Assembly (NCBI RefSeq): GCF_963921235.1
Contig: NC_086108.1
Coordinates: forward strand, 38,504,001 to 38,568,000
DNA from: Mobula hypostoma
Lineage: Eukaryota
DNA length: 64,000 nt
Direction: 5' to 3'
This document shows positions 1 to 64,000 of the stretch, piece by piece (position 1 is the stretch's first letter; every line of letters begins with the position of its first letter). The notes beneath the pieces are model-generated. The model saw only the letters and a program-made list of their open reading frames with translations. It was not told the origin of the DNA and searched no databases. A program made the translations under genes and the position numbers.

Positions 1-113
1 CAGGATTTTCCCTCTGCTGGTGAAGATGGCCAGGCGCCCTCTTTGGGGCCGGCCCTCTGCCTGCGCACGCTGTTGTGAGCCAGTTCGTGTGTGCTAGAAA
101 GTGGGTCGCCACA
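1..113 (-). repeat. 3' LTR of the Gypsy element (partial)
   Basis: Copy of 4049-4161; preceded on the minus strand by a G-run polypurine tract at about 119-128. Confidence 0.9.
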
Positions 114-3100
114 TAACGCCCCCCCCCCACAGAACCGGCGATACCTCCCCCAATGTCCACAGTCTGGATCGGCCTCTGTTTGGGAGGTCTGCCCCTGCGC
201 CGCGGTGCCTGAGCCTGGACCGGCTGTGCCAAGTCCACATGGGCCAGTTTGAGTCGGTCCACCGTGAAAACCTCCTCTCTCCCGCCAATGTCCAGCACGA
301 ACGTGGACCCGTTGTTCCTGATCACCTTAAACGGCCCCTCGTAGGGCCCCGTTGTACAAAAAGAAACTTACAGTTCTGCAGGTCTTTGGGTACGCAGGTT
401 GGGCTCTGTCCATGGTGTGAAGTGGGTATGGGGGCCAGGTTACCGAGCCTCTCACGTAGTCTGTCCAGGACTGCTGCGGGTTCTTCCTCTTGCCCCCTTG
501 GGGCTGGTATGAACTCTCCTGGGATGACCAGGGGCGCGCCGTACACCAACTCGGCCGACGAGGTGTGCAGATCCTCTTTGGGCACCGTGCGGATTCCGAG
601 CAGGACCCAGGGAAGCTCGTCCACCCAGTTAGGCCCCTCCAGGCGGGCCATGAGAGCCGATTTCAGGTGACGGTGGAAGCACTCCACTACTCCGTTCGAC
701 TGTGGGTGGTAGGCAGTTGTGTGGTGTAGCTGTGTTCCTAAAAGGCTGGCCACAGCCGATCACAGGCTGGAGGTGAACTGGGCTCCCCTGTCGGAGGTAA
801 TGTGGGCCGGTACCCTGAAGCGGGCTACCCAGGTTGCGATCAGTGCTCGGGCGCAGGATTCGGAGGTGGTGTCGGTGAGCGGGACTGCCTCTGGCCATCT
901 GGTGAAGCGGTCTATCATAGTTAGGAGGTACCGCGCTCCTCGCGGCACTGGCAGGGGCCCCACGATATCCACATGAATGTGGTCGAACCTCCGGCGGGTG
1001 GGTTCGAACTGCTGTGGCGGAGCCTTGGTGTGCCGCTGCACCTTGGCCGTTTGGCACTGCATACACGTTTTGGCCCATTCACTGACCTGTTTACGCAGTC
1101 CATGCCACACGAACCTGTTGGAGACCAGCCGGACGGTTGTCCTGATGGAGGGGTGCGCTAAGTTGTGAATGGACTCGAAAACCCGCCGGTGCCAGGCTGC
1201 TGGGACGACGGGGCGGGGTTGGCCGGTAGCGACGTCACATAGGAGGGTCCCCTCACCTGGGCCTATGGGGAGGTCTTGGAGCTGTAAACCGGAGACTGCA
1301 GTCCTGTAACTGGGGATCTCAGCGTCTGCCTGCTGTGCCTCTGCCAGCGCTGCATAGTCCACCCACTGGGACAGGGCCTGTATGGTACGTCTGGAAAGTG
1401 CGTCCGCCACGACTTTGTCCTTTCCCGAGACATGCCGGATGTTCGTCGTGTACTTGGAGATGTAGGACAGATGTCGCTGCTGGCGGGACGACCAGGGGTT
1501 GGACACCTTAGTGAACGCAAATGTAAGCGGTTTGTGGTCTGTGAACGTGGTGAAGGGCCTACCTTCTTAGAAGTACCTGAAATGCCGGATTGCCAGGTAT
1601 AGTGCTAATAGCTCCCGGTCGAAAGCACTGTATTTGAGTTCAGGTGGTTGTAGATATTTGCTGAAGAACGCCAGGGGTTGCCAGCGACCCTCGATGAGCT
1701 GCTCCAGCACTCCACCGACCGCTGTGTTGGATGCGTCCACCGTGAGGGCAGTAGGAACGTCCGTTCTGGGGTGCATTAGCATCACGGCGTTTGCCAGGGC
1801 TTCTTTGGTTTTAACGAAAACGGCTGCAGCCTCTTCGTCCCAGGTAATGTCCTTGCCCTTACCTGACATTAGAGTGAACAGGGGGCGCCTGGTTCGGGCT
1901 GCTGAGGGGAGGAAACGGTGGTAGAAATTCACCATACCCACGAATTCCTGCAGGTCTTTGATTGTGTTGGGTCGGGGGAAGTTGCGGACCGCGTCTACCT
2001 TGGCGGGCAGTGGGGTTGCCCCGTCTTTAGTAATCCTGTGGCCCAGGAAGTCGATGGTATTGAGTTCGAACTGGCATTTGGCTGGGTTGATTGTAAGGCT
2101 GAATTCGCTCAGGCGGGAGTAGAGCTGGCGGAGGTGGGACAGATGCTCCTGCTGACTACTGCTGGCTATGAGGATGTCGTCCAAATAGATGAATGCAAAG
2201 TCCAGGTCGCGTCCCACCGCATCCATTAGCCACTGGAAAGTCTGTGCGGCATTCTTTAGACCAAACGGCATTCGGAGGAATTCGAAAAGTCCGAACGGGG
2301 TGATGAGTGCTGTTTTGGGGATGTCGTCTGGAAGTACTGGGATTTGATGGTATCCCCGGACGAGGTCTACCTTGGAAAAGATCCTTGCGCCGTGTAGGTT
2401 TGCTGTGAAGTCTTGAATGTGCGGCACAGGGTAGCGGTCTGGTGTTGTAGCCTCGTTCAGTCTGCAGTAGTCACCGCATGGTCTCCAGCCCCCCGTTGCC
2501 TTGTGCACCATGTGCAGCGGGGAGGCCCGTGGGCTGTCGGACCGTCGTATGATCCCCAATTCCTCCATCTTCTTGAATTCCTCCTTCACCAGTTGGAGCT
2601 TGTCCGGGGAAGCCTTCAAGTATGGGCGTGGAGGGGTGGTCCTTGTGTCGGGATGTGGTGCTGTACTCCGTGTCTGGGCATGGCTGCCGTGAACTGCGGT
2701 GTCAGTACTGATGGGAAATCCGCCAGGACCCTGGTGAATTCATCGTCGGACAGCGTGATGGAGTCCAGGTGTGGGGCTGGCAACTGTGCTTCACCCAGGG
2801 AGAACGTTTGAAAAGTCTTGGCGTGGACTAGTCGCTTCCCTTGCAGGTCGACCAGCAGGCTGTGAGCTCGCAGAAAATCCGCCCCCAGGAGTGGTTGGGC
2901 CACGGCGACCAGTGTGAAGTCCCACGTGAACCGGCTGGAGCTGAACTGTAGCCGCACCGTGCGGGTGCCGTAGGTTCGTATTGTGCTGCCATTTGCGGCC
3001 CTCAGGGTGGGTCCAGGTTCTCTGTTGCGGGTGTCGTAACTCACTGGAGGTAAAACGCTGATCTCCGCTCCGGTGTCAACCAAAAATCAGCATCCCGACT

Positions 3101-3860
3101 GCTTGTCCCAGACGTACAGGAGGCTGTCCTGATGGCCAGCCTCGGTAGCAATCGGCGGCGGCTGGGCCTTAGCGTTTCCCGGGAATTTGCAGGGTGGTCT
3201 ACAGTAGCGGGCCTCTGTGCCCCACCGCTGGTGGTAGAAGCACCATTGTTCGTTGGGCTCTGCTGCCGGGCCTGGTCTGGCTGGTCTGGTCTGTCGTTGG
3301 GCATGTGGCTTGGTGATCTGTGCGACGGACGCCCCTCTCTCCTTCTTGGCATTCCACAACACATCTGCTCAGGCCGCCACCTCCCGGGGGTCGCTGAAAT
3401 CTGTGTCGGACAGCAGCAGGCATATGTGCTCGGGCAGTTGCTCTAGGAACGCCTGCTCAAACATGAGGCAGGGTTTGTGTCCTTCAGCCAGGGCCAGCAT
3501 TTTGTTCATTAATGCCGATGGCGGCCTGTCTCCCAAACCATCCAGGTGCATTAAGCGGCGTGCTCGTTTGCGCCGTGAGAGTCCAAAAGTCCTTATGAGC
3601 AGGGCTTTGAATGCTGTGTATTTGCTGTTCTCTGCGGGCAACTGTATAAACTCCTCAACTTGTGCAGCAGTCTCCTGGTCGAGGGAGCTCAGCACATAGT
3701 AGTAGTGAGTGGACTCCGAGGTTATCTGCCGAATGTGGAATTGTGCTTCTGCCTGTTCCAACCACAGATGGAGTCTCAGCGACCAAAAGCTTGGCAGTTG
3801 TAACGAAACTGCGTGAACAGATGCGGCGTCGGTCATCTCTGGCCCAAATATCGTTTGGGC

Positions 3861-3874
3861 CGTCGGGGTCACCA
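3861..3874 (-). promoter_or_regulatory. Primer binding site complementary to tRNA-Trp 3' end
   Basis: Minus strand reads TGGTGACCCCGACG two bases inside the 5' LTR, matching the start of the known tRNA-Trp PBS (TGGTGACCCCGACGTGAT). Confidence 0.88.
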
Positions 3875-3876
3875 AA

Positions 3877-4161
3877 TGTAGCTGTGTGCTACACACAGCG
3901 CTAGAATAACCACACAGAGTCGGTGAGTTGGAGTTGCGATGAAAGAGCTTTATTCAAACTTCGCGGCCTGCTTTAAAGCCTTCCCATTCCCGTCCTCCCT
4001 GGGCGGGACTACTGTGGGGAATGCATATTCCCAGACCCTTTCCGCGTGTGGGATTTTCCCCCTGCTGGTGAAGATGGCCTGGCGCCCTTTTTGGGGCCGG
4101 CCCTCTGCCTGCGCGCGCTGTTGTGAGCCAGTTCGTGTGTGCTAGAAAGTGGGTCACCACA
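3877..4161 (-). repeat. 5' LTR of the Gypsy element (285 bp, TG...CA)
   Basis: 4049-4161 matches 1-113 with 7 substitutions and no gaps; canonical termini. Confidence 0.92.
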
Positions 4162-5785
<1,624 letters not shown>

Positions 5786-6434
5786 TACATTAATGTTTAC
5801 ATATAAATGATAAGCTTGATCCCAAATGAATCTATCAAGCCAACTATCAAAATTCTTGGCAGACATTTGAATTTTAATGGTGCCTGAAACTAAGAAAGAA
5901 TCCCGCTACTACCAACAAATACACTACAGATATTAGCAGATCCCATATGCTACAAGATCAGAAAGAGCTATTTTGTCATTTTGATCTTACAGACATTTAT
6001 CCAATGTTTTACAAAATCTAATCTAACACAACGTACCATCTTGAATTGTATCATTTATGTAAATATAATCAGCATGATTTTAGGAATCATATAAAATCTG
6101 ACCCAACTCATGTCTTATTCTAAGATAACCCTATATCTGCACCTAATGTTTATGACAAAGCAATTAAATCTATTAATGCGTTCACTATAAAAGCTATGTT
6201 TTGCCTGAGTTCAAAAGGTACCATTCTTATTTGGGGCATAGTTTATGCAATTACAGTTTACGTTGTCCTAAAGGGGTAATGACTCTGGAATTTTCAGTGA
6301 GGGTATCCATCAGAAAGATATTACAATTCAACAAAGTCCTGGTCAAGTAATAAGAAATGGACTAAGTTCATGTAACAATACATACCTCATGTGCGAAAAT
6401 GGAGCCTACACCTCTCTTTCATGTAATTGGTTAG

Positions 6435-6690
6435 GATATTTACACCCTTATCAGTTACATCAGATCCAAATAAAAAGAGCATATATTTGAAACATGATAA
6501 CCCAAAATTAATTCTATTCTTTTTATAAACCAAACAATTAAAATGAATGCATCCGCTATGAAATTATGCATGCATCAGAAGTGCAATTTATTTCATTTAC
6601 CAATATTTGGAATTTATATTGTTGATGTAATTTTAAGTTCATTCAACTAAAATGTCGCTATTCAAACAGGCAAGGAGTTAGATATTTACA
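6435..6690 (+). promoter_or_regulatory. Candidate proximal promoter with two forkhead (FOXA/HNF3-type) motifs
   Basis: GATATTTACA at 6435-6444 and 6681-6690 (TRTTTAC core), in repeat-free DNA within 350 bp of the ATG. Motif match only. Confidence 0.35.
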
Positions 6691-6783
6691 TTTGCAGTAA
6701 AACTTTAACAGATCAGTTTCAGTCTGTATTTCACAGGTTCATCACAAGGCTACAAGTCTAAAACTTCCAATTTATCTTTCAAA

Positions 6784-6850
6784 ATGAAACTAACATGTTT
6801 TGTTATTCTTCTAGGCATGTTTGACAGTTCCTTTGCTGTTACTCCCAAGG
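6784..6850 (+). CDS. Complement factor H-like gene, coding exon 1 (signal peptide)
   Basis: AAAATGA start; MKLTCFVILLGMFDSSFAVTPK hydrophobic leader; phase-1 donor GTGAGT at 6851, in frame with exon 2. Confidence 0.85.
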
Positions 6851-7814
6851 GTGAGTACCTCTAATTTTTCACAATGACATCCTTTTAACATTGGTACAAA
6901 GTACTTAGTAATTATTCAAGTATCCAACTATGTGCTAATATGCTTGGTATAAATTGTACGGTTCACTGCAATTCCTGTTCATCAAAATGTTCATTGATTT
7001 CATCTCCCCAATTTTTCACTTAACAGTGACTATACCTATAAAGTACCTAATGTCTCTGTAAAGTACTTTGTGACATGCTGAGGTTACGGAATGCCCTATG
7101 AAAATCTAAGCTTTAAATATAGAAATGAATGGGCATAAATTGCATTATGTGTTGTGTAATCTTGGTGCACAACAATAGTACAAATGGACAAAAAACATTT
7201 TTAGAATTAACCTTGAGGAAAGCTAGTACCCTGAATGATAAAAATATTTATGGAACATGAGCAAAATTTGGAACAAGACACAAGTCACACACAGTAGTAC
7301 ATGGTAAACACTGAAAATAAAGTAGCATTACTTTCATAAAGACCATTAAATTAACAAAAGCATTAATTGTTCAATGGTTCCACTTCATCATAAAAGGAAC
7401 TTTAGGATAGTTGAATGTATTTGATCTCCAGGAACTGCAGATTTTTTCTTGTTTGGGATAGTTGTGATGATTTTAACAGGATTTCCAGGAAAATAGAATG
7501 ATGGACCGTGTGAGGGTTGATCTCTTATCACACAGTTTTAGAATGCCCTATTGATACTGCCAGCATTGGCAAACCTTTATACTTAACAGAGAAATGTATT
7601 TGAGGTATAGTGATGTTATAATGTCTTTATGGAATGTATTTACAGAAATAGAAACATTGTCATGTGCTGTTTTCAATCAGGAAAGAGAAATTTAGCAAAT
7701 TTCCATGATAAGAGCGTATCCTGGAAAGGTGTAATGAACTGTTGAGAAAAGTGTATTGGCAAGAAAGCTGGCAGAAATAGAAATGAATTCAGAGGATGGT
7801 ACTTTTGAATAAAA

Positions 7815-8170
7815 TCAGATCAGATGCATTGATTGTGTGGATAGTCCTGGTTTTTTTCCCGGGCTGAAATGGCTAACACGAGAGGGCACAGTTTTAAGGT
7901 GCTTGGAAGTAGGTACAGAGGAGATGTCGGGGTAAGTTTTTTTAAAAATATACAGAGTTGTGAATGCGTGGAATGGGCTGCTGGCGACAGTGGTGGAGGC
8001 GGATATGATAGAGTCTTTTAAGAGACTCCTGGATAGGTACATGGAGCTCAGAAAAATAAAGGGCTATGGGTAACCCTAGGTAATTTCTAAAGTAAGGACA
8101 TATTCAGCACAGCATTGTGGGCTGAAAGGCCTGTATTGTGCTGTAGGTTTTCTATGTTTCTATGTTTCTA
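7815..8170 (+). mobile_element. CR1-clade LINE 3' end
   Basis: TRGHSFKV...RVVNAWNGL C-terminal RT motif followed by a (CTATGTTT)n tail; near copy of 24975-25263. Confidence 0.8.
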
Positions 8171-8789
8171 ATATTAAAAAACACCAACAACATAGGTATG
8201 CCAGCAGACTGATGACTAAGGGGCTTGTTCTGATTACCAGCTTTGCTGCATAAATGCAGTAAATAATTTTGTCAGAATAAATAAAAAGAAGCAGATATTT
8301 GGTGAGACAATCCAGTGAACGGGACTGCTTATATCAGAGGCTCAAATTTGTAAATAATATCTTGTGCAACATCTCCATCTGCTGGATAAACAGTAGCAAT
8401 ATCCATTTAAAAATAATGGGACGGGGAACAAAAAAAATGGCAGATGCTAGAAAAAAAAATAAAAATTCTTGAAATTCTCAGCAGGTCTGGCTGCCTTTGT
8501 GAGAAGAGAAGCAGCTTCAACAATTCAAGCCAAAGATTCTCTGAAGATGGTTCCCTGAATCAAAATGATGGCCTTTCTCATCCCACTGATGCAGCCTGAC
8601 CTGCTGCTTCCAGCATTTTCCCTTCTTATTAAAGAAGTACATTTCAGTTGAGCAAATGTTTAATATTGGCAACAAGTTCATGAAAGCTGCACAAAATTCT
8701 ATGATCTCTGAAGGCCAAATATATAATTATTCCAACCATCAGAATTTTCATGGACAATCAGTAATAAAACATTTTTGCTATTTTCATTC

Positions 8790-9838
8790 ACTTTCTGACT
8801 AACAGACCCCAATCTGTTAAGTTAGACAACCACTCCTCCTCCACTCTCACCCTGAACACCAGCGTGCCTCAAGGCTGTGTGCTAAGCCCTCCTCTGTACT
8901 CCCTTTTCACCTATGACTGCGTTCCTGTACATGGTTCTAACTCCATAATCAATTTCGCAGACAACACCACGGTGGTTGGTCTGATCAGGGAGGATGACGA
9001 GACGGCCTACAGGGACGAGGTCCAGCACCCGGCCACATGGTGTGCCGACAACAACCTGGCCCTTAACACCCAGAAGACCAAGGAGATTATTGTGGTCTTC
9101 AGGCATGCTTGGAGCCACACTCACATCCCCATCTACATCAACGGAACTGTACTGGAGCATGTATCAAGCCTCAAATTCCTTGGTGTCCCCATTTCTGAGG
9201 ATCTCATCTGGTCCCTGAACTCCTCCCTCCTGATCAAAAAGGCGCAACAGAGCCTTGATTTCCTGCGGAGCATGAAGTAAGCTCACCTCTGTCCCAGGAT
9301 ACTGACGGACTTTTAGTGCTGGCTGTACCATTGAGAGCATACTGACCAACTGCATCTCAGTGTGGTACGGCAATTGTCTCGTATCAGACCGCAAAGCACT
9401 CCAGCTTGTGGTGAAAACTGCCCAGCGGATTATCGGCACCCAATTGCCCACCATTGAGAACATCCACTATAAACGCTGCCTGGGCAGGGCGAAAAGCATT
9501 ATCAGGGATGCATCTCACCCTAACCATGGACTTTTTACTCTCCTCCCATCTGGTAGGCGCTACAGGAACCTCCGCTCCCGCACCAGCAGGCACAGGAAGA
9601 GCTGCTTCCCTGAGGCTATGTCACTGCTGAACCTCTCATCACAGTGCTAAGCAGTATTGCATTGGTATTGTACTGTCTCAGTACTTTTATATTTGTGTGC
9701 TGTAGCACTTACTTTATTCGCAGTTATTTTGTAAATAACACTATTCTTTGCATTTCTGGTCAGATGCTAAATGCATTTCATTGGCTTTGTATCTGTACTC
9801 AGCACAATGACAATAAAGTTGAATCTAATCTAATCTAT
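8790..9838 (+). mobile_element. Rex1/Babar-like LINE, 5' truncated
   Basis: PQGCVLSP...FADNTTVVGLI RT motifs; LLPSGRRYR C-terminus; AATAAA followed by an (AATCT)n tail. Confidence 0.85.
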
Positions 9839-10329
9839 TTTCTAAAAGACTTTGGCATATCTGAGTCATATGTTTTGTTACATAGAGAGTGGGTGTCAGA
9901 GAATGTGATGGAATCAGATACAGTTACTACAGTTACTTAGATGAAAGTTGAGCCCAGTGTCACAATGGGGCGCTGGGAACGGACCCAAATGGGAGACACA
10001 GGCACTGAAGTACAAGGAACAGGACTTGACTGCAATAGGGATGTGACAGGATACAGGCAAGGAGCAGGGACGAAAACGCTGACTTGGGCTCGGGAAAGCA
10101 GGACCAGGACTAGGAACCATGGACTAGGAGACAAGGCTTGGACTCCGAGCCCAAGACTGGACAAGGACCCAAAACCTGGGTCTTGCCTTGGGCTCGGACC
10201 CCAGAACCAGGCAAGGACATGACGTGGCTTCAGGACACGACGTGGCTTCAGGACACGACGTGGCTGGGGTCTAGAGGCCTGAGCTTGGAGACAGTCTGGG
10301 GTCTTCGCTCAAGGCTTGAGGCTGGGGTC

Positions 10330-10752
10330 TTTGCTCTTGAGCTTGGCTGCAGGATCCTCGAGGCCTGGGTTCTCGGAGCTTGGCTGCGGGGTCCTCGAGG
10401 CCTGGGTTCTTGGAGCTTGGCCGCGGGGTCCTCGAGGCCTGGGTTCTCGGAGCTGGGCCGCGGGATCCTCGAGGCCTGGGTTCTCGGAGCTGGGCCGCGG
10501 GATCCTCGAGGCCTGGGTTCTCGGAGCTGGGCCGCGGGATCCTCGAGGCCTGGGTTCTCGGAGCTGGGCCGCGGGATCCTCGAGGCCTGGGTTCTTGGAG
10601 CTTGGCCGCGGGGTCCTCGAGGCCTGGGTTCGCGGAGCTTGGCCGCGGGATCCTCGAGGCCTGGGTTCTCGGAGCTTGGCCGCGGGATCCTCGAGGCCTG
10701 TGTTCTTGGAGCTTGGCTGTGGGATCTTCGAGGCTTGGGTTCTTGGAGCTCA
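10330..10752. repeat. 37-bp GC-rich minisatellite, about 11 copies
   Basis: Unit GGATCCTCGAGGCCTGGGTTCTCGGAGCTGGGCCGCG recurs every 37 bp from about 10352 to 10750. Confidence 0.95.
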
Positions 10753-10914
10753 GAGACAGACTGGGAACCGAACATCAACATAGAGCCAGGACTTATCCTT
10801 CGACAAGCCAGGACTCATCTTTAACACGACACTAACATGAGACAGGACAGAACATAGACATAGAGCCAGGACTCAACTTCATCTCCACACCAAGGTGGGA
10901 CAGGTCTCTCCATC

Positions 10915-11165
10915 AGGTAACGGCAGAACAGCCAGACTTACCCAACAGAGGCGAGGACAAGACAAGACAGATCCCCCCCCCGCAGGGCAATGGCAAAACA
11001 GCCTGACTTACCCCACAGAGGCGAGGATAAGACAAGACCCTCCACAGGGCAACGGCAAAACAGCCTGACTTACCCCCACGAGGCGAGGGCAAAACAAGAC
11101 AGATCCCTCCGCAGAGCAATGGCAAAACAGCCTGGCTTACCCCACGGAGGCGAGGAGAAGAAGAG
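10915..11165. repeat. About four imperfect 60-70 bp tandem units inside the solo LTR
   Basis: Recurring GGCAAAACAGCCTGACTTACCCCAC..GAGGCGAGGA.AAGAC. Confidence 0.8.
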
Positions 11166-13585
11166 ACAAACAGCAAAGAACGACAGACAGTTCTATCTCT
11201 GCTCCAGGGAAGCTCCAAGTCTCAGTTCAGCCAGCAACCTCAGCTGGTTACAAAAACAGCCGGATCCCTACCTAGCTCGGAGTTGCTGGCAGCCATTCAG
11301 CTGGCCCAGGAAACAGCGGAATCCATACCACAAAGACAACTCCGACTACCAACAGCAAGGCTCCATGAAGCGATGGTTCTCCAACACGGCCTAAAGATGA
11401 CAAGTGGCTGCTCTAGCCTTCCACCAGCAGGTTGCTCCAGGGGAACTGATGAGACAAACCAGCATCTCACACTCAACCCCAAGGCTACTTATATTCCAAG
11501 CCCCAAGATATGAATCAGGTGCCTATGCTTAACTCAATCAAATGAGGGACAGCTAGAAGACCCAAAGTCCTAAGTCCACGGACCGGACCGTGAACTGGAA
11601 TGCGGACTTCACGGACCGGACCATGACACCAGTATGTTACCTCAACCTGAAAATAGGACTAAACTTCACTATCATTCAGCCAAGGTGGTGCCAGTGAACC
11701 ATGGCAACATGCTACAGGCTGCTTACAAAACTTCTAAATATACCTCTTCTGAATTGCACTCACTGCAATCTGGAAGCTTGTAATTTCTCTTCAAGCATGT
11801 ATTTTTGATCCACCTTAATGAACTAGTGATTTCGCAATCTTCTAAAGGTCTTGGCAGACTTAACTCTCTAGCATGCAGGTACAGCACCTTGGTAATTGGG
11901 CAGATAAGTAGATGAAGGTGCATTGCCATAGCCAGAAGAGAGAGGGGAGAGGAGGACTCCAAGCCAGGCTTCAAACACTAAACAATGAATGTTCATCCAC
12001 CAAGCATCTTGTTACCAAATGCACAAGACTGAGGATCTAAGGGCAAGATTGCTGTATCAGAAGAAAATGAGGCATTGCTATGTTCCATGTTTCATGGAGA
12101 CACAGCTCTCTCCAAGCACAGAGGATTCAGTAATCAGACCCAAGGGTTTCTCAATATACAAGACAGACTAAACTACTGATTTAAGGAAGACAAAAAGTGG
12201 GGTCTGTGTTTCATGATAAACTCTCTGTGGTGCTCGAATGCAGCACACTTGTCCTTGTTAAACTTTTGTTCCCCCGATCTGAAAAATCTAGTGATTAAGT
12301 GCTGACCGTTCTACTTATCAAGAGAATTCCTGTCCGCGATCCTGACTGCAGTTTATATACTGTCAAAAGCCAATGTTAATAAGGCACCCAAGATATTGAA
12401 TTCTGCCATCACCAAACAAGAAACTGTCCATCCCAAAGCATTTCCAATCATAGTCAGGGACTTCAATCAGGCTTGTTTGAAGAAATCTCTGCCCAATTAG
12501 CATCAGCATAAAACCTGCAGAACCAGGGTTCCTGACACAGTAGATCACTGGTTTGCTATCATTAGGAATGCCTACTTTTCCATGCCCAGACCCACATTTT
12601 GGGAAATCTGATCACTTGACTGTCCTTCTCCTAGATGAATATAGGCAGAGGCTAAAGAGAAAGGCACCAGAAATAAGCACAATGAGGAGGTGGTTGCGGG
12701 AGGCGGAGAAGCAGCGACAGGATTGCTTCGATTCGCTGGAATAGGTCATGTTCAAGCACTCATCAGAAGATCTGAATGAATTTGCCGTGGTTGTCTCTGA
12801 CTTTATTAAAGCAGTTGTGGACAAGTACATCCCCACAAAGTCACTCAGTGTCTTCCCCAGTCAGACGCTCTGGATGAACCATGAGATCCACAATCTACTG
12901 AAGGCCACATCAGTGCATTCAGCATCTGGTAACCAAGTAAGATGCAAGAGGTCCAAGTACCATCTCTGGCAAGCCAGCTCACGTGCAAAGTGGCAACTCC
13001 AGACTAAACTTGAGTCACGGGGGCATGCTCGACAGCTGTGTCAGGGCTTGAATGCCATTACCTCTGACCAAATGAAACCAAATGACATAGGTGACAACAA
13101 GTCTTCAATCCCAGATGAGCACAATGCCTTCCATGCTCACTTTGACCATTGAAACATGGAGGAACCTTTGCAAACTCTTACAGCCCTCAATGACCCTCTC
13201 AGGCCAATGAGAGATCATCCTTCAGGAGGTTAAACCCACAGAAAGCAGCCTGCCCAGATGGGGTACCTGGTCGACTACTAAAGACATGTACTAATCAACT
13301 GGCTGGAGTGTTCACCGATAATTTTAACCTCTCGCTCCAGCAATCTAAGATGCCCACCTGGTTCAAGTAAGCTTCAATTATATCACTGCCAAAGAAGAAA
13401 GTGGTAACCTGCCTCAGTGACTATTGTCCAGTAACACTTACATACACCGTGTTGAAGTGCTTTGAGAGGCTGGTGATGAAAGATATCAACTCCTGCCTGA
13501 GAAGCGATTTGGATCCACTACAAGCAACACACATAAAAGTTGCTGGTGAACGCAGCAGGCCAGGCAGCATCTCTAGGAAGAGGTG

Positions 13586-13622
13586 CAGTCGACGTTTCAG
13601 GCCAAGACCCTTCGTCAGGACT
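13586..13622 (-). ncRNA. Minimal type I hammerhead ribozyme motif in a PLE 3' region
   Basis: Minus strand AGUC-CUGACGA-A-GGG(UCUUGG)CCU-GAA-ACGU-C-GACU: both core boxes, stem I, stem II and palindromic stem III. Confidence 0.8.
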
Positions 13623-16098
13623 AACTGAAGGAAGAGTGAGTAAGGGATTTGAAAGTGGGAGGGGGAGGGGGAGATCCAAAATGATAGGAGAAGACAGGAG
13701 GGGGAGGGATAGAGCCAAGAGCTGGACAGGTGATAGGCAAAAGGGATACGAGAGGATCATGGGACAGGAGGTCCGGGAAGAGAGACAAGGAGGTGGGGGG
13801 GGGGACCCAGTGGATGGGCAAGGGGTATATTCAGAGGGACAGAGACAGAAAAAGGAGAGTGAGAAAGAATGTGTGTATAAAAATAAGTAACAGATGGGGT
13901 ACGAGGGGGAGGTGGGGCATTAGCGGAAGTTAGAGAAGCCGATGTTCATGCCATCAGGTTGGAGGCTACCCAGACGGAATATAAGGTGTTGTTCCTCCAA
14001 CCTGAGTGTGGCTTCATCTTTACAGTAGAGGAGGCCGTGGATAGACATGTCAGAATGGGAATGGGATGTGGAATTAAAATGTGTGGCCACTGGGAGATCC
14101 TGCTTTCTCTGGCGGACAGAGCATAGATGTTCAGCAAAGCGGTCTCCCAGTCTGCGTCGGGTCTCGCCAATATATAAAAGGCCACATCAGGAGCACCGGA
14201 CGCAGTATATCACCCCAGCCGACTCACAGGTGAAGTGTTGCCTCACCTGGAAGGACTGTCTGGGGCCCTGAATGGTGGTAAGGGAGGAAGCGTAAGGGCA
14301 CGTGTAGCACTTGTTCCGCTTACACGGATAAGTGCCAGGAGGGAGATCAGTGGGGAGGGATGGGGGGGACGAATGTACAAGGGAGTTGCGTAGGGAGCAA
14401 TCCCTGCGGAATGCAGGGGGGCGGGGAGGGAAAGATGTGCTTAGTGGTGGGATCCCGTTGGAGGTGGCGGAAGTTACCGAGAATAATATGTTGGACCCGG
14501 AGGCTGGTGGGGTGGTAGGTGAGGACCAGGGGAACCCTATTCCTAGTGGGGTGGCGGGTGGATGGAGTGAGAGCAGATGTACGTGAAATGGAGGAGATGC
14601 GTTTAAGAGCAGAGTTGATAGTGGAGGAAGGGAAGCCCCTTTCTTTAAAAAAGGAAGACATCTCCCTCGTCCTAGAATGAAAAGCCTCATCCTGAGAGAG
14701 CAGAGTTGATGGTAGAGGAAGGGAAGCCTCTTTCTTTAAAAAAGGAAGACATCTCCCTCGTCCTAATAGCAGAGTTGATAGTGGAGGAAGGGAAGCCCCT
14801 TTCTTTAAAAAAGGAAGACATCTCCCTCATCCTAGAATGAAAAGCCTCATCCTGAGAGAGCAGAGTTAATGGTGGAGGAAGGGAAGCCCCTTTCTTTAAA
14901 AAAGGAAGACATCTCCCTCGTTCTATAGCAAAGTTGATAGTGGAGGAAGGGAAGCCCCTTTCTTTAAAAAAGGAAGACATCTCCCTCATCCTATAGCAGA
15001 GTTGATAGTGGAGGAAGGGAAGCCCCTTTAGCAGAGTTGATAGTGGAGGAAGGGAAGCCCCTTTAGCAGAGTTGATAGTGGAGGAAGAGAGCCCCTGCTC
15101 TCACTCCCTTAAACGCATCTCCTTCATTTCACGTACATCTGCTCTCACTCCATCCTCCTGCCACCTCAATAGGAATAGGGTTCCCCTGGTCCTCACCTTC
15201 CACCCCACCAGCCTCCGGGTCCAACATATTATTCTCCGTAACTTCCGCCACCTCCAACGGGATCCCACCACTAAGCACATCTTTCCCTCCCCGCCCCCCT
15301 GCATTCCACAGGGATCGCTCCCTACGCAACTCCCTTGTACATTCGTCCCCCCCATCCCTCCCCACTGATCTCCCTCCTGGCACTTATCCTCGTAAGCAGA
15401 ACAAGTGCTACACGTGCCCTTACACTTCCTCCCTTACCACCATTCAGGGCCCCAAACAGTCCTTCCAGGTGAGGCAACACTTCACCTGTGAGTCGGCTGG
15501 GGTGATATACTGCATCCGGTGCTCCCGATGTGGCCTTTTATATATTGGCGATACCCGACGCAGACTGGGAGACCGCTTTGCTGAACATCTACACTCTGTC
15601 CGCCAGAGAAAGCAGGATCTCCCAGTGGCCACACATTTTAATTCCACATCCCATTCCCATTCTGACATGTCTATCCACGGCCTCCTCTACTGTAAAGATG
15701 AAGCCACACTCAGGTTGAAGGAACAACACCTTGTATTCCGTCTGGGTAGCCTCCAACCTGATGGCATGAACATCGACTTCTCTAACTTCTGCTAATGCCC
15801 CACCTCCCCCTCGTACCCCATCTGTTACTTATTTTTATACACACATTCTTTCTCTCACTCTCCTTTTTCTCCCTCTGTCCCTCTGAATATACCCCTTGCC
15901 CATCCTCTGGGTTCCCCCCCCCCCCCACCTCCTTGTCTTTCTTCCCGGACCTCCTGTCACATGATCCTCTCGTATCCCTTTTGCCTATCACCTGTCCAGC
16001 TCTTGGCTCCATCCCTCCCACTCCTGTCTTCTCCTATCATTTTGGATCTCCCCCTCCCCCTCCAACTTTCAAATCCCTTACTCACTCTTCCTTCAGTT

Positions 16099-16135
16099 AG
16101 TCCTGACGAAGGGTCTCGGCCTGAAACATCGACTG
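16099..16135 (+). ncRNA. Hammerhead motif, degenerate stem III
   Basis: AGUC-CUGACGA-AGGGUCUCGGCCU-GAAACAUC-GACU; the ACGU palindrome is changed to ACAU. Confidence 0.65.
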
Positions 16136-16697
16136 CACCTCTTCCTAGAGATGCTGCCTGGCCTGCTGCGTTCACCAGCAACTTTTATGTGTGTTGCTTG
16201 AACTTCCAGCATCTGCAGAATTCCTGTTGTTTGGATCCACTACAATTTGCCTACCAGTACAATAGCTCCAAAGCTATTTCATTGGCTCTTCACTCAAGCC
16301 TGGAACATCTGGACATCAAAGATACATACATCAGGGTGCTCTTTATCAACTACAGCTCACATTCAACATGATTATCCCCTCAGAACTAATCAATAAGCTT
16401 CAAGATCTTGGCCTCAATACTTCCTCGTGCAACTGGATCCTTGATTTCCTCACTTGCAGACCCCAGTCAGTTTAGATTGGCAACAACATCTCCATTACAA
16501 TCTCCATCAGCACAGATGTACCTAGTCCCTGCTCTACTAACTTTATACTTATGATGGTGAGGCTAAGCACAGCTCCAATACCATATTTAAGTTTTCTGAT
16601 GATGCCACTGTCATTGACTGAATCAACGATGGTGATGAATCAAAGGAGGAGGTTGAAAATCTGGCTGAATAGTGCTACAACAACAACCTCTCACTCA

Positions 16698-16795
16698 AAG
16701 CAACATACACAAAATGCTGGAGGAATTCAGCACGTCAGGCAGCATCCATGGAAATGAACAAACAGTAGACGTTTTGGGCCATTTCTTCAGGACTC
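16698..16795 (-). mobile_element. Short Penelope-like 3' fragment ending at the hammerhead remnant
   Basis: GCAACATACACAAAATGCTGGAGG...GTAGACGTTTTGGGCC...CAGGACT, flanked by an approximate CTCACTYAA duplication inside the Rex LINE. Confidence 0.65.
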
Positions 16796-18310
16796 ACTTA
16801 ATGTCAGCAAAGAGATAATTATTAACTTCAGGAGGAGGAAACCGAAGGTCCATGAACCAGTCCTCAGCAGGGCATCAGCAGTAGAGAGGGTCAGCAACTT
16901 TAAATTCCACAGTGTTATCATTCCAGGGGATCTGTCCCGGGCCAGGCACGTGAGTGCAATTACAAAGAAAGCATGGCAGTGCCTCTACTTCCTTAGAAGT
17001 TTGCAAAGATTTGGCATGACATCTGAAACTTTGACAACTATCTATAGATGTGCGGTGGAGAGTTTATTGACTGGTTGCATCACGGCCTGGTATGGAAACA
17101 CCAATGCCCTTGAATGGAAAATCCTGCAAAACATAGTGGATACAGTCCAGTCCATCACAGGTTAAGCCCTCCCCACCATTGAGCACATCTACATGGAACA
17201 CATTCACTAGCAAAGCAGCATCCAACATCAATGAACCCCACAACCCAGGCCGTGCTCTCTTCTTAATGCTGCCATCAGGAAGAAGGTACAGGAGCCTCAG
17301 GTCTCACACCATCAGGTTCAGAAACAGTTATTACCCCTCAATCGTCAGGCTCTTGAACCAGAGGGGATAACTTCACTCAGCTTCACTCGCTCCATCAGTG
17401 AACTGTTCCCCCAACCTATAGACTCACTTCCACATTCTCTTCTTCTTATGTTCTCAATATTTATTGCTTATTAATTTATTATTATTATTTTATTCTTCTC
17501 TTTCATACTTGCACAGTTTGCACATTGTTTTCTTTTATCCGTCCTGTCAGGTGTGTCTTTCATTGATTTTATTGTGCTTCATGGATTTATTGTGTATGCC
17601 AGCAAGAAAGCAATCTCAAGGTTGTACGTGCTGACATACTGTATATGTACTTTGATAATAAATTTACTTTGAAGTTTGAAACTGTCATTAATTACCAACT
17701 AAGTATTTTCAGTTAAGTAAGCGTTGGGGCCCAATCAGTTTATAAGATTTCTTGGGGGAGTGGGGGGAGGAACGAGAATTTTCCAACAATTTATCAAAAT
17801 ATTGAATACATACCAGCTCATAATGATGTGTTATCTTGTTTTACGTTTGGCAATAAAACAGGAGAAATGTAAAATTCTACATGTAATTTAAAATTTTGGT
17901 TACAATAAAAACAGAACATATGTATATGTATATACCCAAGTTTAAATATAAACCTTTACCGAAAGAAATCTTTACAAAAGTAGTCAAAAGATAGTATTGA
18001 ATTAGTTGAAAGTATCAAACAGAATTTTTTTCAGAGGAAAATAAAATTAAGGGTTAAAATAAGAAGAACCATGTAGTCTAAAGGGAAGAAATATAGAATG
18101 AGTAAAGTCTCTGTTTGAATAATGTTCAGGGAATAGAAGAAATTGTTGGATCTGTGCAGATCTTGTGTGGTTTTGGCTGCTTAAGTCAGCATAAAATCCA
18201 AATATTTTTTAGAATATTTGCACTTAATATTTTTGCTATTACGTAGTCAATTCTATATAAGCTTTATATAATCATAACTAATATTGAACTTAACCTTTCT
18301 CTTACATTAG

Positions 18311-18487
18311 AATGCAGCCAACCCAAACGAATTGAAAATGCAGCACCTAGATTAAGCGCCAGTAATAATCGTTATCCTCATAATTCTTTCGTGCCTTATC
18401 ACTGTGATTCAGGATATGTGGGTATTTTACGATACATGTGTGTGAATGGAGAATGGATCAAGAGCAATCCAGAGCATACTTGCAGTT
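18311..18487 (+). CDS. CFH-like exon 2 (CCP1)
   Basis: TAG acceptor, GTAAGT donor, 177 nt, phase 1-1. ECSQPKRIENAAPRLSASNNRYPHNSFVPYHCDSGYVGILRYMCVNGEWIKSNPEHTCS has four Cys and the Trp, and resembles factor H CCP1 (..CRKGEWVALNPLRKC). Confidence 0.93.
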
Positions 18488-18989
18488 GTAAGTGAGACTG
18501 AGACATAGATATTTATTTGCTTTCCTTACTCTACTTAAAAATAATTTGTTAATACAATATATGATACAAGATTGTGGCCTAAGCTGCATGGATGCAATGT
18601 ATCCTCTGGTGGTTTCCTACTGTTTAAGATAAAACTTGGGAAAAATAAAAAAATCCTGCCCTGTTTCCAAGAACTAACTTTGCTAGTTAACAAGATCATG
18701 GCTAATCTGAATGTAAACTCAACACTGATTCTCATTTATCAAACAATAAGCTCAGAATGTTATGTTAATCTATTTTGTATTTAGCAGTTAACAGGAGAAT
18801 CCTAAAATTCTACATGTAGTTTAATATTTTAGTTACAATAAAAACAAAGCAAAATACTAAATATATACATAAGTCTAAAAATAAATCTTTGCAGAAGTAA
18901 GTTTTTATAAAAACTGTCAGGGGTTAGAAAGAATCAACTAATTGAAAGTGTAAAATAGACATATTTAACAGTAAAATTTTTTATTAAAT

Positions 18990-19910
18990 ACCTATTGACT
19001 TCTGTCCTAAAAGTACTCACAGACTCTGCTTCCACAGCTCTTTATGGAAAATAGTTCCAAAGACTAAAAGAATTTCACTTGAGCTCCATCTTAAAGTGAT
19101 GACCCTTACTTTTAAGAATAACCACCTGTTCTAGATTCTTCTTCAAGGGGAATCATTGTCTCCACATCCACTCCATCAAGACACCTCATGCTCTTATCAT
19201 CCCCTATCATATTCCAAAGCTCCAACAGATACGAACACTAGACTGCACGATCTTCCTCATAAGGCAGTTAACTCATTCCCAGTGCAATAAACCTTCTCCA
19301 AACTTTTTCCAATATACTAACACTCTTCCTGATATAAGAAGACTGATTCTGTACATAGTACTCCAGATCTGGTATCACCAGAGACTTATGCAATTGAAGA
19401 AAATTATCTCCACTTTTGTATTAAATCCTCTTAGCAATAAACCATTAGAACTCTCTCAGTTTTCTTAATTAATTTCTGTACCTGCATACAAGTCTGCTGA
19501 GAATCACATCTACAGTAAGACATACACATCCCTATGCAAGTCAGATTTCTGAAATCTCTCATCATTTAGAAAATTTTCGCTTTCTTGTCAAAATGTAGCA
19601 TTTCACATTTTCTCATATTATACTCCATTTTAAGAATTGTTGCAGATTGTATAACCTCTCTGTAGCTTCATTTTGTCCTCTTCACAACTTACTTCTCCCA
19701 ACTGTGTTTGAAGTCAGCACATTTTTCTTTGGACCTTTCATCTAATTCTTTCATATAAATTATAAAATGCAGAGACTCCAGGAATAAGTCCTGCTGCACA
19801 TACAGTAACTCATTACATCTCACCAACTGGAAGGTGGTTCATTGGTGGCTACTCTGTGCTTCCTCTTAACCACTCAATCTTCTTTCCACAGCTCTGTGTT
19901 ACCTCCTATC
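18990..19910 (-). mobile_element. Old CR1-like LINE remnant
   Basis: Degenerate similarity to the other minus-strand CR1 copies (ACATAGTACTCCAGATCTGGT, CATTTCACATTTT segments). Confidence 0.55.
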
Positions 19911-20942
19911 TCTCTAATTTCCTTTCATACAGCACCTGAATCCTCTGGGATAGAACAGTGATGCTGTAGATGGTGTATCTTCCTCACACATGCAACTGCA
20001 ATCACTCGATAATATGCTCCAGTGTTGTCCAGATGAAGTTTGCACATGCTCCCTATAACTGAGTGGAATTCCTCCAGTTATTTTAATTTCCCACATCCCA
20101 GAGAAGTGTTGGTTGTTGGGTTTCTTGGTGGATGAATAGTTGTTAATACTGTGCAAGGATATAAAGTGAAGCAAAATAAGTAGAAAATATGTTTGACGAG
20201 ATTACCTTGAGGGCCAGCATGAGTACCTTGGCTAAGTAGCATCATTTAATGTCATAAGAACAAACGGAAATTAAAAGCTGTGAAGAGCACCCTGGTTAAT
20301 TTTTCTGGCCATAATATACATCCCCTTTAAAGGACTTTAATTAGTATTGGACAATTGCAATAATAGACCACTGCATGTTCATATTTTGTCATTTTCAATA
20401 TCAACATATTGATTATTTATTTAATAAATAGCTAAGAAAATTAAATGTTTATTTTTTTGATTTAGAAGACCAGGGGGTAATCCTATTGAATACAAGATCC
20501 TTGGTGGGTAGGTGGGGATAATGCTGGCTGCTGCTGTGATGTTTCCACCAGGAGAATCTTGAACAAGGTGACAGAACATTGAACCAAGGTAATTTAAAAC
20601 TGAGGTGCAATCTCTGGAATTCTCTAACCTGGAGGGTTTAAGAGTTAGGGGTAACATAAAGGAGAAGTGATAAATGTTTGAAAAACAGCAAATTGAAAGG
20701 TATGGAAAATTGGCACAGAAGAGGCCTAGAATGGATTAGCCATGAGCTTATTGAACAGGGCAGGTTTGAGGGGCTGGGTGGCCTACTCCTGCTCCTATTA
20801 CCTTATGTTCTTTTGGCACTCATTGCAATATTTAAATATGCATGATGTTAGATAATAAATATCAAATTCTACTGACTATTCTGTACTGATAAAACTGCCA
20901 ATTAATGTTCACTACTATTTCAAACCCAACGTCAAACATTAG

Positions 20943-21048
20943 TAAAGCGTTGTGGAACTCCAAAAGATATTTTACATGGAACATTTAAGCTGACTCAAGG
21001 TGAAGACTTGGTGTTTGGTGCTCGCATTGAATACAAGTGCGATGAAGG
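20943..21048 (+). CDS. CFH-like exon 3 (CCP2, first half)
   Basis: TAG acceptor, GTAAGG donor, 106 nt, phase 1-2. LKRCGTPKDILHGTFKLTQGEDLVFGARIEYKCDEG, split within the Gly codon as in RCA genes. Confidence 0.93.
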
Positions 21049-21119
21049 GTAAGGAGTAAATTTTAACAATCTGATTGTATTTACTTGCCAGGAGAAAGAA
21101 TAGTTACACATGACAACAT

Positions 21120-21505
21120 AACTACTATGAAGGGGATCTCAATAATACTGGTCAAATATTGAAGGGCCTAGGTAGATGGACGTAAGAGGATATTTCCATT
21201 TCTGGGGCAGTTTAGGACCAGAGGGCACAGCCTCAAAATACAAGGGCATCCATTAGGACAGAGGTGAGGAAGAATTTCTTGAGCTAGAGGGTGGTAAACC
21301 ATTGTCAAAGATGGTTGTGGAGTCTAGATCATTTGGTATATTTAAAGCAGAGGTAGGTAGGTTCTTGATGAGGAGGTGGGTCAAAGGTTATGGGGAAAAG
21401 ACAGGAGAATAAGGTTGACTGGGAAATTACCAAATGGCAGAGTAAACTCAATGGGCTGAAGGCCCTAATCCTGCTCCTGTTTTATAGTCTTTTAGACCTA
21501 TGGTC
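21120..21505 (+). mobile_element. CR1-clade LINE 3' end
   Basis: AGGACCAGAGGGCACAGCCTC...AATTTCTT...GAGGGTGGT motif and 3' UTR; similar to 61200-61590. A weaker remnant lies at about 20440-20810. Confidence 0.7.
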
Positions 21506-21543
21506 TCTCATTACTATTTTGATGAACTGGTCAATGAATGTAA

Positions 21544-22148
21544 TGTAACCCTCAGGCTCTCCCAGCTCGCATCCGTCTAGGGGAACCAGCCTGCAGCCCC
21601 GCCAAACTGGGTAATCACATTTCTGTGGATGCTGTGTAATGTACCCCCAGTTACAAACCCACAACACTAGATATCAGATAGTACACCATCTGCAATTAAA
21701 TGATAGACTTTGTGAATCTTGATCTGAATATAGGGTTAGGAATGGAAAAAAAACAAAGCAAGAAAAAGGGCCCGAGTCAAAGTCAAAGTCCCAGCTGGAG
21801 CTCACTCAGTAGGCACTCTTCCACCATCGATCACCTCTGAATGTCACCAACCTTCGGACTCCCACTCAGGGTCCACCCCGTCCGGCAGTCTACCAGATTT
21901 CTCCATTCACGTCTTCTCTCTTCATCTCTCCCTCTCCTTCTTCTGGCAAAATCCCGCAAAAACAACTGCTTCCAGAATCACAAGAACAGCAACAATCTCT
22001 TATTGGCTAGCCACTGAATTCCAAAGTCCCATTATCTCTAGTCATAACCCAAACACTGCTGTGACAGAGAAACCATTACCTTAACAGTGGAACATTGCAT
22101 AGAAGCCATTACATTAGCCTTAGCAGTGAAACCTTACAGCGTGTTACA
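21544..22148. mobile_element. Probable solo LTR (about 605 bp)
   Basis: Inverted termini TGTAAC...GTTACA, non-coding interior; flanks share TAA(T), but the TSD is ambiguous. Confidence 0.55.
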
Positions 22149-22691
22149 TAATATTGTCTAATCTATTGTACATAGAACATAGAATATTACAGCATAGAAC
22201 AGGCCCTTTGGTACACGATGTTGTGTCGACTTTTTAATCTACTCTAAAATCATTCTAACCCTTCCTTCTTCCAACATTGTCCTCCATTTTTCTGTCATCC
22301 ATGTAGCTATATAAAAGTTTCTTAAATGTCCCTAATATATCTGGCTCTACCACCAGCCATGGCAGAGCTTTCCACACACCCTCCATTCTCTGTGAGAACA
22401 GCTTACCTCTGACACCTCCTTATACTTTCTTCCAACCACTGTCAAATTCTGCTCCTTTCTATCAGACTTTCCTGCCCTGGGAAAAAAGTCTCTTGCTATC
22501 AACTCTATCTATGCCTCTTTTTACCTCTATCAAGTCACCATCAGGTCATTTTGCTCCAAAGAGTGAATCCAAGCTCTCTCAACCTACCTTCATAAGACAT
22601 TCCCTCTGGCCCCTCTGGTCCAAATCTCCTCTGAACCCTCTCTAAAGTTTCCACATCCTTCGTATAATAAGATGACCACAATATTCCAAGA

Positions 22692-22863
22692 AGAGGTACA
22701 GTCGACGTTTCGGGCCGAGACCCTTCGTCAGGACTGACGAAGGGTCTCGGCCCAAATCATCGACTGTACCTCTTCCTAGAGATGCTGCCTGGCCTGCTGC
22801 GTTCACCAGCAACTTTGATGTGTGTTGCTTGAATTTCCAGCATCTGCAGAATTCCTCATGTTT
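22692..22863. mobile_element. 172-bp Penelope-derived hairpin insertion with divergent hammerhead motifs
   Basis: 14-bp TSD ACAATATTCCAAGA at 22678-22691 and 22864-22877; inverted arms meet at CGTCAG-GA-CTGACG. Confidence 0.9.
22699..22736 (-). ncRNA. Intact minimal type I hammerhead ribozyme motif
   Basis: Minus strand CAGUC-CUGACGA-A-GGG(UCUCGG)CCC-GAA-ACGU-C-GACUG: 5-bp stem I, 3-bp stem II, palindromic ACGU stem III, GUC cleavage triplet. Confidence 0.88.
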
Positions 22864-24974
22864 ACAATATTCCAAGAGTTGTCTAACCAGGGATTTATGG
22901 ATCAGCCACATTATCTCCTGACTCTTGAACTCAATCCCCAACTAATGAAGACTAACACATCATATGCCTTCTTAACAACCCCATCAGCCTGAGTGACAGC
23001 TGGCAGCTTTGAGGGATTTATGGACATGGATCCCAAGATCCCTCTGGTCCTCCACACTGCCAAGAAACCTGACATTAACCCCGTATTCTGACTTCAATGT
23101 CAACCTTTCAAAATTAATCAATTCATATTTTTTTCAGGGTGAATTGCATCTGTGATTTATCAGCCAACTCTGCATCCTGCCAATATCCGATTACAACCTG
23201 CAACAACTCACCACACTATCTACAACTCCACCAACCTTTGTGTCATCTGCAACCTTATTAACCCACCCTTTTACTTCCTCATCCAAGTCATTTATAGAAA
23301 TCACAAAGAGCAGGGGTCCAAAAACAGATTCCTGCAGAACACCTCTGGCCTTTGACCTCCAGGCAGAATACATTCCATCTACCACCCTCTGCTTTCTATG
23401 GGCAAGGAAGTTCTCTGTGTCCATGCAGTTTCCTTGTATCCCATGGCTCTTGACATTCTCAATAAGCCTACCATGGCGAACCTTACTAAAATCCATATAC
23501 ATCACATTTACTGCTCAATCTTCATCAATGTGCTTTGTCAGATCCTCAAAGAATTCAATCATGCTCGTGATTGTCCCTCTTTCAAAGACAAGCTAACTAT
23601 CCTTAATCAGGCTTTGTTTCTCCATATTCTTGTAAGTTCTGCCTCTAAGAATCTTCTCCAATATTTTGTCATTCTCTGATATAAAACTCATTGGTCCATA
23701 ACTCCCAGGGTTATCCTTAACTGCCTTTCTTGGACAAAGGAATAATATTTGCCACCCTCCAATCATCTGGTGCTACTGTAGTGGCCAGTGAGGATGCAAA
23801 GATCATCACTAGAAGTGCAGCAATCGCCTTCCTTACATCTGGTAGTAATCTGGGATATATCCCGACTGGCTCCAGGGACTTATTTATCCTAATGATTTTC
23901 AAAAGTTCTAGCACATCCTTTTTCTAAACATCAATATGTTCAAGCACATCAGTCTCTTTTACGCTGTATTCACAAAGCTACAAGCTCCATCTCACTGGTG
24001 GATACTGAAGCAAAGTATTCATTAAGGACATCATCTATCTCTTCCGACTCCAGGCACATGTTTCCTCCACTGAACCTGATCGGACCTACCTCAATCTAGA
24101 CACTTTTGAGTGCTTCACATACATGTAGAGCACCTTTGGATTTTCCTTAATTCCACTTGCCATGGCCTTCTCATCTCTTCTAGTTCTCTTGTCCATTCTT
24201 CAGCACCTCCATGGCTGCCTGGAGCCTCAGTGCCCTATCTGATCCTTGCTTTCTGAACTTTAAGTAAGCTTCTTTCCCTCTCTTGTCAACCATGGTTTCT
24301 TCACCCTACCATCCTTTCCCTACCTCACTGTGACAAACTTATCCAGAACCCCCAGCAATTGCTCCCCAAACAACCTCCATATTTCTGTTGTATATTTCCC
24401 TAGGTACATCTGTTCTCAATTTATGCTCCCCAGTTCCTGCCTAATAGCATTATACTTCCAACTCCCTCAGTTAACTACTTTCTCATACTATCTGCTTCTA
24501 TCCATCTCCAAGGTGAAACTAAAGACCAGGGAGTTGTGGGCACTAAACAGAAATGTTCAACTGACAACCATCTTGGTTCATTGTCCAGCACCAAATCCAG
24601 TACGTTTTTCCTCTCGTCCCCCTGTCTACATATTGAGTCAGGGATCTTTCATGGACACAACTAACAAATTGCACCCAATCTAAACCTTTTGCACTGAGGA
24701 AGTGCCCATTAATATGAGGGAAGTTAAAGTCTCCTGTGACAACAGCCCTCTTATTTTCGCATCTTTCCAAAATCTGCCTCCTGATCTGTTCCTCTGTGTC
24801 TCTGTTGCTATTGGGGAGTCTATAGAATACTCCCAATAAAGTGATTGCTCTTCTCCTGTTTCCCACTTCCACCCATTCTGATCCAGTAAATAATCCCTGT
24901 ACAAGTCCGCTCTTTCTGCAGCTGTGATCCTATGGAGGGGGCACTGCACAAGATCTGAAAAAGCTGCAGAAATT

Positions 24975-25263
24975 ATGGCTAACACAAGAGGGCATAGTTT
25001 TAAGGTGCTTGGAAGTAGGCGCAGAGGAGATGTCAGGGGTAAGTTTTTTACACAGAGAGTGGTGAATGCGTGGAATGGGCTGCTGGCAACAGTGGTGGAG
25101 GCGGATACAATAGGGTCTTTTAGGAGACTCCTGGATAGGTACATGGAGGTTAGAAAAATAGAGGGCTTTGGGTAGCCTTCGGAAATTTCTATGTAAGTAC
25201 ATGTTCGGCACAGCTTTGTGGGCCGAAGGGCCCGTATTGTGCTGTAGGTTTTCTATGTTTCTA
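24975..25263 (+). mobile_element. Young CR1 3' end nested in the older CR1
   Basis: ANTRGHSFKV...FFTQRVVNAWNGL plus CTATGTTT tail. Confidence 0.8.
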
Positions 25264-25284
25264 AAGTAGTAAACTCAACCAGCT

Positions 25285-25700
25285 TCACCATGGGCACTAG
25301 CCCCCCTCCCCAGCATCCAATACCTTCAAAAGACGATGCCTCATGAAGGCAGCATCTATCATTAAGGTTCCCCATGACCCAGCACATGCCCACTTGTCAT
25401 TGCTACCATCAGGAAGGGGTACAGCAGCCTGAAGACACACAACTGTTTCAGGAACAGCTTCTTCCCCTTTGCCATCAGATATCTGAATGGAAATTAAACC
25501 CATTAATACTATCTCACTATTTTTCTTCTACCTTTTGTCCCATTTATTTAATTTAATTTTTTCTCAGTATATGTATATATATCTTATGGTAATTTATATT
25601 TTTCATTTAATTATGTATAGCAATAGCAATGTATTGCTGCTGCAAAACAATAAACTTCATGACTTATGCCAGTGACATTAAACCTAATTCTGATTCTGAT
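25285..25700 (+). mobile_element. Rex1-like 3' fragment nested in CR1
   Basis: CTACCATCAGGAAG motif, AT-rich 3' UTR, (ATTCTG)n tail. Confidence 0.65.
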
Positions 25701-27089
25701 CTACCTGTACATCAACTACTCCATCCTCTAAACTGTCATTTTGGATCCTATCCCCTTGCCAAACTAGTTTGAGCCTTCCCCGTTAGCTCTAGCAAATCTG
25801 CCATAAGGATTTTGCACCCCCCTGCCAAGTTCAGGTGTAACAATTCCATTTTTTAAAAGGTTATACCTTCCCCAGAAACCTTGTCCCCATGCACCAATTC
25901 CTCGGCCACACATGCATCTGCTAAGTCGTCCTATTCTTACCCTCACTGGGAGGTAGCCCAGGCAGAAATCCAAAGATGACGACCCTTGAGGTCCTGCTTT
26001 TCAGCTTCCTACATAACTCCCTATATTCCTTCTTCAAGACCTCATCCGTTTTCCTGCCTATGTCATTAGCACCAATATGTACTATGACTTCTGGCTGCTC
26101 ACCCTCCCCTTTTAACATGTTGTGGACCTGATCTGAGATGTCCCTAACTCTGACACCTGGGAGGCAATATACCATCTAGGTATCTTTTTCATATCCACAG
26201 AATCTCCTGTCTGCTCCTCTAACTACTGGATCTCCTATTATCACAGCACTCCCCTTCTCCCTCATTCCCTTCTGAACTGCAGAACCAGAGGACCTGGTGT
26301 CTGTAGTTTTCCCTGGTAGGTCACCACCCCTCCACAAGAATAATATCCAAAGTGGTATACCTGTAATTGAAGGGAATGGTCACAGAGATACTCTGCACTG
26401 TCTCTTCTCATTCCCTCTCCTGACAGTCACCCAGCTACCTGCCTGTTGCAACTTAGGGGTGACTATCTCCCTGTACAGCTTATCTATCTCTTCCTCCTTC
26501 CCCCGTATGAGCCATGGATCATCCATCTGTAGCTCCAGTTCCTTAACATAGTCTGTAAGAAGCAGCAGCTGAATGCATTTCACACAGATGTGGTTATCGG
26601 AAAGACTGGAGAATTCCTACATCTGACACAAAGAACACTAAACCTGAACCCATTTTCACTGCACTAGCTACACTCTAGTAGACAAAGAAAGAAAGATAAA
26701 TTCAAAACAATTATGTAATTAATCGTTTTGTTTCACACTGAGATGCAGATTGTGTTCTGTCTGAATCATAATTTTGAGTATACTTTTACATTGGCATTTA
26801 TCACGGAGGTAATCTATGTAATTTTTGTTGTAATACCATATATGTAAAACAAATAACAATGAAAATCGATTCTGATATTTACAATGAGTGTAATACATCA
26901 GCAGTTTTGTCTTCATAAATCATATTTGAATAATCAATTTGGTGCTATTTGAAAGAAAAATCCTGCCTTTTCTCAGTAAATGCAATGCATAATACCAGAA
27001 CAAGTTTTAAATATGCTTATGAAAAAGGACTATATATTTCACAGTAACCTTTTATTTCTTTCATCATTTTCAAAGGGGTTTTTGATATT

Positions 27090-27775
27090 TTAGATTTTAG
27101 ATTAGATTTAGATTATGAGGACACTCAGTCCTCATTTATTATCATTTAGAAATTCATTCATTAAAAAATGATACAATGTTCCTCCAGAATGATATCACAA
27201 GAAACATATGACAAACCAAGACTAAAACTAACAAAACCACATAATTAAAACATATAGTTACAACAGTGCAAAGCAATACCATAATTTAATAAAGAGCAGA
27301 CTATGGGCACGGTAAAAAAAAGTCTCAAAGTCCCGATAGCCTCATCACCTCACGCAGACGGTAGAAGGGAGAAACTCTCCCTGTCATGAACCTCCAAGCG
27401 CCGCAAACTTGCCGATGCAGCACCATTGGAAGCAACCAACTGCAGCGGACTCTGAGTCCATCTGAAAACTTCGAGCCTCCAACCAGCCCTTCGATATTGA
27501 GCACTGAGTGCCATCCTCTGCCGAGCGCTTCAACCCGGCCGCCGAGCAACAAGCAAAGCCGAGGACTTGGGGCCTTCCCCTCCGGAGATTTTGGACCACA
27601 CAGTAGCAGCAGCAGCAAAGCAGGCATTTCAGAAGTTTCACCAGATATTCCTCCGTGCTCTCACGTCCCTCTCCATCAAATCAGGATTGGGCACAACACC
27701 CTACTTGACAAATAACAGACATCACCACCGGTGTGGCCGCTGTGAGCTGCGTCGTGTCGCCATCTTCTCCTCTCC
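27090..27775 (-). mobile_element. Short non-coding retroposon (non-autonomous, Rex-like ends)
   Basis: Minus-strand 5' end GAAGATGGCGAC; AATAAA plus (AATCT)n-type tail at 27090-27140; no RT coding. Confidence 0.6.
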
Positions 27776-29467
27776 TTGATGACTGAACTGCCAGTGTCAA
27801 TGTTTGGTCTTGATGTTCCTGCTGAGTTATAACTTTTAGTTGAAGCTACAACTTGGAATTGAACATAGAGTATGTATTTGAAAACCATTGGCCCTATTAT
27901 GCTAGTTCTACCAGCACTTTCTCCTGGAATGTTTTTCAAAATTACATGAACAAAAAAGTGAATTTTTTTCAAAATTACATAAAGCTGGGAGATATATAAG
28001 AATGAAATCGAGTCATTGAGGCCTTTTGTTTATTCTGTATGTTTAAAGCTGAGAGATCATTACTCCAATGCTGCCAAATCTAGTGAATTCTTTCTTGTTT
28101 CTTTAAAGTCCAACAAGACTTTCTTCAAATGCTTGTCAAACACATTGCCAACCACAGTTCTTCCATGGGCAATGGGAATTAACTTTCCAAAGTCATTAAT
28201 CATGGCACCAAAGGCTATTCTGTATCATCTGGTGATCACCTATGTACTTGATCATTCAACATTACAATTTACATGACAGGAAAGGGAGTCCACTCTCTCA
28301 GTGTTCAGCTAGTAATGATCACTTAAGTTGAAGCCTACTATTCTGGAGGCTTCACGCTACTATGCAGCATCCTGGTTTGATAAGTCTGTTTCATCCATCA
28401 ATGCAATGAAATGAAAGTCCACTAAAGGTTCATTACTCAACTTCCGAAGTTACATACACTTGCCAAGCACCAACAACTACAATTTCTTTCCTCCCAGAGA
28501 TGCTGCTCAACCCGCTGAATTCCTCCAACAGATTGTCTGTACCTCCAAGACAATGTCTGAATACACGAAGTTGCAATCTTTCCCAGCTTTCTCCCTTTCC
28601 TACCTTACAATGGTTATAAATATAACGGTTGCATAACAAACAATGATCAGTCCAATTCATCTTCTGTATATGGGGAATAATATACCTTAATTTCTTTGAA
28701 GTCACTTTAAGGCACACAAGCCAGAAGTGTTCTTTTGCTCAGTACAGTTGAGTATAGAAAGTAAAAGTGCTAATGCATGTAAAAATCAATGAGCTAGAAA
28801 GCTAGTCAATGATTTGTGAATGTAAATTCAATAGTAAAAGTCTTGAACCTGCTCACTTGAAGTTGCAGACTTGTCCTTTCCAACTGCACTCAATTATAGT
28901 TCTATCTTGCAAAGGAATTAAATCACTGACCCTGTGTCAGTTTACTCCTGGTGCAGGATCTATGAGCCCATTGACCTCAAAGGAAATTGGTGAGAAAAGG
29001 TTAAGATAAGATATTAGCCAAGTGGATGAATTTCTATACAAGAAAGTTCCTTAGACTAAAAAGATGGATAACAAATTTCATTCAATTAATCTCACATTCT
29101 TAATGCTGAATTGATATGAAAATGACTACTTTCAAGCTCAGAGAAGAATTAATTGCTGGTTTATTTAATGGAGAAAGAAGAATTGATTTCAAAATCCTCA
29201 GAAAACCAGATACATTGGTGGAAATTTTAGTTTTTACACGTCACTGCTTATTTACATCTTAACAAGATCATTTCTATGGAAAATGATAGTGGGGATTTGT
29301 AGTTGAATATGGCACCTGTAGCCAACCAGTCCATTACAATACACTTTGCAACTCGAGTAAAGTTGAATAATTGCCCTTTCTGTGCTTCTCTGTTGATATC
29401 TTATAGTGACATCCATCCACATTTTAAGAATGAAATATACTCACTATTTATATCTGTCCTTTTAAAG

Positions 29468-29544
29468 ATATCGGCTGGTGGGTACAAGAAATTACATGAA
29501 TTGTGAACTATCTGGCTGGACTGGTCTTGTCCCATATTGTGAAG
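29468..29544 (+). CDS. CFH-like exon 4 (CCP2, second half)
   Basis: AAG acceptor, GTAATG donor, 77 nt, phase 2-1. YRLVGTRNYMNCELSGWTGLVPYCE. Confidence 0.93.
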
Positions 29545-29939
29545 GTAATGAAAAGATAAATATTAAATATGTCACCACTAATTTGTAATGGATTATTACT
29601 GTGAGATAAAACACTGAATAAAATATAGCAATCTCAAAACACAGAGCATGAAAATTCAGTCCTTTATGGAGTGGAATGTGACTAACATAATTCCTTTGTG
29701 AAATTACACCACTCCAGAAATGTGGGTATTTTCAGTAGTACATTCCTTAAGAATGGATGCATAACTTCCATGTCATTTATAAACATTCAGGTCTACCTTT
29801 CCATGTAGACTAACAATCAGTTTGCATTTTCAGATTCCTCTTTGGATCTTGATGAGCAACGGAAAAGGAAACAGTCCACACTCTTGCGATATTTTGCATT
29901 TGATCTGAAAATAATAGTACCATTACATGTGTTTTACAG

Positions 29940-30137
29940 TAAGGACCTGTCCGCCTGTGAATAACCCTGAAAATGGAAGGATTGCAGAGCCTAGCTTTTT
30001 GGACAATGCTCATGATTATCCTTTTGGCTCCTTCCTGAGATTTGAGTGCAATTCTCCTAATATGGAAATTCATGGGGCTAGGCAAATTTATTGTTTAGAA
30101 AATGGAACATGGAGTAATCCAGTACCCAAATGCAAAG
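29940..30137 (+). CDS. CFH-like exon 5 (CCP3)
   Basis: CAG acceptor, GTAAGA donor, 198 nt. VRTCPPVNNPENGRIAEPSFLDNAHDYPFGSFLRFECNSPNMEIHGARQIYCLENGTWSNPVPKCK resembles factor H CCP3 (CLPVTAPENGKI...YHFGQAVRFVCNS). Confidence 0.95.
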
Positions 30138-32016
30138 GTAAGATTCAGTGTTCACCTCTTGACTAAATTTCACAAAAGCTTCTTATTTGACATTCACGAA
30201 AAGGAACCAAACCTCAGAAATGTAAGCAAGATGAACTTATACTGCTATTCAAGCTTGCTCTACCATTCCATGAGATCATAAATGATCTTCTATCATGCCC
30301 ACTTTTCCTTTCTACACATCTTGATTCTTAACAGAGTAAAACATTTTGATGATGCGCTGCCACCTGAAACTGGAATCTCATTTATCTAAGTCCTAAATGC
30401 TGATCTTTTCATCCTCAACCTCTCAATAATCTAGCAAGAGAAAACAAGCTTGAATCATCTCCCCAAAAAATCCATTCATAATAATGTATTCATATTTTTC
30501 CAAACCCCAGCAAGAGTAGATGAAATTTTCCTTACAAAAAATCCTTCATCCCAGAAATCAATCTATCCAATCAAAACTGCAACACATCCAAATCTTCCAT
30601 AAATGTAGAAACCAAAGTTAGTGTTGGACGCTGATGAATCAGTGTGAGCCTTCCTGTAGAAAAAAATCAAATTTAGTACAGATCAGTTTTCAAATCATGA
30701 TCTGTCCACATCAGCATATTACTGGCCATTTCTTATGGGAAAATATCAGAAATCCTGCTTGGAAATATTTCTCTCCACACTCATCATTCACGTTTAAGAC
30801 TTCCACACAAGCACAGAAGTTCCAGATTTACTGGCCACATCAAAGTGCAGTAAGAATTTACAAGGCTGATTCTAGAGATGTCAAGTATGAAGAGAAATTG
30901 ATTAGACTAACCCTTTATTTTCTACAATTTTGAGAAATGAAGGGATATCTCCTTGAAGATTTAAGATTTTTTACTGGACTTGACAGGCTATGTAAACGGA
31001 GAGATTCCCCTGGCTGAGGAAACTAAAACCACAGTCTCAGAATAAGGGAATGTCAGTTTGCACTGAGATGAGGAGGAATCTCTCTGCTTAGAAGATGGAA
31101 AATCCTTGGAATTTTCTATCTTAGAAGACTGTGAAGGTTCAGTTGTTGTGTTCATTCAAAACCAAGATCAATAGATTTCTCCATTATATAGAAAAACAAA
31201 AGATCTAACATTTAGAATTGGGATGAATTTGAACAAATGTTGACAATGGTAGATTTGTAAAAGCGAAGTTAAGACTGAGGTAGATTATCAGCAAATGCGG
31301 GTAGTTTGCCACTAGCAAGAAGTTCTCTGTGATTCTATTTTCTTCCTGTACACACAGAGTTGAGGACCTTAAACATTTCCATGCTTAAATTATTCCCTCT
31401 CATGCAGCAGCAAATCTTGGTAACTTATCCAACAATTTTCATATAGAGATAGCCCAATCAATGAAATGCAATTTCTCTTTCCCAGATATATCATAATGCC
31501 TATTAAACATAAAATTGGCATTTCATGGAAGTTTCCAAATCATTTGGCAGCAGACATTTGTTTGTTGTAACAAAATAAAGTTTTAACTGGGTTAGGAAGG
31601 ATAAGGTCAAATTTTCTTAATTGCTTGGAAAAGTTTTGTACAAGGAAATTGTAACTCAACGTGAAGACATAATAGAACCATAATATTATTCATTCCAAAC
31701 AAGAGAGACAATGTTTTAACAATACCACCTTTGCTATTTAAACTACACGCATTTTGACCTTCTCTGTTGAATAATCTTATGAAGTATTCTTGTTCAAAGT
31801 GCAATCATTCTGAAAAGTCACGTGGATCTGCTCAGTATACTTTTCATACATATCAAAATCCAATTCACACCAGATTTTCGTAACCAGGTCAGTGCAAGAA
31901 CAAGTGAGCAATGGCAAAACTTTGTCAGCTTAATACATTTAATAGTCTAGACATATGATGGGTTGTATGAAGAACAGAATTGTATTTCAATTTAAAAATC
32001 TATATGCATACTGTAC

Positions 32017-32762
32017 GTGTTGCCCCATTATAGGAAGGCTGTCAAGGCTTTGGAGAGGGTGCAGAGCTTTACCAGGATGTTGTGTGCTATAACAAGATGT
32101 TGGACAAACTTGGGTTGTTTTCTGTGGAGGCTGTGGGGATATCTGATAGAGGTTTATAAGATTATGAGAGGCATGAGTAGAATAGACAGGGAGTATCTTT
32201 TTCCCAGGGTTGAAATGTCTAATACGTGAGGGTACGCATTTAAGGTGAGGGGGGTAATTTTAAAGGAGATGTGTAGGGCAAGTTTTTTTACACAGAGAGT
32301 ATTGGATGCCTGGAATGCATTGCCTGGGGCAGAGGAAGAGGCAGAAACATTAGGGACTGTTAAGAGTCATTTAGATAGGCAGGTGAATGAGAGGAAAGTG
32401 GAAGGATATGGACCTTAGACATGAGGAAATCTGCAGATGCTGGAAATTCAAGCAACACACACAAAAAATGCCGGTGAGCGCAGCAGGCCAGGAAACATCT
32501 ATAGGAAGAGGTACAGTCGACGTTTCGGGCTGGGACTCTTCGTCAGGACGAATGGTCCCGGCCCGAAACGTCGACTGTACCTCTTCTCATAGATGCTGTC
32601 TGGCCTGCTGCGTTCACCAGCATTTTTTGGATATGGTCCTTAAGTAGGCAGAAGAGATTTGCTTAGTTGGTCATTTGGTCACCAATTTATTTGTTTTGGC
32701 ACAATATTGTGGGCCGAAGCACCTGTTCTTGTGCTGTACTGTATGTGCTATGTGCTCTGTGC
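32017..32762 (+). mobile_element. CR1 LINE 3' portion
   Basis: PHYRK..ALERVQ...LIEVYKIMRG...FFTQRV motifs and (TGTGCTA)n-like tail. Confidence 0.8.
32418..32628. mobile_element. 211-bp Penelope-derived hairpin insertion folding back at the hammerhead core
   Basis: TSD GGATATGGWCCTTA at 32404-32417 and 32629-32642 (one mismatch); arms meet at TTCGTC-AG-GACGAA; minus-strand hammerhead motif at 32514-32549. Confidence 0.88.
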
Positions 32763-33019
32763 TAAGGTTAGTATTTATGGTAGAACTATTTGGGGTTGAA
32801 ATGGGACTTTGCTTTGTGCATTGGAAATGTGAAAGCACAGACCTGAAGGAGTAATATCCTGCAGCTGATCTTCAGCAAGGTTAGAAGCACAATGAAACGT
32901 AAAAGTTGCTGCTCTATTTCATACAATACCTGCCTGAACAACCTTTGGCTATCATGGATATGTAAATAAGGAACCTAAATTTTCAGGACTCTTACAGAAA
33001 TTGGATCCTTGTCCCACTA

Positions 33020-33360
33020 GGTCCCTTCCCCCTCCCAGCTGCCCATACCACCTCCCCTATTTGGTTCAATGATCCATTTTCTTTTTTTCATCAGATTCTA
33101 TCATCCATAGCGCTTTGTTACCACCACACATCACCTCTCAACCTTTGTTGCTACTTCCAACAACAGAGCTGTTCCCTCCTCCATCTGTCCATAACCCTTC
33201 CTCACCTGGATCAATCTATCACTTGCCAGCTCTGCTGCACCCCTTCCCCTCATCTCATCTCATCTCCCCCTACTCTTTCAGTTCAACTGAAGGATCTTGG
33301 CCAAACATGTCAACTGTCCACTTTTTCTCCACAGATGCTGCCTGAACTGCTGTGTTTGTC
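33020..33360 (+). mobile_element. Old Penelope-like 3' fragment
   Basis: Pyrimidine-rich 3' UTR, eroded hammerhead (about 33280-33316), then CAGATGCTGCCTGA.CTGCTG. Confidence 0.55.
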
Positions 33361-33904
33361 CAGTTGAGCTTTTATTTTAGGTTGGACTTGGAGGCTGACT
33401 TCAGTCTCAATTTTTCAACAGTATCTTTGGCTTTTACAGCAGTTGCCAAGAAGAATGATTGTTTTTATGACTATAACACACTTTCTGTGAGGGCGATGGT
33501 ACTGTGGTGAATCTACAACTCTTTCTAAGAGTAACTGCTAGCTTGCATTTGACCCTTTTCCATCACAGTGTTTTATATTTCATACTTCCTCTCTGCACTG
33601 TATTCCCTTCAGTCCATCAAGTCCATGACAGTGCTCAGGCAGATCTCATTCTCATTTCCCTTACACATGCTCATTAATACCAGCCTTGTTTCACTTCTAC
33701 TCATCTATAAAATGGTCATTTGTAGTGGCCAATTAACCTAACAACCATCACCTGTTTAGAAGCATGGAAAACAGTAGCAGGCCATTCAGCCCAACTGGCC
33801 TGCTGCACCATACAACATAATTAGGTTGATTATCTACTTGAGCTTCCTGTTCTTGCTTTCTTCTGTATTCATTGATCTATTTAGCATTAAGAAATATATC
33901 AATA

Positions 33905-34700
33905 GTTCAATTTAATATCAGAGAATGTATACAATATACAACCTGAAATTCTTACTCTCCACGGACATCCTCAAAACAGAAGAAAAAAAACCCCGAAGAA
34001 TGAATGACAGAAAAAAGATGTAAGAACTCCAAAGCCCCCTGTCCTCCCCACCACATACAAGCAGCAGCAAGCAGCATCAACTGCCCCCCCACCCCGTTAT
34101 TCCAGCATAAAGCATCAGCATTTCCACCACCCAGCCTCCATGGTTCTACAGTCATCAAAAACTAATTATTCACTCCAAGATTTCAACATCCCACAGGCTT
34201 TCTCTCTCTCACTAACAAGGGAGAGGCAGATATCGTTCCTTCCACAGCAACAGAGGAGACAACAGTCGCTGTTTTGTTGTTAGTCAGTCTGAAGCGTTGC
34301 TTTTTATTTCAAGTTCTCCAACTCGAGAATCAGCAAGTCAATTACTGCGTGCAGAGCCCTCTGACAGCCACTCTCGCTGTCTTCTATGTTACCGCTCCCG
34401 CTACATTTCAGTTTATGACTCCAGTGAGGATTCGTATCCACAGAGCTGCATGGGCCCCGAAGTCGCCTGACATCAGGCCGAACCTGGACATATTGAAAAG
34501 TGGCCGATTGGCGAGCTCCAAGCACAGGAATACGCTGTCGTGCAGAACCGCTGTTTTTGAGTGTGACCGTAGATCAAAGATCCCGATAAGATCCCGACCA
34601 CCCTGAAAAGGAAAATAGAGACATTAGAACAGGAAGAATTTAACTGCATCGCTGATGAGCTGGGAGAAGTTGGCCATTGGCATCATCTTTAGCTCTGCCC
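33905..34700 (-). mobile_element. Short non-coding retroposon (Rex-like 3' end) nested in an old CR1
   Basis: 3' end GTTCAATTTAATATCAGAGAATGTATACA..ACAACCTGAAATTC, shared with about 47480-47620 and, inverted, about 35060-35245. Flanking DNA 33760-36370 is eroded minus-strand CR1. Confidence 0.6.
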
Positions 34701-36715
34701 TCACATGATATCTACCTGATCCTTAAAGATACATGATGAATTGTTGAGCACTAAACTCTGTCAAAGATCTCCACAGGTTTACCATCCTCTAGGTGAAAAA
34801 AATTCTCCTGACCTCAGTTCTAAATAGCTTTTGTCATATCCTGAGGCATGAACCTAGGATATGGACTCTCAAGCTGTAAGGTACTTTCTCCCTGTCTTTC
34901 TTGTCCTGTCAGAATTTGACAAGTTTATGTTAGATTCTTCCAATTCTTCTACCATCTAAAGAACACAGGCCTGACTAACTCACTCTCTCTCATTGTCAGT
35001 CCTGCCATCCCAGGAGTCAGCGTAACAAATCTGTGTTCTACCATCCCACCCAATCCCCAAGGAATGAGCATTCTTCCACGGAGCAGGAGCTTGTGTGAAG
35101 AGAGGTGGAAGGGGGGATTTGGGGTATCAATGTTTCTATCATTCATTCAATTGGGTCTCTTGTTTCATGGATATCTGTGAAGAGTATGAATTTCAGGTTG
35201 TATACCGCATACATTCTCTGATATTGAATGAACGTTTGAGACTTTGAAAAACTATACAGATGGGTCTCACCAATGCCCTCTGCAGCTGTAGCAAGGCAGT
35301 CTTGTAGCTACACTCAAATTCTCTGAAAATGTAGGCAAGCATACTGTACTGCCTGTCTACATTCTCAGTCCTGATGGAAGGTCTCAAGCTAAAACACCAA
35401 CTATCCTTTTGCCCTCCCCAGATACTTCCTAACCATTGGGTTCCTTTTCTTGCTTCAGATTCCACTATCTGCATTCTCTGGGAAATCTCTTGATTTCTTA
35501 ACTAGTTGCTGCACCTCAACATGTGGTCACAGTTGTTGGAATGCAAAGACACCAAGAGATCATCATATCTGCCATTTCCCCTGTGTTATTACCTTTCAGA
35601 TCATTTGCCTTTCTCTTCTGAGAGTGACAACTCCGTACTTGTTCACATTTAACTGCATCTGCCCACTATTTCAACTTTTCTAAATCACATTCAAGATAAC
35701 TTGCACTCTCCTCACATCTCAACCTTTCCTCAACACCACATCACCTGCAGAACTGGGAGATCATGCACTTAGTTCCATCATCCAAAGTATTAACATCTAT
35801 TGTGAGTAGCATAGCATCAGTGTTTGGCACTTGCAAATTGACCCATTTTTCTTGTCAATCAGTTAATTGTCAATGAATTCAATTTAATGCATCAATTCAT
35901 GTGTTTTAGTAACTTCTTTTGGGAAAACGTGTCAAATGCTTTTTGAAAATCCAAACACACCACATCTTCTTGCTTTACCTTATCCATTTCGCTAATTCCA
36001 TCCTTAAAATAACACAACAGATTGATTAATTCCAGAAATCCATGGTGATTTTGTCCAATTCAATTAAAATCTTTCTAATTGTTCTTTTAATTGTGTGTGT
36101 TTTTTTAACAGATTGTAGTATTTTCCACTATTTGCAGAGCCACTTGATTTTGAAATCTGGAACAAAGGATATAAGGTTCTTAGGATATGCAACTTCCATT
36201 AATTATTTAACACAATTTCTTTGGTTATAATTATTAGCTTCATTTTCTCCCTGCCACTAAATCCTTTGTTCCGTGACATACTGTACCTGGGAGAGTACTT
36301 ACCTTCTAGGTGAAGACAGAACTAAAGTACATGTTTAACTGTTCTGCCATTTCCTTACTTTCCCTGTTTCTTATTGTTTGAGACCAATAGGTCTTTTTGC
36401 TGACTTTGTGAGGAAATTCGCAAACTTTACTTTGCCCTTTCCTCCTGCCATTGCCTCACTTTTTCACTAACAACTCTCCATCCCATTGTGTTCCATGCAA
36501 AAATGAAACCCAAATTGTGGGCAAGTGAACATTGGAATAATGAGAAATGCTCATCCAAAAAAACAAGAGTAAAGATTAAATCAGTCTTGCACCTCACAGT
36601 TGGTCACGTGTTTTCCGGTTTGTCACTGAATATGCCAAAAAACAGTATGTGATCAAATTTTAGTTCTTTGCCTTTTTTGTGGATAGATTGATCAGAGATT
36701 GTTATAATGTAACAA

Positions 36716-37032
36716 AGGGGATACTCCTCCCCCTTCCCTTCCTTCCACGGCCTTCTGTCCTCTCCTATCAGATTCCCCCTTCTACAGATCTTTATCTCTT
36801 TCACCAATCAACCTCCTAGTTCTTTACTTCACCCCTCATGTTCCCTCCTCCCAGTTGCACCTATCACCTACTACCTTGTTTTTCTACTTCCCCTCTCCCC
36901 ATCTTCTTACTCTGACCCCATCTTTTTTCTCCAGTTCTGATGAATGGTCTTGGCCTGAAACGTTGACAGTTTACTCTTTTCCATAGATACTGACTGGCTG
37001 GCTGAGTTCCTCCAGCATGTTATGTGTGTTGT
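36716..37032 (+). mobile_element. Penelope-like 3' fragment with degenerate hammerhead (36932-36969)
   Basis: CAGTTCTGATGAATGGTCTTGGCCTGAAACGTTGACAG followed by ...TCCTCCAGCAT..TGTGTGTTG; flanked by a TGTTATAATGTAA duplication. Confidence 0.75.
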
Positions 37033-37256
37033 TATAATGTAAACCTTTTTCAACTTTACACGATTCATATTGTTATTGCAAATCCATTAAATTTTCGGAA
37101 TCGAAGAGTATGATATGATTAAAATTGATACATTAATCACTGACATGTCCATTCCCTCCTTTAACATACAATATAGTTATTACTTTGGTTATAGTATTTT
37201 CAAGAAATTGCAATGAAAGCCAGTACAAAATATTTTTAATACTTTTGAATTTTTAG

Positions 37257-37427
37257 AATTAAAATGTAAGAGACCAGATATACCCAATGCAAATGTGAAG
37301 ACTGAGAATGAGGAATTTAGATATCTCGAAAACTTATCGTACACCTGCAATCGTAATTTTAAGCCTTCTGGTCTTCGATCAACCACATGTACCGAGTCCG
37401 GATGGAGTCCACCACCGTTATGTACAC
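37257..37427 (+). CDS. CFH-like exon 6 (CCP4)
   Basis: TAG acceptor, GTAAGT donor, 171 nt. ELKCKRPDIPNANVKTENEEFRYLENLSYTCNRNFKPSGLRSTTCTESGWSPPPLCT shares CTESGW with factor H CCP4. Confidence 0.95.
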
Positions 37428-37773
37428 GTAAGTAGATTAGTTTATATAATTGTGTGTTTATTTTGATTAATTTATTCGTCAGAAGACATCATTTCTTGGA
37501 CTATAGACTATAAGGCACTTGGCCCTGAATTGTACAAAGGTTGAAAGAAAATGTAATTTTTATTCTGCACCTGGATACAGTACTGATCATAGTCCTTCAC
37601 CATCCTGTCCTCAGTCCCACAGAGCCTTATGATGCAAATTAAACAAAGTGGTATCCTTACATTTAATGCCAATATTGCCTTAACAAAGACAGCAAGTTAT
37701 GGCCTTTAGCAGAAATTGCTTAACTTCTGTTTTCAGTTGTTCCAATAGTGAAATAGACCATGTAGAAGGTAAT

Positions 37774-39170
37774 CACGAGGAATTCTGCAGATGCTGGAAA
37801 TTCAAGCAAAACACATCAAAGTTGCTGGTGAACGCAGCAGGACAGGCAGCATCTCTAGGAAGAGGTACAGTCGACATTTCAGGCCGAGACCCTTCGTCAG
37901 GACTAACTGAAGGAAGAGCTAGTAAGAGATTTGAATGGGGGAGGGGGAGATCCAAAATGATAGGAGAAGACAGGAGGGGGAGGGATGGAGCCAAGGGCTG
38001 GACAGGTGATTGGCAAAAGGGATATGAGAGGATCATGGGACAGGAGGCCCAGAGAGAAGGAAAAGGGGGAGGGGGGGAAACCCAGAGGATGGGCAAGGGG
38101 TATAGTCAGAGGGACGGAGGGAGAAAAAGGAGAGTGAGAGAAAGAATGTGTGTATATAAATAAATAACAGATGGGGTACGAGGGGGAGGTGGGGCATTAG
38201 CAGAAGTTAGAGAAGTCAATGTTTATGCCATCAGACGGAATATAAGGTGTTGTTCCTCCAACCTGAGTGTGGCTTCATTCTGACATGTCTATCCACAGCC
38301 TCCTCTACTGTAACCTTGTCCATTTGCCCCCCCCATCCCTCCCCACTGATCTCCCTCCTGGCACTTATCCTCGTAAGCAGAACAAGTGCTAAATATGCCC
38401 TTACACTTCCTCCCTTACCACCATTCCGGGCCCCAGACAGTCCTTCCAGGTGAGGCGACACTTCACCTGTGAGTCAGCTGGGGTGATGTACCGCGTCCGG
38501 TGCTCCCGATGTGGCCTTCTATATATTGGCGAGACCTGACGCAGACTGGGAGATCGTTTTGCTGAACACCTACGCTCTGTCCGCCAGAGAAAGCAGGATC
38601 TCCCAGTGGCCACACATTTTAATTCCACATCCCATTCCCATTCTGACATGTCTATCCACGGCCTCCTCTACTGTAAAGATGAAGCCACACTCAGGTTGGA
38701 GGAACAACACCTTATATTCCATCTGGGTAGCCTCCCACCTGATGGCATGAACGTTGACTTCTCTAACTTCTGCAAATGCCCCACCTCCCCCTCATACCCC
38801 ATCCGTTATTTATTTATATACATACATTCTTTCTCTCACTCTCCTTTTTCTCCCTCTGTCCCTTTGACTATACCCCTTGCCCATCCTCCGGGTTCCCCCC
38901 CCCCGCCTTTTCCTTCTCCCTGGGCCTCCTGTCCCATGATCCTCTCATATCCCTTTTGCCAATCACCTGTCCAGCTCTTGGCTCCATCCCTCCCCCTCCT
39001 GTCTTCTCCTATCATTTTTGATCTCCCTCTCCCCCTCCCACTTTCAATTCTCTTACTAGCTCTTCCTTCAGTTGGTCCTGATGAAGGGTCTTGGCCTGAA
39101 ACATCCACTGTACCTCTTCCTAGAGATGCTGCTGGCCTGCTGCGTTCACCAGCAACTTTGATGTGTGTTG
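37774..39170. mobile_element. Penelope-like palindromic insertion (about 1.4 kb)
   Basis: 15-bp TSD CATGTAGAAGGTAAT at 37759-37773 and 39171-39185. Minus arm about 37774-38278; plus arm about 38313-39170 with GIY-YIG remnant. Hammerhead motifs at 37868-37904 (-) and 39074-39110 (+). Confidence 0.92.
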
Positions 39171-39477
39171 CATGTAGAAGGTAATTTTTTCTTGGGATCT
39201 GGTTCTTAGACTATAATTGAATTGCAACACAGACTGGGTGGCAAAATAATTATAGGTAGGTCAGAGAAGAGTATGGCTTTGCTTGTCTCTCTTATCTATC
39301 TGAACCATCCATAGACACCACCTGCTAACATACACTTGGTTTGCTAGTGGCAAGTGGCAAATGACACCACTGCTGACGTGGGTAACACCAAGAGCTGGGG
39401 CCAAAACATTCCCTGTCAATGTCATGGCAGAGAGCCCAATATTGGAGTACTTCCATCACTTCCATGGATCTGAGTGA

Positions 39478-40800
39478 TACATAGAGTTATAGAACACTAC
39501 AGCGCTGATAAAAGCCCTTCAGCCCATCTAGTCCATGCCAAACTATTAATCTGTCCAGTCCCTTCGAACTGCACACAAACCATAGTCCTCCATACCCCTT
39601 CCTTCTGTGTACCTATCCAAATTTCTCTTAAATGTTGAAATTGAACCTGCACTCACCACTTCCACTGGCAACTCATTCCACACTCTCTTCACCCTCTGAG
39701 TGAAGAAGTTCCTCCTCATGTTCTCCTTAACCATTTCACCTTTCATCTGTAAAGCATGACCTCCATTTGTAGTCTCACCAAGCCTCAGTGGAAAAAGCCT
39801 GCTGCCATTTACCTATCTATATCCCTCAGAAACTTGTACACCTCTATCAAATCTCCCCTCATTCTCCTATACTCCAGGGAGTAAAGTCCAAGCCTATTCA
39901 ACCTTCCCTTTAACTCAGGTCCTCAAGTCTTGGCAACATCCTTGTAAATTTTCTCTGCACACTTTCAATCTTACTGACATCTTTCCTGTAGGCACTGAAA
40001 GCAGTTTCTGGTCCTTTGTTGATGTCTGATGAACCCAGTGTCCAGACCTATCCTTCTCCATAACTACCTTGAAACTAAAGCCATTATGATCACTTGATGC
40101 AAAGTGTCCCCTTCACAAACTTCTATCACCTGCCTTGTCTCATTCCCTTATAGGAGGTCTAGTATTGCACTCTCTCTAGTTGGGATCTCTGTGTATTGAT
40201 TAAGGAAACATTCCTGAACACATTTGACAAACTCTATCCCATCCAGCCCTTTTACAGAATGGGAATTCCAGTCAATATACAGAAAGTTAAAATCACCTAC
40301 TATCACAACCTTGTTTCTGGCAACAGTCTGCGATCTCTCTACAAATTTGCTCCCCTACATCTCTCTGACTGTTGGATGGTCTTTAATATAATCCCATTAA
40401 TATGGTCATACTTTCTTATTCCTCAGTTACCCCCATATAGCCTCAGTAGACAAGTAGTCGAGCCTGTTGTGACTGAGCACCGCTGTGTCATTTTCCCTGT
40501 CTGGTAATGTCACACTTCCCCTTTAGTATCTTTCGCTCTATCATGTCTAAAACAATGGATCTCAGGAATATTGAGGTCCAGTTCTGACCCTCTTGCAACC
40601 ATTTCCCATGAATATTTACAATGTCCACTTGCTGATCCATGCCCTAAGCTCATTCTCTGTACTTCTTGCATTGAAATATACACAATTCAGAAAATTAGCC
40701 CCACCATGCTTAACCTTTTGATTCCTAACTTTGCATGGAGGCTTAACGACATCTTTCCTCACAACCACTCCACTATCTGCTCTAGTGCTCTGGTTCCCAT
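39478..40800 (-). mobile_element. CR1 LINE fragments (3' end fused to APE region)
   Basis: RNFFTQRV..VWNELP motif (39746-39546) and LNCVYFNARS..NELRAWI APE start (40810-40616). Confidence 0.75.
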
Positions 40801-41376
40801 ATTTTATCATTCAGTGTATTTTCTCTGTGTATGACTCATGACGTATGCGCCTAGTACAACCTGTTTAATTTTAAATGTTTACAGTTGTTTTCTTCATAAA
40901 AGCTTCCTGGGAAGTAAAATCTAAATTTATCAGTGAAAATTCCTGGTAGGCATCAGTTGGGCAAGGGGGGGAATAAGAACCAAATCAAATCCTTTGACTC
41001 TAGTTAGCCAATATCAGAATATTACCGTAGCTATTTGACTGAATCACTGCAATTATTGTCACATCATTAAATAAACTGCTGACTTCAATTAGAATTTAAA
41101 TCTAGACCAGTGTAAAAAAGATTGCTGATTTCCTTGCATTCATTTTGCACAAAGTTTTAGTTCCACCCGCTGTGTTCCATCACAATATCTTCTAAATAAT
41201 AGCAGTGGTAACTGAAAGTTATTGTAGTCAATTATTTTATGTATTGGTCCCATTGATATAATGAACATCCATCCGAGCAATTTTCATTGCCTTTAATCAA
41301 AATGATCAAAAGAAATGCAAATGTTCAGATACTACTGCCAGTTTCCAGTTCAAAGCCTAACATTCTTGTATTTCAG

Positions 41377-41547
41377 CAATAATATGTTCAAGACCACCAA
41401 TAGAAAATGGTTATTTTGAAACCACCAAGTGGATATTTTCCCATAAAGAAACGGTGGAATTTGTTTGTAACAGAAATTATAAACCTCTAGTATCAAATGA
41501 AGTTCGGTGTGAAGAGCAAGGGTTGACACCAAGTCCAAGCTGTGTAG
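41377..41547 (+). CDS. CFH-like exon 7 (CCP5)
   Basis: CAG acceptor, GTAATT donor, 171 nt. PIICSRPPIENGYFETTKWIFSHKETVEFVCNRNYKPLVSNEVRCEEQGLTPSPSCV. Confidence 0.9.
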
Positions 41548-42605
41548 GTAATTAACTTTTAACTTTTATTTATTAATACATCACTAATTAGTCAAAATGA
41601 ACACAGGTCATGTGGCTTGCCCACATTCCATAAAATACATTACATTATTACATCAATTTATCAAGATGTGTATTTCATCAGGTTAACTTAAAAATAAGTA
41701 TCTTCCACAGTATGCAATGATATATTATGCTAAAATATTTGGTGTAATATGCTGAAGAAGGTTACTTTAATGTAAAGGTGGTTAAAAACAGACTCTTTTG
41801 AGCATTGTCCACCCTGTACCATTTACATCAATTGACATCTATTTATCTTGGCTTTGGATTTATCCAAGTGACAAGATAATTGATGATTTTCATATTCTGT
41901 AAGAATGCTTTAATCTGTTATCTGAAAATAATTCTCAAGATTTGAATAAATTTGCACAAAGATATGCACAAGAGAAAACTGTTGTGCTTGTTGGAGGTCA
42001 ATCAAGACCTAAGACCTGCCCCCGGACATTACTGTAAAACAGTCTCATTGGGCCATCAATCTTCAGCCAATATGTCAATGGCTTTCATTACAACATTATG
42101 TCAGAAGTGAGAATGCCCATTGATGTTTGCACTGCTTTCCTAGATTGCTGTATTAAATTTGGTTGTATTTGTAATTATGTACAAATGGAAGTGCTGAATA
42201 GATGACCCAACTTAGCTTGCTCCTGAGATTTCATCAATATAGTCTTCTGCTATCTTGAGTTATTCACTTGGGCACTTCCCAAGTCCTTGGCCTTTACCAT
42301 AAGAAAGAACAAGGACTGCAGGTGCATATCAGCACCACCATGTGCAGGTTCTCCTACATTTTTAATGCATTGGAAATAAACCTTCATTTATTGTGCATTC
42401 TTCTGTCTAAATCCCGAACTCCCTCCACAAAAGGATTACTGAAGTATCTTCCCCAGAAGACCACTACAGTTTGAGAACCCAGCTCAACTACCATCTTCTC
42501 ACTGGCAATAAAGACTGACTTTGCTAAAGATGGCTTGATTTCAAACTTGAATAAATGTCAAAATAATTAGGTAGGCACCAATCTAATGAATTGGTTGAAA
42601 GATTA

Positions 42606-43282
42606 GACCATAAGACCATAAGACAAAGGAGCAGGAGTCAGCCATTTGGCCCATCGAGTCTGCTCCGCCATTTTATCATGAGCTGATCCATTCTCCCATT
42701 TAGTCCCACTCCCCTGCCTTCTCACCATAACCTTTGATGCCCTGGCTACTCAGATACCTATTAATCTCTGCCTTAAATACACCCAATGACTTGGCCTCCA
42801 CTGCCACCTGTGGCAACTAATTCCATAGATTCACCACCCTCTGGCTAAAAACATTTCTTCACATTTCTGTTCTGAATGGGCACTCTTTAGTCCTTAAGTC
42901 ATGCCCTCTCGTACTAGACTCCCCCATCATGGAAAACAATTTTGCCACATCTGCTCTGTCCATGCCTTTCAACATTCGAAATGTTTCTGTGAGGTCCCCC
43001 CTCATTCTTCTAAACTCCAAGGAATACAGTCCAAGAGCGGACAAACATTCCTCATACGTTAACCCACTCATTCCCAGAATCATTCTAGTGAATCTTCTCT
43101 GTACCCTCTCCAATGTCAGCACATCCTTTCTCAAATAAGGAGACCAAAACTGCCCACAGTACTCCAAGTGAGGTCTCACCAGCGCCTTATAGAGCCTCAA
43201 CATCACATCCCTGCTCCTATACTCTATTCCTCTAGAAATGAATGCCAACATTGCATTCATCTTCTTCACCACTGACTCAACT
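42606..43282 (-). mobile_element. CR1 LINE 3' end
   Basis: ORF 43308-42859 LYKALVRPHLEYC..WSPYL...TRGH; (TCTTATGG)n tail. Confidence 0.88.
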
Positions 43283-45336
43283 AGATTAGATTGCATAATT
43301 GGAATCACTATCCAAACAATATGTCACAGTATCTGCAAGTTTAAAGTGAGTAGCATTTAATTTATTTGCATCTCAAAATAAAAATTACAGAATATCGTTC
43401 ATGATGTTATTGCACAAAGCCTTGAGAATTGTAACACTTTGTGCATGGAGCAATCAGAAGGTTTGTACAGAAGAACCACATATAATTAAAAGGCTATCCA
43501 TCCATATCTGGCACTAAAAAATATCATCTACCAGAAAGGACTTGCTTGATCATAGTGCATTTTAATAGCACGGACGACCACTGTTTCTTTGCCAAATAAA
43601 CTACCCAAATCTTTTTATGTGGTGTGATGAAGGACTCACTTCTGTTCTGCACAACTACATGCCTTCTTTTTTGATCTATCCATTTGTCTTAGACAAAGAC
43701 TTCTTTGTTCCTCCTCAATATTCGATGTCCTCTCTTGTATTCCTTTATCTGATTGCACCATCTCAAATGTATTAGTAACTTCCATTCGCCACTTTTCTGC
43801 CTAATTGAGTAAACCATCAATATTTTCTCACAACCTAATGCAATTCTGCTCACTTTCAAGCATGGCATATTTTCTTGCATCATCTGCAAATTGTTTTCTC
43901 ATTCTCCTTAAAACATCAACATATATTTAAAAAAGGAATGGAACTCCGTTGTCAACAACTTTCCACTCACAAAACATTTGCTCCTTGCTACGGATCATTT
44001 TTGGATCTAATTTGTCACTTTCCTTAGATCCTATAGGGTTTCATATTTTAACGATCTTCAATGTAGCCATTTCTCAAAAGCCTTGGTAAAAATCCATTTG
44101 CACTACTTCGAAATCATTACTCTCACCTACACAACTTGTGAACTCCTCAAAGGGTATATGAACCACTTCTCCTTAATAAGTCCATGCATGATATGTATTT
44201 CCTTAAATGAATCATACAGTGCTTGAGAATTAACTGTAACCATTTGCACCAGTGAAATGAAACTGATCTGTGATCGATTCCTTTTTATTTTTGTACACCA
44301 GCATGCGTGTCTCGCATCACTGCTGCAGCCTGCGATGATCGAAAATCTATAATCAGTGCCTATATAATTTTGTCCATTTCATATGGATTTATTCACATTC
44401 AGATATCATAAATAACGTAATAATTTGTCTTTCCATGGGCACATTGCAGGACTTCCAGGCTCACTATCGGATTCTCCAACTTCCAATAATTCACTTCCTC
44501 TATCTGTACCAAAATGGCCATTTCATCATATCAGCTGACCTGTAAAATCAGCTCAGATTTCTTCCCCTCTGTATTTGACACTCTGAACTGCTATTTGCAT
44601 AAACCAAGACAGATACTTGTCACCCTCCAACTGCCCCATTTACAACTCATTCTCATTGCTATCCTGGCCCTGACAAGTCACAGATTGGTCCCTCCCTGTA
44701 TCTGTCATTCCTCCCTACCCAACCTCATCTCTGCAGTGTAAACTTTTTTTTTCCTCCTAGTCCCAGTTCTTATGACCTGAAATGTTATACCTGTTTCCCT
44801 TTTCACAGGTGCAAAGTGTTTTCAGCATTTTATAATTTTGGTTCAGATTTACAGACCAACAGATTTTTACATTTTCAGTTTGTCAAGTATCATTTTTTAT
44901 CCCATACACTGCTTCATCGCTGTTCAACATAACTAGTACATCGATATAATTCCCCGTTCTGTGCAGAAGGGTACAAAATGTGCAATGAGAATCTTGCGTA
45001 CATCCAATGCCTTCACATGCATGTCCCTTATAAATTTTCAAGTGCTCCATCACTGACAGTCATGACGAGACCAAGAGCTCTTGAAATCCTTTCCAACTCT
45101 TCTCTTCACTTCTTAAGATTATTTTTGTCACTGTGATCTGATCAAAATTTTCCCATTATCTTCTTGTTTGACTTGGTGTCAAATAGTGATAGTGAATTTT
45201 GGAATGTTTTATTCAATTAAAGACCCTTTATCAACAAAACATGATGAAAGATTCTGGAAGTTAGTACATGAATGATTTTCTTTAATTGAAATTATATTTT
45301 TAATGGTGAACATAAATTAACATTGGAAATTGTATC

Positions 45337-45340
<4 letters not shown>

Positions 45341-45393
<53 letters not shown>
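45341..45393. repeat. (CT)n microsatellite, about 26 units
   Basis: Uninterrupted CT run. Confidence 0.97.
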
Positions 45394-45396
<3 letters not shown>

Positions 45397-46817
45397 ACCA
45401 AAACTCAGCCTGTGTTTTGGACATACACTTCCACCATTGTCAAGTACTATGTGGATGGTCTGCAGTGCAGGTCACTGAATGAGCAATGATACATGTCCTT
45501 AAGCTTATACTAATCCAGCCAATTTTGCTTGTTGTGCTTTTGATATTTCTCTATTGTTTAAATCTATCCTTCTTATTTTTACTGCCTTCCCTTCAGATCC
45601 ATTCCAAACCAAACTTCGTTTAATTTTCCACCTTTCTTTAAGATGGGCAGCCTGTTTGAAGGCATAAATGTCACAACCTTGGGTCATTAATCATGTTTTC
45701 TGAGGGTTCATGTTTTTTTTTAACAGTTTCATTGTTTTTATTTCTTGATTAGAGTATCAATAATTGTTTTGCCTCACATTGTGGCTGTTGTAATGGTTTC
45801 TGATTTTGCCATGACCTTGCAGGTGTTAAATTTAATAGGTTCGGTTTTTGTTTGACTAATGTTTTGTCTTTGTATAATTTGCATTTAGGTGGAGGCTTGT
45901 TGGCCTGGCATTGGGCCTTCATTAACTTGTACTCTTGTTTGACTTTTTGAGTTTATTGTTTTGTCTGATTTTTGCGGGTTAGTTAGTAGGGCATGAATTT
46001 TTTTCGTGCACTGAGATTTAAAGAGGCAACGGTCTCCCCTCAGTGCTCAGCCAATATTGACTCCAGTTTGGAGTTTTTCTGATCGAGGTTTTCTGTTCTC
46101 TGTGTCCTTGCTTTACTTGTTTAATTAAACTCTGAGTTTAATTCAGTTATTCTGAGTCTCTGTGTTTTCCTGCGCCTAAATCCAGGCATGAACCCTAACA
46201 CTTAAGTGCCGGCAATTTGCTGATTCCACTTGGTGAGTTCCTGTCATTATTAAAATTCCCTTTCACATATATTTAGAAGACTGGTTACCTAATACAAAAC
46301 CTGTGTCCATGGAGAGCCATAGTTTCCTTCAACTTCTTCCTAAACACTGTTGGCACTTTTTGTGTCATATCCCATTCTAGCATTCTCCCTCACCTCAAAG
46401 AAAGTAAAAGGCAGAGCAAGAAGAAAATAGCAAATAGAAAACAGAGATGTAGAACGAGATGGTTGAAAAAAACAAACTCATACTCATTACACACCATGAG
46501 CAAATGGCCATATGTTTCATTTCAACTTACTAAATAAAATCTCCCAGGAAAGAATGGTAATTACAGCATTATCAAATGATGCTTATGAATGGGTTTGTTT
46601 GTTTCTGTTTTTATTTTATTCTGTATTCTAGACATATGGAATTTCTGGAGCATTTATAGGAGAAGTTTGAAGATATTCTTAAGCATAATCTCATTCAGAG
46701 AATAGAAGTTGTGTTTTTGACAATGGGAGGATCATTCAATTATTAGACTTGTTTTGGTTGCAATGCCATGAACAATTTCAACAATAACATTTGATAATGT
46801 CATATGACTGTCCTCAG

Positions 46818-46973
46818 AAATCAGATGCTACATAGAAATAGATGCAGCTATTTACCCGAATTCATGGGCAAAACGAGTTGGAGACTGGATACGATATAGC
46901 TGCCGTGTTGATAGATCGTCACACAATTCTAGATGCACAGAACATGGATGGGAACCCCCTCTTAAATGCACTG
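46818..46973 (+). CDS. CFH-like exon 8 (CCP6, short module)
   Basis: CAG acceptor, GTATGT donor, 156 nt. EIRCYIEIDAAIYPNSWAKRVGDWIRYSCRVDRSSHNSRCTEHGWEPPLKCT. Confidence 0.87.
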
Positions 46974-47234
46974 GTATGTGTCCTTTTTTTTCATTGGTCC
47001 ATGAGAAATGATAAAATAAAATAAATGATTTTTAAATCTGGTATAAACAAATATTTGATATTTCACTGAATAAAATCTTAATCAGTCTGCTTACATAAAA
47101 CTGTTGGAGTCCTTCAAAGGAGGGAGTAATTAGCACATTGTCAATTAAAAGGAGATGTATATCTTAAGTTATCCCTAATCATATACATACATGGGAAATA
47201 AAAATATCTACAGAATCTTATTTTTTAATTTCTA

Positions 47235-49350
47235 GTTATGGAGTCATAGACAAGTTCAGCACAGAAATAAGCCCTTCAGCTCACCTAGTCCAGACTGAAC
47301 TATTGAAACTGCCTAGTCCCATCGACCTGCACCAGGACCCTAGGTCTCCTTACTCCTATCATCCATGTACCTATCCAAACTTGTCTTAAACAGTGCAATT
47401 GAACTTTCATGCACAACTTGCACTGGCAACTTGTTACACACTCTCATGACCCTGAGTGAAGAAGTTTCAAATAGTTCCATTTCAATTTAATATCAGAGAG
47501 TGTATACAGTAGACAGTATACCCCGAAGAATGAGTAACAGAAACATCAGAACCCCAAAGCCACCCTCGGCCCTCCACGCATAAGCAGCAGCAGAAGTATC
47601 GACCGTACCCCTCTTACCTTCCCCTCGTATTCCCCTTAAACTTATCACCTTTCACCCTTAACCCATGACCTCTAGTTGTAGTCACACCCACCCTCAGTGG
47701 AAAAAGTCTGCTTGTCTTTCCTCAGCCATACCTCTCATAATTGCGTATACCTCTATCAAATCTCTCCTCAATCTACTATGCTCCAAGGAATAAACTCCAA
47801 ACCTATTCAATTGTTCCTTATAACCCAGGTCCTCCAGTCCCAGCAACCACCATTCTCTGGCTCCTCCCACGAAGTCAATGTTTAATCCAATTTCCCTACA
47901 TCATCTTAAATACTGAGCGACAGAACCTTCTTGACCAACCTCCCGTGTGAGAATTTGTCAGATACCTTATTAAAGTCTATATAGACAATATCCACTGCTT
48001 TGCCTTCATCAACCTTTCTGGTAACTTCCTCAAAAAACTCTACAAGATTGGTTAGACATGATCCAACACACACAAAGTTATGCAGACTATTCCTAATCAG
48101 TCCATCTCTATCCAAATTCTTGAATATTGGGTCCCTTAGAATATTTTCCAATAACTTTACCATCACTGGTCTAAATTTCCTGGTTTATTTTTAGAGCCTT
48201 TTTTAAACAACGTAACAACATTAGCTATCCTCCGACCCTCCAGTACCTCAACTGTCAATAATGATGATTTAAATATCTTTGCTAGGGCCCCTGCAATGTC
48301 TTCACTAGCCTCCCACAGAGTCTGAGGGAACATCTTGTGTGGATTTATCCACCCTAATTTGCCACAAGACAACAAATACCTCTTCCTCTATAACACATTT
48401 GACAAACTCTATTCCATATAGTCCTTTTACAGTACAGGAGTCCCAGTCAATATGTTGGAATTTCAAATAACCTACTGTATGTTTCATGCAACAGTCTGCA
48501 ATCTCTCTACAGACATGTTCCTCGAAATCCTGTGGACTGTTGGGTGGTCAATAACATAACCCCATTAACGTGGTCGTATCTTTCTTATTGCTCAGTTCCA
48601 CCCATGAAGACTTACTAGACAACCTCTCAGTCTGACTGACTGACATGTCAGACTGAGCACTGAGTCACTTTCCCTGACTAGTAATGCCACCCCTCTGCCC
48701 TTTAATCCCTCCTGCCCTGTTGCGCCTAAAACAATGGAACCCCGGAATATTAAGCTGCCAGTCCTGCCCCTCCTGGAACCAAGTCTCACAAATAGCTACT
48801 AATTCAATGGGTTGATCCATACCCTGAGCTCATCTGCCTTTCCTACAATATGTCTTGTATTGAAATATATGCAGCTCAGGACATTAGTCCCACCATGCCC
48901 AACCTTTTGATCCCTGACTTTGTATGAGGCCTTAACAACATCTGTCTCCACAATCTCTCCACTATCTGTTCTGATACTTTGGTTCCCATCCCCCCTACAA
49001 CTCTAGTCTAACCCACCCTCTTCCCGCGCCCCCCCCCCATGTCATCACCAGCAAACCTTCCTGCTAGGATATTAGTTTCCTTCCAGTTCAGGTGCAAGCC
49101 GTCTCTTCTGAACAGGTCGCACCTTCCCTGGAAGAGAACCCAATGATTCAAAAAACTGATGCCCTCTCTCCTACACGTATTCATGTGCCACATGTTAAAC
49201 TGTATAATCTTCCTATTTCTGGCCTCACTACCACGTGGCATGAGGAGCAATCTTGAGATCAGAACCCTGGAGGTCCCGCCCTTTAACTTTGAACTCACGT
49301 TGCAGAACGTCATCTCTCTTCCTATCCACATCATTTGTATTTACATGGAC
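47235..49350 (-). mobile_element. CR1 LINE, internally deleted and decayed
   Basis: SCLTNLVEFFEEVT...DIVYIDFNK RT fragment; APE fragments; ORF1 esterase DGLHLN motif (49334-49008). Confidence 0.82.
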
Positions 49351-51054
49351 TGGCATTTGCTTTTAAAAATTATTCCCAAATTCTATAATAGCTGTGAGTT
49401 TCATAATGCAGCACTTAAGGAAATGCAATTGGAAATATTCACGAACACAGCATTCAACAATTTTTAGGCACTCTCCGAGAGTTTCAATGTCCATGGCTAA
49501 TGAGACTGAACTTTGTGCAAGAAATATGCTCACTCTAGCCCTTTCTTGGTTTGAACCATAACTATTACTCATTCACAGAAATGATAATGGCATATAATGA
49601 TGTGAAAACTCAAAATGAGAATTATTAAAGGGGTCTGGTAAATCTCTCCTGCTGCCTTAGGCAGCGTGCTGTGTCAGTGGAATAGTGACATTTATGAAAC
49701 ATAAACTGGATAGCAGATTGTCGATAAGTAGGTCGTAGATGTTAGCACTGTCAAGCAGAAGTTCCATAGCTTTTCTGATGACCAAATACAGACTGATTGG
49801 CTGGGAATTATCTGGGCTGAATTTGTCTGCTTTTTGAGATGAGAACGCCTGAAAAATTTGTCACGTCTATTGAACTAGAACAACTTGGCTAAATGTACAT
49901 GTAGTTCTTCAATTTTAGGGTGAGTTGTCGTCTGTTATGGGTGTAGCTTGATGCTTCTGAACTCTCACCTACTTTTTGATATCACTTGGATTGGAGACTA
50001 CCTTTGGCACTATCTGCAGAAATTTGAAATGGATCAGCCATTCGGAATTCCTGGATGAATGGGAACGGGATGATTGATCCTTTGTTTCGGCACTTGCATG
50101 CTGGGTCTCGCTTCATTGAAGAAAGGAATATACAGTACTAGGAACCTCCTTCTCCTGTTGACTATTATTTATCACCATTCGTGAGAAGATGTTCTGCAGA
50201 CCTTTGATCTGGTCATTTGGTTGTGAGATTACATGGCTCTGTCAATGTTCTCCTGTTTCTAGAGTTTAGTCTACAGTTCTTTACCATGATGGATTCACAA
50301 GGCTGGTATCTCATCTTTAGTTCTGCATAGTGCTGCTTTCAGCAGGCCTTTCTGCACTCCTAGGTTGATTTCCTGGCTGGATAACAATGATAGTGTGGGA
50401 CATAGCAGTAATAGATTGTGTTAATGTATTTCTCTGTAGTGGCTGATGGTCCACAGTGTTTCGTGGATCTCCAGTTTAAGATAGCAAATCCATTCTAAGT
50501 CTACGCCCTCTAGCACTTCTGTTATGCCACAACACAATGGAAGGTGTCCTCGGAGTGAAGATGGGACCTTATCTCCACAAGTACTGCACAACTTGTCATT
50601 TTTACCAAAGCTCTCATGGACAACTGCACCTTCCCCAGATAGATAGTTAAAGAACAAGTCAACTGTTTTAACCCTTGGTGTTGGTGGACACACAGCCTAG
50701 TGCAGACACACTCAGGAAGCTATGTCCTTCAGCATTTGGCTAAGTTAGACTGGTGTTCCTGCCTAGTCACTCTTGGTGATGGATATTAAACATCCCATCC
50801 TTGGTACCATCTGAATCCTTGCACGTTCAGTGCTCCTTCCAGTGTTGCTCAGCCAAGAGAAGTACTGATTCATCAGCAGATGGAGGAGGAGGTTTGCTTG
50901 ATCATATCTAACCCAGTGGCACAAGATGTCATGGAGCCACCATCAACACTAATGACTGAAAGGGTGCTCTCTCATACCTGTACACCACAGACAATTATAA
51001 AGCATGGCACTGTGACGGAATCATTGACTGTCCATTTTGCTCCATAGATTATTC

Positions 51055-52170
51055 TTAGAGTCCTAAAGTCTTAGAACACTACAGAACAGTAATAGGCATT
51101 GTGGCCCATCTAGTCCATGTCCAACTATTATTCTGCCTAGTCACATTGACCTGCACCTGGACCATAGCTTCCCCCCCCCCCCCAATACCTCTCCTATCTA
51201 TGTACCTGTCCAAATTTATCTTAGGTGTTGAAATCAAACCCGCATCCACCACTTCTGCTGGCAGCCCACTCCACATGCTCACCAGCCTCTGAGCGAAGAA
51301 GTTCCTCCTCATGTTCCCCTTAAACATTTCACCTTTCACCAGTCACTCGTGACCTGTAGTTCTAGCCTCACACAACCTCAGCGGAACAAGCCAGGTTGCA
51401 CTTACCCTATCTATATCCCTCATAATTTTGTATACCTCTATCAAATCTCTTCTCATTCTCCTATGCTCAGGGGAATAAAATCCTAACCTATTCAACATTT
51501 CCCTATAACTTATGCCCTCAAGTCCTAACAATATCTTATAAATTTTCTCTGCACTCTTCCAATCCTATTGATATCTTTTCCGTAGGTAGGTGACCAAAAC
51601 TGCACACGTTACTCCAAATTAGCTCTCATCAACGTCTTATTCTTGGCATGCTGAATTGGTACTATCAGCTCGTTTTCTGCTCCCAATTGCAGCAGCCGCA
51701 GTCTCCTGTGACTCCATGATATTGAGATGATTCCATAGAAACACAGAACATTATGACACAGTACTGGCCCTTTGGTCCACACATTGTGCTAACTTTTTAT
51801 CCTACCCTAAGATCAATCTAACCCTTCCCTCCTACATAGTCTTCCATGTTTTTTTTATCATCCATGTGCTTATCTAAGAGTTTCTTAAATGTCCATGTAC
51901 CCATCACGCCCTGTCTATAAAAAACATACCTCTGACATCCCTCCTATACTTTCCTCCAATCGCCTTAAGTTTATTCCCCTTTGTATTGGCCATTACCAGC
52001 CTAGGGGGGAAAGAGTCTCTGGCTAACCACTTGATCTATACCTCTTGTCATCTTGTACACATCCATCAAGTCACTTCTGATAATCTTTCACACATAAAGG
52101 AAAAGCCCTACCCTGCTCAGCCAATGGTCATAAGACATGCTGTCTAATCCAGGCAACATCCTCATAAGTG
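51055..52170 (-). mobile_element. Two adjacent CR1 3' ends (about 51055-51640 and 51735-52170)
   Basis: DLIEVYKIMR and RNFF.QR motifs; TAGAAC-type tails. Confidence 0.75.
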
Positions 52171-54290
52171 TGAAGTCTTATACTGGAAGTTCCAAGTATA
52201 AGTCTGATTGAACAAAGATATATGCAATTTGCTGAGGGCTAGATCAGTGGCATTTAGGTCTGGCGATCAAGGAAGAGACAAGAAGTCCAGGTATGACCTC
52301 CAGAAAGTCATTTCACATGCGAAGTTGCAATTCTAGACAAAATATGAAACACAGAAAACTGCTCAACAGCTGTGCCAGGGCTTGAATGCCATTTGAAAAT
52401 TCAAAGTACATTTATTATCAAAGTATGCATGCAGAATACAACTCTGAAAGTCGTCTTCCTCACAGACAATCTCAAAACAAAGAAAAACCATGGAACCCAC
52501 TGAAAGAGAAAAAAACATCAACCCACTAACTCCCCCCCCCCACATGCAAAAAGAACTGAACACACAAACGGCAACAAAAGGAGAGCGAAAACACAGAATA
52601 TAAAACACAATGTTAAAAGGCATGTTCAGTTCAGCGCAGTGTTCATTATCTGCACTGATAATCACTCCCTAATTCAAAATCACCCAAAGTAGCCACAAAA
52701 ATAGGAGCGATCTGTAAAAATAGAAACACATCATACATGAATTAGAGTCCACAATCCACAAACCATGCTCCAGCATCAACCTCCAACAGTATCGAGGAGA
52801 GAGAGACCACTTGAATGCAAGGACATTCCCTCGGGAGCAGCAAGAGGGAGAAAGAGAACGTCACACACAGACACCATCCTCCTACAGCAGCGAGCGAGAG
52901 GCTGACAGATGCTGCTGAACATTTGCTCACCCTTCGCACCCACTTCCATGATTTCAATCTTCCTTGGAGCTTTAATCGGTGAGAGACAGAGTTGAACATG
53001 GGCTCGTCCCCACCTCTTGGCTTTCCGGCCTCCAAGCTGCATGCTTTGATCACAACCTCATGGAACCCTCTCGGAGACAGCAAGGCACCAGATCACCCGA
53101 CTGGCTGGAAAACACGCCACCAGAATGTAGATAACAGGCTCCAACATTAGCAGAGCCACAGCTGAGTTAGAAAGAAGAGGTAAAGGAAGCCTCCTGCAAA
53201 GCAAAACCAAGCAACATATGTGACAACAAGATTTCACTCCCAGATGGGCTCAACGCCTTTTATGCTTGCTTTGACCAACAAAACATGGTCACACCTTCAA
53301 TAACTCACTCAGCCCTCAATGACACTGTGATTTCAGTCTGTGAGGCCAATCTGAAAGAATCCCTCAGGAGTGTGAACCCAGACTACGTACTTGATCGAGT
53401 ACTGAAGTCCTACGCTAATCAACTGGCTGGAGTGTTTTCAATTCGACATCTTATTTTGGCAGTTTTTAAAACAGGCTTCAATCATGCCCAAGAAGAGCGT
53501 GGAAACCTGTCTCAATGGCTATCAACCAGCAGCATTTACATCCACTGTGATGAAGTGCCTTGAGAGGTTGGTCATGATTTATGTCAGATCCAGCCTGAGG
53601 AGTGACTTCAATCCTTTCCAACTTGCCCACCATCAGAACAGGTCAACATAAGATGTTATTTTGTTTGATCTTCACTCAGCTCTGAAACATCTGGCCAATG
53701 AAGGTGTACACATCAAGCTGCTCTTCGTTGATTACAGCTATGTATTCAACACTATCATCCCCTTGACACTAATCACTAGGTTGCTAGACCTCGGCCTCGA
53801 TACCTCCTTATGCAATTGGATCATTGATTTCCTCACCTGTAGACCAGAGTAATGTTGCATTGGCAACAATATCTCCTCCACTATCATCATCAACAGAGCT
53901 GCACTGCAAGACTGTGTGCTTAGCCCCCTGCTCTATTTGCTTTACAATTATAACTGTGAGACTAAGTACAGTTCCAGTGCCATTTGTTGACATCACCAAT
54001 GTAGTTGCCAAATCAAAGGTGGTGATGAATTGGCATATAGGAAGGAAGATGAAAATATGGTCGAATAGTACCACAACAAAAACCTCTCACTCAAAATTAG
54101 CAAAAACAAAGAGTTAATTATTGACTACAGGAGAAAGAAACGGTAGGTCCATGAGCCGGTCCTCATTTGGGGACCAGAGGTGGAGAGTGTCAGTAACTTT
54201 AAATTTCTTGGTGTTATCATCTCAGGGGATCATTCCTGGGACTGGCACAAAAGTGCTAATACAAAGAAGGCATGGCAGCAACTCTACTTT

Positions 54291-57200
54291 CAGAATCAGG
54301 TTTATTATGTTGTGAAATTTGTTAACTTAGCAGCAGCAGTACAATGCAATATGTGATGATATAGAGTGAAAACCAATTACAGTAAGTATGTAAACAAGAG
54401 AAAACCTGCAGGTGCCGGAAATCTGAGCAACACACACAAAATGCTGGAGGAACTCAGCAGGCCAGGCAGCAACCAAGTAAAGAGTACAGTTGATGTTTTG
54501 AGCCGAAACTGTTCGGCAGGACTGGAGAAACAAAACTGACGAGTAGCTTTAAAAGGTGGGGAGAGGGAAGAGGGAAACAGAAGATGATAGGTGAAACCTC
54601 AAGGGGGAAGGATGAAGTAAAAAGCAGGGAAGTTGATTGGTGAAAGAGACAGAAGGCCATGGAAGAAAGAAAAGGGAGGGAGGAGCACCAGAGGGAGGAG
54701 ATGGGCAGGCAGGCAAGGAGATAAGGTATGAAAGGGAAAAGGGGATGGGAAATGGTGAAGGTGGTGGGGAATGGGGGGCATTACTGGAAGTTTGAGAAAT
54801 CGATGTTCATGCCATCAGGTTGGAGGCTACCCAAACGGAATATAAGGTGTTGTTCCTCCAGTCTGAGTGTGGCTCATCACGATAGTGGAGGAGGCCATGG
54901 ATGGGCATATCCAAATGGGAATGTGGTGGAATTAAAATGGGTGGCCACTGGGAGACCCCACTTTTACTGATGGATGGAAGATAGGTGCTCAGTGAAGTGG
55001 TCTCCCAATCTGCATTGTGTCTCACTGATATACAAGAGGCCTTACCAGGAGCACCGACAAAACAGTATATAACTTCAACAGACTCACAGTTGAAGTGTCA
55101 CCTTACCTGGAAGGACTGTTTATGGCCCTGAATAGTAGTGAGTGAGGAGGTGTAGGGGCAGGTGTAGCACTTGTTCCACTTGCAAGGATAAGTGCTAGGA
55201 GGGAGATCAGTGGGGAGGTTCAAATGGACAAGGGAATGATCTCTGTGGAAAGCCAGAAGTGGGGGAGGGAAAGATGTGCTAGTTGGTGGGATCCCGTTGG
55301 AGGTGGTGGAAATTTTGGAGAATTATGTGCTGGACATAGTCTGGCGGGGTGGTAGGTGAGGACAAGAGGAACCCTATCTCTCGTAGGGTGGCGGGAGGAT
55401 GGGGTAAGAGCAGACATGCGTGAACTGGAAGAGACGCGGTTGAGGGCAGCATTGGTGGAGGAAGGGAAGGCCCTTTCTTTGAAAAAGGAGGCCATCTCCT
55501 TCGTTCTCTCATCCTGGGAGCAGTTGTGGCAGAGACGATGGAATTGAGACAAGAGGATGGCGTTTTAACAAGTAACAGGGTGGGACAAGGTATAGTTCAG
55601 GTAGCTGTGAGAGTAAGTATATATATATATATATATTAAATAAATTAAAATGGTGCAAAAACAGAAATAATATATATATTAAAGAAAGTAAGATAGTGCT
55701 CATGGGTTCAATGTCCATTTAGGAATTGTATGGCAGAGCAGAAGAAGCTGTTTCTGAATCGCTGAGTGTGTGCCTTCTGGCTTCGCACTTCCTTCCTGAT
55801 GGTAACAATGAGAAGAGGGCGTGTCCTGGGTGATGGAGGTCCTTAATAATGGACGTTGCCTTCTGAGGCACCTCTCCTTGAAGATGTCTTAGATACTATG
55901 GAGGCTAGTACCCAAGATGGAGCTGACTAATTTTAGAAATTTCTGTAGATTTTTTTGAGTCTTGTGCGGTACCAGCTCCTCCATACCAGATAGTGAAGCA
56001 GCCTGTCAGAATGCTTTCCACAGTACATCTGTAGAAGTTTTCAAATGTTTTAGGTGACAAATCAAATCTATTCAAGCTCCTAATGAAATATAGCAGCTGC
56101 CTCGCCTTCTTTATGGCTGCATCGATATGTTGGGACCAGGTTAGATCCTCAGAGATCTTGACACCCAGGAACTTGAAATTGCTCCCTCTCTCTACTTCTG
56201 ATCCCTCTATGAGGATTGGTTCATGTTCCCTCGTCTCACCCTTCCTGAAGTCCACAATCAGCTCTATGGGCTTACTGACGTTGAGTGCAAGGTTTTTGCT
56301 GTGACACTGCTCAACTAGTTGGCATACCTCACTCCTGTACACCCTTTCATCTCCATCTGATATTCTACCAACAATGGTTGTATCATCAGCAAATTTATAG
56401 ATGGTTTTGAGCTATACCTAGCCACATGCTAATGTTATCACCAATCCGCAGAGATTGTGGTCTTACAGTTAGGAAATTGAGGATCCAATTGCAGAGGGAG
56501 GTACAGAGGCCCAGATTCTGTAGCATCAATCAGAATAGTGGGAATGATGGTGTTAAATGCTGAACAATCATTAACGAACAGCATCCTGACATTAGTGTTT
56601 ATATTATCCAGGTGATCTAAGGCCATGTAAAGAGTCATTGATATTGCATCTGCCGTAGACCTGTCGTGGTAATAGGCAAGTTGCAGATTTGCAGTGGGTC
56701 CGCGTCCTTACTGAGGCAAGAGTTTATTCTCGTCATTATCAACCTCTCAAAGCATTTCATCACTGTAGATTCGTCACAACCTCTCAAAGCATTTCATCAC
56801 TGTAGAGTTCTACTGGGTGATAGTCATTAAGACAGCTCATCCTACTCTTCTTCGGTACTGGTACCTTGTTGCCTTTTTGAAGCAGGTGGGAACTTCCGAC
56901 CATAGCTGTGAGAGGTTGAAAATGTCCTTGAGTAATCTCGCCAGTTGGTTGGCACAGGTTTTCTGAGCCTTACCAGGTATTCCATCAGGCCCTGCCACCT
57001 TGCAAAGATTCACCCTCCTTAAAAACAGCCTAATATTGGCCTCCAAGACAGAGATCACAGGGTCACCGGGTGCAGCAGGGATCTTCACAGCTGTAGTTAG
57101 AGTAGATGCTCTCTTTCAAAGCAGGCATAGAAGGCATTGAGCTCATCTGGTAGTGAAGCATCATTGCTATTCATGCCATTGGGTTTCACTTTGTAGGAAG

Positions 57201-57325
57201 TGATGTGCTGCAAACCCTGCAGAGTTGTCCTGCATCTGATGTTGCCTCCAACCTCGCTTTGAAATGTTTTTCACTCTTGAAATTGTCCTTGAAAAGTCAC
57301 GTACAGACCTGGGTCACCAGACTTA
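54291..57325 (-). mobile_element. Second Rex1-like LINE nested in opposite orientation
   Basis: ORF pieces 57088-56837 (AGPDGIPG), 56638-56438 and 56342-55905; tail AATAAACCTGATTCT on the minus strand at 54291-54305. Confidence 0.8.
54393..55611 (-). mobile_element. Penelope-like element, older subfamily, single orientation
   Basis: SQFHRL...EMASFFKERAFPSS...RVPLVLTYHP and GIY-YIG remnants; eroded hammerhead at about 54487-54524; about 12-bp TSD AGTAAGTATRTA at 54381-54392 and 55612-55623. Confidence 0.82.
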
Positions 57326-58299
57326 AATGCCACCAACGTAGAGGTTCTTTTTTAAAGGTTTGCGCAAATTCAGCATGTCACCTAAATCTTTGACAAAGCT
57401 CCATAGATGCACAATGCAGAGTATCCTGACTGATTGCATCATGGCCCTGTATGAAAACACCAATGCCCAGGAATGGGAAGTGGTGGATACAGCCCAGTCC
57501 ATCAAAGGAAAAACCTTCCCTGCCATTGAGCGCATTTACAAGGAGCACTGCCACATAAAAGAAGCATCCATCATCAAGGACACCCCCACCATCCAGGCCA
57601 TGCTGTCTTCTTACTGCTACCATTAGGAAGGAAGTACAGGAGTCTTAGGTCCCACACCACTAGGTTCAGGAACAGTTATTAACCTTCAAACATTAGGCTT
57701 CTGAACCAGAGTGGATAACAACTCTACAACTCATGTACTCAATATTATATATTATCTTATGTAATTATTATTTTTTTTGTACTTGCGCAGTTGGTCATCT
57801 TTTGCATATTGTTTGTCAGTCTTTGTATTTAGTTTTTCATTGAATATATGGTATTTCTTTGCTCTACTGTGAATTGCCTGCGAGAAAACAAATCTCAGAG
57901 GAATATGTGGTGACATATACCTTCATTGATAATAAATTTACTTTGAACTTTGAAGTGTGCTCTAAACAGGGTTTTATAGAGCTGCAACATGCCCATTGGA
58001 GAATCCAACAAAAAAACTATTTGCAACAGGTTAGGCAACTTTCAGCGAGTTCTCTTCCCTTGATATTAATTGAAAGTGATGGATGTAGAGATTGAGGTAA
58101 ATATTTATATTTTACAATCTTTTTTAAAGCATTTGAACATTTTTGAATGTTGTTCAATATTTTTAATATTTAAATATTATCTCTTTATTGAAATTAAATA
58201 GGCTTGTTTTAGATATTTTATTAAATTTTTGTAGTCCAGGAAGGAGGGGGAAGAGGGAGGGGGAGGGGGGAGGGGGAGGGGGAGGAGTAGGGGAGGAAG

Positions 58300-58526
58300 A
58301 GGGAACATTGACTCAGACCATGAGAGGCCTGCATCAGGCATTTTCATGCCTTACAAGGCACAGATTGGAAGTCTGTGTGGGGCGCCACTCCTCACACAGA
58401 CACCAGAGCAATGTGTGGTTAACTGCCTTGCTCAAGAACACGACACACTGCCACAGCTGAGGCTCGAACTAGCGACCTTCAAATCACTAGACGAATTCCT
58501 TAACCACTTGGCCACGTGCCCAACAC
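58300..58526 (-). mobile_element. tRNA-derived CORE-type SINE
   Basis: Minus strand A-box TGGCCAAGTGG (58514-58504), B-box GTTCGAGCC (58469-58461), then CORE-like GTGTTCTTGAGCAAGGCAGTTAACCAC. The 3' boundary is uncertain. Confidence 0.75.
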
Positions 58527-58858
58527 TAGGAAAGCCTAGGAAAGTTTTTCAAAATGTCAGAAACAGCACTCTACTTTGGCATATTTACTGTATAAGCCTA
58601 TTTTCTCAGTGAGCATAACTAAGCCTGCTGTCAAAGTCCGGTCAACATGTTGCTGGGCAGAGCCCCTTATGCCCCACACCTTGTTTTCACTGGGAAGGTT
58701 CTGTCACCGTGCAGACCCTTGCTGTTGCTTTTGGAGCTTGCTTTTTCCAGCAAATGCTCATTGGGGTCTGCTAAGAGTTAAATGAGAACCATCATCAAAA
58801 ACAACGATATGTTTATAATCCTGCCTAATGAAAATTAAATCAACTATTGTTTCATCAG

Positions 58859-59032
58859 GTCCATGTTCAAGACCAGATATTCCCAACATGATACCACCCA
58901 GAAGTTATTCATACAGAGATGGAGAAACACTGAGTATTGAATGTGCTTATGGGTACAGATTGCAAGGAGTTAAAGTAATCACATGCAGGGATGGACAATG
59001 GTTTATCGGCCGATCTTATCCAACTTGTATTG
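58859..59032 (+). CDS. CFH-like exon 9 (CCP7)
   Basis: CAG acceptor, GTAACT donor, 174 nt. GPCSRPDIPNMIPPRSYSYRDGETLSIECAYGYRLQGVKVITCRDGQWFIGRSYPTCI. Confidence 0.92.
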
Positions 59033-60435
59033 GTAACTTGTCTATATTATTCCTAAAATTAAATGAAAATGATGATAGAAATATGTCAATTAGCAGAATT
59101 ACTAACATTTTCTTGTAGACACAGGTGCAACATGCTGTAGTCACTCCGCTAATTATGACGCTGTTCAGACAGTCTAAGTGTTTTATTCAATAAGTTTGGG
59201 TTCACAATATTTGGTTTTGCATATTTGTTCTGCAATATTACTTTGAAAGTCAGGATGACCTGATATAATATAATCTCACATATCAGGAGTGGCCATTTTT
59301 AGCTCTGCTTATATGTTTTTGGATTTATGCTCAACCCTGAGTGGATTCTTGCTAAATCTGTTTGTGCATCGCACGTAGCCCAGTTGTTACCTTTGAACAA
59401 TTGCGATACTCCAGGCCATCACAATACGGAGAATGGATCCACCACCAACAAGACAAAAGTCCCATTTTATACTATTCAGCTATTCTTAGTTAGGACAATC
59501 CTTACAGAAATTGAGGTGTTTGTGCTTTTTGGATGTCAACCATCTCAACAGGAAAGCATTTCTATGGCAATTTCAGCAAACAAAACAGTCACTCCTCCCA
59601 TCAATAGCTCAGTTTTTCTATAATGTGTACCATTTCCAAAAGGCACTGCAGTAATTAATCCAAAGCTTGTTCATCAGCTCCTCTCAAACTCTATGGCTGA
59701 TCTTTTATTGTCTTGAATTGTTATAGTCCAGATAATGACTCAGAATTTCTCAAGGGAATTCAGACTCATTGGCTCATTGATCTGTTCATGACTTATGAAA
59801 ACAACAGTATTTTGGGATCAAACACCAAGTTCTAACTGTTTACCTTTTCTCCAAGCAAATAGCTCTACTCTTCCCACAATGCAATGTTCATTCAATCAAG
59901 CCACAGCTTAATGCTCAGTTCATCATTTCACCTATGTATCTGCTTCAGATATCAATTCAATTGCCTCCCATCAGGGATCAATGAGTCTCCTCATGGAACA
60001 CGGGGCATACATTAAGAGTGCCTTTTTAACTTACACTAAAAGCATTTGCTCCAAGACAATTTGAGGAGGACAGTAATTTTATTTATACAATTCTTTTTAT
60101 GGCACTGAATATCCCCCTAAAAAAATCTCAGAACCAAGAACAATTGGGATGTCAAACTGTAAGTGCCAAGGCCCCCTCTGCCTACAGTTTCTGTGATTCT
60201 ACTGAGTGCCTCCTGTCAGCAAAGTTCATGAGCTGGAAAGTACAATATTTTGCTGATATGATGATGTCGTAGGTGAGAACACACATATTTATGGGCATCT
60301 CATGATCTGGCAGAAAGTGAGATAATAAAAGTGACAAAGAGGGAAATATTAAGATTTGATAATTCATGATGTTGTACCAGTTTTCAATGTGAAAATTGTA
60401 TGCCTAAAGATCTAATTTAAATGACTACTCTGCAG

Positions 60436-60609
60436 AACAGGGATGTGCGACACCACCAAACATAGAAAATGGAGAATTTACTCCTCATCGACGTAATTAT
60501 GCTGAACGTGAATCTGTGACTTACTCTTGTAAGAAAGGCTTTGAACTTTTTGGAAAAAGTCACTTGCAATGTATTTCCAATAGATGGCCACAGGAACCTA
60601 CTTGTGTTG
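60436..60609 (+). CDS. CFH-like exon 10 (CCP8); gene continues beyond the window
   Basis: CAG acceptor, GTAAGC donor, 174 nt. EQGCATPPNIENGEFTPHRRNYAERESVTYSCKKGFELFGKSHLQCISNRWPQEPTCV. Confidence 0.93.
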
Positions 60610-60724
60610 GTAAGCAAAGTATTTTATTGTTCAATCACAAAACCCATTTGAAACAACACCAAAGCAACACACACAAGGGAAGTAGCTAGGAGCCAGAATA
60701 AGATGGTGGGGGGGGGGGCGGTGG

Positions 60725-61590
60725 AGTGGAAGATGTGGCAAAGTGGGCAAGAGTGGTCAGAGAAATGATAGACGGAATACAGTGTCAGGAAGTACATGGT
60801 TATGCACTTTGGTGGGAGGAACAAAAGCAAATAACATTTTCTAAGTGGGGAGCAAATTCAGAAATCAGAGGTGCAAAGGGACTTGGGAGTTCTTCTGCAG
60901 GATTTCCTGAAGGTTAATTTGCAGGTTGAGTCAGTGGTGAGGAGAGAAAATACAGTGTTAGCATTCATTCCAAGAGGACTAGAATATAAAAACAAGGATG
61001 TAATTCTGAGGCTATATAAGGCACTGATATCACCTCATTTGGAGTATTGTGAGTAGCTTTGGGTCCCTTTTTTTAACGAAGGGTGTGATGACTTTGGAGA
61101 GGGTTCAGAGAAGGTTCACAAAAATGGTTTTGGAATGAAAGGTTCATCATACGAGGAGAGATTGATGGCTCTGGGTCTTTTCTCACTAGAATTTAGAAGA
61201 ATGAGGGGAGACGTCATTGAAACCTATCGACTGGTGAAAGTTCTAGATAGAGTGGATTTGGACAGGGTGTTTCCTATAGGTGGGAACTCTAGGACCAGAG
61301 GCACGGCCTCAGAATAGAAGGACATCTCTTTTGTACAGAGATGAGGAGGAATTTCTTGAGCCAGAGGGTAGTGACTCTGTGGAATTTGTTGCCACAGACA
61401 GCTGTGGTGGCCAAGTCATTGGGTATATTTAAAGTGAAGGTTGATAGGTTCTTGATTAGTAAAGACATCGAACCTTATGGGGAGAAAGCAGGAGAATGTG
61501 GTTGAGAGGAAATGGATCAGCCATGATGAAATAGCAGAGCAGACTTGATGAACCAAATGGCCGAATTCTGCTCCTGTGGCTTATGGTCTT
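60725..61590 (+). mobile_element. CR1 LINE 3' portion
   Basis: QRDLGVL...LYKALI.PHLEYC...TRG motifs; TTATGGTCT tail. Confidence 0.82.
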
Positions 61591-61639
61591 AAATCTAATC
61601 TGGCAGGAGCGAAGGGGGAGGTGGTAGAAATCAGGCTGG

Positions 61640-61892
61640 AGGGTACCAGCCTGATTTCTGATGGCATGAACATGGATTTCTCTAACTTATGGTAATTTCA
61701 CTCTCTTGCCCTTCTTTCCTTTTCCATTCCCTATTCTGGCTCCCTTCATACCCCTTCTCTTCTCCTCACCTGTACATCACCTTCCTCTAGTGTCCTCCTC
61801 ATTCCCTTTCTCCCATGGCCCACTGTCTGCTACTATCAGATTACTTCTTCTTTAGCCCTTTATTTCTTCCACCTATCACCTCCGAGCTTCTT
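61640..61892 (+). mobile_element. Penelope-like fragment (end of ORF and 3' UTR)
   Basis: GATGGCATGAACATGGATTTCTCTAAC (DGMN.DFSN) followed by the pyrimidine-rich UTR. Confidence 0.65.
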
Positions 61893-62349
61893 GTAAGTAC
61901 ATGCTTGCAGCAGAAAGCACTGTGAAGAGAGAGCCTTTGTTTCATATACTGAATGTATTTAAATGTCTTCAGAATCTATGATGTTACAATTCTATTCCAT
62001 ATGTCTATAATTCCCCCCTGCACTTTAAATCTAATTGATTTAATGGACTTGTAACAGGTATCCAGCATCTTGCAATGTTTGTAACAACTAATTTCTAGAG
62101 GTGTTCACTCCTTGAAATGTTCTTCCCGTAATTTACTTGAAGCAGCATTTTCAAAGTCTAACATTTGCCTTTTAGTTTGCTGCAACTTCTTTGCAGCTAC
62201 TGTTTGTACATCAAAAATCTCATTTCCACCTTCCTTGTCCATTAAAGTGTTTACTCCATCTCAACACTTATCTGATGCAGCCCTTAATTTCATTCCCTTA
62301 AATTTAGGGGATGTAATTTTGAACAGTAAGTGCAGACAATGAGTTTAAT

Positions 62350-64000
62350 ACCATAAGATATAGGAGTAGAATTAGGCCATTTGGCCCATCGAGTCTTCTC
62401 CACCATTTCATCATGGCTGATCCAATTTTCCTCTCAGCCCCAATCTCCTGCCTTCGCCCCATATCCCTTCATGCCCTGATCAATCAAGAATCTATCAATC
62501 TCTGCATTAAATATACATAAAGATTTGGCCTCCACAGCTGCCTGTGGCAAAGAATTCCACAGATTCACCACTCTTCTGCTAAATAAGTTCCTCCTCATTT
62601 TGATTCTAAATGGATGCCCCTCTATTCTGAGGCAGTGTCCTCTGGTCTTGAACTCTCCCATCATAGGAAACATCCTCTCCACATCTACTCTAACAAGGCC
62701 TTTCACCATTCAATAGGGTTCAATTAGGTCACCCCTCATTCTTCTGAATTCTAGTGAATACAGACCCAGAGCCATCAAATGCTCTTCATATCACAAGCCA
62801 TCAATCCTGACATCATTTTTGTGAACCTCATTTGAACCTTCTCCAGTTTCAGCACATCCTTTCAAAGATAGGCTGTCCAAAAATGCTCACAATACCCAGG
62901 TGAGGCCTCACCAGTGCGTTATAAAGTCTCAACATTACATCCTTGCTTTTATATTCTAGTCCTCTTGAAATAAATGCTAGCATCACATTTATGTTCCTAA
63001 CCACAGATTCAACCTGCACATCAACCTTTAAGGAATCCTGCACAAGGACTCCCAAGTTTTTTGTATTTGTAAATGATAGAAAATAGTCTATCATTTTATT
63101 TCTTCTACCAAAGTCCATGACCATACACTTCCCAACACTGTATTCCATCTGCTATTTCTTTGCCCATTCTTCCTAATCCATCTAAGTGCTTCTATGGCCT
63201 CTCTACTTCCTCAAAACTACTTGTCCCTTCTCCTTTTTTTGTATCATCTGCAAATTTTGCAACAAAGCCATCAATTCCATCATCCAAATCATTGACATAT
63301 AACATAAAAGAATTGGTCCCAACACCAACCCCAGTAGAACGCCACTAGTCACTGACAGCCAAACAGAAAAATCACCTTCATTCCACTCTTTGCCTCCTGC
63401 CATTCAGCTACTGCTTTATCGATGCTAGAATCTTCCCTGTAGTACCATGGGTTTGTAGCTTGATAAATAGCCTCATATGTCAAAGGCCTTCTGAAAATCC
63501 AAGTACATAACATCAACTAATTCTCCTTTGTATATCCTGCTTGTTATTTCTTCAAAGAATTCTAACAGATCTGTGAGGAAATATTTTCCCTTGAGGAAAC
63601 CATGCTGACTACAGTCTAATCTATCATGTCCCTCCATGTACCCTGAGACCTCATTCTTAATAATCAACTCTAACATCTTCCCAGCCACTGAGGTTAGACT
63701 AACTAGCCTATAGTTTCCTTTCTTCTGCCTCTCTCCCTTCTTGAACAGTAGAGTGTAATTTGCAATTTTCTAGTCTTCCAGAACCATTCCAGAATCTAGT
63801 GATTCTTGAAGGACCATTACTAATGCTTCCACAATCTCTTCAGCCACCCGTTTCAGAACCCTGGGTGTACACCATCTGGTCCAGGTGACTTATATACCAT
63901 CAGACCTTTTAGTTTCCCAAGAACTTTCTTCTAGTAATGGTAACTTCACACACTTCATGGATCCTGACACCTAGAACTTCCACCGTACTGCCAGTATCTT
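62350..64000 (-). mobile_element. CR1 LINE 3' half, runs off the window
   Basis: SQHGFLKGK...YLDFQKAFD, VTSGV..G.VLGP, ALVRPHL and RVVNLWNSLP fragments; tail at 62350. Confidence 0.9.

Follow-up and report, generated by a model that had tools for sequence, protein, structure and literature searches.

Introduction

A typical Penelope copy carries an inverted pLTR, an optional tail of 31 bp and a target site duplication (TSD) of 9-10 bp, and palindromes are found at the head-to-head junctions, for which Arkhipova et al. (2013) proposed self-priming (PMC3846280). Craig et al. (2021) describe the same structure for all EN+ clades of Penelope-like elements (PLEs), and name the mechanism that generates the inverted ends as an open question (PMC8557442); inverted pLTRs are also listed in a curation guide (PMC8969392). 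Biochemical information comes from the Poseidon element PAc of Anolis carolinensis, whose protein, a predicted dimer, cleaves and extends both strands in vitro and starts reverse transcription (RT) at two sites that bound the tail (Frangieh et al., 2024, PMC11167929). The passages drawn on from a bioRxiv paper on retrozymes and from PMC12602865 hold nothing further on inversion.

Here, a 64-kb stretch of DNA, referred to as the window, was analysed for the anatomy of a PLE family whose copies include four young head-to-head insertions.

Results

Four head-to-head insertions lie within target site duplications

A preliminary description of this DNA had reported four head-to-head insertions within TSDs, spread over a 16-fold size range. 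All four are present, each enclosed by direct repeats (ins1, 16 bp; ins2, 14 bp; ins3, 14 bp with one mismatch; ins4, 15 bp). The insertions measure 172 (ins2), 211 (ins3), 1397 (ins4) and 2706 bp (ins1), a 15.7-fold spread. Since new PLE insertions have a published median of 128 bp (PMC9977147), this range can be ascribed to ordinary truncation. The features are as follows, with element positions ('ref') counted along the reverse complement of 13521-14700.

13508-13523: ins1, left TSD, 16 bp (16/16); the last 3 nt match the element too
13524-14698, minus strand: ins1, tail-less arm, 5'-truncated, with linker, Zn-finger-like motif, GIY-YIG endonuclease, 3' UTR and hammerhead
14699-15094, minus strand: ins1, centre, seven partial units in tandem, each restarting at ref 93-95
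15095-16229, plus strand: ins1, tail-bearing arm, a 13-nt patch and then ref 94 to the tail; GIY-YIG ORF remnant at 15079-15795, hammerhead at 16099-16134
16230-16245: ins1, right TSD
22678-22691: ins2, left TSD, 14 bp (14/14)
22692-22735, minus strand: ins2, tail-less arm, short, hammerhead only
22734-22863, plus strand: ins2, tail-bearing arm, 2-nt overlap at the turn
22864-22877: ins2, right TSD
32404-32417: ins3, left TSD, 14 bp, 1 mismatch
32418-32549, minus strand: ins3, tail-bearing arm
32547-32628, plus strand: ins3, tail-less arm, 3-nt overlap at the turn
32629-32642: ins3, right TSD
37759-37773: ins4, left TSD, 15 bp (15/15)
37774-38278, minus strand: ins4, tail-bearing arm, stops at ref 684
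38276-38313, plus strand: ins4, 38-nt patch, ref 644-681, abuts the stop of the tail-bearing arm
38314-39170, plus strand: ins4, tail-less arm, begins at ref 319
39171-39185: ins4, right TSD

The TSDs score 16, 14, 11 and 15, that of ins3, with its one mismatch, being the weakest. When the insertions and the tandem arrays were excluded, none of 1000 random boxes scored 11 or more (the best reached 10), and when both were left in, 4 of 300 unfiltered boxes did so. A paralogue of the host LINE, at about 53600-53650, moreover has the ins1 target as a single, collinear stretch. At most outer junctions 1-4 nt fit both the target and the element, which means that the true staggers may be up to a few bases below the TSD lengths. 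Together with older copies, whose duplications measure 9, 9 and 14 bp, this leaves the apparent uniformity of TSD length, which the preliminary description had traced to the endonuclease stagger, a loose one. An ATT common to the four targets was not found, one of the four having it on the tail-side strand, and no direct pLTR tandem around a full ORF occurs among the PLE copies of the window.

Exactly one arm of each insertion (4/4) carries an extra 32-36 nt, here called the tail; this long-end arm is the left one in two insertions and the right one in two. The pairing of a complete 3' end with a 3'-clipped inverted arm is thereby borne out in all four cases, but a common clip site is not: the shorter arm ends at one site only in ins1 and ins4, and lies ∼ 11 nt further in for ins3 and ∼ 55 nt further in for ins2.

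The element encodes a GIY-YIG endonuclease and a minimal hammerhead motif

The right arm of ins1 encodes the remnant of a GIY-YIG domain (Pfam E-value 4e-4, just under the cut-off), and the endonuclease is C-terminal and carries the CCHH motif, as in EN+ PLEs. A search against longer proteins gave 13 matches, 11 of them named from rays; the best, Mobula hypostoma protein P0001, is 91% identical and extends upstream into the YIDD motif of RT, and protein P0012 carries PF00078. The RT core itself is missing from the truncated copies in the window, none of which extends that far. In both the left arm of ins1 and P0001 the endonuclease is preceded by a C-x4-C-x2-C linker. Such a CX2-5CxxC linker is reported for Neptune and Nematis and not for Penelope/Poseidon (PMC8557442), and on this linker we infer the family, which is that of a Mobula-like ray, to be a Neptune-type PLE.

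The minimal hammerhead pattern matches the window four times and 100 shuffled sequences not once. The earlier assignment of the family as Penelope-like, with GIY-YIG endonuclease and minimal hammerhead, holds. The motif, a predicted ribozyme, lies ∼ 100 nt from the long end of the element and comprises a CUGANGA core, a bulged base before stem II, GAAA, and palindromic positions that replace helix III; its core is intact in six of the eight young arms. A search of Rfam returned no hammerhead match at E ≤ 1.

Directly before hammerhead stem I, at 16060-16102, there is a long pyrimidine tract ending in AG that resembles a splice acceptor, and the same tract and AG are seen in older copies at about 36915-36935 and 54520-54545. 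In the Penelope of Drosophila virilis an intron ends at the position just before hammerhead stem I (PMC4209133).

Older units are mostly single

A profile built from eight element ends was scanned over the 64-kb window and gave 18 matches, 16 of them at E ≤ 1e-3; the reversed window gave none. These resolve into 11 units, namely five head-to-head pairs and six single ends, all six of the latter belonging to older subfamilies. The four insertions initially listed are thus real, but a fifth, decayed pair and the six single ends had been missed. The older units include the following.

8440-8616: head-to-head pair, decayed, older subfamily, no recognisable TSD
16699-16796, minus strand: single tail-less copy, starts at the 5' edge of the hammerhead
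36713-37028, plus strand: single tail-less copy, perfect 14-bp TSD (36699-36712 and 37029-37042)
54390-55611, minus strand: single tail-bearing copy, about 74% identical, 9-bp duplication (54381/55612)

The copy at 16699 has a 9-bp duplication with one mismatch, whose score is not above chance, but the host LINE resumes at that point; at 8440-8616, 33279 and 35366 the candidate TSDs are indistinguishable from chance. The single copies carry the same two ends as the young insertions, tail-less at 16699 and 37028 and tail-bearing at 54390. Inversion is therefore not obligatory in this family, six of the 11 units in the window being single. That integration is 'routinely' inverted, as had been claimed, is true of the young subfamily (4/4 units) and untrue of the older units (1/7) in the 64-kb window.

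Pattern scans of metagenome contigs, viral contigs and prokaryote genomes revealed no further copies; a looser pattern hit 120 loci in the metagenome contigs, of which 0/120 aligned to the element end.

In three of the four insertions each arm holds sequence that its partner lacks

The arms of one insertion overlap over 40-1084 aligned bases, unlike the products of L1 twin priming, as had been noted from the outset. An alignment of the four long arms has 468 gap-free columns. In 17 of these the two arms of an insertion go together (1L with 1R against 4L with 4R), and two are discordant, both in CpG contexts; 35 are singletons and one is three-state. Arm-to-arm identity is 97.0% and 94.3% in the two long insertions, and 92.4-93.1% between insertions. 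These data support the assignment of both arms of an insertion to the same subfamily, and speak against the possibility, raised in the preliminary description, that they come from different ones. The case for ins3 is weaker: its arms are 87.8% alike (72/82), near their identity with other insertions, and nonetheless have one diagnostic stretch in common.

In ins1, ins2 and ins4 the unique centre (ref 1-93, 1079-1082 and 319-683, respectively) is held by the tail-less arm and the tail is confined to the other, although the central stretch of ins2 comes to only 2-4 nt. Neither arm can thus be a full copy of the other. Because each arm has sequence missing from its partner, snap-back of one target-primed cDNA, one of two routes originally put forward, is excluded for these three insertions, and the other route, a second priming event, is supported. 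In ins3 the tail-less arm is wholly contained in the tail-bearing arm, with a 3-nt hairpin at the turn.

Turn points and central patches

In ins2 and ins3, the two short insertions, the turn falls on the hammerhead's 5' edge (ref 1079-1085), away from the cut site and within a short self-complementary stretch. The same edge marks the end of the single copy at 16796 and the restart (16099) of two contig joints, and these recurring stops point to an RNA end or an RT stop there. The hairpin of the tail region is no more stable than shuffled sequence in the five terminal segments that were folded (z from -0.6 to 0.1).

The tail-less arms of the two long insertions return to the element no more than 3 nt from the stop of the tail-bearing arm. 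The tail-bearing arm of ins4 stops at ref 684 and the patch starts at ref 681, while that of ins1 stops at ref 94 and all seven units of the tail-less arm restart at ref 93-95. Under uniform jumping the chance of both landings falling within 3 nt is roughly 5e-5, for a pattern spotted post hoc at two loci. Units u1 and u3 of ins1 have one derived base in common, and such shared variants indicate that part of the array is a later DNA-level duplication. A telomerase-like origin for all seven units was rejected on these grounds, the variants leaving at least two independent landings.

It is conceivable, if rather doubtful, that two cDNAs made in one complex swap: once the tail-less cDNA had run off, its 3' end would be placed on the RNA exactly where the tail-bearing partner had stalled. 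The patch of ins4 would then record one such re-entry and ins1 at least two, possibly in repeated fixed-register cycles, which would resemble realignment by telomerase, the sister enzyme. The ins4 patch could alternatively have been routed through second-strand synthesis. With two loci recognised after the fact, the swap is offered as a lead; if true, it would provide a genomic signature that decides how PLE inverted repeats form.

Public contigs and surrounding repeats

Public contigs from three organisms (A, B and C; four runs) were mapped to positions 13200-33000 of the window. Across the ray lineage the family is very abundant: summed contig depth, which is not a copy number, reaches about 1e6 over the arms, compared with about 20 in unique flanks. 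Organisms A and B carry it in high repetition, and C less so. Among 15 of 18,601 contig joints, four are other head-to-head turns, two of which restart at 16099, and such joints may be real copies or library chimeras. In organism C, two contigs cease to match at the TSD edges of ins1 (13523) and ins2 (22677), leaving 66 and 85 unplaced letters. Because the flank of ins1 is itself a LINE, this is no more than a hint of empty sites.

Contigs that join position 16233 to 16701/16707 number 9-16 per run for A and B, and two for C. These joints connect a tail end to a tail-less end in opposite orientation, as tail-to-tail neighbours, and could reflect fold-back units in tandem or an insertion beside an earlier copy. 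Other joints connect PLE ends with LINE 3' ends at 17680 and 25263. One LINE family (13075-13523, 16246-16990 and 53204-54289) contains or adjoins ins1, the 16699 copy and the 54390 copy. The 686-bp repeat at 27093-27778, with a short tandem pentamer end, is deep in A and B and cleanly skipped by a contig of C; it is a younger insertion of another family.

An inverted repeat at 60749-63171 (76%) was considered as a member of the PLE family and rejected, as it consists of two opposed LINE 3' parts of another family, which we take to be CR1-like; an old PLE fragment lies between them at 61658-61828. The window also contains an LTR retrotransposon remnant on the minus strand (1-4161), in which the frames of the RT, RNase H and integrase domains are broken and a repeat occupies 3-113/4051-4161; tandem arrays with units of 18, 37 and 62-67 nt (10214-11168); and an inverted pair, 72% identical, of another short repeat (33899-34062 and 35089-35239).

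Discussion

A proposed model for integration

The anatomy of the insertions, their TSDs, the common subfamily of their arms and the sequence unique to each arm are best explained, with a probability of about 0.65, by two cDNAs primed at two target nicks and joined head-to-head, the insertions being truncated, non-autonomous copies of a Neptune-type PLE. The RT-endonuclease complex would nick both target strands ∼ 14 nt apart, a spacing taken from the TSDs, and each target 3' end, aided by 1-4 nt of pairing, would prime its own minus-strand cDNA on the element RNA. One cDNA would begin at the outer start and so include the tail; the other would begin at an inner start, usually 32-36 nt inside and sometimes further, and lack it. 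The two would grow toward each other until their 3' ends were joined through 1-3 nt of microhomology, and fill-in would leave a head-to-head palindrome within a TSD. In the short units both cDNAs would terminate on reaching the 5' border of the hammerhead motif, and a single nick with a retained cDNA would give a single copy, tail present or absent. That dual nicking with extension and the use of two RT starts, each shown in vitro for a Poseidon element, coincide in one event in vivo, and the way in which the ends are joined, are the steps that we infer. The 'clipped' end is probably the second RT start demonstrated in vitro (PMC11167929).

Two separately primed cDNAs cover all four insertions and both kinds of single copy. 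Against this model, the young insertions number only four, and one of them, ins3, is equally compatible with snap-back; in both ins2 and ins3 the tail-less end lies off the common inner site; and the in vitro work concerns a different clade, with priming that needed no target homology (PMC11167929). The literature searched, weighted towards open access, contains no two-cDNA joining model for PLEs and no description of this ray family.

A different route, which we consider unlikely, would use an antisense template for self-priming, or else a palindromic intermediate formed beforehand, with later endonuclease trimming that deprives one arm of its tail. Junction palindromes have been taken as self-priming on an antisense template (PMC3846280) and the tail has been attributed to endonuclease resolution (PMC8557442); trimming of the template arm would likewise yield arm-unique sequence, and the turns of ins2 and ins3 do fall in a self-complementary stretch. 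However, the single copies have the same two ends and no partner arm, two RT starts on sense RNA account for the tail in vitro (PMC11167929), and the junctions of ins1 and ins4 are multi-step jumps rather than palindromic loops.

It is very unlikely that one target-primed cDNA snapped back and served as its own template, with the copy cut short at the second nick. A snapped-back cDNA copies only its own content, so the longer outer end has to lie on whichever arm owns the centre. This is an exact match to ins3, but in ins1, ins2 and ins4 the loop-owning arm lacks the tail present on the other. As a general rule snap-back is refuted, fitting one of four insertions, and it may hold for a minority.

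Even less probable is that the short hairpins are a MITE-like non-autonomous family spreading as a fixed palindromic unit. Some turns are carried by single junction contigs at a depth of 127-634, against about 8-13 for unique flanks, and two of these occur in two organisms, as multi-copy fixed centres would give; but a preferred stop at the hammerhead edge, or chimeras, would produce recurrent joints as well. A MITE is a unit of fixed length with conserved terminal inverted repeats and a common centre, whereas here the four centres and lengths all differ, the ends are unequal, the side of the long-end arm varies and no terminal motif is common beyond the PLE ends. The 'MITE-like' label therefore describes shape only, and the retro origin that had been proposed for the palindromes holds. 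Finally, although long inverted repeats trouble assemblers (PMC8557442) and, with contigs only, no read was seen to span a whole insertion, an assembly artefact or the chance head-to-head meeting of two independent insertions is scarcely credible, because the arms are 3-12% divergent and their ends are not alike, a single TSD encloses both, they have common subfamily states, and contigs of organisms A and B reach 26 nt into the right arm of ins3, short of the 31-nt bridging rule.

Comparison with known systems

The proposed model is close to L1 twin priming, in which a second nick primes a second cDNA and the two are joined by microhomology inside the TSD. It differs in that the ray arms overlap almost wholly, both start at the 3' end of the element and there is no poly(A), whereas an L1-type inversion has non-overlapping arms and a poly(A) tail.

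The hammerhead has the same core layout as the minimal motifs of metazoan PLEs (Cervera and de la Peña, 2014, PMC4209133); its copies are oriented away from one another, which makes the tandem dimer fold unavailable within these units. Poseidon PAc is like the ray family in having two ends that bound the tail shortly downstream of the hammerhead, and 5' ends off the cut site, but Poseidon lacks the CX2-5CxxC linker present here, and the account of PAc drawn on here offers no explanation for inverted arms (PMC11167929).

The closest likeness is to the published EN+ PLE units, in which a 5'-truncated copy likewise lies inverted and head-to-head at the 5' end within one TSD, with the same one-end tail of 30-40 nt, a junction palindrome and a terminal-repeat hammerhead (PMC3846280, PMC8557442). 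An inverted pLTR and a tail within a TSD being already typical (PMC3846280, PMC8557442), the initial framing of this architecture as unusual is not supported: it is ordinary for the class. What is added here is the pattern of arm ownership and the re-entry at the partner's stop, as material for the question of how PLE inverted ends originate (PMC8557442). Two features scored across thousands of copies, the ownership of the centre and the start of the patch relative to where the partner stops, could discriminate dual priming from self-priming. In comparison with the published units, the ray copies are without a direct pLTR tandem or a full ORF, their targets are not microsatellites, and their apparent TSDs of 14-16 bp exceed the 8-10 bp of Adineta (PMC3846280, PMC8557442).
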